IMG/VR virus record: IMGVR_UViG_3300029258_001230
Strand: one strand, 5' to 3'
Source of the DNA: an uncultured virus (IMG/VR IMGVR_UViG_3300029258_001230)
Taxonomy: Duplodnaviria > Heunggongvirae > Uroviricota > Caudoviricetes
Length of the DNA stretch: 64,000 bases
Shown: positions 1 through 64,000 of the stretch, in pieces
How positions within the stretch are numbered: the first letter of the stretch is position 1
Layout of the letters: every line of letters starts with the position of its first letter
The notes under the pieces: model-generated
The model's input: the letters and a program-made list of their open reading frames with translations, nothing else
Told to the model about the DNA's origin: nothing
The model's database searches: none
Program-made: the position numbers and the translations under genes

Positions 1-20
1 TTTGGGTGTTTTGGTGGCTC

Positions 21-113
21 GTGGAGGCGAAGTGGAGGACAAGTGGAGGGCGTTTTTGTTGATTGGCGTGGGTTGTGGGAGCAACGCGGAGGGCAAGTGG
101 AGGGTGAGTGGAG
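21..113 (+). repeat. Two triplets of G(T/C)GGAG direct repeats with 11-bp period (iteron-like)
   Basis: GTGGAG at 21, 32, 43 and GCGGAG/GTGGAG at 86, 97, 108; GC-rich island in an AT-rich genome. Confidence 0.75.
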
Positions 114-201
114 AAAATAAATACCGTAATTTACTTGCGGTTTTGGTTTTAAGTTAGTAGTTTAGTAAAACACACAAACAGAAATTGTAAATACATACAT
201 T

Positions 202-480
202 ATGGGAAAGTTTATTACTCTTAGAGAAGAGTTTGAAAGTGAAACAAAAGGAGAAAACTGTTCGGATCAACAGTATATCAAATGGTTGGAAAGTATTGTG
301 GAGAAAGAAACGTTTTTATCTGCAAAAAATGAAACTTACTACCCTTTATATGTAAGCTCTCCTGAATATGAAAAGCTTTTGGTTATACAAAGCTATCCAA
401 AAGAAAAGGTATGGTTTAAAAATAAAGAAATGACAACTCAACAGTTTACTGATTTACTTACAAAGGTTGGTTGGTCTTAA
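202..480 (+). CDS. hypothetical protein
   Basis: 92-aa ORF downstream of a CACAAAC leader motif; stop abuts the repeat at 481. Confidence 0.7.
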   Translation: MGKFITLREEFESETKGENCSDQQYIKWLESIVEKETFLSAKNETYYPLYVSSPEYEKLLVIQSYPKEKVWFKNKEMTTQQFTDLLTKVGWS

Positions 481-562
481 TAACACCGAAATAACCGCCG
501 TGCGAAGCCATGGCGAGTTATACGGTGTTAAAGAGCGTTGCGGAACTAATGCGAATTATTTT
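481..562 (+). repeat. Conserved attC-like double-hairpin repeat, copy 1 of 7
   Basis: TAACACCG-AAATAAC...GTTAT-ACGGTGTTA followed by second hairpin GCGTTGCGGAACTAATGCG and a T-rich tail. Confidence 0.9.
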
Positions 563-585
563 GGAAAACACACAAAACACATAAA

Positions 586-945
586 ATGAATATATTAAGA
601 GTATCAAAAACAGTAAAACCAGATCGTGAATTAAGCTACGATACAGTAATCGGTATAGCAGAAGGTAATCCACCTATTAACGTGCTAGCAAAACATATAG
701 AAAGCCGTATAGGATTAAGTTCAAAAGTAAGAAAGCACGATGAAGATACGTATAGGGTTACTTTTACAAGGCTTATTAATTGGAGCGAAGAGAACAAGCG
801 AGAGGTGGTCGAGGAATGCAAGAACTTTAACTCTATGTTTAATACTGATTTTTGCCCTATTCGATTTATAAACGGGGAGAAAGAATATGATAATGATCGT
901 TTCTTTTATGCAGAAGTAATTATACAAACATCAATAATTCAATAA
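586..945 (+). CDS. hypothetical protein
   Basis: 119-aa ORF with AT-rich leader. Confidence 0.7.
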   Translation: MNILRVSKTVKPDRELSYDTVIGIAEGNPPINVLAKHIESRIGLSSKVRKHDEDTYRVTFTRLINWSEENKREVVEECKNFNSMFNTDFCPIRFINGEKEYDNDRFFYAEVIIQTSIIQ

Positions 946-1308
946 CTTATGGAGAATTTTAGAACTAAAAAGCTTTACAGGGTAACGGGAGTCGTAGGCG
1001 TTTTGTCCTATGTGTTAATAATGGGTATATATGTGCTTTTAACTATTGATCTATGGTAGTATTTGTTATGAGTTCAACCGCAAAGGATTCCAGAGGAGGT
1101 ATAAGACAAACACTTACTCTATCATGTAATATAGATAATTTCATTAAAGCATTAGGCTTAATTGAGGGATTTGAAAAGAAGTATTCAGGTAAAGGATTTG
1201 AGGTGAAAAACAGAACTGAATTATGTTGTTTTTGAAAAATCGCATAGGGCAAAACAGGCTTTTTTCAGTGCTTTTTATAGCGTTTTTGGGTCAGAGCCAA
1301 AAATCGGG

Positions 1309-1420
1309 TAAAGCATTGATAAACAAAGGTTTAAGATTTTTAGACTCGTCTAAAAATAAAGTTAGACTCGTCTTTACATATTTGTTAGACGTATCTAACA
1401 AATTAATTAACACCTTGATT
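1309..1420. promoter_or_regulatory. Three TAGAC-core palindromic sites flanked by two IHF-consensus sites
   Basis: TTTTTAGACTCGTCTAAAAA (1337), TAGACTCGTCT (1363), TTTGTTAGACGTATCTAACAAA (1381); WATCAANNNNTTR on the minus strand at 1309-1321 and 1408-1420. Confidence 0.6.
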
Positions 1421-1500
1421 TGCAATAGTTTACAAGGGTGTTTAATTAAAAATAAAGGACTTAAAATTGTACCAATCGCATTTACATACGAAAAATAAAT

Positions 1501-1734
1501 ATGAAAATCAAGAAAGGAGCAGACTTAATTGACTATATAGAAGAAAAAAGATTAAAACAAAATATTTCTATTGAAAGAATATCAAAAGTTGTCAACATAC
1601 ATAAAACAACTTATTATCGTTTCTTAGATAAGTCATTCGCTGGAAGAAAACTTAAAAACCTAGATGTTTTTTTAGATATTGCAAGGGAATTAGATTTGGA
1701 AATAACAATAAAAAGTGTAAAAGATGAAAATTAA
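1501..1734 (+). CDS. XRE/Cro-family HTH transcriptional regulator
   Basis: EEKRLKQNISIERISKVVNIHKTTYYRF fits the HTH_3 pattern; ends IARELDLEITI. Confidence 0.8.
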   Translation: MKIKKGADLIDYIEEKRLKQNISIERISKVVNIHKTTYYRFLDKSFAGRKLKNLDVFLDIARELDLEITIKSVKDEN

Positions 1735-2029
1735 GTTTAGATTAAGATTAAATGAACATAGTTTTGGAAAATACCAAAAAGGAGACGAAGATGACTTCTA
1801 TATTAATGTATTTGATGAAAGTAATGGTCTTGTTAGATACCCTATACATAGTAGATGGGATATAGTTTCTTTTGAGATAGTAGAAGGAGATGAAGGAGAG
1901 ATGTATTTAAGTAAAAAAGAGGTTATGGATTTTTACCTATGGATGCAGAAGAACGAATACGATCACAATATTCCTTCCAGAGTGGAAAAGAAATTAAATA
2001 AGTATATTAGTGAGGCAAAAACACAGTAA
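1724..2029 (+). CDS. hypothetical protein
   Basis: ORF overlapping the upstream stop, operon context. Confidence 0.7.
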   Translation: MKIKFRLRLNEHSFGKYQKGDEDDFYINVFDESNGLVRYPIHSRWDIVSFEIVEGDEGEMYLSKKEVMDFYLWMQKNEYDHNIPSRVEKKLNKYISEAKTQ

Positions 2030-2031
2030 CC

Positions 2032-2214
2032 ATGGAAGCTTTAACAGTAAAAGAGTTGATTGAGCAATTAGAAAACTTTGATAAAGACAAAGAAGTTCAA
2101 GTTAGTGCAGTTGGTATTTCAGGTAAGGACAGTTGGAATACACCACTTAATTTAGAAGAGCTTACAGTCGATGAGTTTAAAGGAGTAGTTAGAATAAACT
2201 TTAGTCTTTATTAA
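2032..2214 (+). CDS. small phage protein
   Basis: LTVKELIEQLENFDKDKEV N-terminus is common in small phage proteins; stop lies in the TAAC of an attC-like site. Confidence 0.75.
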   Translation: MEALTVKELIEQLENFDKDKEVQVSAVGISGKDSWNTPLNLEELTVDEFKGVVRINFSLY

Positions 2215-2273
2215 CGAGTAGTGTATGTAGTCGGATTTTTCCGATAGGAAAATATGCGACATACATACTGTTA
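2212..2273 (+). repeat. attC-like hairpin
   Basis: TAAC...GTGTATGTAGTCG...CGACATACATAC...GTTA with inner hairpin TTTTCCGATAGGAAAA. Confidence 0.8.
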
Positions 2274-2614
2274 GGTTTAGTTTTTAAATTAAATTAAATT
2301 AAAATAAAATATATGAGAGAATTTACTTGTGCAATGGGTGAAGTTGTTGATTTAGATAATGATAAAACATACAACCATTTACCTAAAACTGCTAAAGAAT
2401 TAGATAAATTAATGTTCGCTGAAATAGGTATGGCATTAGTTTACACTAAATATTTCTATCCCGATTGGGATAAGAAACAATGCTATAGGATACATAAATT
2501 AATAGAAGGTTTTGCTAAAGAAAGAAAAAATAACTACGGCAACGTAAAATGGTTGAGAGAGCAAGTGTTTATTTTTCAAGACGAAACTGAAAATATGTGC
2601 TAATTAAACCTAAC
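2270..2614 (+). mobile_element. Integron-like gene cassette carrying ORF 2313-2603
   Basis: Begins GTTAGGTTTA and ends TAAACCTAAC (10/10 complementary); one ORF inside. Confidence 0.75.
2313..2603 (+). CDS. hypothetical cassette protein
   Basis: 96-aa ORF filling the cassette. Confidence 0.75.
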   Translation: MREFTCAMGEVVDLDNDKTYNHLPKTAKELDKLMFAEIGMALVYTKYFYPDWDKKQCYRIHKLIEGFAKERKNNYGNVKWLREQVFIFQDETENMC

Positions 2615-2690
2615 ACCGTAATAATCATAGTGCGAAGCATTGTGATTATGGAGTGTTAAGGAGCGTTCCGAAGGAAATGCGAACTATTTT
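2611..2690 (+). repeat. Conserved attC-like double-hairpin repeat, copy 2
   Basis: TAACACCGTAATAATC...GATTATGGAGTGTTA plus GCGTTCCGAAGGAAATGCG. Confidence 0.9.
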
Positions 2691-2702
2691 AAGCGAAAAA
2701 AA

Positions 2703-2936
2703 ATGAAAAAAGGAGATAAAATAATATGGGATAGTGGTTTTGGTTATGAGATAGGCTATTTTATCGAGGACTCTGAAAACAAAATGTATAACTCTTTTAA
2801 GGTAGAGTTGATTACAGGAGTAGTTCAAGAAGAAACGCTAATAAGCAAGGATGAGATAATTCCATACACCAAGGAGAGTCAGGAGCAAATGAGTAATAAG
2901 TATGGTTATTCTAAGGCTTTTAGTGAAATATTTTAA
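2703..2936 (+). CDS. hypothetical protein
   Basis: 77-aa ORF. Confidence 0.7.
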   Translation: MKKGDKIIWDSGFGYEIGYFIEDSENKMYNSFKVELITGVVQEETLISKDEIIPYTKESQEQMSNKYGYSKAFSEIF

Positions 2937-2982
2937 ATAATAATTATTTTTTTACTATATTAGAAACACAAACACAAATAAC

Positions 2983-3348
2983 ATGGAAAAATACATTAAA
3001 TCACAACAGAGTATTGAGGTTAAGAAGCATTTTAACAAGAACCAATCGGATAAAGATATTTCTTCAAAGGTATTATCGTTAAGAGTAGATTCTGAAACAG
3101 CTGAAATAGTTGATAAGAATTGTAAAGAAGCAGGGGTTTCTAAGAATAAATATTTGTCTGAATTAGTTACTGATAATAATTTTAAAATTAAAAAAGGTCA
3201 GAGAGTAAGGGTTAGAAATTCAGAAAATTCAGATTATTTAGATAGAGTTTTTGCTTTTTACGATCCAAAAAGAAAGCTGTACGTATGTGAACCGAGTTTA
3301 GAGGGAAGTACATTGTATTACGGTTACGAAGAGTGCTTGTTTGATTAA
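2983..3348 (+). CDS. Ribbon-helix-helix DNA-binding protein with extra C-terminal domain
   Basis: LSLRVDSETAEIVDKNCKEAGVSKNKYLSELV fits the RHH pattern. Confidence 0.65.
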   Translation: MEKYIKSQQSIEVKKHFNKNQSDKDISSKVLSLRVDSETAEIVDKNCKEAGVSKNKYLSELVTDNNFKIKKGQRVRVRNSENSDYLDRVFAFYDPKRKLYVCEPSLEGSTLYYGYEECLFD

Positions 3349-3350
3349 TT

Positions 3351-3776
3351 ATGAACCAGAAAACTCATAAAAAGTGCAAATCTTGTGGTAAAGATTTTCG
3401 GTTGTTTAAGACTACGGACAAGTTCTGTTCGTTTAAATGTGTTCCAGATAAGGAAATTCAAAAAAGAACAATAAACAAGGTGTCGAATAAACAGAAGGAA
3501 TTTGATTCAGAATACGAAAAGAATAGAAAGGCATTAATCAAAGAGATTTTTGATAAAAACGGGAAAATCATTTGTGAAAGATGTTATACTGATAAGTCAA
3601 TAATGTTTTCCACTCATCACATAATGTTTAGAAGTGAATATCCAAGGCATCCAATGTTACATAGCAGGGATAATTTAATTCATTTGTGTTATGATTGCCA
3701 TGAGTATTATCACGATAAGAAGAGTAATAGAGATAGTTTAGTAAAAGAGAGAGGTTTAATTGAAAAGTTCAAGTAA
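3351..3776 (+). CDS. HNH endonuclease (NinG-like) with N-terminal zinc finger
   Basis: CKSC...CSFKC; CERC...STHH...NLIHLCYDCH. Confidence 0.8.
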   Translation: MNQKTHKKCKSCGKDFRLFKTTDKFCSFKCVPDKEIQKRTINKVSNKQKEFDSEYEKNRKALIKEIFDKNGKIICERCYTDKSIMFSTHHIMFRSEYPRHPMLHSRDNLIHLCYDCHEYYHDKKSNRDSLVKERGLIEKFK

Positions 3777-3777
3777 T

Positions 3778-3969
3778 ATGAAATGGATATTTGTAACACT
3801 ACTAATTATACTTTCAATATTATCATCATGTACTAAATGTACTTGCCCTAATAAAGAGAGCAATATTGTTATAGATAAAGGAATAAACTTCTATACAATC
3901 GAAACGGATTCTTTCATTTATATTATAGATAAGGTAACTGGAGAGTTAAGTAACATTTTAAGAAAGTAA
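3778..3969 (+). CDS. putative small lipoprotein
   Basis: MKW + hydrophobic stretch + LSSC lipobox; ATG at 3778 preferred over the track start. Confidence 0.55.
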   Translation: MKWIFVTLLIILSILSSCTKCTCPNKESNIVIDKGINFYTIETDSFIYIIDKVTGELSNILRK

Positions 3970-3970
3970 G

Positions 3971-4150
3971 ATGGTTGATCCAAAGAATAGAAAGTCTGAT
4001 TACGTTTGCATTGATTGTGGAGTTAAGTATTTGCATGAAAGTCAAAAGAGCAAAAAACAGTCTGTAACTTTCTTCATGGATGAATGTGGTATTTGCTCTA
4101 ATTTCAAACCTGTTACACATATAAGAGTGTATAACTATTTAATTAAATAA
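3971..4150 (+). CDS. small zinc-finger protein (not in ORF track)
   Basis: Manual translation MVDPKNRKSDYVCIDC...ECGIC..., 59 aa. Confidence 0.65.
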   Translation: MVDPKNRKSDYVCIDCGVKYLHESQKSKKQSVTFFMDECGICSNFKPVTHIRVYNYLIK

Positions 4151-4158
4151 TAAAAAAA

Positions 4159-4674
4159 ATGAAAAACCAAAAGCATCACATATATTTCAAAGAATGTACT
4201 CAGGAGTTCATTACTCTTCCGATAAATACGCCTAACTGTTATTATCTAGGAGAGTTTACTTTTAAAGAACTAGACAATCTTCATGATCTTGTCGAGTCAA
4301 AACCTATATCTTATAATGATTTATTAAAACACATAAACAATAACTCGGTGTCTCCAGTGATAAGTAAAGTAGACGAAATAAGAAAACAAGCAGAATCCTT
4401 TTACAGAAATAAATACCCAAAAGTGAATGAGTTAAGTTTCTCAGATAATCTTATTATTGATATAATGACAGATTTTATGTACAAACACAAAGTTAAATTT
4501 AATAAAGTTGATTTAGATGATGTTATACCTATAATGGATAAGATAGATAAGTGTATTAGCGATGAATTAGAATATTCAGCAGGTTACACAGAAGAAGAAA
4601 TGGCTAAAATATCTGATGCAGTAGAAAGGATTAAAGATGTTGCAGATGAAAATTGGATGCTTGTCAGGAATTAG
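4159..4674 (+). CDS. hypothetical protein, possibly a fusion across a cassette junction
   Basis: 171-aa ORF; internal GTTATACCT at 4522 pairs with AGGCATAAC at 4673. Confidence 0.65.
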   Translation: MKNQKHHIYFKECTQEFITLPINTPNCYYLGEFTFKELDNLHDLVESKPISYNDLLKHINNNSVSPVISKVDEIRKQAESFYRNKYPKVNELSFSDNLIIDIMTDFMYKHKVKFNKVDLDDVIPIMDKIDKCISDELEYSAGYTEEEMAKISDAVERIKDVADENWMLVRN

Positions 4675-4677
4675 GCA

Positions 4678-4738
4678 TAACGTATGGTAATATGGTTAAG
4701 CGATAGCGACCCGATAGGGTTAACTATATTACGTGTTG
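4678..4738 (+). repeat. attC-like hairpin
   Basis: TAAC...GTAATATGGTTAA...TTAACTATATTAC...GTTG. Confidence 0.8.
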
Positions 4739-4840
4739 TACACTGTATGGCGACTTAACAGAACGAAACTTAAATCGAAGCACAGAAGTAGTATTTATTT
4801 TTTGTGCGGTGGTAAATATTAATTTGAAAAATTAAAACTT

Positions 4841-5461
4841 ATGACAAAATTTAGATTAAAAAAAGAATACCATGAATCAGTTAAAGAACTATTTCACGAT
4901 GACTATGCAAATAAAATAATTAACCTAAAAGAAAGCCAAGAGTTTTTTGTAGATAGAGGATTTCCTTTAGATAAAATTGAGAAGGTTAAAGAGATTACAC
5001 CGATTGAAGAATTGATAAATGTTCTTAGTATCCGATTCAAAGAAGTTGCTAACAATAATGCTATTGATAAAGAATACTGGATTGAAAAAGCAAATAAATT
5101 TAGGTGCGATTCGATTATAGATATACTTAGAGTATTTGTGGATTATGTAAATAAAAAACAACCTTCTTACGGGCATATTCCAGATGAGTGGATAAGAGAT
5201 TTTGCAGTAGAAGATAATGGTGAAATAGTTTATAAAAGTAGTGGCGATGATTATAGTAAAGGGCTAGATGATGGGATAGAGTATGCACGTAGTTTGAATC
5301 CTAAAAAAGCATGGGATATTATATATGATAGCCTACCAAGTTATCAAACAATTCATGAGTTATTAGAAGGAGAAGAATTGACAAGGAAGGAGTTTACATC
5401 TTTTATTGATGGTGCTAAATGGTTTAGAGATTATTTACAAGAACAAATTATAAAGGAGTAG
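4841..5461 (+). CDS. hypothetical cassette protein
   Basis: 206-aa ORF with a FIDGAKW motif typical of small phage proteins. Confidence 0.75.
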   Translation: MTKFRLKKEYHESVKELFHDDYANKIINLKESQEFFVDRGFPLDKIEKVKEITPIEELINVLSIRFKEVANNNAIDKEYWIEKANKFRCDSIIDILRVFVDYVNKKQPSYGHIPDEWIRDFAVEDNGEIVYKSSGDDYSKGLDDGIEYARSLNPKKAWDIIYDSLPSYQTIHELLEGEELTRKEFTSFIDGAKWFRDYLQEQIIKE

Positions 5462-5463
5462 TT

Positions 5464-5751
5464 ATGGAAAATAAAATTAGATGGGTAGCAGAAGCGTATA
5501 ATAAGGATGCTTATCAATGGAATGTAACACCAGAAAGACTATTAAACGAAGAGGTAGAAAGATTGTCTAAAAACTCTTCAATAAAGGAAATTAAACTTGA
5601 AGATGCTACTGATATAGGCGATGACTTAGTAAAAGTTTACAGAGGCTATAACTATAACGGAGAATTGATTTATCAATGGCTCGCTAATAGTGTTAATGTT
5701 GGATATTTTACTAATGAAATGACAAAAGATTATGAACGAAAAGAATTATAA
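5464..5751 (+). CDS. hypothetical cassette protein
   Basis: 95-aa ORF in operon. Confidence 0.7.
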   Translation: MENKIRWVAEAYNKDAYQWNVTPERLLNEEVERLSKNSSIKEIKLEDATDIGDDLVKVYRGYNYNGELIYQWLANSVNVGYFTNEMTKDYERKEL

Positions 5752-6031
5752 AAACTACTTAGACAATATTGTAACTGAATGTTTTAATAATCATTTGAGT
5801 TCTTTAGAATGGGATGAAAATGACCCAATTCAAAAAGCTATGTATTTAAGATTGCATGATGCTTCAAAACAGCTTTTAAGAAAAATGAAAGCAAAAGTAA
5901 TTAATACTTCACATTGCAAAATTGATGCTTATGCTGATGATGATTGGTGTAATAATTATCAAAGTAGAGTTAATTGTGATGGTTGTAATTTCTGTTTAAC
6001 AAGTGGTTGTTCGGAAATTCCGAACTCATAA
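5732..6031 (+). CDS. hypothetical Cys-rich cassette protein
   Basis: C-terminal WC...CDGCNFC...C. Confidence 0.7.
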   Translation: MNEKNYKNYLDNIVTECFNNHLSSLEWDENDPIQKAMYLRLHDASKQLLRKMKAKVINTSHCKIDAYADDDWCNNYQSRVNCDGCNFCLTSGCSEIPNS

Positions 6032-6111
6032 AAAGCGAGGGGAAGAAAAAATAAATACGGTATGATTAGCACCAACTTTGATACGAGAACGGAACTAAGC
6101 CATATTGTGTA

Positions 6112-6203
6112 CAACAGATTACGGCTATGAATTGAAGCCGTATAACAAATGATTGATTCAAAGAAATAACCTTAACAACGGCTTTTATTTATAGCCATTG
6201 TTA
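6112..6203 (+). repeat. attC-like hairpin
   Basis: CAAC...GGCTATGAATTGAAGCCG...CGGCTTTTATTTATAGCC...GTTA. Confidence 0.8.
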
Positions 6204-6385
6204 GCAACTTTTAAAATTATGGATGACGAAATAACAATAAACCTAAGAGCCTTAACTGAGCGACAAAGAAATAACCTTGCAAAGGTATTAGACCAAGCCT
6301 TGAATGATATTGAAGATGAAACCAACGAAGTAGCATTAGAAACCCTACAAAAATTTGTAGAGGAATAATTTTTATTGTTGCTAAC
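6200..6385 (+). mobile_element. Minimal gene cassette carrying a 49-aa ORF
   Basis: GTTAGCAAC...GTTGCTAAC (9/9 complementary). Confidence 0.75.
6219..6368 (+). CDS. small acidic cassette protein (not in ORF track)
   Basis: MDDEITINLRALTERQRNNLAKVLDQALNDIEDETNEVALETLQKFVEE. Confidence 0.65.
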   Translation: MDDEITINLRALTERQRNNLAKVLDQALNDIEDETNEVALETLQKFVEE

Positions 6386-6462
6386 ACCGAAATAACCTCC
6401 GTTTTAATGGAGGGTTATGTGGTGTTATGAGCCGTTGCGATAGCTAATGGCGTTTTCTTTTT
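6382..6462 (+). repeat. Conserved attC-like double-hairpin repeat, copy 3
   Basis: TAACACCGAAATAACCTCC...GGAGGGTTATGTGGTGTTA plus GCCGTTGCGATAGCTAATGGC and T-tract. Confidence 0.9.
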
Positions 6463-6504
6463 AAGAATTAATCACTATATTTAATCACACAAACAAAACA
6501 ATAC

Positions 6505-6657
6505 ATGATTTTAGAAGAAGCAATAAAGATTTTAGATAATCACCAAAAGTGGAGAAGAGGCGAAATAGAAGATTGGGTTTCTACCCCTAAAGAGTTAGGA
6601 GAGGCTATTGATTTGATTCTCACAACCCTCAAAAACAATAACCAACAGGAGGGATAG
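6505..6657 (+). CDS. small phage protein (not in ORF track)
   Basis: MILEEAIKILDNHQKWRRG...PKELGEAID, 50 aa, after a CACAAAC leader. Confidence 0.7.
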   Translation: MILEEAIKILDNHQKWRRGEIEDWVSTPKELGEAIDLILTTLKNNNQQEG

Positions 6658-6658
6658 C

Positions 6659-7309
6659 ATGAAAGAACTACTAAGAAGTATATATCTTTACAATAAAACC
6701 TACTATAAGGTTTGGGTTCATATTTGGGTGTTCTCAGATTCAAAAAACGTATTTGATTTTACTTATTCGGAACTATCTTCCGTTTTGGGTATTCCAGAAA
6801 CAACAATAAGAAGAGCTATTGATAAGATATTCAGAGCATGGAATGATGATGGCAGAACTTTAGTAGAATTTGAAAAATCAGAAAACGGATCAAATCAAAT
6901 TAAATTATATCCAAAAGGAAAGCCTAAGTCTAAGTTTTATGAAATTCACGATGAAATGTTCGATTGGGTTAAAGTTTGGTATAAAAAGAATGATTATGAC
7001 TATTTAGAAATCGGGAGACATAAAAAGTATATTCGATTAATATCAGACAAGATTAAGAAGTCAATGATTGAAAGAACAAATCAAGAGCCAAACGATGAGG
7101 GTGTATTGAATAGCTTTCAACTGTTTTTTGAGAACATTCCCGATTGGTGGATTAATCAAGGTCAGGCTACTTTGAATAAAGTAAATAAGAATTACGATAC
7201 TATATTGAATCAAATAAAATCTAAAAATGGAAAAAAACGAGATAGCTACCAAAAGTCAAGTGAGCAAGTTGGAGAAGTCGATTTTACCAAGCTTACCGAG
7301 AACGACTAA
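6659..7309 (+). CDS. putative replication initiator (N-terminal HTH)
   Basis: FTYSELSSVLGIPETTIRRAI HTH; overlaps the downstream gene as in O/P-like pairs. Confidence 0.55.
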   Translation: MKELLRSIYLYNKTYYKVWVHIWVFSDSKNVFDFTYSELSSVLGIPETTIRRAIDKIFRAWNDDGRTLVEFEKSENGSNQIKLYPKGKPKSKFYEIHDEMFDWVKVWYKKNDYDYLEIGRHKKYIRLISDKIKKSMIERTNQEPNDEGVLNSFQLFFENIPDWWINQGQATLNKVNKNYDTILNQIKSKNGKKRDSYQKSSEQVGEVDFTKLTEND

Positions 7310-8036
7310 TAAGATAATCGAAACTCACAGAACGCATAAAAAAGTAAAGGACTTTTCCGAATCTGATTTTGCAGGTCTTTACAAAAGTCTTTTGGCTATA
7401 TGTAAATTGGTTGGGATAAAGGACGCTCCAGACAATTCTGTAATGCTTCTTCTTTTAGAACACATTAAAGTTCATCATATAGATTTTTCAACAAAGGAAA
7501 TTGAAATAGCTTTTAGTATGGCTTCGGCAGGTAAGTTGGATTTTGACTTCGAGCCTTACAACAAGATGACTCCTCAATTAATATCCAAAACTTTAAACTC
7601 ATATAAAGAAAAAAGGAATAAAAGCCTAGTTGAAGTATCAAGACAAATAGATAAAGCCAATCGGGAGAAAGTAAACAGTTCCGTTAAAACTAATGACTCA
7701 ATGGCTATTGATTATATTGTTTCCGTTTATGAAAAGTATAAAAAAGAACAAGAAAAATCAGAGCCAGACCATGCCGTTTACAGAGATTGGGGAAATAAGA
7801 TTTACCATTTTTTAGACATGAAGGGCATTGTATCGTTCTCGAAAGATAAAAAGAAAGACGCTATGGAACGTGCAAAAGCAATCGTTTCTAAAGAGCAGTT
7901 TGAATCAGATGTTAGGTATAGCTTTGAGAAATCAGATAATAAAACAGTTGTAGAAGCAAAGAACTTATTAGTTCAGGAGTGGTTTAAGAACGCTTGCGAA
8001 ATGGATGTTAACATTCGGGAGTTGATAAAGTTGTAG
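7227..8036 (+). CDS. putative replication accessory or helicase-loader-like protein
   Basis: Follows the initiator; EIEIAFSMASAGKLD segment resembles Bacteroidota phage replication proteins. Confidence 0.45.
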   Translation: MEKNEIATKSQVSKLEKSILPSLPRTTNKIIETHRTHKKVKDFSESDFAGLYKSLLAICKLVGIKDAPDNSVMLLLLEHIKVHHIDFSTKEIEIAFSMASAGKLDFDFEPYNKMTPQLISKTLNSYKEKRNKSLVEVSRQIDKANREKVNSSVKTNDSMAIDYIVSVYEKYKKEQEKSEPDHAVYRDWGNKIYHFLDMKGIVSFSKDKKKDAMERAKAIVSKEQFESDVRYSFEKSDNKTVVEAKNLLVQEWFKNACEMDVNIRELIKL

Positions 8037-8099
8037 TATTTTTTTTGCGAAAACGCAACGATATTACTATATTTACACAATAATAAAACACACAAACAC

Positions 8100-8312
8100 A
8101 TGATTAATTTAAGTATTGAAGACTCTTTAAGCGAGTTAAAGCAAATCAACATTGAGATTGATAAACTAAACACAGAAATCAATGCAAAAGGTCTTGATTC
8201 TCCAGAGCAAAAAGTTAATGCGAAGCATGATATTTTAAGATTGGGTAGCCTTTTAAAAGATAAAGAGTTTTTGAACTATTGTTTAACCTATTTACTTACA
8301 AACAATGGATGA
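8100..8312 (+). CDS. hypothetical protein
   Basis: 70-aa ORF directly after CACAAACAC. Confidence 0.65.
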   Translation: MINLSIEDSLSELKQINIEIDKLNTEINAKGLDSPEQKVNAKHDILRLGSLLKDKEFLNYCLTYLLTNNG

Positions 8313-8433
8313 AGAAGAATTAGTGTCAGAAATGATCGTTGAATTAGCTGGTGAGTATTTGGAAGTAGATAGTAGTCAGCTAAAATACTTAAAGAAAGAA
8401 ATAAAGACTGAGTTAGTCGATAGCGATAGTTAA
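8305..8433 (+). CDS. small acidic protein (not in ORF track)
   Basis: MDEEELVSEM...DSDS, 42 aa; stop is the TAA of TAAC at 8431. Confidence 0.55.
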   Translation: MDEEELVSEMIVELAGEYLEVDSSQLKYLKKEIKTELVDSDS

Positions 8434-8476
8434 CGATAAAGCTAACGGCTTTTTTAATTGCCGTTAGGATGTGTTA
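8431..8476 (+). repeat. short attC-like hairpin
   Basis: TAAC...CTAACGGC...GCCGTTAG...GTTA. Confidence 0.75.
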
Positions 8477-9251
8477 GCCACAGTTTTATTAAAAAAAATA
8501 AAAAATAGAATTATGAAATATATGGGAAGTAAAAATAGGTTTGCAAAAGAATTGCTACCTATAATTTTAAAAGACAGAAAACCTAATCAATGGTATGTTG
8601 AGCCATTTGCAGGAGGTATGAATATTATTGATAAAGTAAATGGTAATAGAATTGCAAATGACAATAACAAGTATTTAATAGCCTTATGGAAAGGAATACA
8701 GACTAATGAAAGCAGACCAACCGAAATAAGCAAAGAATTTTATAGTGATGTAAGAGATTGTTTTAATGGTAAAAACTCTAAATATAATGACTTCACAATA
8801 GGTTGGGTTGGTTTTATGGGTAGTGCAAACGGACGTTTCTTTGAGGGTGGTTATAGCGGAAAGTCAAATACCAAAAACGGAATAGTAAGAGATTATATTG
8901 CAGAAAGTATTCGCAATATAGAAAAGCAAATACCAAACTTAAAAGATATTGATTTTAGATGTAATGATTATAGAGAATTAGAAATACCTAAAAACAGTAT
9001 TATATATTGTGATATACCTTATGAGGGAACTAAACAATACTCGACAAGTAAAGGCTTTAATCATAAGCATTTTTGGGATTGGGTAAGAAGTACTACACTT
9101 AAAGGACATAAAGTGTTTGTAAGCGAATACAAAGCACCGAATGACTTTGAATGTGTTTGGGAAAAACAAGCAAAAAGTAGTTTAAGTGCCAACGGTAAAA
9201 TTGGAGGTAATAAAGTAAGCACAGAGAAACTGTTTGTTTATTGTGGCTAAC
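8473..9251 (+). mobile_element. Gene cassette carrying a Dam-like methyltransferase
   Basis: GTTAGCCAC...GTGGCTAAC (9/9); gene stop lies inside the terminal TAAC. Confidence 0.75.
8513..9250 (+). CDS. D12-class (Dam-like) N6-adenine DNA methyltransferase
   Basis: MKYMGSK, YVEPFAGG (motif I), YCDIPY (DPPY-like motif IV); likely start is ATG at 8513. Confidence 0.9.
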   Translation: MKYMGSKNRFAKELLPIILKDRKPNQWYVEPFAGGMNIIDKVNGNRIANDNNKYLIALWKGIQTNESRPTEISKEFYSDVRDCFNGKNSKYNDFTIGWVGFMGSANGRFFEGGYSGKSNTKNGIVRDYIAESIRNIEKQIPNLKDIDFRCNDYRELEIPKNSIIYCDIPYEGTKQYSTSKGFNHKHFWDWVRSTTLKGHKVFVSEYKAPNDFECVWEKQAKSSLSANGKIGGNKVSTEKLFVYCG

Positions 9252-9328
9252 ACCGAAATAACCATCGTTCGCAGAATGATGAGTTATGGAGTGTTAAAGA
9301 GCGTTCCGAAGGAAATGCGAACTATTTT
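9248..9328 (+). repeat. Conserved attC-like double-hairpin repeat, copy 4
   Basis: TAACACCGAAATAACCATC...GATGAGTTATGGAGTGTTA plus GCGTTCCGAAGGAAATGCG. Confidence 0.9.
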
Positions 9329-9352
9329 AGAAATTTTAAAATTAAATATAAA

Positions 9353-9892
9353 ATGAACTGGAAAGATTATAAACAAGAAGCAAAAAGAACATGGGCTAAC
9401 TTTAGCGAGATCCATAAGATTGAAAACGGAGATTTAGACAGAAGAATGGCTTTACTTCACTGCGTATTAGGTATTGAAACTGAGATTAACGAGTACAAAA
9501 AAGCTATCATCAATAATGATGAAGTAAATGCAAAAGAAGAGATTGGTGATGCGTATTGGTATTTGGCTAATTACGAATTGAGGTTTGATATACCTATAAT
9601 GAGTAAGTCCGACCTCAAAGGAGGAAGTTTGGATGATTGTGTAGAAACTGTTTTAGATTTGAGTAAAAAAGTTGTTTTCTATAAAAGTGATAAGTTTTGG
9701 GGAGAAGTTGATTTATGTATGGGGTCTATTCTTTATTATTTAGAAGATGTTGTTATGTCCAGAAGATATGATAAAGCAAGTATTTTACAAACTAACATAA
9801 ATAAACTAAAGTCTAGGTTTCCGAATAAATTCACTACTAAAGATGCTGATGAAAGAGATTTAGACAATGAAAGAAAAATACTAGAGCAATGA
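9353..9892 (+). CDS. MazG-like nucleotide pyrophosphohydrolase
   Basis: YKQEAKRT, LGIETEINE, KEEIGDAYWY, NINKLKSRFPNKF. Confidence 0.85.
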   Translation: MNWKDYKQEAKRTWANFSEIHKIENGDLDRRMALLHCVLGIETEINEYKKAIINNDEVNAKEEIGDAYWYLANYELRFDIPIMSKSDLKGGSLDDCVETVLDLSKKVVFYKSDKFWGEVDLCMGSILYYLEDVVMSRRYDKASILQTNINKLKSRFPNKFTTKDADERDLDNERKILEQ

Positions 9893-10725
9893 GATTAATT
9901 TCACAAAGTTTAATCAAGTCATTGAACAAATACATTAATGGTAAGCAATGCGGTTTAAAATTAAAAGCTCAATACGTAGATGGTATTGAGTTTGAACCGT
10001 CTGACGCTATGCGTTTAGGTCAATGGTTTGAATATAAGTGTACGGGTCAGAAAACTAAATTCGGTCATACTCCAGTTCCCGACAGATTAAAACCCAAAAA
10101 GCTAACAAAAGCACAAAAAGAAGCAGGGTTGAAACAAGAAGATATAGTTGGAGAGCTATCAAAGAAGTATCAAGATGCTTTAATTCAGGTGGAAGCTTTC
10201 CATAAAATGCTTAAAGCAGAAAAACTAACTATCATATCCACGGGTACTAGATTGAAGGATGATGAGTTCGGAATAAGTGGAGATGTAGATATTGTAGCTC
10301 AGAGAGAGGGAGACGATAAGCTAATCTTTATTGATACAAAGTATTCAGGATTACTTGAAAATAAATATGATGATTTAGGATGGCACTATGACTCTTTAGA
10401 GTATAAGCATGATATAATGATCCAATCAGTACAATATAAGTTATTAGGTATTCAGAACTATGGTTATGAGCCTGATTTTTACTTCTGGGTATTTTCAAGC
10501 ACAAATCCAAATGCCAGAAAGAGCATAAAAGTAGAGGTCAGCGAGGATCGTTTTAAGACACATATCAAAGATGTTTTTCAAGCAAGAAAGATATTTGAAC
10601 AAAATTTAAAACACGGATTCAAACCGTACCCATCACCAGACGGATGTGCTTCATGTCCTTTGAAGGAGACTTGCGAACATTTTACAGAAGTGCCAATAGT
10701 TCACACAGTGTATTATGGAAATTAA
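9889..10725 (+). CDS. PD-(D/E)XK Cas4/RecB-like exonuclease
   Basis: ISGDVDIV...FIDTK, QSVQY, C-terminal CASCPLKETC. Confidence 0.8.
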   Translation: MRLISQSLIKSLNKYINGKQCGLKLKAQYVDGIEFEPSDAMRLGQWFEYKCTGQKTKFGHTPVPDRLKPKKLTKAQKEAGLKQEDIVGELSKKYQDALIQVEAFHKMLKAEKLTIISTGTRLKDDEFGISGDVDIVAQREGDDKLIFIDTKYSGLLENKYDDLGWHYDSLEYKHDIMIQSVQYKLLGIQNYGYEPDFYFWVFSSTNPNARKSIKVEVSEDRFKTHIKDVFQARKIFEQNLKHGFKPYPSPDGCASCPLKETCEHFTEVPIVHTVYYGN

Positions 10726-10740
10726 AAACACACAAACACA

Positions 10741-11424
10741 ATGAGAGATTTAAAAAAAATCAAAGAAGAAATAAAAGATATGGCTACTATGGATTTAGAT
10801 ACGGCTATGTCTTGTTTTTACGTCCTTATGGATAACGGCAAACCTTACACGGGAATATCTGTCAGGTTCTCTGAATTAGTTGCTTATTGTTGGGGAGGGT
10901 TGGAAATTGGAACTCGGATTATAAGTAATGACGGTAAAAATATAGTTGTTGGGGCTGAATTATTGGATAAGGAAAAGGATTCAAAGTATAGCTTGGAGCT
11001 TACTCGATCGGTGGTTGGAATAAATGGTAGACCAATTTCAGGAGAAAAACTAGTTAATATAAGCACAACGCTTAGTTCTATTGCTTACAGGAATATCGTT
11101 TTTAAAGCGATACCCTCAATGGTTCTAAAGAAAGTAACCGAAGAGATTCAGGAGTTTATCAAGGACAATATTTCAGATTCAACAGCAATGAAAGATTGTA
11201 TCGACTTCTTTGTTTCCAAAAACGTTTCTAAAAACAAGATTGCTTCAAAGTTAGGGTTAGACTCATTAAGTGATATTGATAGTGAAAAAGCTTTTAGACT
11301 TATCGGGATGAAAAACGCAGTCGAAAGTAATGATACTACCGTTCACGAGTTATTTGGAAAGGATAAAGGTGTTTTTGAAACAGATGACAGTTTAGAAATT
11401 CCAGAGTTTAATTACAAAAAATGA
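10741..11424 (+). CDS. putative single-strand annealing/recombination protein
   Basis: Adjacent to the exonuclease; GISVRFSE resembles the GPSIRLAE motif of phage recombination proteins. Confidence 0.5.
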   Translation: MRDLKKIKEEIKDMATMDLDTAMSCFYVLMDNGKPYTGISVRFSELVAYCWGGLEIGTRIISNDGKNIVVGAELLDKEKDSKYSLELTRSVVGINGRPISGEKLVNISTTLSSIAYRNIVFKAIPSMVLKKVTEEIQEFIKDNISDSTAMKDCIDFFVSKNVSKNKIASKLGLDSLSDIDSEKAFRLIGMKNAVESNDTTVHELFGKDKGVFETDDSLEIPEFNYKK

Positions 11425-11523
11425 TATAAACATCACCTTGTTAGCAAATTAGAATGAGTAGAAGTTGTTTTTTAGCTTCTACTTTTCTATTTTTAGAGGA
11501 CACAAACACAAAAAAGTAAAATT

Positions 11524-11859
11524 ATGAGCAAGTATTACAACACTACAAATGCCTACGGAGATTTATTGAAAGACTACGAAGCAAGAGCAATTAGTCAAGA
11601 CGAAGTGGTTATAGGGGTTTTTAGAATCTACAAAAAACCATTATCCCCATCAATGATTTTAGAGTTATCGGGAATGAATTGTCCTCTGACCTCGGTTAGA
11701 AGAAGTATGACTAATCTAACAAGAGAAGGAAAGTTGGAAAAGACAGACACTAAGGTTAATGGTATTTATGATAGACCAGAATATCTATGGAAACTTCTAA
11801 AGAAAAAGGTTGCTAAAAATAAAGGAAAAGAAATTCAAGGGAAATTAGATTTAAACTAG
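11524..11859 (+). CDS. winged-HTH DNA-binding protein
   Basis: LTSVRRSMTNLTREGKLEKT...YLWK. Confidence 0.65.
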   Translation: MSKYYNTTNAYGDLLKDYEARAISQDEVVIGVFRIYKKPLSPSMILELSGMNCPLTSVRRSMTNLTREGKLEKTDTKVNGIYDRPEYLWKLLKKKVAKNKGKEIQGKLDLN

Positions 11860-11863
11860 ACTT

Positions 11864-12082
11864 ATGCGTTTAAGTGATGAACAACTGAATTACCCTAGTA
11901 ACACAGGTTTTGTTTGTTGTGTGGTATTAGAGAAAATGGACTTGGGGTGGATGGAACTTGAGGATGGGTCTAAATGTATGCCTTACATTAAGGGTAGTTC
12001 GGATAGTGATATGTATCGAGTAAATAACTGCCCTTCTTGTGGTAAGTATGTACGTGATGCAGTAATTAAATTACAAAGATAA
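11864..12082 (+). CDS. small zinc-ribbon protein
   Basis: CC...NNCPSCG. Confidence 0.6.
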   Translation: MRLSDEQLNYPSNTGFVCCVVLEKMDLGWMELEDGSKCMPYIKGSSDSDMYRVNNCPSCGKYVRDAVIKLQR

Positions 12083-12103
12083 ATCGAAAAATCATTAAAT
12101 AAA

Positions 12104-12412
12104 ATGGAACAAGAAAAGATTAGATATAGTGACGTAATGGATTTAGGCTTTAAAGAAGAAATCGGCAATGATAGTACCTACTTTAAAAAATACGGTTTTG
12201 ATTACGCTATTATAACAAAGTACTTAACTAAGAAGATTTACCTTGACTGGGCTAAAGAAACGCAACTTTGTGAAATGGTAAGGATTGATAGCCCTAAAAA
12301 CTGCAATATAAAAGCCAAATTGCCAATACGGAACTTGGAGCATTTAAAAGAGGTAGTCAACTTCTTTTCTGATGAAGAGGTAAATGAAGTTGATTATACA
12401 AAGTTTGCTTAA
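12104..12412 (+). CDS. hypothetical protein
   Basis: 102-aa ORF. Confidence 0.7.
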   Translation: MEQEKIRYSDVMDLGFKEEIGNDSTYFKKYGFDYAIITKYLTKKIYLDWAKETQLCEMVRIDSPKNCNIKAKLPIRNLEHLKEVVNFFSDEEVNEVDYTKFA

Positions 12413-12456
12413 TAAAGGTAAAGCATAAGCGTAGTATAGATAGTAAAAATGAAAAT

Positions 12457-12774
12457 ATGCCAAAAATATTTGAGTATCTAGGAATAATCATTAGGTTTTA
12501 TTCCAATGAGCATGATCCTATTCATGTTCACGCCATTTATCAAGATGCAGAAGTCAAAATTTCTTTCTTTTTTAAAGAAGGTCGTCTTTACAGAACCACT
12601 TACAAAGTTGAAAAAGGGAAATTCCCCCCTGCAAAAATGAAAGCACTTAAAAAGTTCGTTTCTATTTACAATTTGAAAATTGTTCACAGATGGAACGAGT
12701 ATTTTATTTTTAAAGTAAGTCCAAAATTTGAAAAAATCACCAAAAAGTTGAGCAATGAAGATAGATACAATTAA
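12457..12774 (+). CDS. DUF4160-family protein (putative toxin)
   Basis: MPKIFEYLGIIIRFYSNEHDPIHVHA...WNEYF. Confidence 0.8.
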   Translation: MPKIFEYLGIIIRFYSNEHDPIHVHAIYQDAEVKISFFFKEGRLYRTTYKVEKGKFPPAKMKALKKFVSIYNLKIVHRWNEYFIFKVSPKFEKITKKLSNEDRYN

Positions 12775-13003
12775 ACACCTAAAAGACCATCAGTTAGAAT
12801 TAGGTTTTAGCGATGGAACGTCAAAGGTTATTGATCTAGGTAACTTCATAAAATCGAGTAACCATCCATTGATAAAGAAGTATGCTGATATTGAACTATT
12901 CAAGCAAGTATATTTAGATGAAACAGGCACTCCTTGTTGGGGGAACAATGAATTTGACATTAGTCCAAAAAGTATAATTAAAGGCGATTTTGATATTACT
13001 TAA
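12755..13003 (+). CDS. DUF2442-family protein (putative antitoxin)
   Basis: LELGFSDGTSKVIDL...FKQVYLDETGTPCWGNNEFDISP; overlaps the DUF4160 gene. Confidence 0.8.
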   Translation: MKIDTIKHLKDHQLELGFSDGTSKVIDLGNFIKSSNHPLIKKYADIELFKQVYLDETGTPCWGNNEFDISPKSIIKGDFDIT

Positions 13004-13126
13004 CGGATTATAATAAATACAGTAGCGATATGGAAGATGAAATAAAACAGATTTGCACAGAATTAAATGATGGACAAATAGCGGTTGTACAAGCAACAGA
13101 AAAGCTATTGGATTTATTTAATGTTA
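13001..13126 (+). repeat. attC-like hairpin with a long coding loop
   Basis: TAAC...AATAAATACAGTAGC...GCTATTGGATTTATT...GTTA. Confidence 0.7.
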
Positions 13127-13206
13127 GTAATTCAAAATGTAAATGGATGAAGATTAACGGAGTTTACAAAAAGGAATGTAAAATAAAATACACTGAAAAA
13201 GAATAA
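13030..13206 (+). CDS. small protein starting inside the attC-like loop (not in ORF track)
   Basis: MEDEIKQICTEL...KLLDLFNVSNSKC...EKE, 58 aa. Confidence 0.55.
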   Translation: MEDEIKQICTELNDGQIAVVQATEKLLDLFNVSNSKCKWMKINGVYKKECKIKYTEKE

Positions 13207-13213
13207 TTATTAC

Positions 13214-13272
13214 TAAAGGACGAGTATATGCGAAGTGCTGACGATAGGAAGCATTGCGTATATACATTGTTG
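13214..13272 (+). repeat. attC-like hairpin with degenerate left core (TAAA)
   Basis: GTATATGCGAAGTGCT...AGCATTGCGTATATAC...GTTG. Confidence 0.7.
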
Positions 13273-14213
13273 TACACTGTATGGCGACTTATTAGCACTA
13301 ACCTTCAATCAAAGCACTAAACAGAAAAACAAAAAGAAAAAAGCGATGGCAAAAATAAATTTAGACAAGTATTACACATCAAAAGAACTTGCAAAGCATT
13401 GTATTGATGTAGTAAATAAATTGGGATTAGAAATAACTGAAACCATTGAGCCAAGTGCAGGAAATGGAAGTTTTAGTTTACAGATACCGAATTGTATTGC
13501 GTATGATTTGGAACCTGAACACGAAAGTATTATTAAACAAGACTTTCTAAAACTTGAATTGCCTTATAAAAGTGGAAGGTTGTTTATTGGAAACCCCCCA
13601 TTTGGAACAAGGAATACATTAAGTGTACGATTTTACAAACAAGCAATTAGAATGGGTGATTATATTGCTTTTATACTACCTGTAAGCCAATATAAAAACA
13701 ACCAACAAATGTATGAGTTTGACTTAATTCATTCGGAAGTATTGCCACTGATTGAATATAGTGGAATTAAACTATTGTGTTGCTTTAATGTATATAAAAG
13801 ACCTGAGAATGGAGTGAATACAAAAGCAATAGATTATAAGCTAAAAGATGTATTTGTTGGCGAATATAGAAGAGGTGGAACTTATAAAAAACCTGAAACT
13901 TTTGATTTTGCTATGAACACCTATGGGGCAAGTATTGGGAAAGAAGTTCTTGAAATAGGGACATTTTGCCAAGAAAATTATGTGATTATTAAAAATGAAA
14001 TGCACCGAGAAAGGATTTTAGAAGTGATGAGAAAAACTGACTGGAAGAATTTATATCCGTTTATTTCTAAACCTAAAATACAGACTTGGAAGATTTATAA
14101 GTATTTAAAAGAACAAATACCTGAATTGAAATAAAGAATTGCGGTGGCTTTTTTTGTTTTTCCTTCACATAACTTTCAAACGAAGAACGAACCTAAGCCA
14201 TATTGTGTACAAC
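13269..14213 (+). mobile_element. Gene cassette carrying an N6-adenine methyltransferase; same ends as 4735-6115
   Basis: GTTGTACACTGTATGGCGACTTA...CTAAGCCATATTGTGTACAAC. Confidence 0.8.
13346..14134 (+). CDS. N6-adenine DNA methyltransferase
   Basis: DKYYTS, IEPSAGNGSF, IGNPPFG; likely start is ATG at 13346. Confidence 0.85.
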   Translation: MAKINLDKYYTSKELAKHCIDVVNKLGLEITETIEPSAGNGSFSLQIPNCIAYDLEPEHESIIKQDFLKLELPYKSGRLFIGNPPFGTRNTLSVRFYKQAIRMGDYIAFILPVSQYKNNQQMYEFDLIHSEVLPLIEYSGIKLLCCFNVYKRPENGVNTKAIDYKLKDVFVGEYRRGGTYKKPETFDFAMNTYGASIGKEVLEIGTFCQENYVIIKNEMHRERILEVMRKTDWKNLYPFISKPKIQTWKIYKYLKEQIPELK

Positions 14214-14294
14214 ACCGTTATAACCTCCGTGCGAAGTCATGGAGGGTTATGTGGTGTTATGAGCCGTTGCGTAGCTAATGGCGTTTTCTTTTTT
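14210..14294 (+). repeat. Conserved attC-like double-hairpin repeat, copy 5
   Basis: CAACACCGTTATAACCTCC...GGAGGGTTATGTGGTGTTA plus GCCGTTGCGTAGCTAATGGC and T-tract. Confidence 0.9.
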
Positions 14295-14310
14295 AAAATA
14301 CATATAGTTA

Positions 14311-14348
14311 AAAAGCCCCAATTACGAGCGTAAGAGGGGCTTTTCTTT
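14311..14348. terminator. probable bidirectional intrinsic terminator
   Basis: AAAAGCCCC...GGGGCTTTTCTTT between convergent transcription units. Confidence 0.6.
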
Positions 14349-14402
14349 GATCTTTCGATCCACACAAACACAATACGAAGAACTCGCATCGCTTCAAATA
14401 TA

Positions 14403-14963
14403 CTAAATTACTGTAAAATAACCTTTCTCTGGAATAGTGATGTTATCAACAATGAACCTGATTTGTTTAAGGTTGAAGTTATCCACTTCAACTGCTCCTT
14501 CTCCGAATGTTTGTCTAGCTTCTTGAATTAAAGCATCTTTAGTCCATCTACGTCCTAAAGCTTTCTTTCTAAAAGTGTCAATTGTATCGAAGTCAATTTT
14601 AGATTCTGATTGATCGGATTTACCTTCTCCTGTAAGGATATTAAGTCTATCGTACACGATTTTAGGAACTTCAAGATGGCTTCCACTATCTTCTACGAAA
14701 TCAACTTTAGATAAGTCGTTTGTTACGTAGTAAATGTGAAGAGGGTTCTTTCTTTCTCTTCCTGACTTTGTTTTAGTAATTACTTTTTCAGCTCTAACGG
14801 CTACTGATTGAGTCATTCCCTCAATTAAAGTATAAAGCTTAACTCCTCCAATTTCTTTTTCTAATTGGTTGATTACTTTTTTAATTGTAGCTGGTTTGTC
14901 ATTTTCATTGACTTTGATTAAAGGATACTTTTCAAGTTCCTTTTCCCATTCTGCATTTGGCAT
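14403..14963 (-). CDS. hypothetical protein, paralog of the C-terminal domain of 15516-17969
   Basis: KYPLI...TKSG...YY...VPKIVYDRLNI shared with 15516-17969. Confidence 0.75.
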   Translation of the reverse strand: MPNAEWEKELEKYPLIKVNENDKPATIKKVINQLEKEIGGVKLYTLIEGMTQSVAVRAEKVITKTKSGRERKNPLHIYYVTNDLSKVDFVEDSGSHLEVPKIVYDRLNILTGEGKSDQSESKIDFDTIDTFRKKALGRRWTKDALIQEARQTFGEGAVEVDNFNLKQIRFIVDNITIPEKGYFTVI

Positions 14964-15012
14964 AATTATATTGTTTATGATTAATAATGGTGCTAATTTA
15001 CAAAAAACAAAG

Positions 15013-15020
15013 TATTTTTG
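15013..15020 (+). promoter_or_regulatory. Bacteroidota -7 promoter element TAnnTTTG
   Basis: TATTTTTG about 30 nt upstream of ATG 15050; similar elements at 20328, 30570, 46192, 46932, 50767, 59294. Confidence 0.6.
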
Positions 15021-15049
15021 TATTGTAAAAGGTAATATATTAGGTGGTT

Positions 15050-15505
15050 ATGTCAAATAAGGTGATTACTCCGAAAACTGATAAAAGCGGATTGTATAAA
15101 CATGGTTACTACCATTCGGAAGGTGGTATTCAAGTTTTCGTTGATGGGGTTAAGGAAATAGAGGTTGAAAAAGACGAGTATAAGATATGCAGAGGGGCTT
15201 ATAATAGTGATAAGATTTATGACTTTAAAGGAAAGACTAACCTAGAGGTGTTAGATGCTTTATTTAAAGACGCTCAATGTACGTTTAAAACGGAGTATGC
15301 AGATAGTGGGGATTTTATACTTTGCCGTCCAGTAGTGTATGATCGAAAAAAACATAACCGAAAAGGAACAGTAAAAGAAATACTTAATCAAATGCAATCA
15401 GAGAAGTCTTGCAGGGTTGAGAATGGAGATGATTCTAAGTCAAAAGGCGGAGAGTTGACTAATAAAGGTTGGTTTAAAGGAATGCTTAGTTTTTTAAATT
15501 GGTAA
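15050..15505 (+). CDS. GxxHxxGG-domain protein with C-terminal FLNW tag
   Basis: GYYHSEGGI...EIEVEKDEY; ends KGGEL...KGWFKGMLSFLNW. Confidence 0.7.
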   Translation: MSNKVITPKTDKSGLYKHGYYHSEGGIQVFVDGVKEIEVEKDEYKICRGAYNSDKIYDFKGKTNLEVLDALFKDAQCTFKTEYADSGDFILCRPVVYDRKKHNRKGTVKEILNQMQSEKSCRVENGDDSKSKGGELTNKGWFKGMLSFLNW

Positions 15506-15515
15506 AAACAAAATT

Positions 15516-17969
15516 ATGAAAGAAAACTTGAATATATTGATAAATAAAGAACCTTTGTTGTCAAAAACAAAAAAGAAAAGAAAAATGGAAAAAGACAAAT
15601 TCAACCACGATAGACTTCATTTTTACATTAATAAAAACAATGAAATGAGGGTTAAAACTCATTTAAAAAAAGGTCAATTCAAAAAGTTTTTAAAGTCTTT
15701 GAAAGTGCCATATACAACAGAGTCTAATTCAAGTGGTGATATTGTATCTGTTTACACCAAGGACAAGCGACCAATAGCTAGATATTTCAAGAGAGACGGG
15801 TTGTTGATTTCTAGAGATGATAGGTTTGTTTTAAAGTTGTTTAGAATGATTAATAAGATTAACCCGAAAATGGAAGAGGGCGGTAAACTAAATCCATACG
15901 CTATTTGCACAAGTTCAATAGGAGATAAAGAAGGAACAAACAAAAGGTCTGAATGGGATAAAAATGCTAAAGAAAGATATGATAATTGTTTAGAAAGTGT
16001 TTCTAAAAAAGAAGAAGGTGGCGAATTAAAAAGCGATTTTGATAAATTTAAGTCTTTATACAGGGAAGCTTTAAAAGAATACAATCAAAATAAAAACAAG
16101 GCAACAAGGCTTAAATTAAGTAGTGCTATTCATGTGTTTTACAGGGATTTCGTAACGTTTAACCCTGAATACTTATCAGTTTTTATTGAGTGGAACAATA
16201 AGTTACCAAAAACAGAGAGGTTTTTCACATATTATTCAGATTCATTTGAGAACTTTAAAGAAAATCCTTACTCATTAATTTCAGACGATTTAAAGTCAAG
16301 TAAATCTGTTTCTAAAGTCAAGTATGAATTAAACCCTAAAAACAAAGGTTTAGTATCATTAATGAAGGACTTTGTAAGCAATGATGAACTTCGTATAAAC
16401 CTGATGCCTATCCATTTTGACGACAAAGGAGTCGTTGGGACTGATGCTCATAAATTATTGTTTATTAAAGGTAATTCAGATTTTAAAGGTAATTACTGTA
16501 TAACTAAAGATTGTTTTAATGTCGTAGGGGGTGAGAAAGCGGTGAAAGACAGTAAATATCCCAATTATCAAGCTATTATTCCGTCTGATGTTGCAGAGAC
16601 AACAAAATTCAAAACCCAAGACCTATATAACTTTGTATCAACTATTGTTAATAACTCTCTATGCGACGGTAACCACGGTATATCTATACGCACAGAGGAA
16701 GGTGTAATGGATTTTAATGGGAGGTTATTAAAAGAGTCCTTGTCGTCAATGATGAAGCTGGGCTACAAAGAACTATCTTGTAATAGGTCAAGTATCCATA
16801 CTGACTCAAAGCCAATAACCTTAACGCCAGTTGGAAATGAGTATCAAACTTCTGATTTTGAAACGGATTTTGTTTTGCTTATGCCTGTCATGTTTAATGA
16901 TAAACCTGTTTTCGGGTATGACTTGCATGAAAATTGTGTTTTTGCCAATACCTATAAAGGAGATGATGAATGTGTCAATCCTTATTTAGAAAGCAAAAAT
17001 ATAGTGAAAGTTGAAGACGTTGAAAAGAAATCCAAAGAAATCAGAAAAAGCATAGAGGTTCTAGCGTCTTATGTTTTTTCTGGAGTAAAAACAAGGGATG
17101 TGGTAATTGACAAATACTTTACTCCTAATTTCGAGGGTAATTACTATGAGGTTTCTAGTCCTTTAGAGACTGTTTACTTTAATGACTATGTCTTTCATAT
17201 AGTTAAATCTAAGGATTTTGCTGAATATATAATGATAGAGGATTACACAGGAGCTTCTGTTGGAAGAGGCGCAAGTTTGAGTGAAGTAAAAGAAAAAGGT
17301 TTAGAAAATTTAAACAGGCAATCTGAATCATTGAAGGAGGCTATTGATGGTTTTATCGAATCAGGAAGAATAAGCCCTAGATATAGTGATAAATCTAAAA
17401 CTATTAAAGACGCTCAAAAGATAAAGATAAAAGAGTTGTTAAATACAAGAGATTACGGAAGTTTATATGAAATAATAATGACAGCTTCTAATAAGGACTC
17501 AAGGAGAGCTTATTCGGATTTATCTGGAACTAACATTGTGAACATGAATCAATCCCAAATAAAGGATTATTTAAAGACTGCTTATGGGTACGATGTTGAT
17601 TATGAGGTTAAAAAAGAGCAGGATAAAAAGAAGTTGGAAAAAGAGAGACAAGAAAAGGAGTATTGGGATGGTATAAAGTCAAAATACCCACTAATTGATT
17701 TTTCAAATACACCTAACAAAACCGTGAAACGAATAGACGATTATCTTAATAAGAGAGTTAGAGGTGCTAATGGAGTCGTTGATAATTACAAATATTTAGA
17801 AGATTGGAATGGAACTTACAAACGAGTTTATATAGATGAGTGGACGAAATCAGGAGATAAAAGAGCTAAACCAATAGTAGAATATTATATTGGAAACGAT
17901 AAAGGGGCGATGACTCAAGTTCCTAAAATGATTTACGATAGAATAAACTTGCCAGAGAAACAAAACTAA
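15516..17969 (+). CDS. large polyvalent protein with a beta-sliding-clamp-like domain
   Basis: FVSNDELRINLMPIHFD...VVGTDAHKL...KYPNYQAIIP resembles DnaN segments (ATDGHRL, YPDYxxVIP). Confidence 0.65.
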   Translation: MKENLNILINKEPLLSKTKKKRKMEKDKFNHDRLHFYINKNNEMRVKTHLKKGQFKKFLKSLKVPYTTESNSSGDIVSVYTKDKRPIARYFKRDGLLISRDDRFVLKLFRMINKINPKMEEGGKLNPYAICTSSIGDKEGTNKRSEWDKNAKERYDNCLESVSKKEEGGELKSDFDKFKSLYREALKEYNQNKNKATRLKLSSAIHVFYRDFVTFNPEYLSVFIEWNNKLPKTERFFTYYSDSFENFKENPYSLISDDLKSSKSVSKVKYELNPKNKGLVSLMKDFVSNDELRINLMPIHFDDKGVVGTDAHKLLFIKGNSDFKGNYCITKDCFNVVGGEKAVKDSKYPNYQAIIPSDVAETTKFKTQDLYNFVSTIVNNSLCDGNHGISIRTEEGVMDFNGRLLKESLSSMMKLGYKELSCNRSSIHTDSKPITLTPVGNEYQTSDFETDFVLLMPVMFNDKPVFGYDLHENCVFANTYKGDDECVNPYLESKNIVKVEDVEKKSKEIRKSIEVLASYVFSGVKTRDVVIDKYFTPNFEGNYYEVSSPLETVYFNDYVFHIVKSKDFAEYIMIEDYTGASVGRGASLSEVKEKGLENLNRQSESLKEAIDGFIESGRISPRYSDKSKTIKDAQKIKIKELLNTRDYGSLYEIIMTASNKDSRRAYSDLSGTNIVNMNQSQIKDYLKTAYGYDVDYEVKKEQDKKKLEKERQEKEYWDGIKSKYPLIDFSNTPNKTVKRIDDYLNKRVRGANGVVDNYKYLEDWNGTYKRVYIDEWTKSGDKRAKPIVEYYIGNDKGAMTQVPKMIYDRINLPEKQN

Positions 17970-17973
17970 AAAA

Positions 17974-20307
17974 ATGAACAAACAAGACAGAGTAAAACAA
18001 GAGGTTGAAAAGCGATTAAGAGAAAGTCAAAAAAGCAAGTCTTTCAAGGATGTTGGAAGAGTAGCCAACACCCGAAAGGAAATAAGGGCTTATAACCTAA
18101 TCAATAGCAGTATGCTTTCTGAATTAGAAGAGGATTCAGTAATGGCATATAAGATGGTTAAGAAAGATAACGTTTGGGAAAAGATTGACATTGATAGTCT
18201 AAGAGCAAAAGAAATGACTTCTGGGGCTGTTTTCTACATAACCAAACTAAGAGAGTCGGTAAAGTCAAAGCCTTCTGACAGTAAAAAGAACAGAGCTGTT
18301 TACGTTAATTTTTTAGGGTACTTGCAAACTCAACTTTATAGCTGTAAGGATTTGAATGATGTTAAGAAGGTGATGGACTCATTCAGGTCTATTAAATTAG
18401 ATAAAGCTATTGAAGTTTTAATTGAGCCTAAGTTTAATGAATTATCGGAGTCAGAAAAAGATTTGCTTAGGCTTCCGTTTGGTGGAACGAGATATACGCC
18501 AAATGACAATGCTACTTATAAATTCATGTCCACTATTAAAGATGTTTTTGGTGTAAGGTTTTTAAACACCCTATATCTTAGAAGTGACTCTGCAATGAGT
18601 AATTTTATTCAGGCAGAGAAATATGATCCGTTGTCGGAAGAAGATTCAAGTGAAAGGATAGAAAAGATAACGGAATCTTATGAGAGTTACGCTAAAAGAA
18701 ATATCTACCCTAGAATTGAAGAACTGAAAGATGCTGATGACACTAAATTAAGGGAGCTTTTAAGGAATTGGAGGAATAATTATATCCAAAAATTGTATAC
18801 TACAAACTTAGAGGGGTTTAGAGAAATGGCTATTAATTGGTTAGAAAAAACATTAGAGTCCAGAAAAGAAAATTTAGAAGCTAAAATAAAAGAAAACCAG
18901 CCTAGGGGTAATAATTGGTCTTGGCACGATGGTAAATCTGAAAAATCAGAGGAAAAGAAAAAGACAAAAAGAAAAGCAACACCAATCAATACAAAAAAGC
19001 GATTGGAGTACATTAAAAGAACAGGCGGTTATAAAGCTGACGCAGTTACACCAAAGGAAATAGTAGATAAATTCGGTTTCCAATCAGTAAACTACGGAAC
19101 ATACGTGGATGATGAATGGAGTAAGCAACACACTAACCACTTTTTAGGAGCTATGACCGATATGGCAGAGATGCTAAATATTGATATTAAACAAGTCAAT
19201 AATATTGGTAAATTAGATATAGCATTTGGAGCAAAAGGCGTTAAAGGTCATTTAGCAACCTACTTTCCACAAACAAAAGATATTAACCTAACTAAAGGTA
19301 ATGGAGACGGGTCGTTAGCTCACGAGTGGGGTCACTACTTTGACAATATTGTAATGGATGAAAGTGCAAATAAGCCAATTCCTTCTTTTGGTTCGGAGAC
19401 ATTTTCTAATAAAACAGTTTCTGCTAGGAAATCTAGGGAAGAAATAGAGAAAGTCCACCTTTACAATGCTTATGCTGAGTTAATGGATTTTATGATTAAT
19501 GGAGGTAAAGAAACACCTGAGTTACCATGTACTTTTTATGCTGTTAAGAAAGGTTATGAACCAAAGATTAACACTAGAAAAGGGTGGGAGGATGTAAATA
19601 AACGAGGAACATTGGAAGAAACACTATCCTACTTCAAAGAAAATGCACCTGCTTTATTTAAGATACAAACTAATACCAATAGCTATAATAGTCAAGTTAA
19701 TATTATAGGTCATATTCTTAGTTTATACGATGTAGATAGTTATGAGATACCCTTGAAGCTTAAAATGAGTTACTTTAAGCACAAGTCATTATACCATGAA
19801 TTTGTTTATTGCTCAAAAGGAAAAGACAAGAGGGGTAAAGAAGTTATTTCTCCAAGCGTATGGAATAGAACAAAGTATTGGTATTCAGATGTAGAACTAT
19901 TTGCTAGAGCATGGGAAACAATGATTCTTAGAAGACTTAATGAAAAAGGAAGAGTAAGCAACTATTTGGTTTCAGACGTTAAGTATCAAGAGAACGCAAC
20001 GCCTCACGAAGGGTTTTATGAGCCATATCCAGACGGAAAGGAATTAGAGAAGCTAGACGAGTTATTTGAAAGGGTGATTAACGCATTTAAAAGCCTGTAT
20101 TCAATTAATGACTTCAAGCCGTTTACAAATGTTCGGGAAGATGAATACTTTGAGTTTGAGTCTAAAAATAAAAAGAGAAAAGGCGAAGTAGATGAAGGTA
20201 TGATTGTAGAAAAGAAAGAAAGTAGAAAAGAAATAGAATTTGTAGATCCCGACAAAGACACGGAAATTGTTAGGAATCTTAAAGTTCTCAAAACATATAT
20301 TGATTAA
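17974..20307 (+). CDS. polyvalent protein with zincin metallopeptidase and LPD1-like region
   Basis: IAFGAKG...INLTKGNGDGSLAHEWGHYFD and YWYSDVELFARAWE...YLV...PYPDGKE. Confidence 0.8.
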   Translation: MNKQDRVKQEVEKRLRESQKSKSFKDVGRVANTRKEIRAYNLINSSMLSELEEDSVMAYKMVKKDNVWEKIDIDSLRAKEMTSGAVFYITKLRESVKSKPSDSKKNRAVYVNFLGYLQTQLYSCKDLNDVKKVMDSFRSIKLDKAIEVLIEPKFNELSESEKDLLRLPFGGTRYTPNDNATYKFMSTIKDVFGVRFLNTLYLRSDSAMSNFIQAEKYDPLSEEDSSERIEKITESYESYAKRNIYPRIEELKDADDTKLRELLRNWRNNYIQKLYTTNLEGFREMAINWLEKTLESRKENLEAKIKENQPRGNNWSWHDGKSEKSEEKKKTKRKATPINTKKRLEYIKRTGGYKADAVTPKEIVDKFGFQSVNYGTYVDDEWSKQHTNHFLGAMTDMAEMLNIDIKQVNNIGKLDIAFGAKGVKGHLATYFPQTKDINLTKGNGDGSLAHEWGHYFDNIVMDESANKPIPSFGSETFSNKTVSARKSREEIEKVHLYNAYAELMDFMINGGKETPELPCTFYAVKKGYEPKINTRKGWEDVNKRGTLEETLSYFKENAPALFKIQTNTNSYNSQVNIIGHILSLYDVDSYEIPLKLKMSYFKHKSLYHEFVYCSKGKDKRGKEVISPSVWNRTKYWYSDVELFARAWETMILRRLNEKGRVSNYLVSDVKYQENATPHEGFYEPYPDGKELEKLDELFERVINAFKSLYSINDFKPFTNVREDEYFEFESKNKKRKGEVDEGMIVEKKESRKEIEFVDPDKDTEIVRNLKVLKTYID

Positions 20308-20351
20308 AAAAAAACTAAAAAAAGGGTTAACTTTGTAAAAACAAAATACTT

Positions 20352-22505
20352 ATGAAGGTAGATATAGGTGATATAGTGAAAGTTGGGATAGGTTCAGATT
20401 TTCACTATGGTTATATAGAAAGTACAGATAGTGGTTTTCCGAATTACTTGCCTAACTATGTTAAAGTTAGTGGTATAGGAGATGCTATTGAAATTGATAA
20501 AGTAGAGAAAGTAAAGGCAGGAGAGGTGATTGAGTTAGATTACACGGAAATAACACCTTTGTCTACTCAATTATCAAGAATAACAGGGGATTCATGGACG
20601 GCTAAAAACTTTTCATCTTTAGGGGGTGATGAGCCTGATTCGGATGAATTGTTTATTCACACTAAAAGCAGGGTTAGATTTAAAACGCCTAGTAAACTGT
20701 GGAATAAAATAGATGGGTATAACTTGTACGTTGAAGATGAATTAATAAAGACGGCTAAAACGAATAAACCAATCGCTTCTGTTAAGGATGGAGAGTTAGA
20801 TTTTTCAATATTGGCGGACGGGATATATATTGATAAAGGAGAGGTTAAGAAAAAATACTTGTCAGGGGAAATACCATTTAACACTTCTGATAAGATTAGA
20901 TCAATAATCGGGGTTTCGCCAAAAGAAGACAGAGCAGAGGTTGAAGCTTTAGCGAGTGATGTTATTAAAGCTACCGTTGAAGAAGATGGTTCTTTGATTA
21001 CTTTTGATTCTATTAGCGATATTGTTGACAATGGTAGAGAATGGTTAGTTGATTTTGATGTTACCGTTAAAAGTGATGAAACAGTAAGTAAGGAAGTTAT
21101 AAGCCTTACTATAAATGATATGCACGAAGTATTGTCTGGAGGTGATTTTGATAGTCCAGAATATTTTGAATTAGGTGGTGAGTTGGATGATTCTAAGTAT
21201 GAGTCGTACAGGGATGATGTGATAAGACACTCTGAATACTTTGAGGCAGGAAATGGGTATAATTCTAGTTTTGATGGAGCTACAAATAAAGACGGGCATA
21301 AAACTAATGGTGAATATATTATAGAAGACAATAATATATTTTGGGTTTATACTGATGGAAAAGGTGAAGAATACAGCTCTAATGAGCAACCAAATTTTAG
21401 AGTAGATTTTGGTTCTTTAGTAGTAAAAGAAAATTATAAAGAAGGCGGTTCTATAAACTCTAAATTCATAGACTATGTATTAAAGTTCTACGGAAAACAA
21501 GGAGATAGTCAAGACAAAAAGAAACTTTTTGGTTCTGGAATAGAAGCTTATGAAGTTGAAGAAGCTGAAAAAGAGTTAAGATCCAAAAATAATTGGGGCG
21601 ATGGAGATTCGCTAGATAGAAAAAGAGCTAGAGATTTAATTTTAGAAAACCGAATTAAAAGACTAGAGGAATTGATTAAGGCTGATGACAAGGATATTAA
21701 AGAGCATTCTAGTATAGTTGGAGGTAAAACACCGAAAGAGATTAAGGAGTTAGCGAAAAAGACTGTTGAAAGCCTTGAATCGGAAAGATTGAATCAAGCG
21801 ATTATGGGACAAGGGGTAGATGCAGTTGCGCAAGAAAAAAAAGGCAAGGATGTGTATGATAACACGTTTTACCATTGGCACAATATATCTTTTGAAGGAG
21901 ATGAAGATGTATATGCTTATCCGACCCCAAAAGGAACAATAGTTTATGGGGAAGATGTTTCAGGAGAAAGGGAAAAACCATTTGGTACAAATTTTTCAAA
22001 AAGTCCTTTCTATTTAGAAACACAGCCTGATGAAGAGTATGACTTTGATTCTTTAGAAGAGTCTAAAAATAAAGCCTTAGAAATTATTGAAGAAAAAGGC
22101 TTAAATGAAAAAGGTTCTAAAAAGGATTTAAAGAAAGCTGATAAATCAAAGTACGACTTATTTATAAACGGGAAAACTTGGCATTACGGGGTTAACATCA
22201 AGGACGGTAAAGTAGATTACGATACTTTTAAAGGAAAAGATTTAGAATTTAAGTCAAGTAAAAAAGGAATTGAAGTATCTAAGTTACCTAAGTCAATAAG
22301 ATCAAAAGTTGAAGATTATTTATCTAAAGACGGAAATTCGGGTGATGATAATAAGGAGGTTTTAGAGGAAATTGAAATTCAACTAGAGGTGTTAACTGAT
22401 TTAAAGAACGATTTAAACCCTAAGTCAAAAGACGATAAAGATGTGTTGGAAGAAATTGAAATCCAACTAGAGGTATTAACTGATTTGAAAAACGATTTAA
22501 AATAA
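20352..22505 (+). CDS. large acidic multidomain protein (putative internal virion protein)
   Basis: 717 aa; FELGGEL and YKEGGSI motifs; C-terminal duplicated helix. Confidence 0.7.
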   Translation: MKVDIGDIVKVGIGSDFHYGYIESTDSGFPNYLPNYVKVSGIGDAIEIDKVEKVKAGEVIELDYTEITPLSTQLSRITGDSWTAKNFSSLGGDEPDSDELFIHTKSRVRFKTPSKLWNKIDGYNLYVEDELIKTAKTNKPIASVKDGELDFSILADGIYIDKGEVKKKYLSGEIPFNTSDKIRSIIGVSPKEDRAEVEALASDVIKATVEEDGSLITFDSISDIVDNGREWLVDFDVTVKSDETVSKEVISLTINDMHEVLSGGDFDSPEYFELGGELDDSKYESYRDDVIRHSEYFEAGNGYNSSFDGATNKDGHKTNGEYIIEDNNIFWVYTDGKGEEYSSNEQPNFRVDFGSLVVKENYKEGGSINSKFIDYVLKFYGKQGDSQDKKKLFGSGIEAYEVEEAEKELRSKNNWGDGDSLDRKRARDLILENRIKRLEELIKADDKDIKEHSSIVGGKTPKEIKELAKKTVESLESERLNQAIMGQGVDAVAQEKKGKDVYDNTFYHWHNISFEGDEDVYAYPTPKGTIVYGEDVSGEREKPFGTNFSKSPFYLETQPDEEYDFDSLEESKNKALEIIEEKGLNEKGSKKDLKKADKSKYDLFINGKTWHYGVNIKDGKVDYDTFKGKDLEFKSSKKGIEVSKLPKSIRSKVEDYLSKDGNSGDDNKEVLEEIEIQLEVLTDLKNDLNPKSKDDKDVLEEIEIQLEVLTDLKNDLK
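22343..22502 (+). repeat. intragenic duplication encoding VLEEIEIQLEVLTDLKNDL twice
   Basis: Two copies visible in protein and DNA, with synonymous differences. Confidence 0.85.
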
Positions 22506-22510
22506 TAAGA

Positions 22511-24010
22511 ATGGATTTATCAAAATTAACTATTGACGAATTAAAAAAGGAGATTAATAAGATTGAATTTACTATTAAAAAACAGTCTGAACCTATTGTT
22601 TCTGTACTTAAAAAGAAGTTGAAAAAATACGAGGACGAGTTGAATGGTAGAGACGGAAAGAGTAAGCCTAAAAAGTCTCCGAAGAAAGCAGAGCCAAAAA
22701 AGACCGATAAAAAAGCGAAAGCAGAAAGTGTAACTATTTATTGGGCAGAGGGAGATCAATCTAAATTAGATAAGTTCCCTAAAACATATTACTCTTGGGA
22801 AGATGCTAGTAATGCTATCAAGCCATTAGTTGAAAAAGGCTTGGGATATAATAAAGTCAAATATACTATTACTTTTGACGATGGTTCTGAATATGGTGGC
22901 AGACTAGATGTTTCTGAAAAAGAAGATAATCCAATTAGAGATTCTAAGGTATTTGCGAACACACCTAAAAAATTATTAGAATACTTAGTTAAAGAGGACG
23001 GGGATAAATCTGCTAAAGAGTTTTTAGATACACATGATTTTGACTCTCCTATGGTAGGAAAAAAGAAAAAAGAAACTAAAGAACCGAAAGAAGGTCAGGT
23101 TTATAAAATCAATGACAAGTCCAAGTCTATCAAGGCTAGAGGCGAGATTATTATAACGGATATTAGTGGTGGAAACGTCACGTTAGAGCCATTTCCTTTA
23201 AAGCCTAAAAAGAAGATGTCAGACACTTCTATTTTAAGAGTAGGAGTGTTTAAGAATATGGTTGATTCTGGAGATTATATTCACGTTAAAGACATTGAAT
23301 TGAAAGAAGAGCCTAAAACAAAGAAATACAAACTAGGCGATATGTATAGTTCAGATTTCGATTACGAAGGAATGATGGCTTATGCTGACAAGGTAGATGA
23401 AAAAACAGCGTTATCTACTTTAGAGAAATTGTCTGAGAGTATGCACGATGTCAACTATCACACAGAAGCTAAACGAATAGATGACTTAATCAAGAAAAAG
23501 AAAGACTCAAAGAAAGAAACGCCAAAACCAAAGGCTAAAACATTTGAACTTAAAATAGACGACAAGGTTTATAAGTTTAATGACGAGGCATCTAAAATTG
23601 AGTGTGAAAAGGCTATTGAAGCGGTTAAGGCTAGAAAGAAAGAAAAAGAAGAACACGAAAAGGCAAGAGAAGAAGGGCGTGAGAAAGCGAAAAATACTCC
23701 TGCGACAACTCGTATTGCGGAATCATTTGAAAAGATAACTAAAAGTGTCCTTAGAGAAGTTCCAGAAACAGCAATAGATAAGAAACCTAAAGAGGTTAAA
23801 AAGGAATTAGGCGAATTGGAAAAAGCGATCAATAATATGTTTGATAAGCTTGAAAATCTATTAGATAAGAAATTCAGCAAAGAGTCAAGGGCTAAAATTC
23901 TTGAAATTCTTACTAAATTTGAAGGGAAGTTGAAAGAAAAAGAAGTTGAAAAGAAAGAATTAGGAGGAGAGTTAGAAAGAAAGTCTCCATTAAGTTTTTT
24001 AAATTGGTAA
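22511..24010 (+). CDS. polyvalent protein with LPD25-like domain and FLNW tag
   Basis: VTIYWAEG...GYNKVKYTITFDDGSEYGGRLDV; ends ELGGELERKSPLSFLNW. Confidence 0.65.
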   Translation: MDLSKLTIDELKKEINKIEFTIKKQSEPIVSVLKKKLKKYEDELNGRDGKSKPKKSPKKAEPKKTDKKAKAESVTIYWAEGDQSKLDKFPKTYYSWEDASNAIKPLVEKGLGYNKVKYTITFDDGSEYGGRLDVSEKEDNPIRDSKVFANTPKKLLEYLVKEDGDKSAKEFLDTHDFDSPMVGKKKKETKEPKEGQVYKINDKSKSIKARGEIIITDISGGNVTLEPFPLKPKKKMSDTSILRVGVFKNMVDSGDYIHVKDIELKEEPKTKKYKLGDMYSSDFDYEGMMAYADKVDEKTALSTLEKLSESMHDVNYHTEAKRIDDLIKKKKDSKKETPKPKAKTFELKIDDKVYKFNDEASKIECEKAIEAVKARKKEKEEHEKAREEGREKAKNTPATTRIAESFEKITKSVLREVPETAIDKKPKEVKKELGELEKAINNMFDKLENLLDKKFSKESRAKILEILTKFEGKLKEKEVEKKELGGELERKSPLSFLNW

Positions 24011-24035
24011 TTAGTTAAAGGTAATATTTAAAGGT

Positions 24036-26576
24036 ATGGGAAAGAAATTCAGAAATAGCGAAATGACTGTTGTAGGCAAAAGAAGAGATAAGAACGGAAA
24101 CAGAACAATTAGATTAGGTTTTCCTGATGGAAAAGGGTTCAGTATTCAGACAAACGGAAACTTACCAGAAACGCATTCTATTTTTAGTAGAGTTAAAAGA
24201 GTAGACATGTTAACTGGAGAAGAGTTAGATGTAATTGAAAAGGAGGTTATTAGGTATGTAGAAGCTTTTGGAACTAAAAGACAGAAGGATTTAGTAGGAG
24301 TGGAGAAAAAAGCCAAAGGCGGTAAAACTCGTTCAACACACGCTATTAATCAAGACCGTAAAAGACTAAGCCAAGAGCCTTGGGAGCAAGCGTACAAGAA
24401 AAAAAGAAAAGGAGACTATTATGAGCCTGAAAAGAAAGAAGAAGGTGGTTCAATCAAGATGAATAATTTAGATTGGGGTAAAACAACTACTGAAAGAAAT
24501 AGTAATTTAGATTATTACAACTCCCTTGAAACTATAAAGGAAAAAGAGGATTTTAAAAGAAAGCTAAAGTCAAAAAATGAATCAGTTTTAAAAATAGGAG
24601 ATACGGTTAAGTATCCCGATGCTGAATATACAGGAGAGATTATTGAGTTAAAACCATCAACGGCTATTAAGGGAGAGGTAGAAGTAACAGTTTTATATAG
24701 AGATGGCAAGATGGTAAAAGACCTTGGTAGCTCGTTTGTGAAGACTAAAGCTAAAGATATAAGCTCAATAAATCCTAAGAGTTTTACGCTAAATGATATT
24801 ATTAATACAGTTAGTGATGTGGATGTTACAATGATCCGAAAAGGAACTTCTTTAGACAGTGCTGACAAAAGAGATATTTCATGGAGATTAGGAGATGGCT
24901 CTAAAAAGTATAGAGAGTGGTTTTCTAAAGAGTGGACTATTTCTGACTATGCTATAATTGAAGCGTCAAAAGGATCAGAGAATTTATATGCTGACATAGT
25001 TGTTTATTTTAACAATGAAGAGGATGGGGATATTTACCAAGCATATACAGTTAGTCTTTACTCTAAAAATAATGTTAAGGGGTTAAAATCTTTAATTTCC
25101 CACTTTGTTCAAAAAATGGAAAAAGGTGGTAAAACCCGTTCAACACACGCCATTAATCAAGATCGAAGAAGATTAAGTCAAGAGCCTTGGGAACAAGCGT
25201 ACAAGAAAAAAAGAAAAGGAGACTATTATGAGCCTGAAAAGAAAGAAAAAGGTGGTTCTTTGGGTGAGGATAATGGAAGAATATCAAAATCCGAAATCAA
25301 AAAACAAGGATATACAACTACCTATGATGTTTTAGGAGAAGATATTATTGGTAAAGAGGTTACAGTAAGTCATAGAAAAGAAAAAGGAATTGTAGACGGG
25401 TTTAAAGATTTAGGCGATTCTAACTATGAGGTTCTTATTTGGTATCCAGAATTAGGATTTTCGGAAGCGGTTAATACAAAATTTATTGATGTTAGATTTG
25501 TAGAGGAGTTTAAGGATGGCGGTTCTGTTTTTGTTGATTTGTTTGCTAAAGGTGGAGAAGTAAAAATGGTTGTTTTCCAAGTAAAAAAACCGAATGGCGA
25601 TTGGGAAGATAGAAAAGAATGGCAATCTAATGAGACTTATCAAAATGATTTAGAGCAAATGCAAAGAGAATACAAACAAGACCTACCCAATTTTAAAACA
25701 AGAGTTATTGAAAGAAGTTTTACCTTCGCTAAAGGTGGAGAGGTAGAAGGAGAATTAAAAGGCGAGATAATTAAAGAAGTAAACTCAAAGGTTTGGACTT
25801 TACAACTTTATGATGATAATGGCTATCATTCTTCAATTTACGCACCTAAAAAGTCTGACCTAACTCAATATATGAGAGAGCAAGGTATTAAAAAATACGC
25901 TAAAGGTGGAGAGGTAGACAATAGTTACCCTTCAATAGAAGTTGTAAAACACATTAAGTCTTTAGACTTGTCTGGATTGGAATCCATGAAGTCTGAGTTA
26001 GAAAAGGAAATGAGTAAAGGTCTTTTGAAAGGAAGAAAACACGATAGAGAGTTGTCTTTAATAAAAAGAGAAATCCGCAAAAGGAAGGGTGATTTGACTG
26101 ATGTTTTTGAAAGCGGAGGAGAGATAGAGTCTGCTTATGTTGATTACCTAAACGATATTGGTGATTCATACGACTACGAGAGTGATGAATGGATTATTGG
26201 TGGAGAAAATAGGGCTGATGAATATTGGGGCAGATATGGAGAAGCTTTAAGAGATCATGACCCAATAGGTTTTGAGGTTGGTAAAAACGAATTTGAAAGA
26301 GATGTTTTTGCTAAAGGAGGAAGCGCAAAAGGCTTGTCTCAAGAAGAGTTGGAACAAATAGCTAGTGATTTCGCTTATGTAACAGGAGGTGATGAAGAAA
26401 AGGCTATATATAGGCTTGTCGATCCTGATTACACGGATACTCTTCTTCCTAAATACAAAAAGGCTATTGAGGAGTGGGAACAAAAACATGGTGAGAAAGT
26501 TAGTGTATATAATAAGGGCGGTGTCATTAAATCAAAAGGATGGTTTAAGGGTTCATTATCATTCCTAAACTGGTAG
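24036..26576 (+). CDS. modular polyprotein with 11 xxxGG motifs and FLNW tag
   Basis: FAKGGEV twice, YAKGGEV, FESGGEI and others; ends KGWFKGSLSFLNW. Confidence 0.75.
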   Translation: MGKKFRNSEMTVVGKRRDKNGNRTIRLGFPDGKGFSIQTNGNLPETHSIFSRVKRVDMLTGEELDVIEKEVIRYVEAFGTKRQKDLVGVEKKAKGGKTRSTHAINQDRKRLSQEPWEQAYKKKRKGDYYEPEKKEEGGSIKMNNLDWGKTTTERNSNLDYYNSLETIKEKEDFKRKLKSKNESVLKIGDTVKYPDAEYTGEIIELKPSTAIKGEVEVTVLYRDGKMVKDLGSSFVKTKAKDISSINPKSFTLNDIINTVSDVDVTMIRKGTSLDSADKRDISWRLGDGSKKYREWFSKEWTISDYAIIEASKGSENLYADIVVYFNNEEDGDIYQAYTVSLYSKNNVKGLKSLISHFVQKMEKGGKTRSTHAINQDRRRLSQEPWEQAYKKKRKGDYYEPEKKEKGGSLGEDNGRISKSEIKKQGYTTTYDVLGEDIIGKEVTVSHRKEKGIVDGFKDLGDSNYEVLIWYPELGFSEAVNTKFIDVRFVEEFKDGGSVFVDLFAKGGEVKMVVFQVKKPNGDWEDRKEWQSNETYQNDLEQMQREYKQDLPNFKTRVIERSFTFAKGGEVEGELKGEIIKEVNSKVWTLQLYDDNGYHSSIYAPKKSDLTQYMREQGIKKYAKGGEVDNSYPSIEVVKHIKSLDLSGLESMKSELEKEMSKGLLKGRKHDRELSLIKREIRKRKGDLTDVFESGGEIESAYVDYLNDIGDSYDYESDEWIIGGENRADEYWGRYGEALRDHDPIGFEVGKNEFERDVFAKGGSAKGLSQEELEQIASDFAYVTGGDEEKAIYRLVDPDYTDTLLPKYKKAIEEWEQKHGEKVSVYNKGGVIKSKGWFKGSLSFLNW
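24315..25258 (+). repeat. Two copies of a ~137-bp intragenic repeat (24315-24451 and 25122-25258)
   Basis: KGGKTRSTHAINQDRxRLSQEPWEQAYKKKRKGDYYEPEKKExGGS occurs twice. Confidence 0.9.
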
Positions 26577-26580
26577 ATAT

Positions 26581-27033
26581 ATGGCAAAGAAAGTAAAAGA
26601 CCCTAACTTTGAAAAGTTAATTTCTGATATAGATATAGATGAAGCCCCCGTTGATTCGGGGGAGGATTCTGAGTTAGAGGGTCAAAAGGAATTGGAAAAC
26701 GAGGATTTTGAGGAAACGGAGTCTGAAAACGAAGAGGATGATAAGGTTGTTTCTGGCTATGAAGATTTTATCGCTCAAAACGAGATAGACGCTTCTTCTT
26801 TGCCGAAACATATTACTTCCTTAATTGATATTTACAATGAAGTTCAGTTAGAGGATAAAGAAAGTGAATCATTGGACGTTATAGACAAAAGGATAGTTTC
26901 CGAAATAAAGGATTGGAATAATTCAGATAATGAAGAAGAGCCTACTCAGGAAGAGTTAGAGAACGTAAACGATACCTTAGAATCAAAAGGCGGTTTGTTT
27001 GACGATGTTTTAGGTGGTGTTTTTAATTGGTAG
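26581..27033 (+). CDS. highly acidic protein with FNW tag
   Basis: E/D-rich; ends ESKGGLFDDVLGGVFNW. Confidence 0.75.
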   Translation: MAKKVKDPNFEKLISDIDIDEAPVDSGEDSELEGQKELENEDFEETESENEEDDKVVSGYEDFIAQNEIDASSLPKHITSLIDIYNEVQLEDKESESLDVIDKRIVSEIKDWNNSDNEEEPTQEELENVNDTLESKGGLFDDVLGGVFNW

Positions 27034-27036
27034 ATT

Positions 27037-27237
27037 ATGATAGGAGCAGTAACAGGATTAGTTAAGTCTAAAGAAGGAAAAATGTTTTTAGCCTTAGCAG
27101 GCGGCGTGGTGTTAGTTCTAACGGGAATCAACTACTACTACCAAATAAAAATGACAAAGCTTAGAATAGAAGATTTGAAGCAAGAGAATCAATTATTATC
27201 CAAGGAAAACGAATACTTGAAGGCTAGTGGCGTATAA
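27037..27237 (+). CDS. small membrane protein with coiled coil
   Basis: One predicted TM segment (MFLALAGGVVLVLTGINYYY). Confidence 0.7.
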   Translation: MIGAVTGLVKSKEGKMFLALAGGVVLVLTGINYYYQIKMTKLRIEDLKQENQLLSKENEYLKASGV

Positions 27238-27520
27238 GATTAAGAAATACACGAAAGATAAAGCGAAAAAGCTTGGTTTAATAGTCAAACCCTCTAATAA
27301 CAAAGGTAAAAAGATTGACGTTTTTAAACAGGGCAAAAAAGTAGCTTCCGTTGGTGCTATTGGCTACAATGATTATCCTACCTATTTAGAGTTAGAGGAA
27401 AAAGGAAAGGTGGAAAAGGGTACGGCAAAAAAGAGGCGTAAAATGTATAAGGCACGTCATCAAGACAACCGAACTAAAAAAGGAACTGACGGGTGGTATG
27501 CTGACCAACTTCTTTGGTAA
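27227..27520 (+). CDS. DUF5754-like basic protein
   Basis: KKIDVF...GAIGYNDYPTY...RRKMYKARH...GWYADQLLW. Confidence 0.65.
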   Translation: MAYKIKKYTKDKAKKLGLIVKPSNNKGKKIDVFKQGKKVASVGAIGYNDYPTYLELEEKGKVEKGTAKKRRKMYKARHQDNRTKKGTDGWYADQLLW

Positions 27521-27915
27521 TGGCTAAAGGAGAGGAAGAAGAACAAATATTACTTTGCGACTACATTAAGGAAAAATATCCTAATGTTATATTTAATTCC
27601 GATCATTCAGGAATAAGGACTTCAATAGGTTTAGCTAAAAGACTTTGTAAACTAAAATCAGAAAACAGTATTCCGGACTTAAATATAGACGAACCTAGAG
27701 GCGGTTGGTTTGGTTTAAAGATAGAATTGAAAGTTACGGGGAGGACAATTTTCAAGAAAGACGGGTTTTTAAGAAAATCACCCGATTTAGAGTCTCAATG
27801 GCGTATGCTAGTTCGCTTAGAATCTAATAATTATTGTGCAGGATTTGCTCAAGGACTGAATGAGGCAAAAGAAATAGTTGATTGGTATATGTCTTTACCA
27901 ATTACTCAGGTTTAA
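27520..27915 (+). CDS. VRR-NUC-like nuclease
   Basis: EEEEQ, SIPDLNI, GLKIELK, SQW. Confidence 0.75.
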   Translation: MAKGEEEEQILLCDYIKEKYPNVIFNSDHSGIRTSIGLAKRLCKLKSENSIPDLNIDEPRGGWFGLKIELKVTGRTIFKKDGFLRKSPDLESQWRMLVRLESNNYCAGFAQGLNEAKEIVDWYMSLPITQV

Positions 27916-28004
27916 TACATACACTTTTTTTTAGAATAAAAAAATATTTAATAGGGCAAAACTATTGCAAAATCGTTGCACCTTTGCATTAGATAAATAT
28001 TTAC

Positions 28005-28469
28005 ATGAGAAAAGAAGAAACCGAATTAATCACACTCATGGGTCGAATATCTAAGTTTATCAAGTGCCACGGCAAAGGTAGGCTTTATGAAATATTAGAC
28101 TCAGTAAACCCTTTAGCAAAGGTGGAAGACCCTTATAAGAAATTAATGGGTTTTATTCTCTCAAAATCTTGTGAAGTTTACGGGATTAAAGAAAAAGAAA
28201 TCAGTAAAAAGTCAGCAAACGGGGACTGTTCAGAGGCTAAGAAGTTGGCGATGTTCCTTATGTATGACAATGTACCAACGGTTTCTCAAAAGGATATTGC
28301 AAAGATGTTTGACTTATCCTCTCATACTTCTGTTTATATAGCGGTTAAAGAGTTTTCAAACCTTAACCCTAAAGTAAAGACGGACAGAGATAGGATTGAA
28401 AAGAAAGAGGCTTTAGAACGAGTAATAGATAAATACAAAGAATCAACCATAAATCAAGACTATGTTTAA
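28005..28469 (+). CDS. DnaA C-terminal-like HTH DNA-binding protein
   Basis: AKKLAMFL...SQKDIAKMFDLSSHTSVYIAVK. Confidence 0.65.
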   Translation: MRKEETELITLMGRISKFIKCHGKGRLYEILDSVNPLAKVEDPYKKLMGFILSKSCEVYGIKEKEISKKSANGDCSEAKKLAMFLMYDNVPTVSQKDIAKMFDLSSHTSVYIAVKEFSNLNPKVKTDRDRIEKKEALERVIDKYKESTINQDYV

Positions 28470-29694
28470 ATACGTTAAAAAAGGAGCTAGAAAGAAAATT
28501 GAAAAAGGGAAAATAAAGGATTTAGAGCTTTATTTGGAAAAGCATGGAGAATCCGCTTTAGACGATTTGGGCGTTAAAGACGGGGTTATTAAAAGTGAAT
28601 TAGAGCTTAATTCTATCCATAGCAAAATCAAAGAAGATGTAAGGCAATTAAGAATAGATACAGAATCAGAAAAAGCAACAGGGTCAGTAAGTGAACCAAC
28701 AACAGAAACAAAAAAAGACATGAAAGATAATAGTATTGTAGATCAAATAAGCGAGGAGATTCAAGCGGAAACAAAGCCAAAGGTGGATAGTGATATTCCG
28801 ACTTCATTTAGCCCTATTAATTCTCAACCATTGAAAGAGAGAAGTTATAACACAAAAGATGGAGGTGTAGACGTAGGAGAGATTCCAGAGCCTGAGTTTA
28901 AAGGAAAAGATTTTTCAGATATAGTTTCGGAAGAATCAGAAAGCGGTCAAGAATCGGGATCCAATGATAAACCTGACAGCCCATCAAATGAGTCCGAAGA
29001 AAAAGAAAACATAGCTGATAAGATTACAAACGAGGCTTTTAATGAGTTGCCTGATAAGGATAAAAAGATTGGGGCAAAACAACTTGTTAATACCGTGTTG
29101 GATGCTTATGAGATGTTACATGAGTTAGGTAAGAAGTTTGTTAAGTATCCAGAAGAAAAGTTGCAGGACAAAATAATCAAGGGGGAGATTGATCCTACAA
29201 TGGAAATTCCAATTGATGAAAGAGGTAATAGTACCAATGTAGTTGAGTTTTTCCAAGATTTTAATGAAAGTGCGAGCGAGGCTATTTCTTATGACCCTGA
29301 ATTTGGAGAAAAAGTTCGTCCAGCAATGGAGCGAGTTTTTATGAAAAAAGGGTGGGGAATGACTGACGAACAATATTTACTTACCGAGTTTGGTAAGGAT
29401 GTTGCATGGAAAGGTCTTCAAGTTTATAACCTAAAGAAAACGTCAAACTCAATGATGAATACTTTTGTAACTCTGCAAAGAGAGAAAATAAAGGCTATTA
29501 GAGAGGCTAATCAAGGTGTTAATATGTCTGAGTCAGTTTCTCCTGATTCTATTAGACAAGAGCCAAGAACAGAGCGTACAGAGCCAAGAAGAGAACAGGT
29601 AGAGCCAATAAGACAAGAAGATGTTCATAGTGAAGATGATTTACAAGATGATACAACTGATATTGTAGAGGAAATAACTAATTCAGACGATTAA
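28462..29694 (+). CDS. acidic hypothetical protein upstream of the packaging ATPase
   Basis: 410 aa; adjacent to the ATPase. Confidence 0.75.
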   Translation: MFKYVKKGARKKIEKGKIKDLELYLEKHGESALDDLGVKDGVIKSELELNSIHSKIKEDVRQLRIDTESEKATGSVSEPTTETKKDMKDNSIVDQISEEIQAETKPKVDSDIPTSFSPINSQPLKERSYNTKDGGVDVGEIPEPEFKGKDFSDIVSEESESGQESGSNDKPDSPSNESEEKENIADKITNEAFNELPDKDKKIGAKQLVNTVLDAYEMLHELGKKFVKYPEEKLQDKIIKGEIDPTMEIPIDERGNSTNVVEFFQDFNESASEAISYDPEFGEKVRPAMERVFMKKGWGMTDEQYLLTEFGKDVAWKGLQVYNLKKTSNSMMNTFVTLQREKIKAIREANQGVNMSESVSPDSIRQEPRTERTEPRREQVEPIRQEDVHSEDDLQDDTTDIVEEITNSDD

Positions 29695-29696
29695 TT

Positions 29697-30560
29697 ATGA
29701 GAGAAGCATTATTAGGAATTGCAGTAGGCAGAAAAGGGGTAGGTAAGACTTACGCTACCCTTCAAGATATTCAAGGATATTTAAAGGGAAATCCAAGCAC
29801 AGGTGTGAAGCCTAGAAAAGTGTTAATACTAGATGTTAATAATGAGTTTGGAAATGTTAGAGAAGATCAGAACCCCGAATTTGAGCATATAAAAGCTATT
29901 AAGCTTGATGACGTTCCTAAATTCACCATGTCTAAGAAAGTAGAGGCTAGACGAGTATCCGTTCTTAAACCAGAGGGCGGGAAAATGAATATGCGTGAAT
30001 TAGCAGGGGCTTTAGAGTTTATTTTAGAGAATTACGAGAATGGGTTGTTGTTAGTGGAGGATTTAACTAGATTTGTTTCTGATTCACTTCCAAATGACTT
30101 AATTGGTGCAATTTGTACTCAAAGACACGTATCAGTTGATGTTATTATCCATTTTCAAACTATCGGAAAAGCAGCTAATCCTAAGTTGTGGGGTAATTGT
30201 AATTGGTTAAGATTCCATAAATGCGATGACAACGTAGAGAGACATAAAAATAAATTTGGAGGAGATATTGAACATCTTAAAATACTTGAAAAATTAGTTG
30301 AGATACAATATAGGCAAGGCGATAAACGTTTTTATGCTTACTTGAACAAGGATGAGCATAAGATTCAGGGTAATTTCGATAAGAAAGACTTGATGTATGC
30401 GGTCTATCAGTATTTGGAAGATAATTACAATACAGTAATGAAACCAAAGCTAAATAAGAAGGATTTAATAACAGGCAAACCCGTTTATGATAATCACGAA
30501 GAATTAGCAAAAAAACTGATTAAGGAATTAACTTTAAAATACTACGGTAATCCTTTCTAA
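29697..30560 (+). CDS. genome-packaging ATPase, FtsK/HerA superfamily (A32/P9-like)
   Basis: Walker A GRKGVGKT, Walker B LLLVED, arginine-finger/sensor QRHVSVDVIIHFQ; stand-alone 287 aa with no nuclease domain. Confidence 0.8.
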   Translation: MREALLGIAVGRKGVGKTYATLQDIQGYLKGNPSTGVKPRKVLILDVNNEFGNVREDQNPEFEHIKAIKLDDVPKFTMSKKVEARRVSVLKPEGGKMNMRELAGALEFILENYENGLLLVEDLTRFVSDSLPNDLIGAICTQRHVSVDVIIHFQTIGKAANPKLWGNCNWLRFHKCDDNVERHKNKFGGDIEHLKILEKLVEIQYRQGDKRFYAYLNKDEHKIQGNFDKKDLMYAVYQYLEDNYNTVMKPKLNKKDLITGKPVYDNHEELAKKLIKELTLKYYGNPF

Positions 30561-30604
30561 AAAAGTCTTTATCTTTGTAGCTAGTATAAGGTAAGGTTTA
30601 TAAG

Positions 30605-31708
30605 ATGGATAGAGGGTTAACAGAGCAAGATTTAAGGTTTTATTTAGAGAAGGAGCAGAACTACGCTTATACTCCTTCTTCTAATTTGCCTAATTTAAAG
30701 CGGAATAGAATTGCTTTCGATATTTACAACCCTACTTTGTTCACTCAGGAAATACCTCTGTTTTCTAGCCCTTTCGGGTCTAATGAACAACAAGGTATTT
30801 CTTATGGCGACTTACTACTATCTTTTTATTCATCTATTGAAATAAGTGCGAGTGTTGTAGATAAAAAGACAGTTAGGGTTGAGTATTTACACGAAAATGG
30901 AATAACTTACACAACAACACCTCAGACAGTGAATGATATAGATGAATTTATAACTTACTTAGAAGATCAACTTAAAAACAATTTTAATTATATTCAAGTT
31001 GGTACAGAAGACTTTATAGTCTATAAGGAGAAAAATGACACTTATTTTAATTTCAGTCCTTCACCGAATGGTAACCTTATACCTACATATTCATCCAATA
31101 ATTTAATTAACCTTCAAGTTGGAAACCCCGTTAACCAAACTATATTATGGAATACTTTTCAAGTACAGTCATCATCTGGAATACAAATATCTGATTTAAT
31201 AGGCGATTTAACATACGCAGAATTAGTATCCGAATTAAATGAGTCTATAACTCCTTATATGTTTGATTTTATCTCTGTATATGCTGATAATGTTACACAA
31301 GTAAACAAACCGATAAAGTTAAAGATAGGTTCTAGTTCGGGATATAAAACAGTTGATATAAGAAAACCTGCTATTCCTTCTACTGATAGTTCTAATGTAG
31401 TTTTGAATATACCATTAAACTATTGTCCAAACCCTAATTCAGATTTAATATATACCGTTGGGTCAGGTGAAACAGTAAGAATGGTAATAAATTATAAGCA
31501 AGGAGATGTTTATCGTTATGCTAATAAGATTCAGTCAGAAATGAATAAGGGACTGACGTTTAAACAAGCAACTAATAAAACAAGGGTTAGTTTCGATCAG
31601 TCTGATTTAAAGTATATTCAAGGGTTAGATCTTTCAAAATGGAACTTTGACACCGAAGTGCCAGAGTCCCAAATTAAAAAGTTGGTAAAAAGGTATGTTA
31701 AAAGTTGA
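30605..31708 (+). CDS. paralog of the major capsid candidate with a large insertion (second or minor capsid protein)
   Basis: DLTYAELVSEL...PYMFDFISVYADNVTQVNKPIKL aligns with DVTYTEFLESI...PFKVGYMYLESSNTAQPFKQLTV of 34913. Confidence 0.6.
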   Translation: MDRGLTEQDLRFYLEKEQNYAYTPSSNLPNLKRNRIAFDIYNPTLFTQEIPLFSSPFGSNEQQGISYGDLLLSFYSSIEISASVVDKKTVRVEYLHENGITYTTTPQTVNDIDEFITYLEDQLKNNFNYIQVGTEDFIVYKEKNDTYFNFSPSPNGNLIPTYSSNNLINLQVGNPVNQTILWNTFQVQSSSGIQISDLIGDLTYAELVSELNESITPYMFDFISVYADNVTQVNKPIKLKIGSSSGYKTVDIRKPAIPSTDSSNVVLNIPLNYCPNPNSDLIYTVGSGETVRMVINYKQGDVYRYANKIQSEMNKGLTFKQATNKTRVSFDQSDLKYIQGLDLSKWNFDTEVPESQIKKLVKRYVKS

Positions 31709-32291
31709 CTTGGCTTTTGTCCATTATCCCATCCCATACACTTCTAGCGTATTCTTCATTAATACCTTTTAAAAGTTCTGGAGACAATCTATTTATTTTA
31801 CCCCAAACTTCATCAAATGAATTTAAAAAGTCAGGAAAAACAATAGTTTCATTGGGTGTGTGATTCATGTTCATATTATACATGAAATTACCATAAGCTT
31901 GCCGTAGTTCAGTTGGGTTTTTAGCTTGGGCTAATTGGGAAACCCTTTGCCTGCTTTTATAAACAGATGAAAAGTTCCTTATACAAACCAAGAATTGAAG
32001 GTCATCCCGAACCTCTAGCCATGTGCTTAAAACTTCTCCGTAGAAAAACTTAGGATCTTTTATGACAGGGTAGTTGATTTTTTTAATTGCCTTTTTTTGT
32101 TCCTTTATAGAGTTAAAGTCAGGGTCGTTACCTATCCATATAGAACCATTTACTTTCGATACATCCGAAGGCTCTAGTCCTGCATTGAATTTATTAATCC
32201 AATTACTTTGATATTCGATAAGACCTAGCTCATTTAACCATTTGGTTATTGCGCTTGTTCCAGACCTTCCCGTTCCTGTAATTACTAACAT
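31698..32291 (-). CDS. sulfotransferase-family protein
   Basis: ITGTGRSGTS PAPS-binding loop, IKDP, CIRN. Confidence 0.75.
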   Translation of the reverse strand: MLVITGTGRSGTSAITKWLNELGLIEYQSNWINKFNAGLEPSDVSKVNGSIWIGNDPDFNSIKEQKKAIKKINYPVIKDPKFFYGEVLSTWLEVRDDLQFLVCIRNFSSVYKSRQRVSQLAQAKNPTELRQAYGNFMYNMNMNHTPNETIVFPDFLNSFDEVWGKINRLSPELLKGINEEYARSVWDGIMDKSQVNF

Positions 32292-32293
32292 AT

Positions 32294-32539
32294 TTATTGT
32301 TCTTTTCTTTCTATTTCTTGAATTTCCCTTCCTAGAAAGGGTTTGTCTTTTCGGATATTATCAAGTACTTGAAGAACGTGGTCAATTTCTGTATAGATTT
32401 CATTATATTTCAAACAAGCTTCAACGTTGACTTTACCGAATTTATCTACCTTATTAGAATCCCAATAAGAAAGCTTCTTTTTTAGTTCTTGTAATTGTGC
32501 TTTGTACTTTTTGTTAAGATGCTTTTTATTGTACCTCAT
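32294..32539 (-). CDS. hypothetical protein
   Basis: Minus-strand operon member. Confidence 0.65.
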   Translation of the reverse strand: MRYNKKHLNKKYKAQLQELKKKLSYWDSNKVDKFGKVNVEACLKYNEIYTEIDHVLQVLDNIRKDKPFLGREIQEIERKEQ

Positions 32540-32542
32540 AAG

Positions 32543-33397
32543 TTAAGGAATAACAGTTGCTAAATGTAAATTATCTTTAAACTTATCTTGGTTTCTCATT
32601 ACTTCCTTAGATATGTTGTTTAGTCGCTTGTCTAAAGCAGTGTAGAACATCCATGTTTTTTCCTTGTCGTGTTTATTCTTTTCATACTCCCCTATTAAGA
32701 ACATCATTTTTGGATCAACACCTAAATCAATTATTTCTTTCGCACGGTCAAGCATTTCAGGAAGCCTTCTTTCCGCATCCTTCATATCTTTTTCGTACTT
32801 AGGTAAGAATTGATTGTTGTAGTAATCCAACCTTTCTTCTAGTCTCTTTTCAAGAGTAACAATATGAAGGTTTGTATCAAATAATTCTTTCTTTAGCTTG
32901 GCATCTGTGTAAGGGTCGTTTTCTTCCTTAATTTTGTCCTGTAGCGATTTTGATAGCTCTTTTAGGTTTTTAAGATACTCGTTAGTCAACTTATTGACTT
33001 CAATTAATTCTACATTATCAGGTTTCTTTTCAGTTGAAGCAAAAAACGAGTTTTCAGATAACTCTTTCATTTTAGCCTCTAAATCATCAAACTGAATGTT
33101 TTTCTTTTCTTCATCCGTTGCAATCTTTTCGATTGATGGTATGATGTGGTGTTTAACCTCTCTCTTTGTTAATTTCCACGATGCTGAATAATGTCTTAAA
33201 GGGATTTCTGCTTCGTGCTTTTCTTTTTCAGCTAAAGCCCTTTCCATTTTTGAGTATCTTTTTTTGTTTGAAATCACTTTATCACACTCGTTAATAAAGT
33301 TAGAATACATTTGTATTCCTTTCTCCCAAATAGTTAGTAAGTTTTCAGCACTGTTCTTTCTGTAAAGTAGTTTTTCTAATTCCGTTAATTCTTGCAT
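32543..33397 (-). CDS. coiled-coil hypothetical protein
   Basis: 284 aa, helical and K/E-rich. Confidence 0.75.
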   Translation of the reverse strand: MQELTELEKLLYRKNSAENLLTIWEKGIQMYSNFINECDKVISNKKRYSKMERALAEKEKHEAEIPLRHYSASWKLTKREVKHHIIPSIEKIATDEEKKNIQFDDLEAKMKELSENSFFASTEKKPDNVELIEVNKLTNEYLKNLKELSKSLQDKIKEENDPYTDAKLKKELFDTNLHIVTLEKRLEERLDYYNNQFLPKYEKDMKDAERRLPEMLDRAKEIIDLGVDPKMMFLIGEYEKNKHDKEKTWMFYTALDKRLNNISKEVMRNQDKFKDNLHLATVIP

Positions 33398-33400
33398 AGT

Positions 33401-33577
33401 TTAATTGTTTAAATTGTTATTAATAAGATTGATTGAGTCTCTTTTTAACTCCATTTCAATTTGTTTTGTTTTTTCTCTTTCAGTTTCAACGTCATATTCC
33501 TTCAACTGTACTACTGTTAAAAGAATTGTTGTACCTATTATTAAGGTGGCAACGACAAGTCCTTCTATTCTATCCAT
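33401..33577 (-). CDS. small membrane protein (not in ORF track)
   Basis: MDRIEGLVVATLIIGTTILLTVVQLKEY..., 58 aa, fills the operon gap. Confidence 0.6.
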   Translation of the reverse strand: MDRIEGLVVATLIIGTTILLTVVQLKEYDVETEREKTKQIEMELKRDSINLINNNLNN

Positions 33578-33591
33578 TTTAATCTGTTTTT

Positions 33592-33804
33592 TTATTCAAC
33601 ACCAATTTGAGTATTTGCCCTCTTCCTAACAGAAACGATTATATATCTCCCATTTTCTGAATATTTACAATCCACATAACGTTCATGTCTAATAAGAAAA
33701 TTAATAAATGAGTCGCCACCTCTTAAAGAGTCTCTAATCATTCTGTTTGCTACTATGTGTGGTGTTTTAGTGCATAGACTCTGCAACTCTTTTTCTTCAT
33801 TCAT
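33592..33804 (-). CDS. hypothetical protein
   Basis: Minus-strand operon member. Confidence 0.6.
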   Translation of the reverse strand: MNEEKELQSLCTKTPHIVANRMIRDSLRGGDSFINFLIRHERYVDCKYSENGRYIIVSVRKRANTQIGVE

Positions 33805-33819
33805 TTTTTAATAGTTTAA

Positions 33820-34545
33820 TTATTGATTTAAAATTTCATCCATAACATCTAACCAAGTTCCGTTAAGATGTTTGCATTGAACTGTCGTATCTATAAATAC
33901 AGGAATGTCTTTTTGGTGACAGTCATTGGCGAACCAAGTATCAGCATGGTGCATTTCTCCTTTTACAAATCTGAACGGAACATTCTCAAAAGCTTTCCTA
34001 GATATTAAAGCGCAACCGATACCTGCATGATATACTTGTTTTAAGTTACCATTGTATAATAAAGGCTCTTCGTGTTCAATAAAAGGCACAGTCTTATAAG
34101 CATTTTTAAAACGATCCAAAGGCTCAGCTACTTGAACCATAGATTTTCTCATTTTACCGTGAAAAATATCATATACCCCAGACACAACAAGTTTTCTGCT
34201 CGTTAAAAGTCTTTCAATAACATCTAAAGGAGGGATAACGTCTGTTTCCAAGTGAAGCATATAGTCGTAGTTGTTATTTAAAGCATATTGACGGCAGGCT
34301 TCGTGTGCCTTAGTAGTTCGTTCTAAAACCCCGCTTAAATCATAACCAACTCTTTCAACTACAAAACCTTCCTCTTCCATTTCCATAGCAAACTCTCCTG
34401 TTTCGCTATTGTCAGCCAAGTAAACATCATAGTTTGAATAAGTCAGGTTTTTGACGGTTGTTTTCCATGTTTCCCAACAGTATTTTTTAGAGTCATGTTG
34501 CGGAGCGCACACTAATACTTTTGGTAGGTCTATCGGTTTTTCCAT
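33820..34545 (-). CDS. GT-A fold (GT2-like) glycosyltransferase
   Basis: YLADNS, YDYMLHLETDV (DxD-like), GIGCALISR, ADTWF. Confidence 0.8.
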   Translation of the reverse strand: MEKPIDLPKVLVCAPQHDSKKYCWETWKTTVKNLTYSNYDVYLADNSETGEFAMEMEEEGFVVERVGYDLSGVLERTTKAHEACRQYALNNNYDYMLHLETDVIPPLDVIERLLTSRKLVVSGVYDIFHGKMRKSMVQVAEPLDRFKNAYKTVPFIEHEEPLLYNGNLKQVYHAGIGCALISRKAFENVPFRFVKGEMHHADTWFANDCHQKDIPVFIDTTVQCKHLNGTWLDVMDEILNQ

Positions 34546-34776
34546 AAATTTTATTTTGCCCTATTAGATATGTCCGTAAAAATAACAAACCATATTCAAT
34601 AATCCAAAAATAAGATTAACATAAATAACATGGTTATTTAATTGATTATCAAATATTTATTAATCAAAAACACTTGTATTGCAAATTATGTTTTTTTATT
34701 AACGGAATAAAAACCCACAACTTTGTATTGTTAGAAAATTGTAAAACCGAGTTATGTAACTCATAAATATCAAAAA

Positions 34777-34887
34777 ATGAAAGAAGTTAAAGACATTTTC
34801 AAGGCGATGCTACCAGTAGCTTTAGGTGTGACAGCAGGATTATTCGTGCATGAGCAAATTAAGAAAGCTATTGATAAGAAAGCTTAA
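34777..34887 (+). CDS. 36-aa membrane peptide upstream of the capsid candidate (not in ORF track)
   Basis: MKEVKDIFKAMLPVALGVTAGLFVHEQIKKAIDKKA. Confidence 0.65.
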   Translation: MKEVKDIFKAMLPVALGVTAGLFVHEQIKKAIDKKA

Positions 34888-34912
34888 TTAAAAATCATTA
34901 AAAAGAAGAAAG

Positions 34913-35599
34913 ATGAGAGATTATTTTGGAGAAGCGATGAATTTCGCAAACGAAAGCTACTCTAACTATGATGGTGGAGGTTGGAACAACATGGATTCTT
35001 ACAACTACCAAGATGGTTATGAGTACGCTTCACAAGGAGCAGGTGTAGAAGCAAAAGCTTCTTTACCATTTGTAATTAACATTGCTAACTCAACTACTGA
35101 TGACGTATCATCTGTTGTTGTATTAGGTGCTAACTCGAATTTGACTGGAGCTACTAACTTTGGTAACGTTGCGGCTATTACTATTACAATGGATAATGGT
35201 GATGTAACTTATACTGAGTTCTTAGAGTCTATCAAGTCTGAGCCATTTAAAGTTGGTTATATGTATTTAGAGTCTTCTAATACAGCACAGCCATTTAAGC
35301 AATTGACTGTAACGTATAGAGAGCCTAATGGTCGTAAGACAGAGTTACCTGTAACTCCACGTAAAGACCCTATGCAGAATCAAGCGGATGTTACTATTGT
35401 TAAGTATTCATTCCCAGTAGACGGATTTACAAGAATCACAACTACTATCTTGGCATCTGCGACTCTTACTATGAGTCTGTACCCACAAGAGCAATTGAAC
35501 CTTGCAAGAGGTTTAGTAGGACGTTCGATTGGTAAAGCTTATTCACAGCCTAACTTATCGCAATTCCAATTGCCTACGGGTAATCCTTTAGTAGGATAA
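34913..35599 (+). CDS. putative major capsid protein (single jelly-roll-like)
   Basis: Beta-strand-rich 228 aa; codon usage looks highly expressed (AAC, TTC, GCT, CGT); own upstream promoter region and terminator; opens the structural block. Confidence 0.6.
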   Translation: MRDYFGEAMNFANESYSNYDGGGWNNMDSYNYQDGYEYASQGAGVEAKASLPFVINIANSTTDDVSSVVVLGANSNLTGATNFGNVAAITITMDNGDVTYTEFLESIKSEPFKVGYMYLESSNTAQPFKQLTVTYREPNGRKTELPVTPRKDPMQNQADVTIVKYSFPVDGFTRITTTILASATLTMSLYPQEQLNLARGLVGRSIGKAYSQPNLSQFQLPTGNPLVG

Positions 35600-35617
35600 T
35601 TAGAATTGTCTAATATA

Positions 35618-35660
35618 AGAGGGCAGAGCCTACTAATGTAGGTTATCTGCCCTTTTTTTT
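35618..35660 (+). terminator. intrinsic terminator after the capsid candidate
   Basis: AGGGCAGA...TCTGCCCT followed by a T-tract. Confidence 0.85.
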
Positions 35661-35676
35661 AAGTTAAATTGAGGTT

Positions 35677-36108
35677 ATGACTATATATGAATACACGGCA
35701 ATTAATAATCCCAACGGAGCTAGAAATCTTTTAGGTTCTTATGGTGTTAAGCCTATCAACAGACCTGATTACTTAGCTAAACAATTAGCTGATTTAATAT
35801 CTCGAACAGGGAATGATGGTTTGTATAAATTAGGTTCTATTCATCCTGATTTTGAATTGGTAAAGAAAATTGTCCAAGGTCAAGTTGAAAAAGAATATAA
35901 GGAGAAAGAATCTGAGAAAGAAAAAAGCTTCCTTAATGCTGATGGTCAGGAAATTAAAGACACGGTAAAAGAGATAAAAGCAAAACAAGAAGTAATGGGG
36001 TATGGCAATGGATCAAACTCACCGAATATTAACTCTGATAAAACAGAATTAATGATAATAGGAAGTATTGCTTTAATTGGATTGGCGTTGATTTTAAATC
36101 GAAAGTAA
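35677..36108 (+). CDS. virion membrane protein (C-terminal TM)
   Basis: FLNADG motif; C-terminal hydrophobic helix plus RK. Confidence 0.7.
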   Translation: MTIYEYTAINNPNGARNLLGSYGVKPINRPDYLAKQLADLISRTGNDGLYKLGSIHPDFELVKKIVQGQVEKEYKEKESEKEKSFLNADGQEIKDTVKEIKAKQEVMGYGNGSNSPNINSDKTELMIIGSIALIGLALILNRK

Positions 36109-36698
36109 TGAGACATTATAGCAATACAATTAAGAATATAGCTAACGCATACAAGTCTAATGACTTAGAGTTGGCTAGACATTTCGTATATACTGAGTTG
36201 GCTCGCATGATAGATGAAGAGCCTAATAAGGTTGCTGATTTATTAAATGAATCAGGTGTTACAGGTGTAAGTTCTCAAAGTGATAAGACTAAGTTGGTTG
36301 AAGCATCCTCTAGGGAGATAATCAGAAATAAAAAATTCCAAGACTTAATATTAGCTAAAATAGCTATTAATTCTAAGAAGTCTAATTTTTATAAGGCGAA
36401 TGGAGAAGGTGTTTCCGATTTGGTAGAGCAAGTAGGTCAAGCAGGGCAGTCTGCTGGAGGAGGTCAAGCAGGTGCTATTATAGGTTCTCTATCTGAGTTG
36501 GGTAGTAATATATTTGGTTTTTTTACTACTAAAAAGCAAATGGATATTGAGGAGCAACAAGCCAAGTCATCTATGTATGCTAATTTACTTAAAGATGATG
36601 ATGATGGAACTAATTGGCTACCCATAGCTATTATAGGAGGTGTTCTCCTCATTGGAGGGGTTGTAGTTTGGAAAGTTTTAGGAAGTAAAAATAAGTAA
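36108..36698 (+). CDS. virion membrane protein, paralog of 36709
   Basis: FYKANG, Gly-rich segment, C-terminal TM. Confidence 0.7.
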   Translation: MRHYSNTIKNIANAYKSNDLELARHFVYTELARMIDEEPNKVADLLNESGVTGVSSQSDKTKLVEASSREIIRNKKFQDLILAKIAINSKKSNFYKANGEGVSDLVEQVGQAGQSAGGGQAGAIIGSLSELGSNIFGFFTTKKQMDIEEQQAKSSMYANLLKDDDDGTNWLPIAIIGGVLLIGGVVVWKVLGSKNK

Positions 36699-36708
36699 AA
36701 AAAACAAG

Positions 36709-37242
36709 GTGGTAGGTTTGAATAAAAAGCAGTTAATAGGGGTTTTTGCTAAGTTGATAAGCAAGAACCCTTTGGCTGTTAAAAACTTATTGAGAGACCA
36801 TGGGGTTGAAGTTGGTGATGATAAATATAAAATCGCTAAATATTTATTGGATAATATTAAAAACAACCCTGTTTTAGTGAGAGATTTGTCTAGCTTGATT
36901 GTTAAAGAAGGATTGATTAAATCTATTGATTATTCTAGTGGCGATGGAAGATGGGCAGAAGCAGGAGTAACCGTAGCTAAAGACACGGCAACAGGAGCGC
37001 AATCAGGAGGTGGTGTTGGAGCAATTGTCGGCTTTATAGTAGGGTCTATATCGGCAGGGTTTGGAATAGGAGATGCTAAAAAACAAGACGAGTTAGAGGA
37101 CGAAAAGGCAAAAAACGAACTTTATGCAGATTTGTTTTCAGAAGAAAAAGAATTAAAAAAGAATAATTTAATACCAATACTTATAGTCGGGGGTGTTTTA
37201 TTAGTTTCAGCTATAATGATTGTTGTATTTGTAAAATTTTAA
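36709..37242 (+). CDS. virion membrane protein, paralog of 36108
   Basis: KKQDELEDEKAKNELYADL vs KKQMDIEEQQAKSSMYANL; IPILIVGGVLL vs LPIAIIGGVLL. Confidence 0.7.
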   Translation: MVGLNKKQLIGVFAKLISKNPLAVKNLLRDHGVEVGDDKYKIAKYLLDNIKNNPVLVRDLSSLIVKEGLIKSIDYSSGDGRWAEAGVTVAKDTATGAQSGGGVGAIVGFIVGSISAGFGIGDAKKQDELEDEKAKNELYADLFSEEKELKKNNLIPILIVGGVLLVSAIMIVVFVKF

Positions 37243-37246
37243 ATAG

Positions 37247-37735
37247 ATGTTAATAGAAGCTACTTTAATAAATGATTGTTTATCTCCAAAAGGGAGTTTG
37301 TCTTCTGAGGATAAAAAACCATTCCATAAAGGTGATAAGGTTGTAGGTAGGGTTGTTGATATAAAAAATGGCGACTCGAAAATGCTAGGATTACAGACAG
37401 TAGAAGGTTATATAATACCAGATGCTTTTGTAGAGCCAATAGGAGAGTTTAAAGGTGATCCAAATGATTTAGGTATTCAGGATGCTGAATATTACGAGGA
37501 AGAGTCGATTGGTAAAAAAGCTGTTAGTGATTCAATCCAAAAAGTAAATCCCAAAAACCTCATAAGTTCAAATAGTATGAGGAGTAAAAAAGCTGTTCAA
37601 ATAGGAGTTGCAGGAGGGTTGTTAGGTCTTGTTGTAGCGATGATTTATGGTAAAAACAAATTAATATCTACTGGTATAGGTGCTTTTGGAGGTATGGTGG
37701 TAGGTAATTACATTTCAGAAATAGAAAATAAATAA
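37247..37735 (+). CDS. membrane protein with two C-terminal Gly-rich TM helices
   Basis: GVAGGLLGLVVAM and GIGAFGGMVVG. Confidence 0.7.
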   Translation: MLIEATLINDCLSPKGSLSSEDKKPFHKGDKVVGRVVDIKNGDSKMLGLQTVEGYIIPDAFVEPIGEFKGDPNDLGIQDAEYYEEESIGKKAVSDSIQKVNPKNLISSNSMRSKKAVQIGVAGGLLGLVVAMIYGKNKLISTGIGAFGGMVVGNYISEIENK

Positions 37736-37737
37736 TT

Positions 37738-38220
37738 ATGGGACAGAATAAAAAAGCGATTTTGAAAACGGGGTTTGGAACAACTTTGAATTTGTTAGAG
37801 TTAAGTCCTAGAGAGTATATAGTGACAAAGAAAATAACTACTGTAATAGATACTCCTCATCAAGAAATTAAAGGGACTAAAAACACTTTTCTTGAAGGTG
37901 CTAAAATCAAAGGTAATCTATGGAAAGAAACTGATGATAAGCAAGGTAAGCAAAGAAATGTAGTAATGGTTCAAGCTGACGGTGGTAGATATTTATTACC
38001 CGTTGATGTTGTTGAGTTGGTTGATACAGAGAAAGAAGAGATTAAAAAAGAACTAGAGACCTTAAAAGGAGATTTAGAAAAGTATAAAGATCAAGCAAAA
38101 GAACATTTGTCTGGAATAAAGACAGAAACTAAAGACTTGTTTGATAAAGAAGTTTTCGGACTAAAGGTTAAGCAGTTGTTGTTAATAGGTGTTGGGATTT
38201 TGATAATTAAAAAATTGTAA
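37738..38220 (+). CDS. membrane protein (C-terminal TM)
   Basis: Ends LLLIGVGILIIKKL. Confidence 0.7.
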   Translation: MGQNKKAILKTGFGTTLNLLELSPREYIVTKKITTVIDTPHQEIKGTKNTFLEGAKIKGNLWKETDDKQGKQRNVVMVQADGGRYLLPVDVVELVDTEKEEIKKELETLKGDLEKYKDQAKEHLSGIKTETKDLFDKEVFGLKVKQLLLIGVGILIIKKL

Positions 38221-38588
38221 TGGGAAATAAAGTTTCGGTAATAGGCGTTAATTTTAAAAATCAGTACAACGAGGCTATGAGCCAAGTAGTTGCTACTGGC
38301 ACAATAACTCCTTTACTAAATCTTTACCTTAAATACAACAAACAATTAGAGCAAAACCACGGTTTGAGTATTAATGAATTTCTAGGGCTTTCTAATGAGA
38401 AAATTGACTCTATAATTAGTGTGGAAAAGTATTTGAACGATAATAAAGTAAATGCAGGTAGTGATATTATATATACTGAATCATTAAATCAGAACGATAA
38501 TGGTAGCAGTTTCAATGTTAACTACATATATCCTATAGCAGGAGTTTTGTTGTTAAGTGTTGGTGTGGTTTTAATTTTTAAAAAATAG
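38220..38588 (+). CDS. membrane protein (C-terminal TM)
   Basis: Ends IAGVLLLSVGVVLIFKK. Confidence 0.7.
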   Translation: MGNKVSVIGVNFKNQYNEAMSQVVATGTITPLLNLYLKYNKQLEQNHGLSINEFLGLSNEKIDSIISVEKYLNDNKVNAGSDIIYTESLNQNDNGSSFNVNYIYPIAGVLLLSVGVVLIFKK

Positions 38589-38593
38589 ATGGT

Positions 38594-39322
38594 ATGAATG
38601 TTTATCATTATAAAATGGTTTCAGATTGGCTTCATGCGGATATGTCGCAAGAAGATTTAAAAGCTAAATCCTTTCAAGATAACTTGAATCAGTTAGATAA
38701 TAAGTTAGTTAATACAGGCGGATTAGATAAGAAGGATTTAGTTAATAAAGTTTCTATTAAAACTAAAGAGGAACTTCAAAAAGCGGTTACTAAGCCATCT
38801 AGTTATTCTAACCCTACTTATAGAAGAACAGAATACACTTCTAATACTTGTGCGGAATTGGAAAAGACTAAATCAAGTCTAGTGAATTGTCAATCAACAG
38901 TTTCTAAATTGAAAAAAGAATTAGAAGCTTTGGGTAGTTCAAAGAAAATTAACGATAATGAGTATATTTCTAGGATTAAATCATTAGAAGGTAGTGTATC
39001 TAAGTTGGTAGAAGAGAATAAAGAACTTGAAGAGCGATTAAAACAATGCTTATCATCCAAATCAACAGATCCAGACGCTTTAAATAAGTGTGAATCAGAT
39101 AAAGAAGATCTTGTTAAGAAAGTAACGGATTTAGAGGGGCAAATTAAAGGTCTTAAAGACAAGCCTTCGGTAAGTATAGTATCAGCACCAAGTAATCTTT
39201 CTAGTGGAGGTGCAGGTGGAAGTTCAAGTAGCAATAAAAAGCCAAAAGAAGCGAAATCATACTTTTTGCCATTATTGGTAATATCAGCAGGATTAGGAAC
39301 ATTTTTATTCAATCAAAAATAG
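38594..39322 (+). CDS. coiled-coil membrane protein (C-terminal TM)
   Basis: Heptad repeats with spaced Cys, S/G linker, terminal TM. Confidence 0.7.
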   Translation: MNVYHYKMVSDWLHADMSQEDLKAKSFQDNLNQLDNKLVNTGGLDKKDLVNKVSIKTKEELQKAVTKPSSYSNPTYRRTEYTSNTCAELEKTKSSLVNCQSTVSKLKKELEALGSSKKINDNEYISRIKSLEGSVSKLVEENKELEERLKQCLSSKSTDPDALNKCESDKEDLVKKVTDLEGQIKGLKDKPSVSIVSAPSNLSSGGAGGSSSSNKKPKEAKSYFLPLLVISAGLGTFLFNQK

Positions 39323-39328
39323 ATTAAT

Positions 39329-39826
39329 ATGGGGTCAGAAGCGGAAATATTAGGTTACATGATTAAGTCAGGAGACTTGAAAAGATTCTCAAAAGAACAG
39401 GAAGAGAAGTTTAGAGAAATTGGAGGTATGGTAGATAGAGGTGAAATCACCTTAAATCAATCTTATAAACTAGCTAAAAAGAATGGCTTTAAAGGGGTTA
39501 ACGGCTCTTACAGTAATAGCACTGGAGATTATGAACAAGCCATGAATGAATGGGAATCTGAAAATTGGGGAGATAGTTCTCAAAACGGAGGCTTTAAAGA
39601 TTGGGCTAATACAGCTAAATCAGCAGGTTGGATTAATACAGGGCTTAATGTTTTAAATTCTTTGTTCGGAACAGGCAGTCAGGGTCAGCAAGAACAACAG
39701 CCACAAGTAGTAGTTGTAAAAGATGAAGACAAGGGTTTGAGTACAGGTGCTATCATTGGCATATCGTTAGGTGGTGTAGCGATATTAGGTACAATTATAT
39801 TTTTAGCAACAAGAAATAGAGATTAA
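39329..39826 (+). CDS. membrane protein (C-terminal TM)
   Basis: YSNSTG motif; GLSTGAIIGISLGGVAILGTIIF. Confidence 0.7.
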   Translation: MGSEAEILGYMIKSGDLKRFSKEQEEKFREIGGMVDRGEITLNQSYKLAKKNGFKGVNGSYSNSTGDYEQAMNEWESENWGDSSQNGGFKDWANTAKSAGWINTGLNVLNSLFGTGSQGQQEQQPQVVVVKDEDKGLSTGAIIGISLGGVAILGTIIFLATRNRD

Positions 39827-39828
39827 TT

Positions 39829-40098
39829 ATGGAAAAGTCAGATTTAGTAAAAGGAATTGTTGGCGGTGTAGTAGCAGGTTTTTCAATTGGAGTAGGTTTT
39901 TTAATCGCTCAAAAAACAGTTGGTAAAATGTTTCACGCTAAAAAAGATGACGTTAACATTAAGGACGAAATCAAAAATGGTGTTGTTGAGGGTTTGAAGC
40001 AAATTCAAACAGAAAAGAAAGCACAGGCTTATGAAAGCGCAAATGGTTCAAGAGGTGCGGAAGCAAAAAGAAGAGTAGGTCATCCTTATATGCGATAA
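39829..40098 (+). CDS. membrane protein (N-terminal TM)
   Basis: GIVGGVVAGFSIGVGFL; YESANG motif. Confidence 0.7.
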   Translation: MEKSDLVKGIVGGVVAGFSIGVGFLIAQKTVGKMFHAKKDDVNIKDEIKNGVVEGLKQIQTEKKAQAYESANGSRGAEAKRRVGHPYMR

Positions 40099-40101
40099 AC
40101 T

Positions 40102-40887
40102 ATGCTTAAATACAAAGCGAATACAAATAAAAAGAAAACAAACTTACTTCTAGGTATTGAGGTTAAACGCCCTTTGAAAGTTAGAATCCAAGCAATAGAC
40201 CCTTATAAAAAAGGAGCTGTTTATATGGATAGATGGCAAACTATTGAGGGTAGGAAGGATTTTGAGATAAGACTTCCTCAAAGCCCTAAAGATTTAATGG
40301 TTAGAATTATTTCTCCAGATGCTATCCGACAAGATAGCATGGAAAACATGGTTAGAGTAACCAAGTTTGAAGAAATTGATTTGCCTGAGTATTCGCAATG
40401 TGTTACAGGAAAGAAGGTAAAGACGTTTATCGAGTTTGCAAAATGGTTTTGTGAAAATGCAGGTATATTAGAGTGTGGAAGATACCAGTCGACAGATGGT
40501 AAGTACACAGTCGATTATTTACCTGTAATTGTAGATAGAGGTAAGCAACTTACAACACCAGCTAGGATTTCAAATCAAACAGGACGCATGGAGATAAGCC
40601 GTAGGTCTTTTGATCGAATGAGCATTCCTATGCGTATGGCGATTATTTGCCATGAGTTTAGCCATTACTACTTGAATGAAATTCAAAAGGATGAGATTGA
40701 AGCCGATCTAAATGCTTTAACTCTTTACTTAGGTATGGGTTATCCAGTTATTGAGGCTCATAAAGCTTTCTTGGAAACATTTTACAAGTACCCAACAGAA
40801 GCAAATAGAGAAAGGTATGAATACTTAAAAGCGTATATAGATAACTTTGATAAGTTGAAGTACGATATATGCTCAATTTTTAAATAA
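40102..40887 (+). CDS. zincin metallopeptidase (HExxH), candidate maturation protease
   Basis: IICHEFSHYY...EIEADLNA...ER; located within the structural module. Confidence 0.75.
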   Translation: MLKYKANTNKKKTNLLLGIEVKRPLKVRIQAIDPYKKGAVYMDRWQTIEGRKDFEIRLPQSPKDLMVRIISPDAIRQDSMENMVRVTKFEEIDLPEYSQCVTGKKVKTFIEFAKWFCENAGILECGRYQSTDGKYTVDYLPVIVDRGKQLTTPARISNQTGRMEISRRSFDRMSIPMRMAIICHEFSHYYLNEIQKDEIEADLNALTLYLGMGYPVIEAHKAFLETFYKYPTEANRERYEYLKAYIDNFDKLKYDICSIFK

Positions 40888-41607
40888 ATGAATATGGGAA
40901 ATAAAAAGACAATTTTAATCGGATTAGGCGTTTTGGCACTAGCAGGATTTGTTTGGTATAAAAGGAAAGAAAAAAGTGGTGCAACGTATGAGCCATCTAA
41001 CGCTGTTAAAAGGTATAGGCAAGAAGATGGGGTGTGTTATGAGATTAAGACTTTATACTCACGAAAAAATGCAGGAAGTCTCTCGATGGAAATGGATATA
41101 GAGGAGGTTTCAAGAAAAGAGATACCTTGTTCTGAAATGCCAAAAGTTGACGAAGGTTTCAAAAAAGAGTTATTAGAAAGAGATGATGTACCTGAGGCGT
41201 TTAATAGAACTGAATTAGGACTGCGTTATCAATATTATTACTCAAAAGGATTTTACTTTAAGAAGATGGCTTCGGGTGTTTATTATGATTCTGATAGTAA
41301 AGGAACTCAAATAACAAAAGAAGAGTATTTAAAAGCTTTTTTTAGTGAAGAGCCACCACTAACCACAGATTTAACTGATGGTCAGAATTACAACGACCCA
41401 GTTTTTCAAGGAGAGACGGCTGATAATTTACAACCTAATGGTAACCAATATAATCAAAATACCTTAGAAGACGATAAGCTAGAGGTAGATGATAGAGATA
41501 GACCAGAAAGAGTTTATATCAATAGAGATAATCAAGAAAATATTAGAGTCCCTAAAAATAACTCTCAATTAACACCAGAGCAAATAGCTTTATTGCAAGC
41601 GATATGA
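40888..41607 (+). CDS. membrane protein (N-terminal TM)
   Basis: KKTILIGLGVLALAGFVWYKRK. Confidence 0.7.
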   Translation: MNMGNKKTILIGLGVLALAGFVWYKRKEKSGATYEPSNAVKRYRQEDGVCYEIKTLYSRKNAGSLSMEMDIEEVSRKEIPCSEMPKVDEGFKKELLERDDVPEAFNRTELGLRYQYYYSKGFYFKKMASGVYYDSDSKGTQITKEEYLKAFFSEEPPLTTDLTDGQNYNDPVFQGETADNLQPNGNQYNQNTLEDDKLEVDDRDRPERVYINRDNQENIRVPKNNSQLTPEQIALLQAI

Positions 41608-41990
41608 TAACAATTAACGGGATAGTGACAGATAGAGAAGGAGAGCCGTTGCCGTTCGCATCCATTTATGAATCTAACTCGAAAGGTATTCAAGTTAGTG
41701 GAAATGGAACGTCTAGCAACATAAACGGAATCTATTTATTGCAAAATTTGCAATCTAACCATGTTACATTTTCGCACATAGGCTATAAGGATAAAACTTA
41801 TAAAGTTTCGGATATTTGTATTGTTGGTAAATGTAATCTAAATGTAGGTTTAGAGGTTGATTCGGTAGGCTTAGGAGAGGTTGTTATTAACGTAGAGAGA
41901 GATAAGAAATTGTTGGGCTTGATTAAAATAACAGCCTCTTCCTTTGCTTTATCAACATTGTTATTTTTAGGAATTGAAAAACTTAAATAA
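41604..41990 (+). CDS. carboxypeptidase-regulatory-like (CarbopepD_reg_2) domain membrane protein
   Basis: INGIVTDREGEPLPFASI...GTSSNINGIY...FSHIGYK...LGEVVI, as in SusC N-terminal domains. Confidence 0.75.
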   Translation: MITINGIVTDREGEPLPFASIYESNSKGIQVSGNGTSSNINGIYLLQNLQSNHVTFSHIGYKDKTYKVSDICIVGKCNLNVGLEVDSVGLGEVVINVERDKKLLGLIKITASSFALSTLLFLGIEKLK

Positions 41991-42460
41991 TGGTTCAAAA
42001 TAAAATAATATCAAGTAGTAGAGAGTTGGTTGATAAAATATCAGCTAACAAATACACTCCATACGTTTTGGGTGGTATTGGTATTGTAGTAGCGAGCATA
42101 ATTATTTACAGGAAAGCAACAAAAAAAACGACTTTAAATACATTAGGTTCTAATCTATCAAATGATGAGGCGAAAGTCGTAGCGGAAAGCCAGTTTGGGT
42201 TTATGAATAAACTAGGGACGGCTGACATTCAAACTATGATAAAAGGACTTGAAAATCTAAATAAAGGAGATTTAAGGAAAGTGTATAATGCTTTTGGTAC
42301 TAGGTGTTACAATGGATACACAGAATGTGTTTTATTAGATAAATATTTAGGAGGTAGAAATTTAGATTTATTTGGTTGGTATTCGGAAGAGTTGAGCGAT
42401 TCGGAAAGGGAGTCAATGAGAGGGGTTTGGAGTAAATCAGAAATACCATTAACATTTTAA
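41990..42460 (+). CDS. membrane protein with an annexin-repeat-like domain
   Basis: N-terminal TM; MNKLGTAD...VYNAF...DLFGWYSEELS. Confidence 0.5.
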   Translation: MVQNKIISSSRELVDKISANKYTPYVLGGIGIVVASIIIYRKATKKTTLNTLGSNLSNDEAKVVAESQFGFMNKLGTADIQTMIKGLENLNKGDLRKVYNAFGTRCYNGYTECVLLDKYLGGRNLDLFGWYSEELSDSERESMRGVWSKSEIPLTF

Positions 42461-42461
42461 C

Positions 42462-42932
42462 ATGGATAAAAAGAAAGTAATATTAGGTTCGGTTATATTA
42501 ACATCTATTATAGGTGTAGCTTTACTTGGTTCTCATTTGGTAAAGAAAAGAAAAGAAAAAATAGAAGCTGAAAAAGATGAGGCGGTAAAAGGAGCTTTAG
42601 AAGAAGCTGAAAAAGACAAGGAGCAAGCGATAAAAGAAGTTACGGATCAGGTTAAAGGACAGCTTACTGGTAAATATGCTTACCCTAAGTCAGGTAAGGT
42701 GAATGTAAGGACAAGCCCAGAAGTTGATAACAAGTTTCCTGACAATATCCTATATGAAGATTATAATAAAAAAGTGGGGCTGATAGTAGATGTAGTTAAC
42801 GATAATTCTCCTAGATACGGCGAGGATTTTAAGTGGTATAAGGTTAAATTGTCCGAACCAAAATCGGGTTGGTTTTCAGACGATGAGTTTGGTTATGTTA
42901 GAGAGGATGTAGTAACAGTCAAAAATATTTAA
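42462..42932 (+). CDS. membrane protein with SH3b-like domain
   Basis: VNVRTSP...WYKVKL...GYVREDVV. Confidence 0.7.
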   Translation: MDKKKVILGSVILTSIIGVALLGSHLVKKRKEKIEAEKDEAVKGALEEAEKDKEQAIKEVTDQVKGQLTGKYAYPKSGKVNVRTSPEVDNKFPDNILYEDYNKKVGLIVDVVNDNSPRYGEDFKWYKVKLSEPKSGWFSDDEFGYVREDVVTVKNI

Positions 42933-42934
42933 AA

Positions 42935-43369
42935 ATGAGTTGTAGAAGAAAAAGAACAATAGAGGAACAGTTGCATATAGCAATTCCAAATAATCCTAAC
43001 ATTCCTTCAAGATATGCTAGGGGGTTGCTCTCTTATCAACCACAGTTATTTGTGGAAGATCCGTGGTTAGATAATTATAACGACACTCAAGCGTTACTGA
43101 ACTATCGAAATGCAGAGGGAGGAAGGCAAATGCCAGAAGACTCCTTAAATGAGTTGAAAAAAGCTGATATTGACTTGAAAGGAGAGTATTCTTTAACTAA
43201 AGAGGATGTTAAATCAGCTATTGAGAAAACAAGTAAGGAAAAAGAGATCGAAAAAATCGAGAAAGAAATTAAAAGTAATGTTTTAGGTTCTAATCTTGTA
43301 GCTTGGGGGTTAGTTGGAACTATTGCTTTAGGGGTTTTTATTGCAGGAAAGTCATTGATTAAAAAATAA
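42935..43369 (+). CDS. membrane protein (C-terminal TM)
   Basis: YRNAEG motif; terminal TM. Confidence 0.7.
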   Translation: MSCRRKRTIEEQLHIAIPNNPNIPSRYARGLLSYQPQLFVEDPWLDNYNDTQALLNYRNAEGGRQMPEDSLNELKKADIDLKGEYSLTKEDVKSAIEKTSKEKEIEKIEKEIKSNVLGSNLVAWGLVGTIALGVFIAGKSLIKK

Positions 43370-43379
43370 ATTTAAGATT

Positions 43380-43751
43380 ATGAACAAGGGATTGAAGATA
43401 GGTTTAATAGTAGGCGGTATAGCGGTAGTGAGTACTATTGGTTATTTAGTGTATAAAAAAATAAGTTCAGCAAATACAAATATTGGTGGAAACGAATCTC
43501 TTCCTGATACAAGGGGGGGTAAGGTGACTGATTCTACTTGTAGAAGTAATGATAAAGCTAGATTAGCTTTAAGAGAAGGGCTTTACATTCCTTCGGATTG
43601 GGCTAAAAGATTTCCTAACCAATCTGATTGTAAATTGTTAGAATGGATGTACGAGCTTAAATTTCAAACAGGTAAAAGTTGGGCTGGAGACTATGATAAT
43701 GAAAAGCTTTTAGAAACAGCCGAGTGGCAGTTGCATGAACAAAATAAGTAA
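43380..43751 (+). CDS. membrane protein, paralog of 43754
   Basis: KARLALREGLYIP...QSDCKLLEWMYELK...SWA...KLLETAEWQ. Confidence 0.75.
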   Translation: MNKGLKIGLIVGGIAVVSTIGYLVYKKISSANTNIGGNESLPDTRGGKVTDSTCRSNDKARLALREGLYIPSDWAKRFPNQSDCKLLEWMYELKFQTGKSWAGDYDNEKLLETAEWQLHEQNK

Positions 43752-43753
43752 TT

Positions 43754-44344
43754 ATGAGTAAAAAGAAAGCAGGTTTAGCATTTTTAATCGGAGGTGGTGT
43801 TTTGCTTTTAGGCGGAATCGCTTACATGATGTTTAAGAAGGAAGACGGTCAGAATGATGTAGAGTCTTCCGACACAGAAGGTGCTGAGTTGAAACCAGAG
43901 GATATTTGTGCAGGGGAAGATAACTGGAAAGCAAGAGGTGCTTTAACTAAAGGTCTGTATATCCCAGAAGGTCATATTAAAAGATACCCCGATCAAACTG
44001 ATTGCGAATTGTTAGGATGGATGTATGAACTTAAATATGGGTCAGGCGATAGTTGGGCTAAGGATTACAGTTTGCAAAAGCTAGTTGAAACAGCAGAGTG
44101 GCAATGGTGGAATGAAAAGTTTGGTAAAGAGGCTTTAGAAAGTCAAATACAAGATTTCAATGATTGGAAGTCAGGAGTTAGATGTCCTAGCGGTTGGGAG
44201 CGTTACGCCGATTCAGCTTGCCGTAAAAAAATAGGCAGGAATGTAGACACAGGGGTTAGTGTTTATGATTATTGTGCGTTGTATGGCAATAAAGATAAGC
44301 CTCTTTGTGAAGGAATAGATAAAAGAAGATATTCACCTAAATAA
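43754..44344 (+). CDS. membrane protein, paralog of 43380 with Cys-rich extension
   Basis: KARGALTKGLYIP...QTDCELLGWMYELK...SWA...KLVETAEWQ. Confidence 0.75.
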   Translation: MSKKKAGLAFLIGGGVLLLGGIAYMMFKKEDGQNDVESSDTEGAELKPEDICAGEDNWKARGALTKGLYIPEGHIKRYPDQTDCELLGWMYELKYGSGDSWAKDYSLQKLVETAEWQWWNEKFGKEALESQIQDFNDWKSGVRCPSGWERYADSACRKKIGRNVDTGVSVYDYCALYGNKDKPLCEGIDKRRYSPK

Positions 44345-44350
44345 GATTTT

Positions 44351-44707
44351 ATGTTTAGTAATTATAACGGAATTGATAGAGAGCTTTTAGCAAATGTAAA
44401 CACTAAGTTGGACACGCCTGAAACTTACAGTAGAGATGTGGTAAGTAGAGAGGTTAGCGGTCAAGGGATGACTATTGAAGATTTAGATAGGGCTAATGAT
44501 GTTCAAAGAGCAGAAGATTTAGAGAATCATAAAGCTAAACAAGAAGAATGGGAACTTCGTGAAGACTTGTCTAGTGAAGATGGACAAACAATAGCATCTC
44601 CACCATCTGTCAGTAAGGGTTTAAAAAAAGAGTATATTCTGATAGGATTAGGTGTTTTAATTCTTGTAGCAGGAAGTATTTTTTATTTCAAAAAAAATAA
44701 GCAATGA
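44351..44707 (+). CDS. membrane protein (C-terminal TM)
   Basis: Starts MFSNYNG; terminal TM. Confidence 0.7.
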   Translation: MFSNYNGIDRELLANVNTKLDTPETYSRDVVSREVSGQGMTIEDLDRANDVQRAEDLENHKAKQEEWELREDLSSEDGQTIASPPSVSKGLKKEYILIGLGVLILVAGSIFYFKKNKQ

Positions 44708-44919
44708 ACTTAACCGATCGACTTTACAAAACATTTAAAGGACAAGAACCAACAAAAGTAAGTCCTAGAGTAAAGAACAAAAGATTGTTTAAATGCAAGA
44801 CTTGTCCGATTTACACTAAATTAGGAACGTGCGGAAATGGAGTAACAAAGGGGTGTGGTTGTATCGTTGATATGAAAACAGATTATTTAAACGAAAAATG
44901 TCCAGAAGGAAAATGGTAG
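44704..44919 (+). CDS. small Cys-rich protein (DUF6171-like)
   Basis: RLFKCKTCP...C...GCGC...K...CPEGKW. Confidence 0.6.
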   Translation: MNLTDRLYKTFKGQEPTKVSPRVKNKRLFKCKTCPIYTKLGTCGNGVTKGCGCIVDMKTDYLNEKCPEGKW

Positions 44920-45380
44920 AACAAGGGAGTAAAAAGTGTTTAGTAAATAAAGTGATTTCGTATAGACAAACGGGTGCTATTCAGTTTATGAAAGCATTAA
45001 AGTCTTTTGATTTTGTCGCTTTTGAAGGAGTTAAGTTTTCGGTTCTGAAAGGCGAGGTTATAGAGGTAGCCCCTTTTGATAAGGTAATCAGAGATTGTCA
45101 AGGCGAGTTACTTGAGGAATATAAAGTAATTAGGTTTAGAAAGGTAGCTACTGATGAATGGATTTCATTCAGAAAAGAAGTTGTTGAATCTTATTTAGAG
45201 TCCTATTTTACTGAGGCTACCGAATTAGAACACGATAAACAAACGTCTGAAAACTACGGGTTAAATAAAGAGTATAGGGTTATAAACGTTAAAAAAGTTG
45301 AAATTCCGTCCTACGTGTTTTTAGTAGTAGGATTAGGGATAGGTGTATTAAGTTATAAATTATTGAATAAAAACAAGTAG
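44898..45380 (+). CDS. membrane protein (C-terminal TM)
   Basis: Terminal VFLVVGLGIGVLSYKLL. Confidence 0.65.
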   Translation: MSRRKMVEQGSKKCLVNKVISYRQTGAIQFMKALKSFDFVAFEGVKFSVLKGEVIEVAPFDKVIRDCQGELLEEYKVIRFRKVATDEWISFRKEVVESYLESYFTEATELEHDKQTSENYGLNKEYRVINVKKVEIPSYVFLVVGLGIGVLSYKLLNKNK

Positions 45381-45382
45381 AT

Positions 45383-45694
45383 ATGATTCCAGAAGAAGAT
45401 TATAGTTATGCAGGAGGTGTTATAGCTTGTGCAGCTCTACATCCTTTAAACAAAAAAAAGAGAGAGGAATGTAAAGAAGATTGGCAGGCGGGGAAGGCTG
45501 ACACGTCTGGTGTTACAGAAGCCGAATTTATGGCAGAAATGATGAAAGAAAGAGAGGCTACAAGAAGGGCTGAATTAGCCTCTGATAAATGGTCTCCATT
45601 AGCTGTTACAGGGGTTGTCGCTGGTAGCATGATTTCACTAGCAGTAATGATTGCTATTATTGTAAAAGTTCGTAAAAAGAAAAAACAAAAGTAA
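45383..45694 (+). CDS. membrane protein (C-terminal TM)
   Basis: YSYAGG motif; TM followed by a poly-K tail. Confidence 0.7.
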   Translation: MIPEEDYSYAGGVIACAALHPLNKKKREECKEDWQAGKADTSGVTEAEFMAEMMKEREATRRAELASDKWSPLAVTGVVAGSMISLAVMIAIIVKVRKKKKQK

Positions 45695-46170
45695 TGAATA
45701 GGAAAACCGTTTTATTAGGTGTATTCGCATTAGGATTGGGTGCTTTATCTTTTTATGGATATAAGCAATACAAAGCCGTAAAGGGCGTTAAGTTTGAAGT
45801 TATTGGTTATCAAATCAAATCAATAAACTTACAGCAAACTGTTTTAGATTTAACACTTGCTTTTACGAATACAACTGATCTAGGTTTTGATGTTACTTCA
45901 TACTCTTTTGATATAAGAGGGAATGAGAAGTATGTAGGAAGTTCAGATTCTAAGGAATTAATTACAGTTGATGCAAATAAGGTGAACACCTTAAAAGCAG
46001 AAGTTGTCATTCCAAATAAGATTGCTTTGCAAAGTGCGAGTAAATCTATTGGAGAATCAGGTCTTAAAAATGTGTTGATAACGATTAAGGGAGGTGTGAA
46101 TGTCAAGAAAGGGATTTTGCCCTTTTATATTCCGATTAATTACTCATTTAAAATTAGTGATTTAGAGTAG
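45694..46170 (+). CDS. LEA_2/WHy-like domain membrane protein
   Basis: N-terminal TM; LTLAFTNTTDLGFDVTSYSFDI...YVG. Confidence 0.65.
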   Translation: MNRKTVLLGVFALGLGALSFYGYKQYKAVKGVKFEVIGYQIKSINLQQTVLDLTLAFTNTTDLGFDVTSYSFDIRGNEKYVGSSDSKELITVDANKVNTLKAEVVIPNKIALQSASKSIGESGLKNVLITIKGGVNVKKGILPFYIPINYSFKISDLE

Positions 46171-46227
46171 AAAAATTTTAAAAAAGGTTCGTAAATTTGT
46201 ATCGAATCAACTTTTAAAATTTTAGAT

Positions 46228-46647
46228 ATGAACGTAAGTAAATTAGTAGGAGATTACATTAAGAAGACAATTGATAGGTTGTCGAAAGAACATAAGGTAG
46301 AAAAAGAAGACATTTCTATCGTTATTGGTTCTAAAGTTAATGGAAGAGAAATAACGCCCTACTACTTTTATGCAAAAAACGGTGTTCCTGTGTCGAATGA
46401 AAACGGACTTGTGACATTGGATTTTGTTAGAGATATTTTAGGTAAGAAGATAGATATGTTAGGTTATGGAGCGATAACGGATAACTTTCTAAAAACTTAC
46501 TTTAGAACAATTGGACAAGAGTATGAGACAGAGCCGAATCATGTTTTTTTATTCTTATCCGATTTAGGAGAAAAAGAAATAACAGTTGGACTGTTTAAAA
46601 GTTCAGAATTAATAAGAACCATGAAACTTAGTGATGTGTTCGAGTAA
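46228..46647 (+). CDS. hypothetical protein
   Basis: 139 aa, preceded by TAAATTTG. Confidence 0.7.
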   Translation: MNVSKLVGDYIKKTIDRLSKEHKVEKEDISIVIGSKVNGREITPYYFYAKNGVPVSNENGLVTLDFVRDILGKKIDMLGYGAITDNFLKTYFRTIGQEYETEPNHVFLFLSDLGEKEITVGLFKSSELIRTMKLSDVFE

Positions 46648-46658
46648 ATGAATAAACT

Positions 46659-46934
46659 ATGGCTTTAGAATCAAATACTTTTACAAAGGCAATAACGAAT
46701 GATAGCCTGACTATTCAATCGGGATTCGGTGTTAGAAAGTTATCTATTTATAATGCTAGTGCCGTTACGGGGACGGTTACTGGTAACGCTACATTAGGAG
46801 ATCAAACATCTAGTGCTTTAGATATAGAAGAGGGAGAGTCTTTTACTATTATCGCTTCAAATGATAATCCAATTGCAGGTGTTACAATAACCGCTCCAGC
46901 TTCTTGTACTTTAAAGGTTTTAGCTGAAATATAA
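46659..46934 (+). CDS. small beta-rich structural protein (vertex/penton candidate)
   Basis: T/S/G-rich, beta-strand pattern; directly upstream of the spike. Confidence 0.45.
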   Translation: MALESNTFTKAITNDSLTIQSGFGVRKLSIYNASAVTGTVTGNATLGDQTSSALDIEEGESFTIIASNDNPIAGVTITAPASCTLKVLAEI

Positions 46935-46946
46935 ATTTGTAAAGGT

Positions 46947-48833
46947 ATGAATGTAGGGACAGGATTCGGGATAAATAAAGGTAATGCAGGGGGTGGAAGC
47001 ATAAGCGGAAGTGGAACTAATAACTATGTAGCAAGATGGACACCTGATGGAACTACATTGGGGGATTCTATTATACAAGATGATGGAACTTCTTTGGGAG
47101 TTAATTTCACACCATTTTCAAGTGCTTTATTATACTTGCAAGGAGATGGAACTTCTAATCACGGAACAACACTTTGGATTAAAGAAGCAACTACTGTAAC
47201 TGAGAGTACAACGGGATTACTTATTAATCAGAATGGAAGTAATGAGGCTAATACTAAAAAAGGGTCTGGTGTTACTGTTAGAAATGCAACCAACACTTCT
47301 ATTGCCTATGATGTAGATATTAATTCAAGTTCAGCTTCCTTATCGGTTGGTTTAAGAAATGATATTACAAATACAAGTGCTAATGGTACGATAGTTGGTG
47401 TTTTTAATACTGATTTGCAAAGTTCAGGTAGCGGTAATGTTATTTCTTCATTTACAAACATAACTAATCCAACAAGTGGTTTAGTTTATGGTAATTTTCA
47501 CGAAGTCACTTATAACGGAAGTAATACAGCAACGGCTGTTTATGGTTCTAGTTCTGAGATTTCAGTAGATGGTACGGCGGTTGTCGATAATTATTTTGGG
47601 CATAGTTCTATTTATGGAGAAACAACGAACGGAACAACGACAAACGTTTACCTATTTAGGGGTATAGGAGAATCGAATAACGCTACTAACTTATATGGTT
47701 TATATATTGATGTTTCAGGCACAGCAACTAATAAGTATGCAGTTACATTAATTGATGGAACAGAAGCAGACGGATATATTCTAAGTTCTGATGCGAATGG
47801 TAATGGTAGTTGGGCAGACCCTTCTACTTTGGTTGATACTATTTATACGGCTGATGGTAGTTTTAACAATGACAGAACGGTAGATTTAAGCGGTTATAGT
47901 TTAACCTTTAACAAAAATTACAATATAAATAAAGACTTTAGGGTAAATTCGTATCCTTACTCTGGCAGTTATAGCGACCCCTATTTTAATATTGACAGAT
48001 ACGGCGGTATTGATATTATGGGGTCTAACCCTACTACAAACAATGGTTATGCACTTTCCGTTAGCCGTTCAATAGGTACTTCAGATAAAGTTTTGGGAGT
48101 AGGTTTAAGAGGTGGCGGTATTTGGAACGGAATGCAAAGAGGCATATCTATTGGCGACCTTAATAATGCGACATGGCCTTTTGGCATGAGTTTTAACGAC
48201 GGAGAAATAAGATTTTCTAATGGCACTAATTTTACTGACGGGTGGAACGATGTTATTCAACATAGATTTAATTTAAAAGGCAATCCTATTGTAATTTTTA
48301 ACGAGCAAGGACTAGGAACTTTTACTGTTGGCGGAAATAGTAGAATTGGTTCAGAATCAATTTCATTACAAGGTCATACTCTAATCCAAGGTCAAGGAAA
48401 CACAAGTGGAACAACCGCTTTAGAGGTTGAGAATATAGATGGGGATAGCCTGTTAACCGTCTTAGATAATGGGAGGTCTTCCTTTATTAGTCAGGTGGGG
48501 TCAATTCAAGCAAGTGCTATTACTGTATCAGCAAATTCTGCTACCTTTGATGGAGATAAGGGTAATTCACAACCTTTAGATTTGACGAATGCGACTGGAG
48601 ATATAACATTAACTTTCACTAATTTAGAAGCAGGATTTACCTATTTTATCGAAGTAACTCAAAAAGCGAGTTCTCCAGTTGATATTGGAACTTATACTAT
48701 TGCAGGAGGTTCTGCTACATTCCCAAGTGGTACAGCTCCAGTAATTAGCACTGGTGCAAATGCGGTAGATACTTTAGTAGTTTATTACAATGGTACAGAC
48801 ATTCGTGTTAACTTCTCACAAAATTATTCATAA
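46947..48833 (+). CDS. spike/fiber receptor-binding protein
   Basis: 628 aa, T/S/N/G-rich; GSGTNNYVARW, GYILSSDANGNGSW and FPSGTAPVISTGANAVD motifs typical of fibers. Confidence 0.75.
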   Translation: MNVGTGFGINKGNAGGGSISGSGTNNYVARWTPDGTTLGDSIIQDDGTSLGVNFTPFSSALLYLQGDGTSNHGTTLWIKEATTVTESTTGLLINQNGSNEANTKKGSGVTVRNATNTSIAYDVDINSSSASLSVGLRNDITNTSANGTIVGVFNTDLQSSGSGNVISSFTNITNPTSGLVYGNFHEVTYNGSNTATAVYGSSSEISVDGTAVVDNYFGHSSIYGETTNGTTTNVYLFRGIGESNNATNLYGLYIDVSGTATNKYAVTLIDGTEADGYILSSDANGNGSWADPSTLVDTIYTADGSFNNDRTVDLSGYSLTFNKNYNINKDFRVNSYPYSGSYSDPYFNIDRYGGIDIMGSNPTTNNGYALSVSRSIGTSDKVLGVGLRGGGIWNGMQRGISIGDLNNATWPFGMSFNDGEIRFSNGTNFTDGWNDVIQHRFNLKGNPIVIFNEQGLGTFTVGGNSRIGSESISLQGHTLIQGQGNTSGTTALEVENIDGDSLLTVLDNGRSSFISQVGSIQASAITVSANSATFDGDKGNSQPLDLTNATGDITLTFTNLEAGFTYFIEVTQKASSPVDIGTYTIAGGSATFPSGTAPVISTGANAVDTLVVYYNGTDIRVNFSQNYS

Positions 48834-48850
48834 AATAAAATTCATATAAA

Positions 48851-49177
48851 ATGGCTTTAGAAATAACAGCAACAGAAACAGCTAAATTAACCGTACAAGG
48901 TACTTCAACAGAATTACCAAGTCTATACAGTAGATTATCTTGTCAAATGACAGAGGACGGTAAAACAATGAACACAAGGTTGTTTAACTACGGTGTAAAG
49001 CAAAATTACTTAGATGGGGAAACCTCTGTAAATATAGCTGAGTTAAATCCAAAATATGCTTTAGAAGTAGATACAGTAGGTGGAGAAACTCAAAGCATTA
49101 CATTGGCTAACCAAAAAATGAAAGCATTATTGGAAGCGAAAGGATATACGGTAGTAATTACTGATTTACCAAGCTAA
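48851..49177 (+). CDS. spike-associated protein
   Basis: Follows the spike gene. Confidence 0.55.
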   Translation: MALEITATETAKLTVQGTSTELPSLYSRLSCQMTEDGKTMNTRLFNYGVKQNYLDGETSVNIAELNPKYALEVDTVGGETQSITLANQKMKALLEAKGYTVVITDLPS

Positions 49178-49188
49178 AAAGTAGTTAT

Positions 49189-49797
49189 ATGCACATTGCA
49201 CAATTTATGAATCAAGGGTCACGGGGTGGCGGTGGCGGTAGCTGTACGGCTATAAAGTCTGATACTTTACAGATTGGGTCAGGAACGAGTAACGCATCCT
49301 ACGCCCCTGCTTATGGTCTTTACGATTATTCGTGGTATGGTGCTTTATGGGAGGCTTCTGAATTTACGGGTACTGCTGACGGAGAGATACAAATAACGGG
49401 ATTACAAGTAGAGGTTAGCGGTTATACACCAACTTATACCTATAACAATATGGAGATATGGTTGAGTGAAGTTACTGAGACAATCCTTTATGACCCACCT
49501 GCTGTTGATGGTACGGATATGACTAAAAGTAACGAGGTTCAGGTATATGTTGGAGATTTTACCATATCTTCAAATGGGTTTATAAACATAGACTTTGATA
49601 CTAACTATTGCTTTAGCGGTAATAACTCGCTATTTGTTGAGTTTAGAAATAAAGACGGAAGTTGGCAAAGTGGTTTTGGTAATGGAGAATATGAAGTAGA
49701 GATAAGCAAAGCAGGTTATAAAGCCACGGATAATGCGTACCCAACTGGTACGGGTTTAAGAACCAACGGAAGGATTAATACAATTTTTAAATATTAA
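49189..49797 (+). CDS. beta-sandwich spike/adhesin-like protein
   Basis: PAYGLYDYSW...IDFDTNYCFSGNNSLFVE resembles Bacteroidota adhesin-type modules. Confidence 0.5.
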   Translation: MHIAQFMNQGSRGGGGGSCTAIKSDTLQIGSGTSNASYAPAYGLYDYSWYGALWEASEFTGTADGEIQITGLQVEVSGYTPTYTYNNMEIWLSEVTETILYDPPAVDGTDMTKSNEVQVYVGDFTISSNGFINIDFDTNYCFSGNNSLFVEFRNKDGSWQSGFGNGEYEVEISKAGYKATDNAYPTGTGLRTNGRINTIFKY

Positions 49798-49799
49798 TT

Positions 49800-50033
49800 A
49801 TGAATTTTCAAGAACTAGAAACAGAATTATCAGTAATAGGCACAGTTGATTATTGCGGATATAATGGGGAGAATACAAACAGTATCATTATAGCTATAAG
49901 CGATTTTAACAATACTTCTAGTAATGTAAACGCTTATAACAATATAATCTCTAACAGAGTTGAACCAACGCATCCAAAAGTTGAAAACTTAACTATTCAC
50001 GGTAATATTATTAAAGCTGATTACAGAGCATAG
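49800..50033 (+). CDS. hypothetical protein
   Basis: 77-aa ORF in operon. Confidence 0.65.
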   Translation: MNFQELETELSVIGTVDYCGYNGENTNSIIIAISDFNNTSSNVNAYNNIISNRVEPTHPKVENLTIHGNIIKADYRA

Positions 50034-50741
50034 ATGAATGTTTATACTGAAATATTAAATCATCTTGAAGGAAACGTATTCCTATTATCATTTTCCATGA
50101 TAATAACAGGGGTTATAATGATCTTTTCGACATTCTTTAAAACAACTAAAGATGCTTGGATTGAAAGAATCAAGAGTGCTAAGTCAATAATAAGTATAGG
50201 TGGTTCAGAGAAATACACTATATCAGATTTAGAAAACCATAAGGTTTTTAGCAAGTTAGATAGGTTTAAAAAGTATAATAAGCGTTTTTTAACTCATGGA
50301 GAATATGACGAAACCAAAACTAAGGCTTTTAAGGTGTTTTTGGACTCAAAATTAGAGTCTACTAAGGATTGCATAAAGTATATTATTAAGCATTCAAATA
50401 ATAAAATGTCTAGGTTAGAGTTAAGGAACTTGATAGATACAGCTTTCTTGAACCATGATAAAGAGCTGGAACAAAAAATGATTTTGAAGTTCACGGGTGA
50501 CGGATTGAGTAAGTTGAATACAGCTATGTTAGTTGACAAATTCTTCTCCATAAGAGAATTAGCGATGGATAAGTATTCAGATGCTTTTGATGATGTTTTC
50601 TCTACTCCTACCTTTGATGATAACAAACATATTTTGAATGTAATATTCTTTTTGATACACATAGAGTCTCAGGATATAGTAGAAGCTTGTGTCGAAGCCT
50701 TTGAGTCTGTTAACGGGATTTTTAAAGACATTGAGTATTAA
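50034..50741 (+). CDS. membrane-anchored hypothetical protein
   Basis: N-terminal TM plus helical domain. Confidence 0.7.
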   Translation: MNVYTEILNHLEGNVFLLSFSMIITGVIMIFSTFFKTTKDAWIERIKSAKSIISIGGSEKYTISDLENHKVFSKLDRFKKYNKRFLTHGEYDETKTKAFKVFLDSKLESTKDCIKYIIKHSNNKMSRLELRNLIDTAFLNHDKELEQKMILKFTGDGLSKLNTAMLVDKFFSIRELAMDKYSDAFDDVFSTPTFDDNKHILNVIFFLIHIESQDIVEACVEAFESVNGIFKDIEY

Positions 50742-50792
50742 ATTTAGATTAATCTAAAAATGTGTGTAAATTTGTAGTATAGAAATTATTTT

Positions 50793-51317
50793 ATGAGGAA
50801 ATTAGTCGATCAGTTTATAAGAGAGTTTGGGTTTGACGGTTGGGGAGATTATATTGACAGTTCTTTTCAATGGATGATTAATCAAAAGATACTTTTGCTT
50901 TCAATAGGACTTGGAAGTGTTGGTGCTTATTTAGAAGAGTATTTAGGTTTAGAGCCTGTAGTTTATTTAGCTTTTATCGGGCTTTTGGTTATGGAGTTTT
51001 GGTCTGGGATTAAAGCTTCTATTAAAGAGGGTAAAAAAATCCAGTCAAATAAATTGCAACGAGTAATATTGAAAATGCTTACCTACACTACTTTAATAGG
51101 TATAATGCACATTTTTAACACTAGATTAAATACACCAAACATATTTGGGTTAAAGATTAAAATATTCTCATTCATATATTACACAACAATCAATTTAGTA
51201 GTAGTTCAGCTTATAGTTTCAGTCTTGGAAAATCTATCTAGGTTAGGGTATTCAGAAACAAGTAAAATATTTAAAATAATATCTTCCAAAATCAACAAGT
51301 GGACAGATATAAAGTAG
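50793..51317 (+). CDS. holin (phage holin family 4-like)
   Basis: 3-4 TM; EFWSGIKAS...IQSNKL...K...SVLENLSRLG. Confidence 0.7.
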   Translation: MRKLVDQFIREFGFDGWGDYIDSSFQWMINQKILLLSIGLGSVGAYLEEYLGLEPVVYLAFIGLLVMEFWSGIKASIKEGKKIQSNKLQRVILKMLTYTTLIGIMHIFNTRLNTPNIFGLKIKIFSFIYYTTINLVVVQLIVSVLENLSRLGYSETSKIFKIISSKINKWTDIK

Positions 51318-51338
51318 TAATCAATTAAACCAATATAC

Positions 51339-51752
51339 ATGAAAATTACAGTTACTTACCGAGATTTAATTAATGAGTTGAAACCATCTTTAGAATTGGT
51401 TTCAAAAAAGCAGTATCCATCAACAACGGATTTAGATCATTTGCTAAATATTGCAGATAATCTAAGAGAGGTTTCAGATAAAGCAAAGCTGTTTTGGGAA
51501 ACTAGAGAAAAAATCCTAAATGATTTAGCCGATAAAGACGAGAATGGTAATGCTATTCAGAAGCAGGATGAAAACGGAAATAGCTATTTAAGTCTTACTG
51601 ATGAGAGTAAAGAGTTATTCGGAAAAAGACTTACCGAACTAAATGACAAGAAAGTTAAGATTGAGATTAAGAAGTTGAAAAAGACAGATTTTAAGGGAGT
51701 TGATAATTTAACACCTTCTGAACTGTTTGGTTTGGCGTTAATTTTAGAATAG
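51339..51752 (+). CDS. hypothetical phage protein
   Basis: DKDENGN motif; ends LTPSELFGL. Confidence 0.65.
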   Translation: MKITVTYRDLINELKPSLELVSKKQYPSTTDLDHLLNIADNLREVSDKAKLFWETREKILNDLADKDENGNAIQKQDENGNSYLSLTDESKELFGKRLTELNDKKVKIEIKKLKKTDFKGVDNLTPSELFGLALILE

Positions 51753-51753
51753 T

Positions 51754-52248
51754 ATGATTGACTTTAAAAACATAACGGATGAAGAGGCTCTTTCTAAATT
51801 GAAAGAGTTCTTTTCTATCCATGAATTAGTAGATAAGGCTACCTATGATAAATATGGAGAAAGGGCTTGGGATTTCATGGATTTGCGCCTCGTTAGAAAC
51901 TTGTTGTTTATAAGGGTTAAATTAGGTAAGAGTATAACCGTTAATAATTGGAAATGGGGTGGTAGTCTTTCACAAAGAGGGTTACGGACTAATACTTCTT
52001 ATATAGTTAAAAAGAAAACTCAAAAAGACAGTATTTATCTTTCTGCTCATACTATGTTTAAAGCAGTTGATTTTGATGTGGACGGAATGACAGCAAACGA
52101 GGTTCGTGAGTGGATCGAATCCAATTCAGGGGAATTGCCTTATCCGTGTAGGTTAGAAAGAAAGTTAAATGGTAATTATATAACATGGGTTCACTTAGAT
52201 GTATATTACAATCCGTCTTTGCCAAAAGTATATTTATTTGATGTTTAA
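51754..52248 (+). CDS. peptidase M15-like endolysin
   Basis: RGLR...SAH...AVDF...WVHLD zinc-peptidase signature. Confidence 0.8.
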   Translation: MIDFKNITDEEALSKLKEFFSIHELVDKATYDKYGERAWDFMDLRLVRNLLFIRVKLGKSITVNNWKWGGSLSQRGLRTNTSYIVKKKTQKDSIYLSAHTMFKAVDFDVDGMTANEVREWIESNSGELPYPCRLERKLNGNYITWVHLDVYYNPSLPKVYLFDV

Positions 52249-52347
52249 ATGGTTGTCAAGACTTGTAATATTGTTAATGATATTTGTAGTTCCTTTTGGG
52301 ATACCAATGTTGGGTTTGTACGCAGTAATATTTAAAAGAAAAAATAA

Positions 52348-53088
52348 ATGGATTTTAACGAAACCACAGAATTAGTTATAGACACCTTAGAAGGAGGGTA
52401 TTATCATCCTGATATGCTAAAGGACGGGAGGGTTAAAGACTCTCGCTATGCTAATAGTGGGGAAACCATGTTTGGGATTGACAGGAAAGCTGGGGGGAGT
52501 ATTAACACAACCACTGCTGGTAAGCGGTTTTGGAATATCATTGATAATGCAAATGCTCGTTCAAATTGGAAATGGAACTACAAAGGCGGTAAACATGAGA
52601 ATAAACTGAAAGAATTGGTAGGTGAAATGATAAGACCTAGATATGAAAGCCTTGCTAACAAATATATGTCTCCTGAAACCAAAAAGATTGTTGATAAAGA
52701 CGATAAGTTAAGATTTCATTTTATATATGCCACTTGGAACGGTTCTGGTTGGTTTAGAAAGTTCGCAAAAGACATTAACGAAGCCGTAGATAGAGGTGTC
52801 AAGAACAGAGATGAACTACATGAGATAGCAATTAATTCTAGGACTAAAGAAGGATTGTCAGCTGGAAGTTCGCCAAACTCTTTAATATACCAAACTGGTA
52901 AAAAGATAGAGGGGTTATTCGAGGAATATGCTGATAAGTTTAGTCGATATGGTATTTTGGGTATTGCTAAATCATTTGCTTATAGCCCGTTGTCTTTTAT
53001 AAAGCGAAATAAATTAGCTGTTGCAGGTAGTGTAATGTTATTAACGACAGGGGTATTAACTATTTACTATTTTAAATCAAAAAAGTAA
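52348..53088 (+). CDS. GH108-like lysozyme with C-terminal membrane anchor
   Basis: LEGGY...GETMFGI; terminal TM LAVAGSVMLLTTGVLTIYYF. Confidence 0.7.
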   Translation: MDFNETTELVIDTLEGGYYHPDMLKDGRVKDSRYANSGETMFGIDRKAGGSINTTTAGKRFWNIIDNANARSNWKWNYKGGKHENKLKELVGEMIRPRYESLANKYMSPETKKIVDKDDKLRFHFIYATWNGSGWFRKFAKDINEAVDRGVKNRDELHEIAINSRTKEGLSAGSSPNSLIYQTGKKIEGLFEEYADKFSRYGILGIAKSFAYSPLSFIKRNKLAVAGSVMLLTTGVLTIYYFKSKK

Positions 53089-53426
53089 TGGGCAGGTTCA
53101 AGTACGTTATAATCACAATAGTTTGTTTGTTAGGAGTTTACTTTTTTATAAACTCTAAAAAAGAGCATAAATCAAAGTTAGAAGAAATTGAAAAAGCAAA
53201 AATTGAAATAGATAGCATTAAAAATGAGTCTTTAATTAGATCATATAAAATAGATTCTATCAAGTCAGTTAATGATAGCATTTCTTCCTTAATTAAGGAT
53301 TCTGAAAAAGAAGTGAAAATAATAACTAAAGAATATGAAAAGAAAATTATTAACGTTAGTAGCGTTTCTATTGATTCTAGTATCTCTTTCGTCTCAAAAC
53401 GACTATCCGAAATTAACCTTGATTAA
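53088..53426 (+). CDS. spanin-like membrane protein
   Basis: N-terminal TM plus coiled coil; in the lysis module and overlapping the next gene. Confidence 0.5.
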   Translation: MGRFKYVIITIVCLLGVYFFINSKKEHKSKLEEIEKAKIEIDSIKNESLIRSYKIDSIKSVNDSISSLIKDSEKEVKIITKEYEKKIINVSSVSIDSSISFVSKRLSEINLD

Positions 53427-53766
53427 TTCAGATACGTTAGTTTTGTTTGAGCCGAATAATGTCCGTAAGATGCACAAGGTGTTTTTACAGTTAGATAGCA
53501 CTATTGATGTAAACGAGAACATTAGAACAAGAAATGACTACTTAAACCAATCAGTAGTAAGCTTAAATCTTATCATAGAAGAGCAGGACTCTATAATTGG
53601 AAACAATAATAAGATATTTGGAAAGTTAGAGTCGTCTAACAAAAAACTGTTAGAAGTAAATAAAAAACAAGAAAAACATATAAATTTCCTAAAAAAAGTT
53701 AGAAATTTGTACGGAGGAGTTGGATTATTGTCGGGAGTGGTAATAACATTGTTAATAGTTAACTAA
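53335..53766 (+). CDS. spanin-like coiled-coil membrane protein
   Basis: Signal peptide, coiled coil, C-terminal TM. Confidence 0.5.
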   Translation: MKRKLLTLVAFLLILVSLSSQNDYPKLTLINSDTLVLFEPNNVRKMHKVFLQLDSTIDVNENIRTRNDYLNQSVVSLNLIIEEQDSIIGNNNKIFGKLESSNKKLLEVNKKQEKHINFLKKVRNLYGGVGLLSGVVITLLIVN

Positions 53767-53767
53767 T

Positions 53768-54136
53768 ATGGATAATAATAAAAAGGCATGGATTTCAGTA
53801 GGCGTAATAGGAGCATTGTTTCTAGGGCTATACGCTTATAATAAACGAAAAGCTAAACCAACTCAGTCAAACAAGGGTTTGTCCGTTAAAGATGCTCAGG
53901 ATATAGAGCATACAGAATTGTTTCCGATTAGATTAGGAAGTAAAGGGTATGAAGTAAAGGTGGTTCAAAGATACCTGAATACAGTGTGTAAGTCGGGAGT
54001 AGAATTATCTGGAGTGTTTGATGAGAATTTAAAAGATAAACTAATCAATTGTAAAATAATTGGTAGAGACGAGATAGATGAAGATTTTTATTTTAGAATC
54101 CAAAAGGATTTGGAGGCAGGAAAGATTTTGCCTTAG
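53768..54136 (+). CDS. membrane protein with peptidoglycan-binding domain
   Basis: IRLGSKGYEVKVVQRYLN...SGVFD resembles PG_binding_1. Confidence 0.7.
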   Translation: MDNNKKAWISVGVIGALFLGLYAYNKRKAKPTQSNKGLSVKDAQDIEHTELFPIRLGSKGYEVKVVQRYLNTVCKSGVELSGVFDENLKDKLINCKIIGRDEIDEDFYFRIQKDLEAGKILP

Positions 54137-54164
54137 TATTGTTTAATTTGTAAATGTAAAAGTG

Positions 54165-54308
54165 ATGAATAAGAAGTTAGTTAGAAACATCATTATTGGA
54201 GGAGTAGTTTTAACGGCAGGTTTTTTAGCGTATAAGCACTTCACCAAAGAGGAAGATGTAAACGGAGAAGAGACTCATTCAGGAGCGTCTGGATGTGGGT
54301 GTAGTTAA
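54165..54308 (+). CDS. 47-aa membrane peptide (not in ORF track)
   Basis: MNKKLVRNIIIGGVVLTAGFLAYKHF...HSGASGCGCS. Confidence 0.7.
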   Translation: MNKKLVRNIIIGGVVLTAGFLAYKHFTKEEDVNGEETHSGASGCGCS

Positions 54309-54331
54309 TTTAAGTTTAAGGTAAAAAAGGT

Positions 54332-54781
54332 ATGGAAAAAAAGAAAAGAAACATTTTAATCGGAGTAGGGTTGATTGCTACTGGGTTAATCTTAACGAAA
54401 AGAGCAGTTGACAAAGGAAAAGAAGTTCCTGTGATCGGGAAATTGTTTAAAAAAGATGGTGCATCAGAAGAAGTAGCTGTTGAACAAGTAACAGAAGAAA
54501 GTCATTCAGAAGCTATAGGAATTAGAGGTGGTTCAGGTAGTATTAAATGGCAAAACTGTTTCACAGATGATAAAGGGAATACTTGTTGTTATCACCCTAC
54601 TACGGGAGATGTTCACTGTAACGTAGGAGCTTCAAAGGTAAGGGCTAAAGCAAATGCTATTGACAGGAGTTTTAGAAGTGTTCAAAGAGATTTGAGAGGT
54701 AGAACGGTTAGACCACTAAGAAGAGCTGTTAGGACAAATGCACTTAACAGAGCTTCTTTGTTTCAAATGTACGGTTTATAG
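54332..54781 (+). CDS. membrane protein with basic C-terminus
   Basis: N-terminal TM; HSEAIG motif; Arg-rich tail. Confidence 0.7.
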   Translation: MEKKKRNILIGVGLIATGLILTKRAVDKGKEVPVIGKLFKKDGASEEVAVEQVTEESHSEAIGIRGGSGSIKWQNCFTDDKGNTCCYHPTTGDVHCNVGASKVRAKANAIDRSFRSVQRDLRGRTVRPLRRAVRTNALNRASLFQMYGL

Positions 54782-54803
54782 TTTAAGTAATTAATTTAAA
54801 ATT

Positions 54804-54830
54804 AAAGGGAGGCTAGTTCTCCCTTTTTTT
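54804..54830 (+). terminator. intrinsic terminator
   Basis: AAAGGGAG-GCTAGTT-CTCCCTTTTTTT. Confidence 0.8.
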
Positions 54831-54833
54831 GTT

Positions 54834-55331
54834 ATGCACAAAGAAGCAAAAGAAGAGGCGATAAGGTTTTCTGAATTATATCTAAAAGATGCTGAAAATC
54901 TACAAATTTTAGACGTAGGGAGTTATAGCGTTAATGGATCGTTAAGAGAGGTTTTTGAAAAACATGGAAACTATACAGGATTAGATATTCAGGAAGGAAA
55001 AAACGTTGATATTGTAAGCCCCGTAGATAACTTTATATTTACGGATAATATGTTTGACGTTATTGTTTCTAGTAGTTGCTTTGAGCATAATATCGTGTTT
55101 TGGAAAACATTTGAAGAAATGATTAGAGTTGCTAAATCGGAAGCCTTAATTTTTATCAACACACCTAGCAGAGGTGGTTATCATGGTTATCCATTAGACT
55201 GTTGGAGGTTTTACAAAGACGCATATAAAGCGTTAGAGATGTCTAATTCTGGTAAAGTAGAGTTGTTGGAGCAAAGGTTTAATGATAAAGGGCATTGGGG
55301 CGATAATATCGGGATATTTAAAGTAAAGTAA
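54834..55331 (+). CDS. class I SAM-dependent methyltransferase (Methyltransf_11-like)
   Basis: ILDVGS...YTGLDI...FDVIVSSSCFEH. Confidence 0.85.
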   Translation: MHKEAKEEAIRFSELYLKDAENLQILDVGSYSVNGSLREVFEKHGNYTGLDIQEGKNVDIVSPVDNFIFTDNMFDVIVSSSCFEHNIVFWKTFEEMIRVAKSEALIFINTPSRGGYHGYPLDCWRFYKDAYKALEMSNSGKVELLEQRFNDKGHWGDNIGIFKVK

Positions 55332-55876
55332 TGAGAAAGGTTTATTATTCTACGCCATACGATCAGTCAATGAATATTGGAAGGTATTACAATGATTTCA
55401 TGGAGCTACTTCCAAGTGATGATTGTTGGGCTGTTTTCACGGATGGAGATGCTATGTTCTCAACTCCTGATTACGGTAGTAAGATAGAGTACATAATCGC
55501 TAAACACGGAAAAGAATACCCTTTACTAACTTCTGTTACTAATCGAATAGGAAGACCAGAACAAAGAGTAAATGGAACATGGGAAAGTAATGATTTGTCG
55601 TTTCACAGAAGCAAGGGAGAGCAAGTATGGAGTCAAAATAAAGACCTTATAGATAACGCTACTAATTACCAACCAATAGGAGGGGTGTTATTAGCACTCA
55701 ATAAAGGCAGATGGAAAAAGGTAGGGAAATTCTCTGAAAAAGGGATGTTGGGAATTGATAACGATATTCACAGAAAATTTGTATCTTTCGGAATGAAAGT
55801 GGGTATCATGAAGGGTATTTATATGATTCATTGGTACAGAGGGGGAGACGCAAAAAACAAGAAACATTTATTATAA
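55331..55876 (+). CDS. GT-A fold glycosyltransferase-like protein
   Basis: VFTDGDAMF (DxD), GGVLLA, GIDND. Confidence 0.65.
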   Translation: MRKVYYSTPYDQSMNIGRYYNDFMELLPSDDCWAVFTDGDAMFSTPDYGSKIEYIIAKHGKEYPLLTSVTNRIGRPEQRVNGTWESNDLSFHRSKGEQVWSQNKDLIDNATNYQPIGGVLLALNKGRWKKVGKFSEKGMLGIDNDIHRKFVSFGMKVGIMKGIYMIHWYRGGDAKNKKHLL

Positions 55877-55887
55877 ACCGAATAAAC

Positions 55888-56433
55888 ATGGAAAGAAAAG
55901 TTTTTTTATTAGGAAGAGCTAAATCAGGAACGAGGTCTATTGATAAAGCCTTAAATGACTTAGGGTATTCGACTCTAAACAAACACCAAGGGCTAGATAC
56001 CGATAATCTAGCACAAGACATCATTAAGAAAATGAAAAATAAAGGAGCTTTCACAGCTACCGTTAAATTTGATATTGAGCAAATAAAAGAGATTGAAAAA
56101 ACTTATCCAGAAGCCGTGTTCATTCTTACGGAAAGACCTTCTGATAAGTGGTACTCATCATGGGTGGGTCATCATTCAAGAAAAGCAACAAAAGAAAATC
56201 CCAGAACAGAAGAAACGGCTTTTAAGAATAAAGGGGCGTGGGTAGATAAGTATTACATTGAGTATAATACTTTAGTAAAAAGACATTTCCAAGGAAGAGA
56301 ATGGAAACTTTTACACATAATGTATGGAGCTAAAAATGATAATTGGGGCGCACTATGTAGCTTTCTTAAAAAGCCAGTTCCAAAAGGCGGTTTCCCACAT
56401 CAAAATAGATCGGTAGATCAAAAGAAAAAGTAA
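55888..56433 (+). CDS. sulfotransferase-family protein (Sulfotransfer_4-like)
   Basis: KVFLLGRAKSGTRS...FILTER...WYSS...WGALCSFL...FPHQN; ATG at 55888. Confidence 0.8.
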   Translation: MERKVFLLGRAKSGTRSIDKALNDLGYSTLNKHQGLDTDNLAQDIIKKMKNKGAFTATVKFDIEQIKEIEKTYPEAVFILTERPSDKWYSSWVGHHSRKATKENPRTEETAFKNKGAWVDKYYIEYNTLVKRHFQGREWKLLHIMYGAKNDNWGALCSFLKKPVPKGGFPHQNRSVDQKKK

Positions 56434-57089
56434 TGAATCGAAAAGTCATATATAGTGCTATATTTGGCAATTACGATGCGGTCAAAATACATAGTCATAT
56501 CAATAAGGAATATGACTATGTATTATTTTCTGACTCTGCTACTATATCAGCTCAATCTAGCAGGATGGATAGTTCTAATTGGACTGTTATCAATATGGGT
56601 AATGTTTCAAATCCTCGTTTATTAGCTAGAGAATTAAAAGTTTTGAATAAGGTTTTAGGTTCTTATTCGGAATCAATATGGTTAGACGGTAAATATAAAC
56701 AGATTGGAGATATTAACGATTTGTTTGAAAACGACTCAAGCTATTTTACGACTATGACTCATCCTAGTAGGAGTTGCGTATATAAAGAAGCGGAGGCTTG
56801 TGTTTCAATGGGTAGAGGGAATAAAGATGATATATTAACGCAGATAGAAAGGTATCAATCAGAAGGGCTTCCAAAAAACATCGGAATGGTTAATTCAGCC
56901 GTAATAAGGAGGTTTAACACACCTAGAGTTAATGCGATCAATGAGGGTTGGTGGAACGAGATAGAAAACGGAAGTATCAGAGACCAAATAAGTTTTAACT
57001 ACGTTTTGTGGAAATTAAAAGAAAAAATCCATATATTCGACCATAACAAACTTAAAGGAGTTCTTCAAGAACACAAACATTTAATTTAG
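56433..57089 (+). CDS. DUF616-family glycosyltransferase
   Basis: IYSAIFGNYD...WLDG...HPSRSCVYKEA...RDQISFNY. Confidence 0.8.
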   Translation: MNRKVIYSAIFGNYDAVKIHSHINKEYDYVLFSDSATISAQSSRMDSSNWTVINMGNVSNPRLLARELKVLNKVLGSYSESIWLDGKYKQIGDINDLFENDSSYFTTMTHPSRSCVYKEAEACVSMGRGNKDDILTQIERYQSEGLPKNIGMVNSAVIRRFNTPRVNAINEGWWNEIENGSIRDQISFNYVLWKLKEKIHIFDHNKLKGVLQEHKHLI

Positions 57090-57094
57090 ACAAT

Positions 57095-57736
57095 ATGAAA
57101 AGATGGGACATTATTAATTCTTATATCCATAAGGAAGGGTATTCTACGTATTTAGAAATCGGTTTGCAGTCTGGAATTTGCAGAGATAATATACAGATTC
57201 CAAACAAGAATAAAACCACGGTAGACCCTGATGAAAGGTCAAATAACCCAACTCACAATATGACTTCTGATGAGTTCTTTGAGCAAAACGACAAGACTTT
57301 TGATGTGATATTCATTGATGGATTACACCATGCAGAACAAGTGTTTAAAGATATTGAAAATGCCTTAGAGGTGCTTAATGAAGGTGGGACAATATTTTGT
57401 CATGATATGCTTCCAATTGAAGAGGTGCAAGCTAAAGTTCCGAGAGAAACGCAAGTATGGAACGGTGACTGTTGGAAGGCTTGGTATAAGTTAAAAGGTA
57501 CTAGAGACGACTTAGATATGTTCGTTATTGAAAGAGATTGGGGTGTTGGTGTTATTAAGAAAGGTTCTCAGGAAGTGGTCAAGGAATTAGATATTCCAAT
57601 GAGTGAAATGACTTGGTCTTTCTATATGGAGCATAAAAGAAAAAACACTATTGGAAAAATAGATGGGAAAGAATTTAAGAATCACAACCCAGAGTTCTTT
57701 AATGATCCGAAACTATTTAAACCAATGAATAGATAG
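57095..57736 (+). CDS. class I SAM-dependent methyltransferase (Methyltransf_24-like)
   Basis: YLEIG...VDP...FDVIFIDGLH...GGTIFCHD. Confidence 0.85.
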   Translation: MKRWDIINSYIHKEGYSTYLEIGLQSGICRDNIQIPNKNKTTVDPDERSNNPTHNMTSDEFFEQNDKTFDVIFIDGLHHAEQVFKDIENALEVLNEGGTIFCHDMLPIEEVQAKVPRETQVWNGDCWKAWYKLKGTRDDLDMFVIERDWGVGVIKKGSQEVVKELDIPMSEMTWSFYMEHKRKNTIGKIDGKEFKNHNPEFFNDPKLFKPMNR

Positions 57737-57912
57737 TTGAGAATTTAAAACTAACGAGTAACTTAACTGATGTGCTAATACCAGAAAGTGAAGGTTCGTA
57801 AATATAAATATATTGACAGGATAGCCGAGCCTATATAAGTAAGTAGGAAGTTTCTAATGTTTTAAAGGATGGCAACAAGTTTTAATTAGAAGCGAAATAA
57901 ATAGTTTGAAAA

Positions 57913-58083
57913 ATGAAATACACCATAGAAATATTAGAAAGAAGCATTGATTCTCTTGAAGTTGCTTATATGATGAGAGTAGTTAGAGGCACTGTTGATA
58001 AGGATAGTGAACAAGCTATCATCAACAGACATAGAGTTGATGAGTTGAAGAAAGCAATAAACATTTTGCAAAGTAATTCATAA
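57913..58083 (+). CDS. small protein (not in ORF track)
   Basis: MKYTIEILERSIDSL...ELKKAINILQSNS, 56 aa; stop at the edge of an attC-like hairpin. Confidence 0.6.
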   Translation: MKYTIEILERSIDSLEVAYMMRVVRGTVDKDSEQAIINRHRVDELKKAINILQSNS

Positions 58084-58204
58084 TGGTCGAGCATAACAAA
58101 TGGTGGGGATAAAGAGCGAAACCCTTTCACACCACAAAAAAGATAATTAGTAACCGAATAGCTTAAAGTTGGAAACCTGCCCCACTTTTTGTTATACATT
58201 GTAA
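58081..58204 (+). repeat. degenerate attC-like hairpin
   Basis: ATAACAAATGGTGGGG...CCCCACTTTTTGTTAT arms; cores read TAAT and GTAA. Confidence 0.6.
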
Positions 58205-58230
58205 TAGGTAGGCTTTAATACAATTTTATT

Positions 58231-58434
58231 ATGGCAAAGAAAGTTAAACGTCATGTAGTAAAAGAGACTCTTTATCATGCTATTTCAAAAAAGAAAAACG
58301 GAGAGGTTGTTAATTTAGAAATGAATGCTAAAAACAAAGCTCATTTCAAGAGAAAAGCAAAAGAGTTTGGGTACAGTGTTACTGGAAATATATTTTCAGG
58401 CAAGGCAAGGTCTTATATGGATATGCAACAGTAA
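58231..58434 (+). CDS. small basic cassette protein
   Basis: 67-aa ORF between GTAATAGGT (58201) and ACCTATAAC (58464). Confidence 0.65.
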   Translation: MAKKVKRHVVKETLYHAISKKKNGEVVNLEMNAKNKAHFKRKAKEFGYSVTGNIFSGKARSYMDMQQ

Positions 58435-58468
58435 TGTTACAAGGTAGGCTCTTTCGGGGGCTTACCTA

Positions 58469-58595
58469 TAACGGTTACTTGTATGAGTATTAGCCGATTA
58501 GAAATTACAGAAGTATCGAATTGAAAATTAACTTAATAAATAGTAATAGCTTTAAAAACAAGCACTGCAACGGCTATTGCTTATACAAATTGTTG
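58469..58595 (+). repeat. attC-like hairpin
   Basis: TAAC...TTGTATGAGTATTAGCCG...CGGCTATTGCTTATACAA...GTTG. Confidence 0.8.
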
Positions 58596-58612
58596 TGGTG
58601 CGTTATTTAGCG

Positions 58613-58921
58613 ATGGCAAAATTTAGAAAGAAACCTGTGATTATTGAAGCAATTCAATTAAAAGAAACGAACATAAGCGAAGTGCTTAATTTTATGGGGC
58701 AAACTGTAAGATTACCATCTTTTCAAGAGCAAATGAGATTTGAGCAGTATGAAGATAGTGTCATTGAAAACGGTATGGATATATACACTTTAGAAGATGG
58801 TAGAGATGGTAGAGCGAAGCACGTAGCGACTATTGGTGATTGGATTATTAAAGGTGTTAAAGGTGAGTTTTATCCTTGTAAACCTGATATTTTTGAACAG
58901 ACCTATGAGAGCGTTGGCTAA
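58613..58921 (+). CDS. conserved phage protein (RKKPV...GDWII...YPCKPDIF family)
   Basis: Motif widespread in phages; ATG at 58613; stop inside TAAC. Confidence 0.8.
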   Translation: MAKFRKKPVIIEAIQLKETNISEVLNFMGQTVRLPSFQEQMRFEQYEDSVIENGMDIYTLEDGRDGRAKHVATIGDWIIKGVKGEFYPCKPDIFEQTYESVG

Positions 58922-59000
58922 CACCGTTATAACCTCCGTTTTAATGGAGGGTTATGTGGTGTTATGATCCGTTGCGATAGCTAATGGCGTTTTCTTTTTT
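58919..59000 (+). repeat. Conserved attC-like double-hairpin repeat, copy 6
   Basis: Nearly identical to copy 3 (6382). Confidence 0.9.
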
Positions 59001-59012
59001 TAAATCAAATCA

Positions 59013-59291
59013 ATGATAGTAAAATATTCAATAATAGTATTCCTTACTCAATTAGTTTTCATAGGTTGTAGAACGTGGAATGTTAAGGCAATATCTAAAG
59101 ATAAGATTGGTCAAGTTCTTTTGTCTGGATCATTAATACATATAGCATGGTTGATTTCTATTTCAATTGGTGCTATTTCTGTAAATGAAATTATTTCCGA
59201 TTTTGATTGGAGGTATTTACCTGTTGTAATCTGCTCTTTGATAGGTGGATTAGTAGGTAGCTATATCTCAATGAAAAGTAAAAAGATTTAG
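59013..59291 (+). CDS. small 3-TM membrane protein (DUF5698-like)
   Basis: Three hydrophobic segments. Confidence 0.6.
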   Translation: MIVKYSIIVFLTQLVFIGCRTWNVKAISKDKIGQVLLSGSLIHIAWLISISIGAISVNEIISDFDWRYLPVVICSLIGGLVGSYISMKSKKI

Positions 59292-59352
59292 AATACATTT
59301 GTATTTTAACAATCAAAACTATATTTTAGCACAAACACAAACATTTTAAATC

Positions 59353-60396
59353 ATGGAATTAGAAAAGATTGACCCTGAAAAGTATGGGTTAGAAGAAATG
59401 AAAGCGGAACAAATACGTTCTCAATTTCAACCAATGCTTGACAAGATGGTCGAGTTAGAAAAGGAAGCAAATGAAGTGTTTAGCAAGCCTATTGATGAAG
59501 ACACTTGTAAATTAGCTAAAGAGGTTAGGTTGAAATTCGTTAAGGTAAGAACAGGAACGGCTAAAGTTCATAAGGAGCAAAAGGCTTTTTACTTAGCGGC
59601 TGGTAAGTTTATTGATGGGTGGAAGAACACACAAAAATTTGCTTCTGAGGGAGTTGAAAAACGTCTTTTAGAAATTGAGAAGTATTACGAAAACTTGGAA
59701 CTTCAAAAAATCAAGGAATTAAGAGAGTCCAGAGAAGAAGAGTTGAAGTCGTTTGATGTAGAGGTTATTCCAGAGGGGTTAGGCGTAATGGATGATGCTA
59801 TTTGGGATAATTACATTCAGGGAGTCAAGACCAACCACAAGTTAAGAAAAGAAGCAGAAGAAAAGTCTCGATTGGAACAAGAGGAGAAAGAGCGAAAAGC
59901 AAAACTTCACGAAAGCAGAAAGAATAAGGTTCTTCATTTTTGGTTCTTAATGAATGATGAAGAAAAGCAGTTAGATTTTTCGGACTTCACTAATGATGAG
60001 TTTGACCAATTTTATCAAGACTTCTCAAAGCAGAAAGAGAATCACGATTTAGATCAAAAGAAAATTAAGGAAGAGAACGAAAGGCTTAAACGTGAGCAAG
60101 AGGAGAAAGAAGCCGAGGCAAAACGTCAAAGAGAGTTAGAAGCTAAAAAGCTCAGAAAACTAGAGGAGGAGAAAAAGGCTTTAGAACTAGAAGCTGAAAA
60201 CAAGCGAAAAGCAGAAAAGGAAAAAGAAGAATTAGAACTTTCCAAAAAGGATTCGGATAAGGTTAAAGCACTAATCAATGATGTTACCGAATTAAAATTA
60301 AAGTATTCTTTCAAGTCAAAGAAGAATAAAGTAATGTTTGATGGGGTGTGTTCTCTTTTAGAGAAAGTAATCCATTATATTCAGACAAATAGTTAG
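59353..60396 (+). CDS. coiled-coil phage protein (DUF1351/Gam-like)
   Basis: AKEVRLKFVKVRT...GKFIDG; long E/K-rich coil. Confidence 0.55.
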   Translation: MELEKIDPEKYGLEEMKAEQIRSQFQPMLDKMVELEKEANEVFSKPIDEDTCKLAKEVRLKFVKVRTGTAKVHKEQKAFYLAAGKFIDGWKNTQKFASEGVEKRLLEIEKYYENLELQKIKELRESREEELKSFDVEVIPEGLGVMDDAIWDNYIQGVKTNHKLRKEAEEKSRLEQEEKERKAKLHESRKNKVLHFWFLMNDEEKQLDFSDFTNDEFDQFYQDFSKQKENHDLDQKKIKEENERLKREQEEKEAEAKRQRELEAKKLRKLEEEKKALELEAENKRKAEKEKEELELSKKDSDKVKALINDVTELKLKYSFKSKKNKVMFDGVCSLLEKVIHYIQTNS

Positions 60397-60428
60397 TAAA
60401 CAATTTTTTTAATTATAAATCAAGTATT

Positions 60429-60896
60429 ATGAATTTCAAGTGTAAAATTTCCTACATTAAACAGAACGAAAACGGATCAGTTGTAAAAGTTAAAGAAGAA
60501 TATGTAGTTCCTGCATTGTCTTTTACCGAAGCAGAAGCGAATCTTCAAAGTATTTTAGAAAGCTATATTGCAGAGTATAACCTTGAAAGCTGTACTCCTT
60601 TAAAAGTGACAGATGTTATTTTTGGAGAGGGAGCAGATGATTTTTACAAAGCTAAGATAGATTATGTTAGTTATGATGAAGATTCTGGGAAAGAAAAGAA
60701 GATTTCTGAAACTTATTTAATCCGTTCTAACAACCTTAAAGATTGTTTACCTATGATTGAATCAAGAATGGAAGGAAGTGTTGTTAATTGGGAGGTAACG
60801 TCTGTTTCAAAGACCAATATCGCAGACGTGTTTGTTGCTGAGCAATTAAAAGAAGCTTTAGGAATGAATATTCAAGAATCTGTTGAATCAAAGTAA
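60429..60896 (+). CDS. DUF4494-family protein
   Basis: FKCKISY...EEYVVPALSFTEAEA...FYKAKI...DEDSGKEKK...TNIADVF. Confidence 0.8.
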   Translation: MNFKCKISYIKQNENGSVVKVKEEYVVPALSFTEAEANLQSILESYIAEYNLESCTPLKVTDVIFGEGADDFYKAKIDYVSYDEDSGKEKKISETYLIRSNNLKDCLPMIESRMEGSVVNWEVTSVSKTNIADVFVAEQLKEALGMNIQESVESK

Positions 60897-60898
60897 AA

Positions 60899-61126
60899 AT
60901 GGATTTAAAATGTATTGATAAGCATAAAGACGAGGACTCCGTTTTGGAGTTCTTGTCCGTTGCTAAAGAGTTTGATAACGGCATTTCGTTAGAGGACAAT
61001 GTAACTATATTAAATATGGACAGGTTTTGTAATTCAATGATTAACCTAATCAAAGCAAAACCAAGTAAGCTTCAATATGAGCTAGCTATCCAAATGTCAA
61101 AATCATTAATGGCAGAGATTACCTAA
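60899..61126 (+). CDS. hypothetical protein
   Basis: 75-aa ORF. Confidence 0.6.
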   Translation: MDLKCIDKHKDEDSVLEFLSVAKEFDNGISLEDNVTILNMDRFCNSMINLIKAKPSKLQYELAIQMSKSLMAEIT

Positions 61127-61206
61127 TAAACATTTTGTTAAAAAACAATAGGCAATTGCAGTAAAATTGAGTTTAACTTTATAATCCAAAATTAAAATTC
61201 AAGACT

Positions 61207-61368
61207 ATGGCAGAAATTCAGGAAGAGATTAAGAGATTACAGGGTAAGTTGACGGGGGATATGTTTAAAGACATGGACGTTAAACATAGAATCCATAAGT
61301 TAGAAATGAAGATGAATGGTGTGAAGCCGAATGATTCTCATTTTGAGTGCGTTGGATGTAGTGCTTAA
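61207..61368 (+). CDS. 53-aa protein with C-terminal CxxC (not in ORF track)
   Basis: ...KLTGDMFKDMDVKHRIHKLEMKMNGVKP...ECVGCSA; followed by a terminator. Confidence 0.7.
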   Translation: MAEIQEEIKRLQGKLTGDMFKDMDVKHRIHKLEMKMNGVKPNDSHFECVGCSA

Positions 61369-61392
61369 TTAATTTTAGTTTTAGTTTTTAGG

Positions 61393-61419
61393 AAAAGAGG
61401 GGTAATTCCCTCTTTTTTT
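61393..61419 (+). terminator. intrinsic terminator
   Basis: AAAAGAGGG-GTAATT-CCCTCTTTTTTT. Confidence 0.8.
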
Positions 61420-61511
61420 GTATATTAGTGTCACACAAACGTTAATAACAGGTAATTGTAATGAGACTAGAGGTCAATAGAATTGCTAATGAATGCCTTT
61501 AAATATTACAA

Positions 61512-61592
61512 TAACACCGTAATAACAAACGTCCGCAGGATGTTTAGTTATGGGGTGTTGAAGAGCGTTGCGAAGCTAATGCGAATTATTTT
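61512..61592 (+). repeat. Conserved attC-like double-hairpin repeat, copy 7
   Basis: TAACACCGTAATAACAAAC...GTTTAGTTATGGGGTGTTG plus GCGTTGCGAAGCTAATGCG. Confidence 0.9.
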
Positions 61593-61616
61593 AAAAAACA
61601 CACAAATACTAAAATT

Positions 61617-62036
61617 ATGATTGAGTTAATACCACCTTACGTCTATGTTGGGTTAGATTACAAAGTAGAGGATAAGGACTATATTTCTTATGTGGAAGAT
61701 AAAACAAAAACCATTATTAATAGGTTTTGCGGATTAGATTACCAAACATATATGATAGATAATGCTAATAGTAGAAAAAGAGAGTATGTTGTTCCTAGAC
61801 AAATATACTTCTTTTTATGCCATAACATTCTTTTGGGCAGAAGGGAATATATTATATCCAAGTTTGCAAGAGAAAAGGGTTTTAATCATGGAACTCTTAT
61901 TTCAAATATTAATAGGATAAAAGGGTTTGTGGAAACAGATAAGTTGCTTAACTTTGAAATTCAGAACATGTTAAAATCAATAAAAGAATGGACTTTTCGT
62001 TACGAGCCAACAAACACTTTTCAAGACCTCTTTTAG
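61617..62036 (+). CDS. DnaA C-terminal-like HTH protein
   Basis: SRKREYVVPRQIYFFL...NHGTLIS. Confidence 0.7.
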   Translation: MIELIPPYVYVGLDYKVEDKDYISYVEDKTKTIINRFCGLDYQTYMIDNANSRKREYVVPRQIYFFLCHNILLGRREYIISKFAREKGFNHGTLISNINRIKGFVETDKLLNFEIQNMLKSIKEWTFRYEPTNTFQDLF

Positions 62037-62563
62037 TCAAACTTTTCAAGAATTTAAAAGGTGTTAATTGTAAAGTAGTATTCAATAAAGGGTGTAATTA
62101 TTATTCTCCAGAACTAAGTATTCAGCAAAAGGAGCAAATTAATAAGTTGGTTGGATTTTCCGATGGGTTGTTTGTTCATAGAAATTCATTCAGGGTAGGT
62201 TGGAGGGCAAATACTATTGGAGATATTGAGTTGTTTGCATATTTCTATAAAAACGGGAAAAGACCAAGCCTTCCTGAGATTGAGTACACCTATTATTTAG
62301 GTTCTGTATCTATTGGAGAGCCTTTTGATGTTTCGATTAATAAAGTTAGTGGTAGTTATGGGGAGTCCGATTACGTTAAATATATTGTCCGAACAAGTAA
62401 AACCAAAAGTAAGGTGTTGATAGAACATAAGTCTAAAAAATCTTATGGTTGGTTTTTGAAACCCTACATTGGTGGAAAAGCTACCTATCCAAACGATATG
62501 AGTATTACGATCAATGAAAAATCAAAAAAAGAATACTACTTCAAAGCAAAAGGTTTTAAGTAG
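61988..62563 (+). CDS. hypothetical beta-rich protein
   Basis: INKLVGFSDG...NSFRVGWR...LKPYIGG. Confidence 0.65.
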   Translation: MDFSLRANKHFSRPLLVKLFKNLKGVNCKVVFNKGCNYYSPELSIQQKEQINKLVGFSDGLFVHRNSFRVGWRANTIGDIELFAYFYKNGKRPSLPEIEYTYYLGSVSIGEPFDVSINKVSGSYGESDYVKYIVRTSKTKSKVLIEHKSKKSYGWFLKPYIGGKATYPNDMSITINEKSKKEYYFKAKGFK

Positions 62564-62754
62564 AGTAGACCTTAAAGGTGTCAGGCTTTGCCAATTCTAC
62601 ACGGATAATCCTGATTTGTTCCATAACGATAAAAGGAAGCAATACAATATATTAGGAGGGGTTGATTTCCTGCCATTGTATGATGATGTAGAAGAGGATG
62701 TTTGATTTAATAAATTAATTTATTATATTGTACCATACACAAACACATTGAATT

Positions 62755-63036
62755 ATGAAAAAGATTACTATTCCAGACCTGATTGTTAATTTAGAGTCTA
62801 AAAAAAGGGTTGACAAACAAGCTCCCGAAGAATCCTTACCTGACCTATATAAGAAGATTGGCTATGGTTTAGCTTTAGAGTCTTTAGAGGAGTGTAAAGA
62901 TTACATTATTCACTCAGTAAAAGGGTTTGAAGAAGCTATATCTATTTGCCGAATGTTAATCAAGAACGATAGGAAGTTAAGTAAGGATGAAATATTGGAA
63001 TCATTAAAATTGTTCTTAGAAAATAACGAGTTATGA
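62755..63036 (+). CDS. hypothetical protein
   Basis: Preceded by a CACAAAC leader. Confidence 0.65.
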   Translation: MKKITIPDLIVNLESKKRVDKQAPEESLPDLYKKIGYGLALESLEECKDYIIHSVKGFEEAISICRMLIKNDRKLSKDEILESLKLFLENNEL

Positions 63037-63410
63037 AAGATGAATATTTAAGAGAAAAAATCATTGCTGAATCAAAAATCCAGTCTTTAGAAGCCTCCGT
63101 CAGTAGAGAAAAAGAGATTTCAAGTAAGGCTATTGAGTCTTTAAATAGTTTCGCATCATGGCTTATAGTGGTAGTCATATTTTTTCTAAGTATAATATCA
63201 TGGAAGTTTTATGACTCCAAACCTAAGTCGCAATTAGAGTTAGAGAATGAGCGTTTGAAACAAGAGCTTAAATTTAAGCAGGAGATAATCAATAGTTGGG
63301 AGGATCATGCCAACAGAATGAAAAGAATAGTTGGTCTTCCAGATACAGTTGAGTGGTCTTATAAGCAAAAGGTTATTCGCCCAATAGATACTCATAAATT
63401 AGAGAAGTAA
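63033..63410 (+). CDS. membrane protein
   Basis: Central TM helix plus coiled coil. Confidence 0.65.
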   Translation: MKDEYLREKIIAESKIQSLEASVSREKEISSKAIESLNSFASWLIVVVIFFLSIISWKFYDSKPKSQLELENERLKQELKFKQEIINSWEDHANRMKRIVGLPDTVEWSYKQKVIRPIDTHKLEK

Positions 63411-63427
63411 CAAAATTTTGAAAACAA

Positions 63428-63856
63428 ATGGAAACAAAAAATTTACGAATAGGAAACTTGGTGGGAATAAAGAAAACCGCCCTACACGCTGACGGCTGCA
63501 ATACTGAAAACACCTTCTTTGAAATAGAGGAACTAAAAAAAGACGTAGTGCAATTTAAAGGCTTTCACGCTGGCGAATATTACAAAGACTTGAAGGGAAT
63601 CAAACTTAATGAAGGGATGCTATCTCTATATGGTTTTAAACGTTCAAGTGAGAAACTAATTTACTTGCCAATACCACAGATAAAATCTGAAATACACTTT
63701 GAGAAACACGCTTACGGGAACGTGATAACCTTACAAAGTAGTGTAGGGATGTTTGTTCCAAATGATATTCAGTACTTCCACGAATTGCAGAATCTATTTT
63801 TTTCGATTACTGGCGAAGAACTTGAATTAGTACACGAACGTAGCACTTGTGGCTAA
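63428..63856 (+). CDS. conserved Bacteroidota-phage protein
   Basis: LRIGNLV...IQYFHELQNLFFSITGEEL; stop inside GGCTAAC. Confidence 0.7.
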   Translation: METKNLRIGNLVGIKKTALHADGCNTENTFFEIEELKKDVVQFKGFHAGEYYKDLKGIKLNEGMLSLYGFKRSSEKLIYLPIPQIKSEIHFEKHAYGNVITLQSSVGMFVPNDIQYFHELQNLFFSITGEELELVHERSTCG

Positions 63857-63979
63857 CGTATAGTGGTATGGTGTCGTAGCGGATTAGAACGCACGAACCT
63901 TTGAATAATAACAGAACTTAATAAATAGAATAAATGATTGACTTAAACGAAAAACCGCTATGCACTATACCACGTGTTA
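63854..63979 (+). repeat. attC-like hairpin
   Basis: TAAC...GTGGTATGGTGTCGTAGCGG...CCGCTATGCACTATACCAC...GTTA. Confidence 0.8.
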
Positions 63980-64000
63980 CAGGCAGTACGGGTATAAATG

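Follow-up and report, generated by a model that had tools for sequence, protein, structure and literature searches.

Phage genomes are mosaics, and how small new genes arise and move in them is poorly understood. In the G segment of phage Mu, the R64 shufflon and the vsa genes of Mycoplasma, an in-gene recombination site joins one N-terminus to alternative C-termini, and silent copies within one genome are switched by a dedicated recombinase. In Rickettsia, palindromic repeats of about 100-150 nt are translated in frame within proteins; they insert inside existing genes, without supplying a start codon and without occupying a cassette boundary. A complete integron has an integron integrase next to its attC sites, and a CALIN has at least two clustered sites. 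When integron cassettes circularise, the joined ends rebuild the site, and the strand choice of an attC site is set by extrahelical bases and an unpaired central spacer.

The PeSL (promoter-early stem-loop) cassettes of T4-type phages are described as repeated intergenic hairpin units that occur where small accessory genes abound; when related phages differ by an insertion, deletion or replacement, the junctions fall within these units, and single small ORFs are flanked by them (PMC2839356, PMC4122927). The PeSL authors themselves draw a comparison with integrons in these papers. For T-even phages, a short conserved N-terminal piece is described on highly diverse small proteins, the internal proteins, which are thought to counter host defences (PMC3012670). 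CALINs have been reported in virulent phages, including Polaribacter phage P12002L, and methyltransferase cassettes in phage CALINs; the same source gives the attC box consensus as RYYYAAC for R'' and GTTRRRY for R' (PMC9892861). Beyond the PeSL and phage-CALIN papers, a literature search with bioRxiv supplements outside its scope found no account of the starter-tail architecture described below.

The locus studied here lies in the window, by which we mean the whole analysed stretch of 64,000 nt from an uncultured virus (IMG/VR record IMGVR_UViG_3300029258_001230). We read it as a single cassette belonging to a modular system of minigenes in aquatic phages, whose hosts are probably Flavobacteriia. 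All three features given above for PeSL are found in it, and it resembles the T-even internal proteins in its short conserved N-terminal piece on highly diverse small phage proteins. Like the Rickettsia elements, it contains a palindromic element that would be translated as part of a protein; unlike them, this element brings a start codon and sits at a cassette boundary.

Anatomy of the 58-aa ORF and its starter hairpin

12755..13003, + strand, upstream DUF2442-like gene (PF10387, E 1e-08)
13001..13126, + strand, starter hairpin of 126 nt, recognised by its fold, a sharp-edged conserved block, covariation and a covariance-model match of 139.9 bits
13030..13206, + strand, 58-aa ORF, with the ATG at 13030 and the stop codon at 13204-13206
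13030-13128, + strand, N-domain of the 58-aa ORF (residues 1-33), a helix-turn-helix hairpin
13129-13203, + strand, tail of the 58-aa ORF (residues 34-58), with a low-confidence beta-hairpin prediction

The TAA stop codon of the DUF2442-like gene (13001-13003) doubles as the TAA of the left foot, TAAC, and in 7 of 12 loci the upstream ORF was found to end exactly at the TAA of the foot. The TAAC foot and left arm (13001-13026) make up a non-coding leader, the loop contains the ATG and codons 1-24, and the right arm (13104-13126), which ends in the GTTA foot (13123-13126), corresponds to codons 25-32. A previous sequence-only reading of this DNA had placed the ATG at 13030 inside the loop of the hairpin 13001-13126 and had traced the frame (...LLDLFNVSNS) through the right arm and the GTT core. 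Both statements were borne out by the sequence, and the first also by the minimum-energy structure, which is the inverted repeat 13001-13026 / 13104-13126. The same reading had put the stop inside a 95-bp unit. The stop does end at 13206, but the motif in which it sits is the terminal one of the cassette itself (13201-13217), and the next hairpin unit is joined on 11 nt further downstream.

Fold and covariation of the hairpin

Taken alone, the starter hairpin of the window was only marginally above chance. As DNA, the + strand folded better (-9.2 kcal/mol, z -1.59; 15 of 200 shuffles equally good) than the - strand (-2.2 kcal/mol, z +1.09). The RNA fold was -20.8 kcal/mol (z -2.32; 3 of 200 shuffles equally good). 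Bulges and an asymmetric internal loop were visible in the folds.

Comparison with relatives indicates that the hairpin is more than a chance structure. It was kept in 10 further metagenomic loci and in nine diverged copies, which form tandem arrays with 2-3 hairpin elements per contig, its pairing being preserved by compensatory base changes. Across 11 related sequences, 94.5% of the cells paired, compared with 34-46% when partners were slid; both-sided changes were found at three pairs, and one G-U pair was invariant. The feet were TAAT in 4 of these 11 sequences, pairing U-G with GTTA. When the nine diverged copies were included, the three closing helices were 95-97.5% paired and both-sided changes occurred at 10 of 18 closing-helix pairs, in a 20-sequence alignment that was fitted to the structure model and therefore leans toward structure. 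In L007 and L013, the closing helix was not the minimum-energy fold. A scan of the window for TAAC...GTTA hairpins at or below -8 kcal/mol gave 22 on the + strand and 12 on the - strand as raw, unshuffled counts; because the scan had no shuffle control, many of the long coding hits may be due to chance.

Further members of the hairpin family were found in the window.

63854..63979, + strand, second 126-nt hairpin-start element (RNA -30.4 kcal/mol, z -3.11; 0 of 200 shuffles equally good)
58468..58597, + strand, third, diverged hairpin family member (27.2 bits, E 0.005), intergenic

In the element at 63854, the TAAC overlaps the upstream stop codon, the closing stem has 19 bp, and the ATG at 63934 lies in the loop, from where the ORF crosses the right arm and runs past the end of the window; its arms recur in the unit that follows the L011 cassette. 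No ORF start was found in the loop of 58468..58597. A loop ATG with an ORF running through the right arm was observed in this second element and in 7 of the 9 diverged covariance-model matches. The only match in the window above 28 bits was the starter 13001-13126 itself, and the covariance model revealed no second copy of the close-family starter there. In phage P12002L, three matches to the hairpin model were found, one of them enclosing the start of gp37; the match of gp37 to the family profile was limited to the 18 residues encoded by the right arm.

The N-terminal domain and its tails

Mean pairwise identity around the ATG was 0.79-0.85 from -15 to +89 and 0.26-0.34 outside (54 pairs). 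In these comparisons, the 126-nt block appears as an island of about 80-85% identity with unrelated sequence on either side. When the other ORFs of the starter loci were compared with the window ORFs by blastp, only one endolysin-like protein and one weak 25% match were obtained. The earlier proposal that the hairpin provides the start codon and a conserved N-terminus held when sequences were compared.

For the 58-aa protein, 25 homologues were found. The family comprised 82 clusters at 50% identity with E<=1e-3, all 32-135 aa long. The N-domain began at residue 1 in 87 of 103 family proteins, and in-frame tails of at least 20 aa were present in 96 of the 103 (median 38 aa), in DNA of about 33% G+C. 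The 98 tails fell into 73 blastp clusters, that is, at least 73 unrelated tail types. The sequence-only reading had predicted one N-terminus joined to different C-termini and would have been contradicted by a single common C-terminus; many unrelated C-termini were found instead. Starters 96-99% identical at the DNA level bore unrelated tails, the divergence beginning directly past GTTA (L005, L006 and L008), and the frame across the junction commonly read ...V-S-G-S.... Eight tails contained at least two CxxC motifs, and a few matched Pfam zinc-ribbon families. One tail type gave a sub-threshold match to the toxin-binding end of the TacA antitoxin (E 0.0016; 18.8 bits, cut-off 21). No longer fused forms were found at E<=0.1, which is weak evidence since lengths of 102-166 aa lay outside the search. 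The N-domain matched no family in Pfam or PHROGs; a fold search gave no PDB match at E<1 and nothing beyond chance level in the protein atlas.

Variable sites were distributed over the three codon positions as 10/4/14, pN/pS of the N-domain was mostly 0.1-0.2, and AlphaFold2 gave pLDDT values of 93-98 for residues 1-30. The alignments and the structure model indicate that purifying selection acts on the N-terminal piece and that it is a protein domain in its own right, more than the by-product of a site. It is very improbable that the ORF is not a gene and that the block is a cis-acting element (a small RNA, an origin or a packaging site) in which the open frame is coincidental. Such an element would suit the invariance of some synonymous sites, the conservation of the non-coding leader and the small internal hairpin GTTGTACAAGCAAC, which is invariant in 10 closely related sequences and differs in the diverged L013. 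However, the codon-position bias and the low pN/pS indicate coding, the frame stays open far past the block in nearly all family proteins, the domain prediction is confident, and no Rfam family matched the element (the sole match, to a snoRNA at E 0.69, was noise).

It was also considered that conservation is driven by the protein, the N-domain being a targeting or assembly handle with varied cargo tails and the hairpin being secondary or incidental. The purifying selection and confident predicted fold of the N-domain, its N-terminal position, the diverse tails including zinc-ribbon-like ones and the TacA-like tail type speak for this reading, and a precedent is the capsid-targeting leader of the T-even internal proteins (PMC3012670). 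A conserved leader on unrelated proteins, as in those proteins, was indeed found here. The T-even leader directs packaging into the prohead and is cleaved off by the prohead protease; the starter piece differs from it in being a folded hairpin of 33 aa that is coupled to a nucleic-acid stem. Among the window ORFs, no protease was recognised. Nevertheless, a protein-driven origin of the conservation appears improbable: the non-coding leader shows conservation as well as covariation with codons 25-32, diverged hairpins retain the arms yet encode unrelated N-termini, the arm is read in another frame in one case (63854 of the window versus L011), and gp37 of P12002L resembles the family only over its right-arm residues.

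Cassette ends and exchange of modules

9889-10725, PD-(D/E)XK exonuclease gene
13123..13131, + strand, GTTAGTAAT, where the tail module is joined at its 5' side; left copy of the tail inverted repeat and limit of the conservation among homologues
13209..13217, + strand, ATTACTAAA, terminal motif at the 3' end of the cassette, forming an inverted repeat with 13123-13131
13218..13280, + strand, hairpin unit that follows as the next module, with a stable fold (RNA -29.9 kcal/mol, z -2.57)
13218..14213, + strand, N6-adenine methyltransferase-like module (gene 13346-14134; phrog_5172, phrog_799)

The 3' ends of the cassettes were located by an unbiased best-partner search. For 13123-13131, the best partner was 13209-13216 (score 8), ending 12 nt past the first base of the stop codon, and the tail 5' junction found its best inverted-repeat partner at the end of the ORF in 10 of 11 loci. 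Each tail was flanked by its own inverted repeat of 8-13 nt. In the control, foreign 13-mers had a mean score of 6.8, versus 8.8, and 24% of them scored 8 or more; these fairly high scores arise because all share the GTTAG/CTAAC core. The motif ATTACTAAA is a degenerate version of the family end ...TTGTGGCTAAC.

Whole cassettes and single modules were found to recur in foreign contexts, with junctions at ...AAC| (13217|13218 and 14213). The unit 13218..13280 was present in two contigs from other samples, behind different sequences ending in ...CCAAC| and ...ACAAC|. Position 13217, at which the sequence-only reading had ended the feature, coincides exactly with the junction 13217|13218 seen in contigs from other samples. 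The methyltransferase-like module is bracketed by an inverted repeat (13268-13285 / 14197-14214, 89% complementary) and recurred in other contexts at 97-99% identity; runs X5-X7 covered only the stretch 13218..14213, and the contigs of two runs diverged after 14213. In L010 and L011, a 251-nt cassette was 100% identical from TAAC to GGCTAA with unrelated flanks, showing that a starter and its tail also travel as one unit. L008 and L009 were identical over about 2.4 kb and unrelated directly past ...TAACG. The previous proposal of combinatorial small proteins was therefore largely right, as judged by the 73 tail types and the modules in foreign contexts, but the whole gene moves as a unit too.

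Within the element, 41 of 136 informative site pairs failed the four-gamete test, and L013 had arms of the L010 type enclosing a different interior. These mosaic patterns would fit homologous exchange, for which the PD-(D/E)XK exonuclease gene at 9889-10725 also speaks.

Comparison with integron attC sites

The hairpin had been regarded as attC-like, and its anatomy agrees with this description. As in integron attC sites and CALINs, imperfect hairpins with AAC/GTT feet occur in arrays, the cassette ends are mutually complementary, stop codons lie within the ...CTAAC box (...YAAC) of the cassette ends, and methyltransferase cassettes are present. The length of 126 nt is within the range of attC sites. 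Over the 20 copies of the model-fitted alignment, the hairpin structure was conserved with varying sequence, as in attC sites, the close family still being 80-85% conserved. The box RYYYAAC was matched by ACTTAAC (window), GCCTAAC (L001) and ATTTAAC (L011), but not by TGCTAAC and TCATAAC; GTTAGTA of the window agreed with GTTRRRY at 5 of 7 positions and GTTAGCC of the relatives at 6 of 7, and four loci had TAAT feet.

As an integron attC site, the hairpin is only a candidate. No integron integrase or other recombinase was found among the 103 + 12 ORFs of the window or in a 51-kb relative, the search covering PF00589, tyrosine recombinases, Y1 transposases and invertases. An attC site lies 3' of the cassette ORF, with crossover at G|TT of R', whereas this hairpin lies 5' and contains the ORF start. 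The junctions mapped here were at the 5' foot (...AA|C or ...AAC|) and would agree with the attC layout only for a site read from the other strand. Contrary to the arrangement in canonical cassettes, the ORFs lie on the folding strand, with the sense strand favoured, and have their starts within the hairpin; the starter sequence is strongly conserved and protein-coding, unlike a typical attC. The homologous unit P12002L_attC1, which opens with the same 15-nt motif as the window unit at 6371, was predicted as attC by HattCI only and is given as the sole one of six phage sites without a verified IntI1 junction (PMC9892861).

It is possible, though doubtful, that the hairpins are nonetheless folded-DNA recombination sites, attC-like or otherwise hairpin-dependent, at which a host or unrecognised recombinase would cut RYYYAA|C with the + strand folded. 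Cassettes would then excise as circles whose joined ends rebuild the full site, and insertion behind a starter would create new in-frame fusions. Junctions of this precise kind were seen in four independent comparisons, and the feet fit the attC boxes as described above. In L003, L005, L006, L008 and L011, the sequence past the right foot was complemented, as judged by eye, by the cassette's own 3' end and not by that of the upstream neighbour, which is the logic of integron cassette circularisation. The arrays and the short intergenic hairpins of the window, with a 7-bp foot, an asymmetric internal loop, a bulged purine and covarying apical stems, point the same way, as do the methyltransferase cassettes shared with phage CALINs and the HattCI prediction for the P12002L homologue (PMC9892861). 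This possibility is weakened by the failure to find a recombinase, by the P12002L_attC1 result, by the reversed ORF orientation and hairpin position and by the conserved, coding nature of the element. Moreover, both feet appear to serve as junctions, and the four-gamete incompatibilities suggest ordinary recombination inside the element. It seems somewhat unlikely that phages of marine Flavobacteriia possess an integron-like system for protein parts, in which precise recombination at AAC/GTT feet would place tails in frame behind start-bearing hairpins, producing combinatorial two-domain proteins traded between unrelated phages; in such a system, the hairpin might also couple expression to upstream translation.

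Proposed mechanism of exchange and role of the hairpins

The reading that we favour, with nearly an even chance of being correct, is that minigene cassettes are shuffled mainly by short-homology recombination and that the hairpins act chiefly in mRNA. A cassette consists of three parts. The starter hairpin begins at the upstream stop codon and comprises a 27-nt leader, the start codon and the 33-aa alpha-hairpin N-domain, the leader pairing with codons 25-32. The exchangeable tail module is joined in frame at the right foot (GTTA...). The short ...CTAAC-like terminal motif provides the stop codon and forms an inverted repeat with the 5' junction of the tail. Between unrelated phages, the short conserved feet would be the places at which starters, tails and entire cassettes are traded, giving rise to many starter-tail combinations. 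Conserved linkers would mainly recombine through short homology, with selection acting afterwards, a scheme that has also been put forward for the PeSL cassettes of T4-type phages. The hairpins would function mainly in the sense strand and there most likely as part of the mRNA, where they may couple initiation at the loop ATG either with ribosomes finishing translation at the foot or with the processing of RNA. A role of the small proteins in host takeover or anti-defence may be guessed from the context.

Two observations are not easily squared with homologous recombination: the L010/L011 cassette is identical from its first base with no shared flanks, and the complementary ends of 8-13 nt are too weak alone to close large loops. 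The analogy with PeSL also has its limits. Unlike PeSL, the starter unit reaches into the gene with a start codon and an N-domain, to which tails are joined in frame; it is a long-range stem around a 70-80-nt loop, and the cassette ends are mutually complementary. A repeated intergenic stem-loop unit and between-phage junctions within units were found, as in PeSL, but a sigma-70-type promoter, which in PeSL is a strong early one, was not evident at the starter cassette. Nine promoter-like sites were counted between 12300 and 14500 compared with 10.6 expected from shuffles, and none lay in the unit, in a scan that lacks Bacteroidota-type promoters; because promoter-like hexamers were not above chance, the PeSL analogy is incomplete. 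The locus likewise differs from the invertible systems with a constant N-terminus and variable C-termini (Gin, Cin, shufflon), in which a serine or tyrosine invertase is accompanied in one genome by inverted alternative C-terminal segments, since each starter has one tail per genome and variation lies between phages. Neither an invertase nor a second close-family starter was found in the window, and no repeat of the tail of the 58-aa ORF was seen there.

On the favoured reading, one conserved nucleic-acid structure would mark the cassette boundary, start the gene and set the reading frame across the junction, so that unrelated tails end up in a single protein family. This offers a concrete, testable route to the rapid invention of small host-interaction proteins, and it links the published attC-like sites of virulent phages to a coding function. 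If exchange proves to be site-specific, the integron-type cassette concept would extend to in-frame domain assembly; if precise in-frame insertion of tails is true, prokaryotic viruses would have a counterpart of exon shuffling. A culturable model exists in phage P12002L, where gp37 begins within such a hairpin.

Other features of the window

A search of the phage collection gave no DNA or protein match for 11500-15500, the 58-aa protein or an intergenic unit. Sequence pattern scans gave no matches in genome contigs and hit only two viral contigs. One large protein of the window showed a weak tail-end match to Tenacibaculum phages. The stop context TAAC was not enriched in the window (9 of 101 genes, C making up 12.7% of bases). 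Repeat families were located at about 481, 2611, 6382, 9248, 14213, 58919 and 61512, and a terminator-like hairpin followed by a T-run was found at 14263-14282.

The gene and its surroundings

The window had a G+C content of about 33% and nearly all genes on the + strand. Phage hallmarks were present (holin, endolysin, HNH endonuclease, several methyltransferases, a MazG-like enzyme and a PD-(D/E)XK exonuclease), and most of the ORFs in the window had no known family. The following features were considered.

9889-11424, PD-(D/E)XK exonuclease gene, then a gene for a 227-aa PHROG 3657 protein (unknown function)
12457-13003, + strand, DUF4160/DUF2442 gene pair (ORFs overlapping by 20 nt), directly 5' of the starter
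13001-13126, + strand, starter, the 126-nt hairpin element encoding the N-domain, with feet TAAC (13001) and GTTA (13126)
13030-13206, + strand, ORF of 58 aa, stop codon at 13204-13206
13219-13272, + strand, strong hairpin 3' of the ORF
13346 (ATG), + strand, N6-adenine methyltransferase-like gene 3' of the ORF
63854-63979, another 126-nt hairpin built like the starter, with TAAC overlapping the upstream stop, a very stable 19-bp closing stem, ATG in the loop and an RNA fold z of -3.11

The sequence-only reading had placed the start codon within a hairpin and the reading frame across its right arm, and both placements held: the inverted repeat 13001-13026/13104-13126 surrounded the ATG, and the frame crossed the right arm and GTTA (13123-13126) before reaching its stop. 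The TAA stop of the second upstream gene (13001-13003) formed the first three bases of the left foot.

In 10 close sequences, variable sites were distributed 10/4/14 by codon position, and pN/pS was mostly 0.1-0.2 over codons 8-33. In an AlphaFold2 model based on a 94-sequence alignment, residues 2-34 formed a helix-turn-helix hairpin (pLDDT 93-98 over residues 1-30), and the tail was modelled with lower confidence. The N-domain was not accounted for by any Pfam or PHROG family, by a solved structure or by an atlas cluster. The substitution pattern and the predicted structure indicate that the ORF is a real gene and that its N-terminus is a domain.

Sequence comparison also indicates that a nucleic-acid constraint acts besides the coding constraint. 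The 27-nt non-coding leader was conserved and appeared as ...KYSSDM in mis-extended protein predictions, including those of diverged subfamilies. The segment GTTGTACAAGCAAC formed a small internal hairpin with synonymous sites invariant in the 10 close sequences; the locus L013, from a diverged subfamily, differed at this position.

Conservation of the hairpin

The single-sequence fold of the starter was modestly unusual, with z of -1.59 for the DNA + strand, +1.09 for the - strand and -2.32 for RNA. The element was compared among the window's own contig and 10 further DNA loci carrying it (one from IMG/VR and nine distinct metagenomic loci). The aligned block began with TAAC or TAAT and ended with GTTA, and the flanks on either side were unrelated. 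Mean pairwise identity was 0.79-0.85 at positions -15 to +89 relative to the ATG and 0.26-0.34 outside the block. The remaining ORFs of these loci had no blastp match to window ORFs, save one endolysin-like match and one weak match (25%).

RNAalifold recovered the long-range helix, in which three pairs were compensatory. In the 11 sequences, 94.5% of cells were paired, versus 34-46% when the partners were slid, and the covariation score exceeded those of all 500 shuffles. Searching the same contigs and the window with a covariance model built on the starter sequences gave nine more full-length and far more diverged copies (the one in the window at 58468-58597), often in tandem at a spacing of 220-380 nt. 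When these were added, the three closing helices were 95-97.5% paired and both sides had changed in 10 of 18 pairs, in an alignment that was fitted to the model and is thus biased toward structure. The comparative sequence evidence for the hairpin is much stronger than the single-sequence folds.

The start codon was enclosed in seven of the nine diverged matches as well as in the window elements 13001-13126 and 63854-63979, and among 12 loci the hairpin began at the stop codon of the upstream ORF in seven. Its conservation was on the sense strand, and the right-foot junction was read in a fixed frame. The arms of 63854-63979 resembled those of a unit 3' of the L011 cassette (starter, tail and terminal motif), where the arm was read in another frame, within a lipoprotein-like signal peptide.

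Variety of the tails

It had been proposed from the sequence that one N-terminus is joined to different C-termini, and the homologues bore this out. A word-indexed search gave 25 homologues of 58-94 aa, which shared near-invariant N-terminal 33 residues (20 invariant columns) and diverged completely beyond it. An exhaustive profile search (E<=1e-3) gave 82 clusters at 50% identity, with lengths of 32-135 aa. The domain began at residue 1 in 87 of 103 proteins, and the tail was at least 20 aa long in 96 of 103 (median 38). The 98 tails of at least 15 aa fell into 73 single-linkage blastp clusters (largest n=16), a clustering whose sensitivity is limited by the short sequences.

Tail types included a helical 'QQRELL...' type and a zinc-ribbon-like type, in which eight tails had at least two CxxC motifs. 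Another type, found in the family proteins P0012, P0014 and P0015, resembled the C-terminal toxin-binding part of the TacA antitoxin (PF08681, E 0.0016, a score short of the curated cut-off); this similarity hints at an anti-toxin-antitoxin role. As read by eye, tails starting with 'GS' tended to end with 'N-x-R' and those starting with 'QQ' with 'NCG'.

The starters of L005, L006 and L008 were 96-99% identical in DNA, yet their tails and upstream genes were unrelated. Therefore, the swaps were recent and ended at the hairpin feet.

Cassette boundaries and module exchange

A 251-nt segment covering starter, tail and stop codon, from TAAC to ...GGCTAA, was 100% identical in L010 and L011, and its flanks had no similarity between these two loci. 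L008 and L009 were the same over about 2.4 kb through the gene and unrelated directly after ...TAACG. The methyltransferase module 13218-14213 occurred alone, without its window neighbours, in contigs of three other runs at 97-99% identity, and contigs of two runs switched to other sequence exactly past 14213 (after ...ACAAC). Because two contigs carried the hairpin unit 13218-13280 behind foreign sequences ending in ...CCAAC and ...ACAAC, the junction is fixed between 13217 and 13218.

The methyltransferase module was bracketed by an 18-nt inverted repeat (13268-13285/14197-14214). For the tails, the 13-mer beginning with the right-foot GTTA had its best inverted-repeat partner at the end of the ORF, ending in TAA(C), in 10 of 11 loci. 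These repeats were locus-specific, the window pair being GTTAGTAAT and ATTACTAAA. A control with foreign 13-mers gave 6.8 versus 8.8, which is lower but not low because all 13-mers share a core. Within the element, 41 of 136 site pairs failed the four-gamete test, and L013 had L010-type arms around a different interior. Modules are exchanged at the hairpin feet.

Two linked roles may be proposed, one for the feet and arms and one for the stem. The conserved feet and arms would serve as linkers for the recombination of starters, of tails and of cassettes as a whole. The four-gamete failures and the L013 mosaic fit homologous or short-homology exchange within the element. That an exonuclease is encoded by the phage, and that no recognisable recombinase was found among the window ORFs, points the same way. 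The exonuclease and the PHROG 3657 protein could be a candidate exonuclease-annealase recombination pair. Such exchange is the mechanism proposed for the PeSL (promoter-early stem-loop) cassettes of T4-type phages (PMC2839356, PMC4122927). The main alternative, true site-specific recombination of folded DNA at the hairpins, is somewhat unlikely; it would better account for a cassette that is identical from the very first base onward with flanks that are unrelated, and for cassette ends that are short and complementary, as in the circularisation logic of integron cassettes.

In the second proposed role, the stem probably acts in mRNA, the G-U pairs and U-G feet favouring the sense strand. No Shine-Dalgarno sequences were seen by eye upstream of gene starts in the window. 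In hosts that do not use them, a leader locked in the stem would be expected to block initiation until the stem is opened, either by a nuclease or by a ribosome that terminates at the foot.

Relation to phage P12002L and to published cassettes

Qi et al. 2023 (PMC9892861) described virulent phages with clusters of predicted attC sites (integron hairpin sites), Polaribacter phage P12002L among them. According to that paper, the P12002L cluster carries methyltransferases, and its attC1 was predicted by HattCI only; of six sites, attC1 alone gave no verified IntI1 junction. It was found that attC1 lies directly behind a methyltransferase gene and that its opening 15-nt motif is that of the window unit at 6371. 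The hairpin model had three matches in this phage (E 8.6e-5, 1.9e-4 and 0.018), one of them at the following gene.

L014 (P12002L) 30965-31315, - strand, gp37, hypothetical protein, starting inside a hairpin-model match that begins right after the methyltransferase gene gp38

The gp37 protein read ...EKLLNLHVVGSS... across the right arm, and its tail was bracketed by a 15-nt inverted repeat matching at 14 of 15 positions. Its match to the family profile was limited to 18 residues, those for which the right arm codes; at depth, therefore, the arms are conserved and not the protein. P12002L gp37 offers a culturable test case.

PeSL hairpin-linker cassettes and attC-like sites of virulent phages are already in print (PMC2839356, PMC4122927; PMC9892861). 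Unlike in these systems, the linker here holds the start codon and a conserved N-domain and has a fixed in-frame junction. Literature searches for the architecture found no linker that includes a start codon together with a conserved N-terminal domain, no fixed in-frame junction, no tails each enclosed in an inverted repeat, and no family of two-part minigenes that results from these features and numbers more than 80 clusters. Given both the precedents and these absent features, the system is best regarded as a variant of published cassette systems; that it is something more distinct is less likely, though a real chance.

Other repeats in the window

A family of 46-50-nt intergenic hairpins was found at 481-530, 2611-2658, 6382-6427, 9248-9296, ~14213-14259, 58919-58964 and 61512-61560. 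Each combined a foot of 7 bp (TAACACC/GGTGTTA) with an asymmetric internal loop and a bulged purine, and the apical stems covaried from copy to copy. Another small hairpin and a T-rich stretch lay downstream of each. Several genes 5' of them terminated at the TAA of GGCTAAC. Another intergenic unit, a hairpin followed by TTGTTGTACACTGTATGGCGACTTA, was present in two copies (4690-4790 and 13219-13317) that were 81% identical over 59 nt. G-rich short tandem repeats occurred at the start of the window (14-115), and large genes of unknown function contained direct repeats with lengths of 67 nt and 146 nt (22351-22501; 24306-25258).

What the first reader, a model, noticed from the sequence alone, without database searches (positions are those of the whole stretch)
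15050..27033. About 18 xxxGG motifs divide the large proteins into modules: candidate polyprotein cleavage code
Seen: KSKGGEL (15050); MEEGGKL, KEEGGEL (15516); FELGGEL, YKEGGSI (20352); KELGGEL (22511); KAKGGKT, KEEGGSI, MEKGGKT, KEKGGSL, FKDGGSV, FAKGGEV twice, YAKGGEV, FESGGEI, FAKGGSA, YNKGGVI (24036); ESKGGLF (26581). The duplicated 137-bp module begins and ends at such motifs. Established: adenovirus protease and ASFV pS273R cleave virion precursors at Gly-Gly sites. Inference: these are packaged polyproteins cut into separate effector domains, or the motif is a docking tag.
Basis: partly seen in the sequence, partly recalled or inferred. Interest (0 to 1): 0.8.

Follow-up and report, generated by a model that had tools for sequence, protein, structure and literature searches.

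The report
Repeated cut signal in viral cargo
The large proteins of this uncultured, apparently tailless bacterial virus are strings of swappable modules joined by one short Gly-Gly signal, which likely marks where they are cut apart in the particle, just before the signal as at the mapped cut in phage T5's tape-measure protein, although no cutting has been shown here.

Summary
Confirmed: 18 motifs in 3,959 aa of the cluster versus 1 in the other 18,442 aa. In 28 related virus records, which played no part in defining it, the motif occurs 399 times versus 25 in shuffles; consensus K-[MFY]-A-[KDE]-G-G-x-[VTIL]. It marks module seams: homology ends there and 1 of 143 motifs lies inside a Pfam domain versus 22.5 expected. 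The scan found this motif before on other genomes (e1-6105860, e1-8348574). New here: ORF 15050 belongs to a ~90-aa module present once per genome (11 of 11 near-complete records) and homologous to the motif-flanked C-terminal module of Bacteroidota tape-measure proteins (hhalign E 1e-14). T5's mapped tape-measure cut is R|AEGG, and crAss001 cargo gp45's resolved domain starts exactly at an AFGG. So the cut is likely before A-x-G-G, not after GG as in the adenovirus/ASFV analogy. The T5 link is motif-level only; cleavage, packaging and the enzyme (this module or zincin 40102) are inferred. An uncut docking tag is the main rival.

The parts
15050..15505 (+). Stand-alone, internally duplicated and degenerate copy of the H..GG...E.(G/K).E module (candidate motif reader or protease); one motif (15437) and a C-terminal ...GWFKGMLSFLNW tail
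   Evidence: (two matches in G000)
15516..17969 (+). Polyvalent-type protein with 2 motifs (15870, 16008)
   Evidence: no family hit
17974..20307 (+). Polyvalent protein with HEWGH zincin-like stretch and LPD1; no motif; not a core gene
   Evidence: LPD1 E 2.5e-14; CLCA_X-like, below cut-off
20352..22505 (+). Modular protein with 2 motifs (21165, 21435); a 78-position stand-alone phage family (phrog_7799) matches from residue 371, directly after the second motif (residues 362-366)
22511..24010 (+). Modular protein (weak LPD25), 1 motif (23954) 13 residues from the end, ...PLSFLNW tail
24036..26576 (+). Main polyprotein: 11 motifs giving segments of 11-227 aa, including a duplicated 42-codon module (24309 and 25116); ...GWFKGSLSFLNW tail
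26581..27033 (+). Acidic protein, 1 motif (26980), ...VFNW tail
29697..30560 (+). Core P-loop ATPase, inferred A32/FtsK-type packaging ATPase
   Evidence: Walker A GRKGVGKT; 8 of 8 genomes; family assignment from recalled motifs
34913..35599 (+). Core single jelly-roll protein, inferred major capsid protein; disordered N-terminal ~48 aa with a second motif (YSNYDG)
35677..44707 (+). Block of small, mostly tail-anchored membrane proteins; 7 carry the second motif [FY]x[NSK][AYFGS][DNETA]G
40102..40887 (+). Core gluzincin-type metallopeptidase (HEFSH plus invariant E198/E200) behind an N-terminal beta-sandwich; second candidate protease

Best explanation
The motif is a conserved seam between exchangeable modules of cargo polyproteins in a family of 50-100 kb, apparently tailless viruses, and is likely a proteolytic processing signal, predicted to be cut between the bulky residue and A-x-G-G, most likely by the single-copy module that ORF 15050 encodes. 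Shown: enrichment, consensus, position between domains, module shuffling at the motif, one module per genome, and homology of that module to the motif-flanked C-terminal module of Bacteroidota tape-measure proteins. Inferred: the polyproteins are packed into the particle; one long chain fixes loading and stoichiometry; during maturation they are cut into 50-90-aa pieces and larger enzymes (ADP-ribosyltransferase, zeta kinase, RelA/SpoT, NUDIX and methyltransferase domains in relatives) that begin with A/E-x-G-G and are delivered with the DNA. Given cleavage, my odds for the enzyme are: the 15050-type module 0.4, zincin 40102 0.35, host or other 0.25. Because the motif is also the point of exchange, any domain that lands between two motifs would become a separately delivered effector.
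For: Enrichment 18 vs 0.46 and 399 vs 25 in relatives. Inter-genome BLASTP alignments end at motifs on both sides 236 of 935 times versus 9 at decoys shifted -30, and 237 of 924 versus 44 at +30, with motifs and decoys masked alike. 1 of 143 motifs inside 43 Pfam stretches versus 22.5 expected. Modules recur in different order in different genomes. The module is in 25 of 31 records and 11 of 11 that are at least 90% complete, one match each except two in G000; 11 of the 25 were not in the query alignment, against 3-31 motifs per genome. It hits 36 phage records, all with Bacteroidota hosts, under tape-measure genes where annotated; these are flanked by YAKGG/FADGG, FARGG and FMEAGG; profile match Prob 98.3, E 1.4e-14. 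T5 pb2 is cut after R1127 (PMC10038345 passage), which reads FVPR|AEGGMM; R-A-x-G-G is kept in 5 of 5 T5-like proteins examined. Lambda gpH has F733|ATGG, giving a 79.8-kDa N-terminal piece (that gpH* is about 80 kDa is recalled). crAss001 gp45 has 6 xA[FYKEDT]GG sites (1 of 5,000 shuffles; pattern fitted post hoc); its resolved portal-bound domain starts at residue 425, the Ala of AFGG, and none of the 2 resolved segments or 4 peptides named in the text spans a site.
Against: No cleavage, packaging or proteomics data exist for this virus. Homology of the module to the T5 region is not demonstrable (hhalign E 0.72; 18-59 of 200 shuffles score as high), and is weak to lambda (E 0.07; 6 of 200) and crAss C1 (E 0.024; 0-13 of 200); the PF25725 model found nothing in 5 of 5 genomes. 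T5 has Arg, not an aromatic residue or Met, before the cut. Only 5 of the window's 18 motifs have Ala after the bulky residue (272 of 420 in relatives). The module shows conserved His and Glu residues but no known protease fold. PMC10172136 reads gp45 as one uncut chain and shows the domain bound to the portal, which fits docking; PMC10038345 assigns muralytic activity to the T5 piece. Only 3 of 6 crAss-like homologs start the domain with AFGG. 39 motif pairs are exactly 6 residues apart, which fits avidity or duplication as well as cutting. The capsid assignment is weak (best Z 6.2).
Confidence: 0.45

Rival explanations
1. The motif is an uncut docking or loading tag: many copies bind the 15050-type module, or the inner face of the capsid or membrane, and so tether cargo for packaging and ordered release.
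For: The look-alike crAss001 domain is seen bound to the portal and gp45 was interpreted as uncut. Exact 6-residue tandem copies (39 pairs) and motifs 2 residues from the C-terminus in 4 proteins suit multivalent binding. The motif resembles the module's own first strand. No protease fold was found for the module.
Against: A look-alike site is cut in T5. A tag needs one or a few copies, not one at nearly every domain seam. The resolved gp45 domain begins exactly at the Ala of a motif.
Confidence: 0.25
2. One reading: cleavage after Gly-Gly, as by adenovirus protease or ASFV pS273R, carried out by zincin 40102 or an unrecognised cysteine protease.
For: Invariant GG with conserved upstream residues; ITR-ended, apparently tailless jelly-roll virus, the group in which GG-cutting proteases are known (recalled); a core metallopeptidase is present.
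Against: The mapped look-alike cut is before AxGG. The motif is conserved on both sides of GG (+2 hydrophobic) and has Ala where the recalled adenovirus consensus has M/I/L. No adenain/Ulp1 hit among 40 of 131 ORFs scanned. 40102 lies among proteins that carry a different motif, which may be its substrate.
Confidence: 0.15
3. The motif has no reader: it is a flexible linker whose short DNA homology serves as the recombination joint for module shuffling, and it spreads by duplication.
For: Alignments start at the bulky residue and end at GG or two residues later; the 42-codon duplication is bounded by motifs; 6-codon tandems are common.
Against: Conservation is at the protein level, with F/Y/M interchangeable at one position. 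The same motif flanks the module in tape-measure proteins of unrelated tailed phages. Four window ORFs keep a motif 12-17 residues from the C-terminus with no module after it.
Confidence: 0.12

Closest known systems
Polyvalent proteins of phages and conjugative elements (Iyer et al. 2017, PMC5512222; passages read)
   Same: Long mosaic proteins with LPD1, LPD11, LPD25, ART-PolyVal, zeta kinase, RelA/SpoT, NUDIX, SNF2 and methylase domains; processing by zincin-like MPTases was proposed there.
   Different: No seam motif appears in the passages seen ('glycine' 0 occurrences); here up to 22 copies of one motif per protein, in an apparently tailless virus; the MPTase-type ORF 17974 has no motif and is not core.
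C-terminal processing of siphophage tape-measure proteins (T5 pb2 cut after R1127, PMC10038345; lambda gpH; DT57C, PMC10713586; passages read)
   Same: The T5 cut lies directly before A-E-G-G; Bacteroidota tape-measure proteins carry a module homologous to 15050 between two such motifs.
   Different: One or two sites per tape-measure protein versus 3-31 per genome here; no tail in this virus; homology to the T5 module itself is unproven; the passages read name no enzyme and no site motif (PMC10713586 found no conserved motif among the resolved C-terminal helices).
crAss001 cargo protein C1, gp45 (Bayfield et al. 2023, PMC10172136; passages read; Pfam PF25725)
   Same: A packaged cargo protein punctuated by x-A-x-G-G, with a resolved domain that starts at AFGG and holds G-G-S-H-E-E...V-E-Q-G-E-V.
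   Different: Tailed podovirus; published as uncut ('cleav' and 'proteoly' 0 occurrences in the main text); only weak profile similarity to the 15050 module.
Adenovirus protease and ASFV pS273R polyprotein maturation (recalled, no call)
   Same: Gly-Gly-containing sites in virion precursors of a linear, ITR-ended, jelly-roll virus.
   Different: Those are cysteine proteases cutting after GG or GX; none was found here, the consensus differs, and the best-supported register is before AxGG.

Membership tests
Polyvalent proteins (Iyer 2017) | Several unrelated conflict-related domains in one virus- or plasmid-encoded polypeptide | tested here: met
   LPD1 in 17974, weak LPD25 in 22511; 23 of 39 motif-bearing proteins of relatives have Pfam hits such as ART-PolyVal, LPD11, zeta, RelA/SpoT
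Polyvalent proteins (Iyer 2017) | Packaged in the virion and delivered to the host | not testable with these tools
   uncultured virus; no proteomics
Adenain / pS273R Gly-Gly maturation system | Virus-encoded CE-clan cysteine protease | tested here: inconclusive
   no hit among 40 of 131 ORFs or 18 proteins; the rest were not scanned
Adenain / pS273R Gly-Gly maturation system | Adenovirus site consensus (M/I/L)xGG|x (recalled) | tested here: not met
   the residue two before GG is Ala in 272 of 420 sites and the bulky residue is one further back
Adenain / pS273R Gly-Gly maturation system | Cut after Gly-Gly | not testable with these tools
   no cleavage data; the T5 look-alike is cut before AEGG
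Tape-measure C-terminal AxGG module | Sequence homology to the module of Bacteroidota tape-measure proteins, flanked by [FY]AxGG | tested here: met
   (Prob 98.3, E 1.4e-14)
Tape-measure C-terminal AxGG module | Homology to the T5 or lambda module, where cleavage is documented | tested here: inconclusive
   hhalign E 0.72 (T5) and 0.07 (lambda); shuffle test not significant for T5; no shared PHROG or Pfam family
crAss cargo protein 1 domain (PF25725) | Match to the family model | tested here: not met
   0 of 5 genomes, no hit for 15050 or the G008 module; only an Atlas feature score of 0.89 and weak profile scores
Tailless jelly-roll viruses (Varidnaviria / Singelaviria type) | Jelly-roll major capsid protein | tested here: inconclusive
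   34913 models as one jelly roll; many capsid proteins among the best matches but Z at most 6.2
Tailless jelly-roll viruses (Varidnaviria / Singelaviria type) | FtsK/A32-type packaging ATPase and no terminase, portal or tail genes | tested here: inconclusive
   one plausible P-loop ATPase of 287 aa; none of the 11 ORFs of 300 aa or more has a Walker A motif; no portal, terminase or tail hit among 40 of 131 ORFs scanned
Tailless jelly-roll viruses (Varidnaviria / Singelaviria type) | Linear genome with inverted terminal repeats (as in PRD1 and sphaerolipoviruses) | tested here: met
   exact 144-bp ITR in G000; 5 of 31 records classed ITR
Gluzincin metallopeptidases (ORF 40102) | HExxH plus a downstream Glu in a zincin fold | tested here: met
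   H184, E185, H188, E198, E200 invariant in 93 sequences; BepA/M48 best match Z 8.5, rmsd 4.1, 118 aligned
Gluzincin metallopeptidases (ORF 40102) | Peptidase activity and site preference | not testable with these tools
   needs an assay

The most novel reading that the evidence does not exclude
One processing signal, x|A-x-G-G, and one small self-processing module that reads it are shared across virus realms: they cut siphophage tape-measure proteins (the enzyme for the T5 and lambda cuts being the tape-measure's own C-terminal module), split crAss cargo protein gp45 into the separate pieces seen in capsid and tail, and, in this undescribed tailless family, have been amplified into a polyprotein code that turns any inserted domain into a separately delivered effector.
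Probability: 0.22. Interest if true: 0.92.

Novelty: new variant of a known kind. Interest (0 to 1): 0.74.

Why it matters
It gives a concrete site register and two candidate enzymes for polyvalent-protein processing, which so far was only proposed. It also makes questions in cultured phages testable at once: whether T5 and lambda tape-measure cleavage depends on AxGG and the adjacent module, and whether crAss001 gp45 is cut rather than threaded intact through the portal. A ~90-aa protease with a 7-residue site would be a new protease type and a useful tool. The virus family itself (zincin in 47 IMG/VR loci; 1,534 module homologs at 50% clustering, some of them tape-measure proteins) did not turn up in my paper searches.

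Tried and rejected
Cut after GG by an adenain-type protease: no such protease in the ORFs scanned, consensus differs. 17974 as the general protease: homologs in 2 of 28 upstream stretches, not core. Motif as a relic start of fused small genes (M-A-K-G-G): no ORF in the 40 upstream stretches starts M[AE]xGG, and F/Y often replace M. Masking artefact in the boundary test: removed by unmasked and decoy-masked controls. Statistical bridge from the module to T5, lambda or crAss: not obtained. No PDB, PHROG or Pfam family for the module; no cultured phage matches 34913, 15050 or a 2,093-aa polyprotein. The genome-contig scan gave 12 short MAG contigs of mixed phyla and did not settle the host. A tandem-motif DNA scan gave 15 loci, several in already fetched records; I did not analyse them further. 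Paper searches found no report of this motif as a cleavage signal; supplements of PMC10038345 (Fig. S5G) and the gp45 peptide map (Extended Data Fig. 3 of PMC10172136) could not be seen and bear on the claim.
Full report
1. Observation. A pattern fitted to them gives 18 hits in 3,959 aa versus 1 in the remaining 18,442 aa, and 0 of 2,000 shuffles reach 18. Because that pattern is post hoc, I tested relatives. The 42-codon duplication in 24036 is bounded by motifs. Four ORFs end in a motif plus 12-17 residues closing in FLNW/VFNW.

2. The virus. The genome is 74,211 bp with an exact 144-bp inverted terminal repeat. ORF 34913 is strongly conserved (141 homologs) and models as a single jelly roll behind a disordered 48-residue N-terminus; its structural matches include many capsid proteins but are weak (best Z 6.2), so 'major capsid protein' is inferred. 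29697 is a P-loop ATPase; 35677-45694 are mostly small proteins with a C-terminal hydrophobic stretch. No ORF of 300 aa or more has a Walker A motif and 40 of 131 ORFs scanned gave no portal, terminase or tail family: apparently tailless. The zincin 40102 fetched 47 IMG/VR loci; 30 of 30 records tested also carry the jelly-roll gene. Six families are shared by 8 of 8 genomes compared: 28462, 29697, 34913, 35677, 40102, 46228. A Bacteroidota host is inferred only from the module's phage hits; MAG hits were of mixed phyla.

3. The motif across the family. I fetched up to 20 kb upstream of the jelly-roll gene for 28 of the 30 records (G002 and G029 left out, gene near the contig start). They hold 399 motifs (shuffles 25, max 44 of 100), all 28 at least one, up to 22 in one protein. 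An unbiased profile around all GG in proteins of 300 aa or more gives K-[MFY]-A-[KDE]-G-G-x-[VTIL]; small proteins show no such profile. Spacing peaks at exactly 6 residues (39 pairs) and at 50-90 (median 72). Several records are close kin, so counts are not independent events.

4. The motif marks module seams. In 66 motif-bearing proteins, 418 segments fall into 266 clusters that recur in different orders. With motifs and decoys masked alike, inter-genome alignments end at motifs in both partners 236 of 935 times versus 9 for decoys (-30), and 237 of 924 versus 44 (+30); unmasked, starts pile up at the bulky residue and ends at GG or two residues later. Of 39 proteins scanned, 23 had Pfam hits; merging overlapping families left 43 stretches, and 1 of 143 motifs lies inside one versus 22.5 expected. 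Named cargo domains are those of polyvalent proteins; most segments have no family.

5. A single-copy module tied to the motif. One cluster is a ~90-aa module, GG-hydrophobic-G-x-x-H-S-x-GG...E-x-E-G-G-E...IN, of which ORF 15050 holds two degenerate copies. It occurs in 25 of 31 records and 11 of 11 near-complete ones, once each except G000; 14 of the 25 were in the query; the six misses are 41-70% complete. A profile search finds 1,534 proteins; in 142 of 148 top domains a motif follows 50-85 residues after the His (the profile includes that motif, so this is biased upward). In cultured phages it hits 36 records, all with Bacteroidota hosts, at the C-terminus of tape-measure proteins where annotated. 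There it sits between the same motifs: EMB1 YAKGG...FADGG, TCUEAP1 ...FARGG, phi46:1 ...FMEAGG; hhalign Prob 98.3. In those proteins the upstream motif is in register with the module's own first GG, so free motifs look like orphan copies of that strand (inference).

6. Where the cut would fall. PMC10038345 (passages) maps the T5 pb2 cut by mass spectrometry to after R1127. The sequence there is FVPR|AEGGMM, and R-A-x-G-G is kept in the 5 T5-like proteins I examined. Lambda gpH has F733|ATGG and Y778|ATGG around H-R-G-E-F-V; the first gives a 79.8-kDa piece (the ~80-kDa size of gpH* is recalled; passages of PMC11101478 and PMC10721106, give no site). An Atlas lead (PF25725, score 0.89) pointed to crAss001 gp45: six xA[FYKEDT]GG sites, a resolved domain 425-552 that starts at the Ala of AFGG, and no named segment or peptide spanning a site. 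The authors read gp45 as uncut; I could not see their full peptide map. Against: profile homology to T5 is absent, to lambda and crAss weak, T5 has Arg before the cut, and only 5 of the window's 18 motifs have Ala in that place. The T5 link is therefore a motif-level analogy.

7. Candidate enzymes. 40102: invariant HExxH and E198/E200, confident model (pLDDT 95), best match the M48 peptidase BepA, Z 8.5. It lies in the structural block, where a second motif, [FY]x[NS][AFYMW][DNETSA]G, occurs 133 times versus 14 in shuffles over 37 distinct loci, in 25 of 37 capsid-candidate N-termini and in 94 other proteins, 62 with a C-terminal hydrophobic stretch. The simplest division is two codes with two readers: 40102 for the shell and membrane precursors, the 15050 module for the cargo (inference). 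17974 is accessory.

8. Mechanism. Shown: motif, seams, shuffling, single-copy module, homology to Bacteroidota tape-measure modules. Inferred: packaging, cleavage before A-x-G-G, the enzyme, delivery. Confidence 0.45; uncut docking tag 0.25; cut after GG 0.15; linker or recombination joint only 0.12.

9. Known and new. The proteins are polyvalent proteins (PMC5512222, passages), whose processing was proposed without a site. The family is not among the groups in the passages read of PMC5894146, and searches (listings only, apart from the papers named) showed no report of the motif; the library lacks most subscription papers. This scan noted the motif on two other genomes; no note links it to tape-measure or crAss proteins. 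Verdict: real, a new variant of a known kind, interest 0.74.

Noticed in passing
window 34913-44707: A second motif, [FY]x[NSK][AYFGS][DNETA]G (e.g. YSNYDG, FLNADG), in 8 ORFs of the structural block and nowhere else in the genome; family-wide 133 vs 14 in shuffles. Probable separate maturation or sorting signal next to zincin 40102.
   Followed up: partly
window 15050, 22511, 24036, 26581 (C-termini); L052:3549-6102: Shared C-terminal tail after the last motif...(GWF)xGxLSFLNW; also in G001 (GWGLKFLNW), not seen in the other records examined. Possible loading tag.
   Followed up: partly
window 14403-14963 (-) and 15516-17969: The 186-aa ORF on the opposite strand is homologous to the last ~100 residues of 15516 (32% over 111 aa, E 2e-9): a module existing both free and fused.
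   Followed up: partly
window 30605-31708: Second jelly-roll-like protein related to 34913; homologs hit the capsid-candidate profile. Possible minor capsid protein.
   Followed up: no
window 27227-27520: Small basic DUF5754-like protein directly after the cargo cluster in 7 of 8 genomes.
   Followed up: no
L132:21988-24516 (crAss001 gp45): Both cryo-EM-resolved segments lie within motif-bounded pieces, which suggests that gp45 may be cut rather than threaded intact.
   Followed up: partly
L052/L080 (G001): In G001 the ATPase and the 28462 homolog lie upstream of the cargo cluster rather than next to the capsid gene, and only 3 motifs are present.
   Followed up: no
L077:13959-18980 (G026): The closest relative of 15050 is the N-terminal module of a 1,673-aa polyprotein with topoisomerase IB, ART, NUDIX and methylase domains separated by motifs.
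   Followed up: partly
window 54834-57736: Cluster of ORFs that look by eye like methyltransferase, glycosyltransferase and sulfotransferase genes, with 31698 and 33820 similar; possible particle glycosylation (33820 hits a glycosyltransferase PHROG).
   Followed up: no

Follow-up and report, generated by a model that had tools for sequence, protein, structure and literature searches.

Several groups of tailless viruses combine a small packaging ATPase with jelly-roll coat proteins. Virions of the Varidnaviria type have a vertical jelly-roll major capsid protein, the coat consisting either of a double jelly roll or of two proteins with one jelly roll each. The archaeal viruses STIV and STIV2 (Turriviridae; the STIV genome is ~16-17 kb) encode a small stand-alone P-loop ATPase of the FtsK-HerA superfamily, B204, which is related to the A32/P9-like ATPases and whose gene lies beside that of the coat protein. 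In the sphaerolipoviruses (Helvetiavirae: P23-77, SH1, HHIV-2 and PH1; genomes of 16-31 kb), which have an internal membrane, a gene for an A32-type ATPase is followed by genes for single-jelly-roll coat proteins. The PRD1/PM2/FLiP-type viruses (Tectiviridae, Corticoviridae and Finnlakeviridae) follow a common gene logic of an ATPase, a jelly-roll coat protein, many small membrane proteins and lysis genes; FLiP and PhiCjT23 infect Flavobacterium. SSIP-1 has a Bacteroidetes-related host. Its record comprises a circular genome of 43,788 bp (GC 0.57) with a very large structural protein, gp43 (CDS of 6,960 nt, ~2,319 aa), and it is described as an icosahedral phage that lacks a tail, contains a membrane and has two types of major capsid protein, its genome showing almost no database similarity (PMC6356626).

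Here, we describe a locus that shares this gene logic, with a bacterial host where that of STIV is archaeal. The window, i.e., the whole 64,000-nt stretch of DNA that was analyzed (GC 0.33), comprises ~86% of a genome of ~74.2 kb, the last ~10 kb of which lies beyond it. We are fairly confident that it derives from an uncultured double-stranded DNA virus that builds a tailless particle of the PRD1/PM2/STIV/sphaerolipovirus type and represents a large undescribed lineage, most likely with a host among the Flavobacteriales. Positions 29697-54781 are the particle-building block of this genome. The first-pass annotation had listed here a stand-alone FtsK/HerA-type ATPase with an RH...Q motif, a beta-rich capsid candidate, more than 20 single-TM proteins, a spike and a lysis module, and had read them as a tailless membrane virus; each item was recovered at or near the position it had been assigned. 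The features of this block and its upstream flank are as follows:

27227-27520, plus strand: very basic 97-aa protein, Tlr6F/DUF5754-like (homologue conservation and PF19058 matches)
28462-29694, plus strand: acidic, low-complexity core protein of 410 aa, always just upstream of the ATPase gene
29697-30560, plus strand: 287-aa ATPase, assigned by fold and motifs to the genome-packaging enzymes of the A32/B204 (FtsK-HerA) type
30605-31708, plus strand: 367-aa protein, candidate second coat or vertex protein (profile match to the jelly roll at 34913-35599)
31698-34545, minus strand: cassette of five ORFs (197, 81, 284, 70 and 241 aa) separating the ATPase block from the coat gene
34913-35599, plus strand: 228-aa single jelly-roll protein, candidate major capsid protein (AlphaFold2 model and fold matches)
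35677-46170, plus strand: 22 small late ORFs, candidate virion membrane proteins (Kyte-Doolittle)
40102-40887, plus strand: 261-aa core protein with HExxH inside the membrane-protein run, putative zinc metalloprotease
46947-48833, plus strand: 628-aa Gly/Ser/Thr/Asn-rich protein, by composition a possible spike or fibre
50793-51317, plus strand: holin (PF05105, E 4.5e-11)
51339-51752, plus strand: phrog_1401 protein between holin and endolysin
51754-52248, plus strand: endolysin (phrog_894, E 2.7e-19)

The module is kept as a block in 34 related IMG/VR loci, where homologues were found of the ATPase (32), the acidic protein upstream of it (32), the coat candidate (28), the protease (28) and the basic protein (23), many of these loci ending early at contig ends. 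Related versions also occur in two longer genomes, G2 and G3, in a 101.8-kb contig and in a prophage of Fluviicola chungangensis MAH-3. G2 and G3 additionally carry giant ORFs, recalling the giant gp43 of SSIP-1. The latter otherwise differs from the present virus in genome size and GC content, and its complete set of ORFs yielded a best full E of 2.2 with our ATPase and coat profiles and no phmmer match below 0.004 with the window proteins.

The ATPase displays a Walker A motif (GRKGVGKT), a Walker B motif (LLLVED) and a TQRH...HFQ stretch, which bears out the RH...Q motif noted before. The Walker positions G11, K13, G16, K17, E121 and D122, as well as R143, H144, H152 and Q154, are invariant in all 28 aligned homologues. 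The superfamily is defined by the strand that follows Walker B, which opens with an arginine and closes with a glutamine; in the AlphaFold2 model (pLDDT 90.6) R143 and Q154 flank the strand 148-153. No PDB chain is similar to this protein at the HMM level; in Foldseek searches with the model, B204 of STIV or STIV2 occupies each of the first 11 PDB rows (E 1.5e-7 to 7.7e-7; STIV2 B204 best). VIA likewise placed B204 first (Z 17.3, 186 residues aligned of 204, rmsd 2.6), ahead of DndH-C, HerA (Z 15.4) and VirB4 (Z 14.9), with TrwB at 12.6, and B204 is the only match in which nearly a whole chain is covered. In the viral library BFVD the top matches are packaging ATPases, namely A32-like ATPases of giant viruses and those of a corticovirus, mavirus, the haloarchaeal virus PH1, Sputnik and STIV. 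The modelled fold supports placement among the A32/B204-type packaging ATPases, pointing to a function in packaging, although sequence identity to the B204/A32/P9-like proteins is 12-15% and the protein has ~60 additional C-terminal residues (helices 229-282) relative to B204.

The 228-aa protein is predicted to comprise an N-terminal helix, a disordered Gly/Asn/Tyr-rich linker and a jelly roll spanning residues ~47-215 (AlphaFold2 mean pLDDT 84.3, core >90, 11 strands), giving a specific predicted fold to what had been annotated as beta-rich. Its fold matches are jelly-roll proteins only, all of them weak (VIA Z ≤6.4, Foldseek E 1e-3), with VIA Z scores below 8 that, per the tool, may reflect a mere common arrangement. 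They include the coats of comovirus, FLiP, PBCV-1 and faustovirus (Z 5.2-6.0) and, among non-capsid jelly rolls, the AlgX CBM (Z 6.3), C1q/TNF and nucleoplasmin. Sphaerolipovirus coats, which may yet be similar, are absent from the listed matches, and profile comparisons linked the protein to none of the solved capsid proteins. Its family comprises 544 representatives of stable length (~220-250 aa); a homologue adjoins the ATPase in 28 of the 34 loci, was present in all five genomes tested, and is the sole jelly-roll protein conserved across the lineage. We regard it as probably the major capsid protein; it is a single jelly roll, as against the double jelly rolls of PRD1, PM2 and FLiP.

Other structural matches leave room for a different role within the same kind of virus. 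The penton or spike-base proteins of PR772 (chain O, Z 6.2, 99 of 124 residues), STIV (A223, Z 5.1) and PM2 (P1, Z 4.8), together with TNF/C1q-like trimers and PRD1 P5, also match the 228-aa protein; since these and the non-capsid matches are as weak as the rest, it could be a vertex (penton) or receptor-binding protein of a tailless virus with an A32-type ATPase, the shell being formed by an unrecognized protein. We give this reading a minor share of the probability. Receptor-binding proteins are usually far more variable than the only lineage-wide jelly roll, with its 544 representatives of nearly uniform length, and none of the remaining conserved core proteins resembles a coat, these being the acidic, low-complexity 410-aa protein, the 261-aa HExxH enzyme and membrane proteins. 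Moreover, some relatives carry a tandem-duplicated jelly roll, as expected of coat proteins en route to a double jelly roll.

A second version of the domain lies close to the ATPase. Residues ~170-295 of the 367-aa protein are, on profile comparison, a probable divergent paralogue of the 228-aa jelly roll: a search of 114 window ORFs with the coat (A2) profile recovered it with E 5.6e-6 (hmmsearch), and direct comparison with the jelly roll gave a probability of 72.9% and E 3.1e-5 over 105 columns (hhalign). Among the IMG/VR loci its homologue occurs only in L002; a second jelly-roll paralogue is also present in G2, G3 and the 101.8-kb contig, with neither position nor length conserved, and was not detected in the Fluviicola prophage. 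The pairing of a small conserved with a larger divergent jelly-roll protein near the ATPase resembles the sphaerolipoviruses, whose member PH1 contributes one of the ATPases matched in BFVD, although no sphaerolipovirus matched the window in GenBank tblastn searches. In G2 and G3 the ATPase gene lies directly next to the coat gene, whereas in the window the minus-strand cassette is inserted. The last ORF of this cassette (33820-34545) is glycosyltransferase-like (phrog_12406, E 1.6e-5), and homologues of this ORF and of 32543-33397 adjoin the ATPase in L002 and the 101.8-kb contig.

Downstream of the coat gene, a hydrophobic segment was found in 18 of the 22 consecutive ORFs of the 35677-46170 run (a single one in each except for one ORF with two), lying at the C-terminus in 12. 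Across 29697-54781, 25 of 47 ORFs have at least one such segment, and 21 exactly one, versus 5 of 67 outside it; these counts, which agree with the more than 20 single-TM proteins annotated earlier, use a crude threshold (Kyte-Doolittle, 19-residue window, ≥1.6) and may shift by a few. Numerous small membrane proteins of the virion, encoded by the late module, are typical of phages with an internal lipid vesicle, and the proteins of this run are candidates for that role. The first of the run (35677-36108) is conserved in 23 of the 34 loci, Pfam domains were recognized in 41604-41990 (CarboxypepD_reg-like) and 45694-46170 (LEA_2), and in both the Fluviicola prophage and the 101.8-kb contig the coat gene is bordered by a similar run. 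The putative protease within the run has homologues in 28 of the 34 loci; H184, E185 and H188 do not vary among the 23 sequences compared, for which only sub-threshold zincin matches were obtained (SprT-like in 5, M56 in 4, PhageMetallopep in 3 and M48 in 3), and no PDB sequence matched.

Upstream of the ATPase, the 410-aa acidic protein has homologues in 32 of the 34 IMG/VR loci, G2, G3, the 101.8-kb contig and the Fluviicola prophage, and matched no Pfam, PHROG or atlas family; as a guess, it might be a scaffold or assembly factor. The 97-aa basic protein is the best-conserved small core gene (identity of 59-71% across 17 IMG/VR relatives and of 51-53% for another two, with 60% for the homologue on the 101.8-kb contig) and is absent from the Fluviicola prophage. 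All 20 aligned members matched PF19058 (DUF5754), the best with E 1.9e-5 and all below the Pfam cut-off, the window's own version scoring 23.0 bits (cut-off 27.4) over profile positions 3-33 of 49. DUF5754 corresponds to Tlr6F, described as common to polinton-like viruses, giant viruses and phages (PMC12220804). Toward the end of the block, the 628-aa protein had no Pfam, PHROG or PDB sequence match, and its spike label is plausible; the holin and endolysin confirm the lysis module at 50793-52248.

A tailed phage (Caudoviricetes) would be expected to encode a terminase, portal, HK97 capsid, tape measure and tail tube, which the first-pass annotation had not recognized in the 64 kb. None of these had a family match (Pfam, PHROGs) among the 101 window ORFs scanned, a negative that is bounded by the ~10 kb outside the window and by HMM sensitivity, such that, with two window proteins folded, a very divergent HK97, portal or tail protein may lie among the unannotated ORFs, which include five proteins of 499-846 aa at 15516-26576. 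PHROGs searches likewise recovered no tailed-phage hallmark in G2 (98 of 98 ORFs of at least 60 aa) or G3 (113 of 114 ORFs), nor did searches of 150 of the 155 ORFs of the 101.8-kb contig; the sole 'terminase' match (phrog_2666, E 9e-7 and 5.6e-6) is the A32-like ATPase itself, and the 'tail fiber' matches in G2 are collagen-like proteins hit on their collagen repeats. G2 and G3, both from IMG/VR, are rated 100% complete by CheckV, a rating that is uncertain for a novel lineage. In IMG/VR the relatives are recorded as linear sequences lacking end repeats. In six-frame Pfam searches of related records, Terminase_6N was found in none of five (G001-G005), and TerL_ATPase, Phage_capsid and Phage_portal in none of five (G001-G004 and G010), the same families being detected in 3-5 of 14 control genomes.

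That the virus is nevertheless a tailed phage, with hallmark genes too divergent for Pfam and PHROGs or confined to the last ~10 kb and with the ATPase and jelly roll as accessories, draws on the many ORFs without a family, on the tailed-phage-like early genes, on neighboring atlas clusters auto-labelled Uroviricota and on the occurrence of jelly-roll domains in tailed-phage tail and cement proteins. We consider it very improbable: TerL is as a rule readily detected, and no terminase, portal, HK97 or tail family was found in three relatives of 79, 85 and 102 kb. The strongest single argument for a tailless virus comes from the ~23.5-kb Fluviicola prophage. Bounded by a serine recombinase and an HTH regulator, it carries the same module (ATPase, jelly roll, membrane proteins and protease) and otherwise only lysis, lipase and replication-type genes, none of them matching a family of terminases, portals, HK97 capsids or tail proteins; a prophage so small, with the module and few other genes, has no room for a head-tail module. 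Hardly credible is a non-viral conjugative or secretion-type element, in which the HerA/VirB4-like ATPase and membrane proteins would form a transfer apparatus with polyvalent proteins as effectors: the likeness of the ATPase model to VirB4, TrwB and HerA, the LPD1 and LPD25 domains at 17974-24010 and the chromosomal integration of relatives are outweighed by the better match to viral B204 and the packaging ATPases of BFVD, by the holin and endolysin, by the jelly-roll protein beside the ATPase and by the 34 relatives held in IMG/VR as viral contigs, and Pfam and PHROGs searches of the window matched neither a relaxase nor a coupling protein nor a VirB4 family at full length.

Returning to the tailless virus, a reading that withstood both of the refuting conditions set in the first-pass annotation (no jelly roll at 34913; terminase, portal or HK97 genes), the gene content points to taillessness, an internal membrane and the particle shape. 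The 228-aa protein would form an icosahedral shell, which the 367-aa protein may join at the vertices or as a second coat protein. This shell would enclose a lipid vesicle studded with the ~18-20 single-pass membrane proteins from 35677-46170, and the ATPase, docked at a vertex, would pump the genome into the preformed particle. The HExxH metalloprotease and the basic Tlr6F-like protein would be further core parts, and release would proceed via the holin and endolysin.

The lineage is large, with 470 clusters for the ATPase and 544 representatives for the coat protein. A tblastn search of 50,697 GenBank phage records gave no match and literature searches did not turn it up, in agreement with its being undescribed, as had been suspected. 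The proposed Bacteroidota host is supported for relatives integrated in Flavobacteriales genomes, and the host of the present virus is most likely a member of the Flavobacteriales. Most window ORFs have no family (Pfam, PHROGs). As anticipated, the early half of the genome carries genes of the tailed-phage type: methyltransferases, HNH, MazG, a PD-(D/E)XK exonuclease and large polyvalent proteins. The virus differs from the PRD1/PM2/FLiP-type viruses in these early genes, in having no sequence similarity to them and in a genome several times larger, which, at ~74 kb, is about twice the size of that of the largest cultured phage of the tailless, membrane-lined build.

The 287-aa product of 29697-30560 is, by its predicted structure, a packaging ATPase of the type found in membrane-containing jelly-roll viruses, and the first-pass annotation of a stand-alone FtsK/HerA-type ATPase was accordingly borne out. 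Its Walker A and Walker B motifs and the residue pairs R143/H144 and H152/Q154 are invariant in all 28 aligned sequences. A profile search with this family against PDB sequences recovered nothing meaningful (best e-value 0.12, to the P-loop of ClpB). The AlphaFold2 model (pLDDT 90.6) is nearest to B204, the genome-packaging NTPase of the archaeal virus STIV2 (Foldseek e-value 1.5 × 10–7, with the top 11 rows all B204; VIA Z 17.3 over 186 of 204 residues at 2.6 Å), which makes B204 the nearest solved relative of any part of the window; DndH-C (Z 16.5), HerA (15.4), and VirB4 (14.9) score lower. The best matches in a viral model library were the A32-like packaging ATPases of giant viruses, the corticovirus NTPase, and the proteins of mavirus, haloarchaeal virus PH1, Sputnik V3, and STIV, while 11–20% of the members among its language-model neighbors bear DUF87 or Zot labels. 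Homologs form 470 clusters in public metagenomes, with the Tara ocean assemblies among the sources, on contigs of up to 117 kb. A 101.8-kb relative contig (G010) additionally codes for a 227-aa paralog (contig 1, 4889-5572; profile e-value 2.2 × 10–15) far from the structural module.

Searches of IMG/VR with single window proteins found no close relatives; relatives there were found by ATPase alignment, and comparison with 34 of their loci defined a core of six genes.

Core genes in the window and their occurrence among the 34 IMG/VR loci
27227: 97-aa basic protein; 23/34
28462: 410-aa acidic protein; 32/34
29697-30560: packaging-type ATPase; 32/34
34913-35599: 228-aa candidate coat protein; 28/34
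35677: 143-aa membrane protein, C-terminally anchored; 23/34
40102: 261-aa putative metalloprotease; 28/34

The coat candidate belongs to a family of 544 representatives at 50% identity. Its AlphaFold2 model, built on an alignment of 58 family representatives (pLDDT 84.3), comprises an N-terminal helix followed by a disordered linker and a β domain of 11 strands, and its structural matches are jelly rolls throughout: picornavirus VP3; the coats of comoviruses, satellite viruses, and nanoviruses; C1q/TNF; PRD1 P5; the PR772 penton protein; and coat domains of FLiP, PBCV-1, and faustovirus. These are uniformly weak (Foldseek e-value 10–3 at best; VIA Z at most 6.4), no sphaerolipovirus coat structure is among the matches listed, and a profile search against PDB sequences returned nothing meaningful. 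Thus, for the earlier β-rich capsid candidate, the jelly-roll fold is established as far as prediction can establish it. Its role is less firm; we consider it moderately likely that this is the major coat protein of the virus, as it is the sole jelly-roll protein conserved across the lineage, adjoins the ATPase in every locus of sufficient length (28 of 34), and is stable in length, and as no other core protein is coat-like. That it instead serves as a penton or receptor-binding protein is a live rival, the fold matches spanning both major coats and a penton protein.

The remaining core proteins include two that we considered for the shell and rejected: the 410-aa protein upstream of the ATPase, as a double jelly-roll coat, for its acidic, low-complexity sequence (atlas model pLDDT 0.51, with no named fold), and the 261-aa protein, as a second coat, for its invariant HExxH motif. 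Matches of the latter to zincins are all sub-threshold, and its profile, too, found nothing meaningful among PDB sequences. Of the 97-aa protein, 20 of 20 members match DUF5754, every one under the Pfam cut-off; PMC12220804 gives this domain as Tlr6F, common to polinton-like viruses, giant viruses, and phages.

A probable divergent second copy of the jelly roll of the 228-aa protein was detected in the 367-aa protein encoded directly after the ATPase (30605-31708; coat-family profile e-value 5.6 × 10–6; hhalign 72.9%). The same profile recovered other second copies in the IMG/VR relatives G2 (149 aa) and G3 (180 aa) and in the 101.8-kb contig (320 aa). Two tandem copies of the domain occur in at least four relatives of 397–456 aa; in two of these proteins (P0246 and P0258), each half aligns to the window's 228-aa protein in BLASTP at 24–28% identity (e-values 6 × 10–10 to 3 × 10–17). 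The contigs that encode the duplicated forms range from 4 to 107 kb and include ones of 36, 71.6, and 107 kb, and scans of IMG/VR found nothing of their genomic context. The single and duplicated forms together bear on the origin of double jelly-roll capsid proteins.

Around these genes the window is dense in small putative membrane proteins. A hydrophobic membrane-type segment is present in 25 of the 47 ORFs in 29697-54781 versus 5 of 67 outside, and 21 of the 47 have exactly one, in keeping with the more than 20 single-TM proteins first reported. Of the 22 consecutive ORFs within 35677-46170, 18 have such a segment; it is C-terminal in 12 of them, which rules out a signal peptide for these. 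Both a holin and an endolysin are encoded, so that the lysis module also stands. A 628-aa protein rich in Gly, Ser, Thr, and Asn, with no family or PDB match, might at a guess be the spike.

The hallmarks of tailed phages, which the first reading had not recognized in the window, were likewise not recovered by family searches: none of 101 window ORFs matched terminase, portal, HK97 capsid, tape measure, or tail tube families in Pfam and PHROGs, a scan that covers the first 64 kb of the ~74.2-kb genome. Two IMG/VR relatives (84.7 and 79.4 kb), rated 100% complete by CheckV, could be searched whole, and showed no terminase, portal, capsid, or tail-tube family in PHROGs (98/98 and 113/114 ORFs of at least 60 aa); nor did the 101.8-kb contig, which is binned with a Flavobacteriales MAG (150/155 ORFs). 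Six-frame searches found Terminase_6N in 0 of 5 records (G001–G005), and TerL_ATPase, Phage_capsid, and Phage_portal in 0 of 5 records each (G001–G004 and G010), the same models being found in 3–5 of 14 control genomes. The sole 'terminase' match is that of the A32-like ATPase itself to phrog_2666, and 'tail fiber' PHROG matches in the two CheckV-complete relatives fall on collagen repeats, including those of a 5,338-aa ORF. This ORF (G002 contig, 52323-68339) has collagen-like repeats throughout and lies downstream of the membrane-protein run, as does a 3,772-aa ORF in G003 (40053-51371); the window's 64 kb holds no counterpart of these giant ORFs.

Three window proteins have exact copies on four public contigs, the longest of 74,211 bp, and a metagenome locus on a 48.4-kb contig is 100% identical to window 25796-40557; if collinear, that contig would end at window coordinate ~74,190. 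From the exact copies and this contig we take the window to be the opening 64 kb of a ~74.2-kb genome, consistent with the size of at least 64 kb first proposed. It has a G+C content of 33%, with nearly all genes on the plus strand. Early genes of tailed-phage type, the other element of that proposal, are indeed present: the early half codes for HNH, Dam-type and other methyltransferases, MazG, and a PD-(D/E)XK exonuclease, alongside the first four features below.

Further features of the window
12457-13003: adjoining DUF4160 and DUF2442 genes, likewise of tailed-phage type
13235-26576: block coding for a 299-aa protein, DarB/methyltransferase-like in its N-terminal region, and five proteins of 499–846 aa, two with polyvalent-protein domains
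17974-20307: large-polyvalent-protein domain LPD1
22511-24010: large-polyvalent-protein domain LPD25 (weak)
28005-28469: DnaA C-terminal helix-turn-helix protein (PF08299; e-value 3.8 × 10–9)
54834-57736: five successive genes for a SAM methyltransferase, a glycosyltransferase, a sulfotransferase (PF17784), a TOD1/MUCI70-type glycosyltransferase, and a methyltransferase
61617-62036: DnaA C-terminal helix-turn-helix protein (PF08299; e-value 1.3 × 10–4)

The products of the 13235-26576 block may be co-delivered with the DNA against host defense; a DarB-like helicase/methyltransferase protein of 1,852 aa is found in the 101.8-kb relative. Those of 54834-57736 may modify glycans on the particle or the host surface, and several glycosyltransferases also occur in G2, G3, and the 101.8-kb contig. 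The window matched neither DNA polymerase nor primase families, and a tRNA scan found no tRNA genes.

ATPase relatives of 52–54% identity are integrated in Flavobacteriales, namely Fluviicola chungangensis MAH-3 and Parvicellaceae and Crocinitomicaceae MAGs, and in a record labeled Glaciecola amylolytica; the coat gene was present in 5 of 5 genomes tested. The F. chungangensis element, with boundaries inferred from gene content, runs for ~23.5 kb from a serine recombinase by the host clpS (~118.3 kb) to an HTH regulator (~141.7 kb), followed by host-type genes. It codes for the coat, HExxH, and acidic proteins and the ATPase, a late block with a membrane segment in 14 of 19 ORFs, GH108 and CHAP-type lysis domains, patatin-like and PLD-like proteins, and a DUF6908 protein. 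An element this full cannot also accommodate a head-tail module, so that the block in common is most simply the entire particle-building module. The patatin-like phospholipase and PLD-like protein (contig 18, 120346-121434 and 132851-133741) are of interest for a putative lipid-handling virus. In the Glaciecola record (THG-3.7, CP034120.1; GC 0.358), the DNA is 76–80% identical to parts of the Fluviicola prophage region, and it looks as if either the gammaproteobacterial genus label is doubtful or the element crossed phyla. More distant chromosomal ATPase relatives (22–24% identity) in the cultured Sphingobacteriales Pedobacter, Nubsella, and Pseudopedobacter may mark further tailless-type prophages. 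Three others (43–49%) come from short contigs assigned to Saccharibacteria, Bathyarchaeia, and Ignavibacteria MAGs, which are likely binning artifacts and not hosts.

Taken together, we consider it likely that the virus is of tailless type, probably contains a membrane, and has a packaging ATPase of the A32/B204 type. It would work in the same way as viruses of the PRD1, PM2, STIV, and sphaerolipovirus types, from the cultured ones of which it differs in a genome two to several times larger, early genes of tailed-phage type, a coat family of its own, and a conserved putative metalloprotease; it is not a demonstrated member of any named family. The nearest cultured analog, by description, is SSIP-1. 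The host of SSIP-1 has a Bacteroidetes-related placement. The phage itself is described in a review (PMC6356626) as tailless and membrane-containing, with two coat protein types, and its record is of 43,788 bp. No profile or sequence similarity links it to the window. Its gp43 (~2,319 aa; 6,960-nt CDS), annotated as structural, may be compared with the giant ORFs of G2 and G3. Against 50,697 GenBank phage records, neither the ATPase nor the coat gave a tblastn match at an e-value of 10–3 (two chance-level rows at 10), and 20 kb of the window gave no megablast match to GenBank phages. A description of the lineage was not found in the literature searched, from which subscription journals were mostly out of reach, and we accordingly retain the view that it is possibly undescribed.

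A fuller reading, which we offer tentatively, is of an undescribed high-rank (family-to-class) lineage of bacterial jelly-roll/A32-ATPase viruses, whose shell is built from one conserved single-jelly-roll family, tandemly duplicated in some members into a double jelly-roll-like protein with halves still recognizably similar in sequence, and whose genomes have grown from ~23-kb prophages to 74 to over 100 kb by uptake of tailed-phage-type replication and anti-defense genes. If true, the duplicated coat forms would be a living series for the transition from single to double jelly roll, and the growth of these genomes a counterpart, in bacteria, of that seen in giant viruses; a Tlr6F-like core protein would be common to both. 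The compact prophage with the same module in cultured F. chungangensis MAH-3 makes the predicted particle type directly testable. Marine viruses appear mostly non-tailed by electron-microscope counts, yet tailed phages dominate sequence collections. Among known tailless phages with a membrane, genomes are small, that of SSIP-1, the largest cultured one compared, being 43.8 kb; here a widespread lineage, whose ATPase and coat-protein clusters number in the hundreds and stem from several public metagenome sources, appears to combine the tailless particle type with genomes that span 74 to over 100 kb. As automatic tools call it tailed phage or give it no label, its share of viromes has probably been miscounted.
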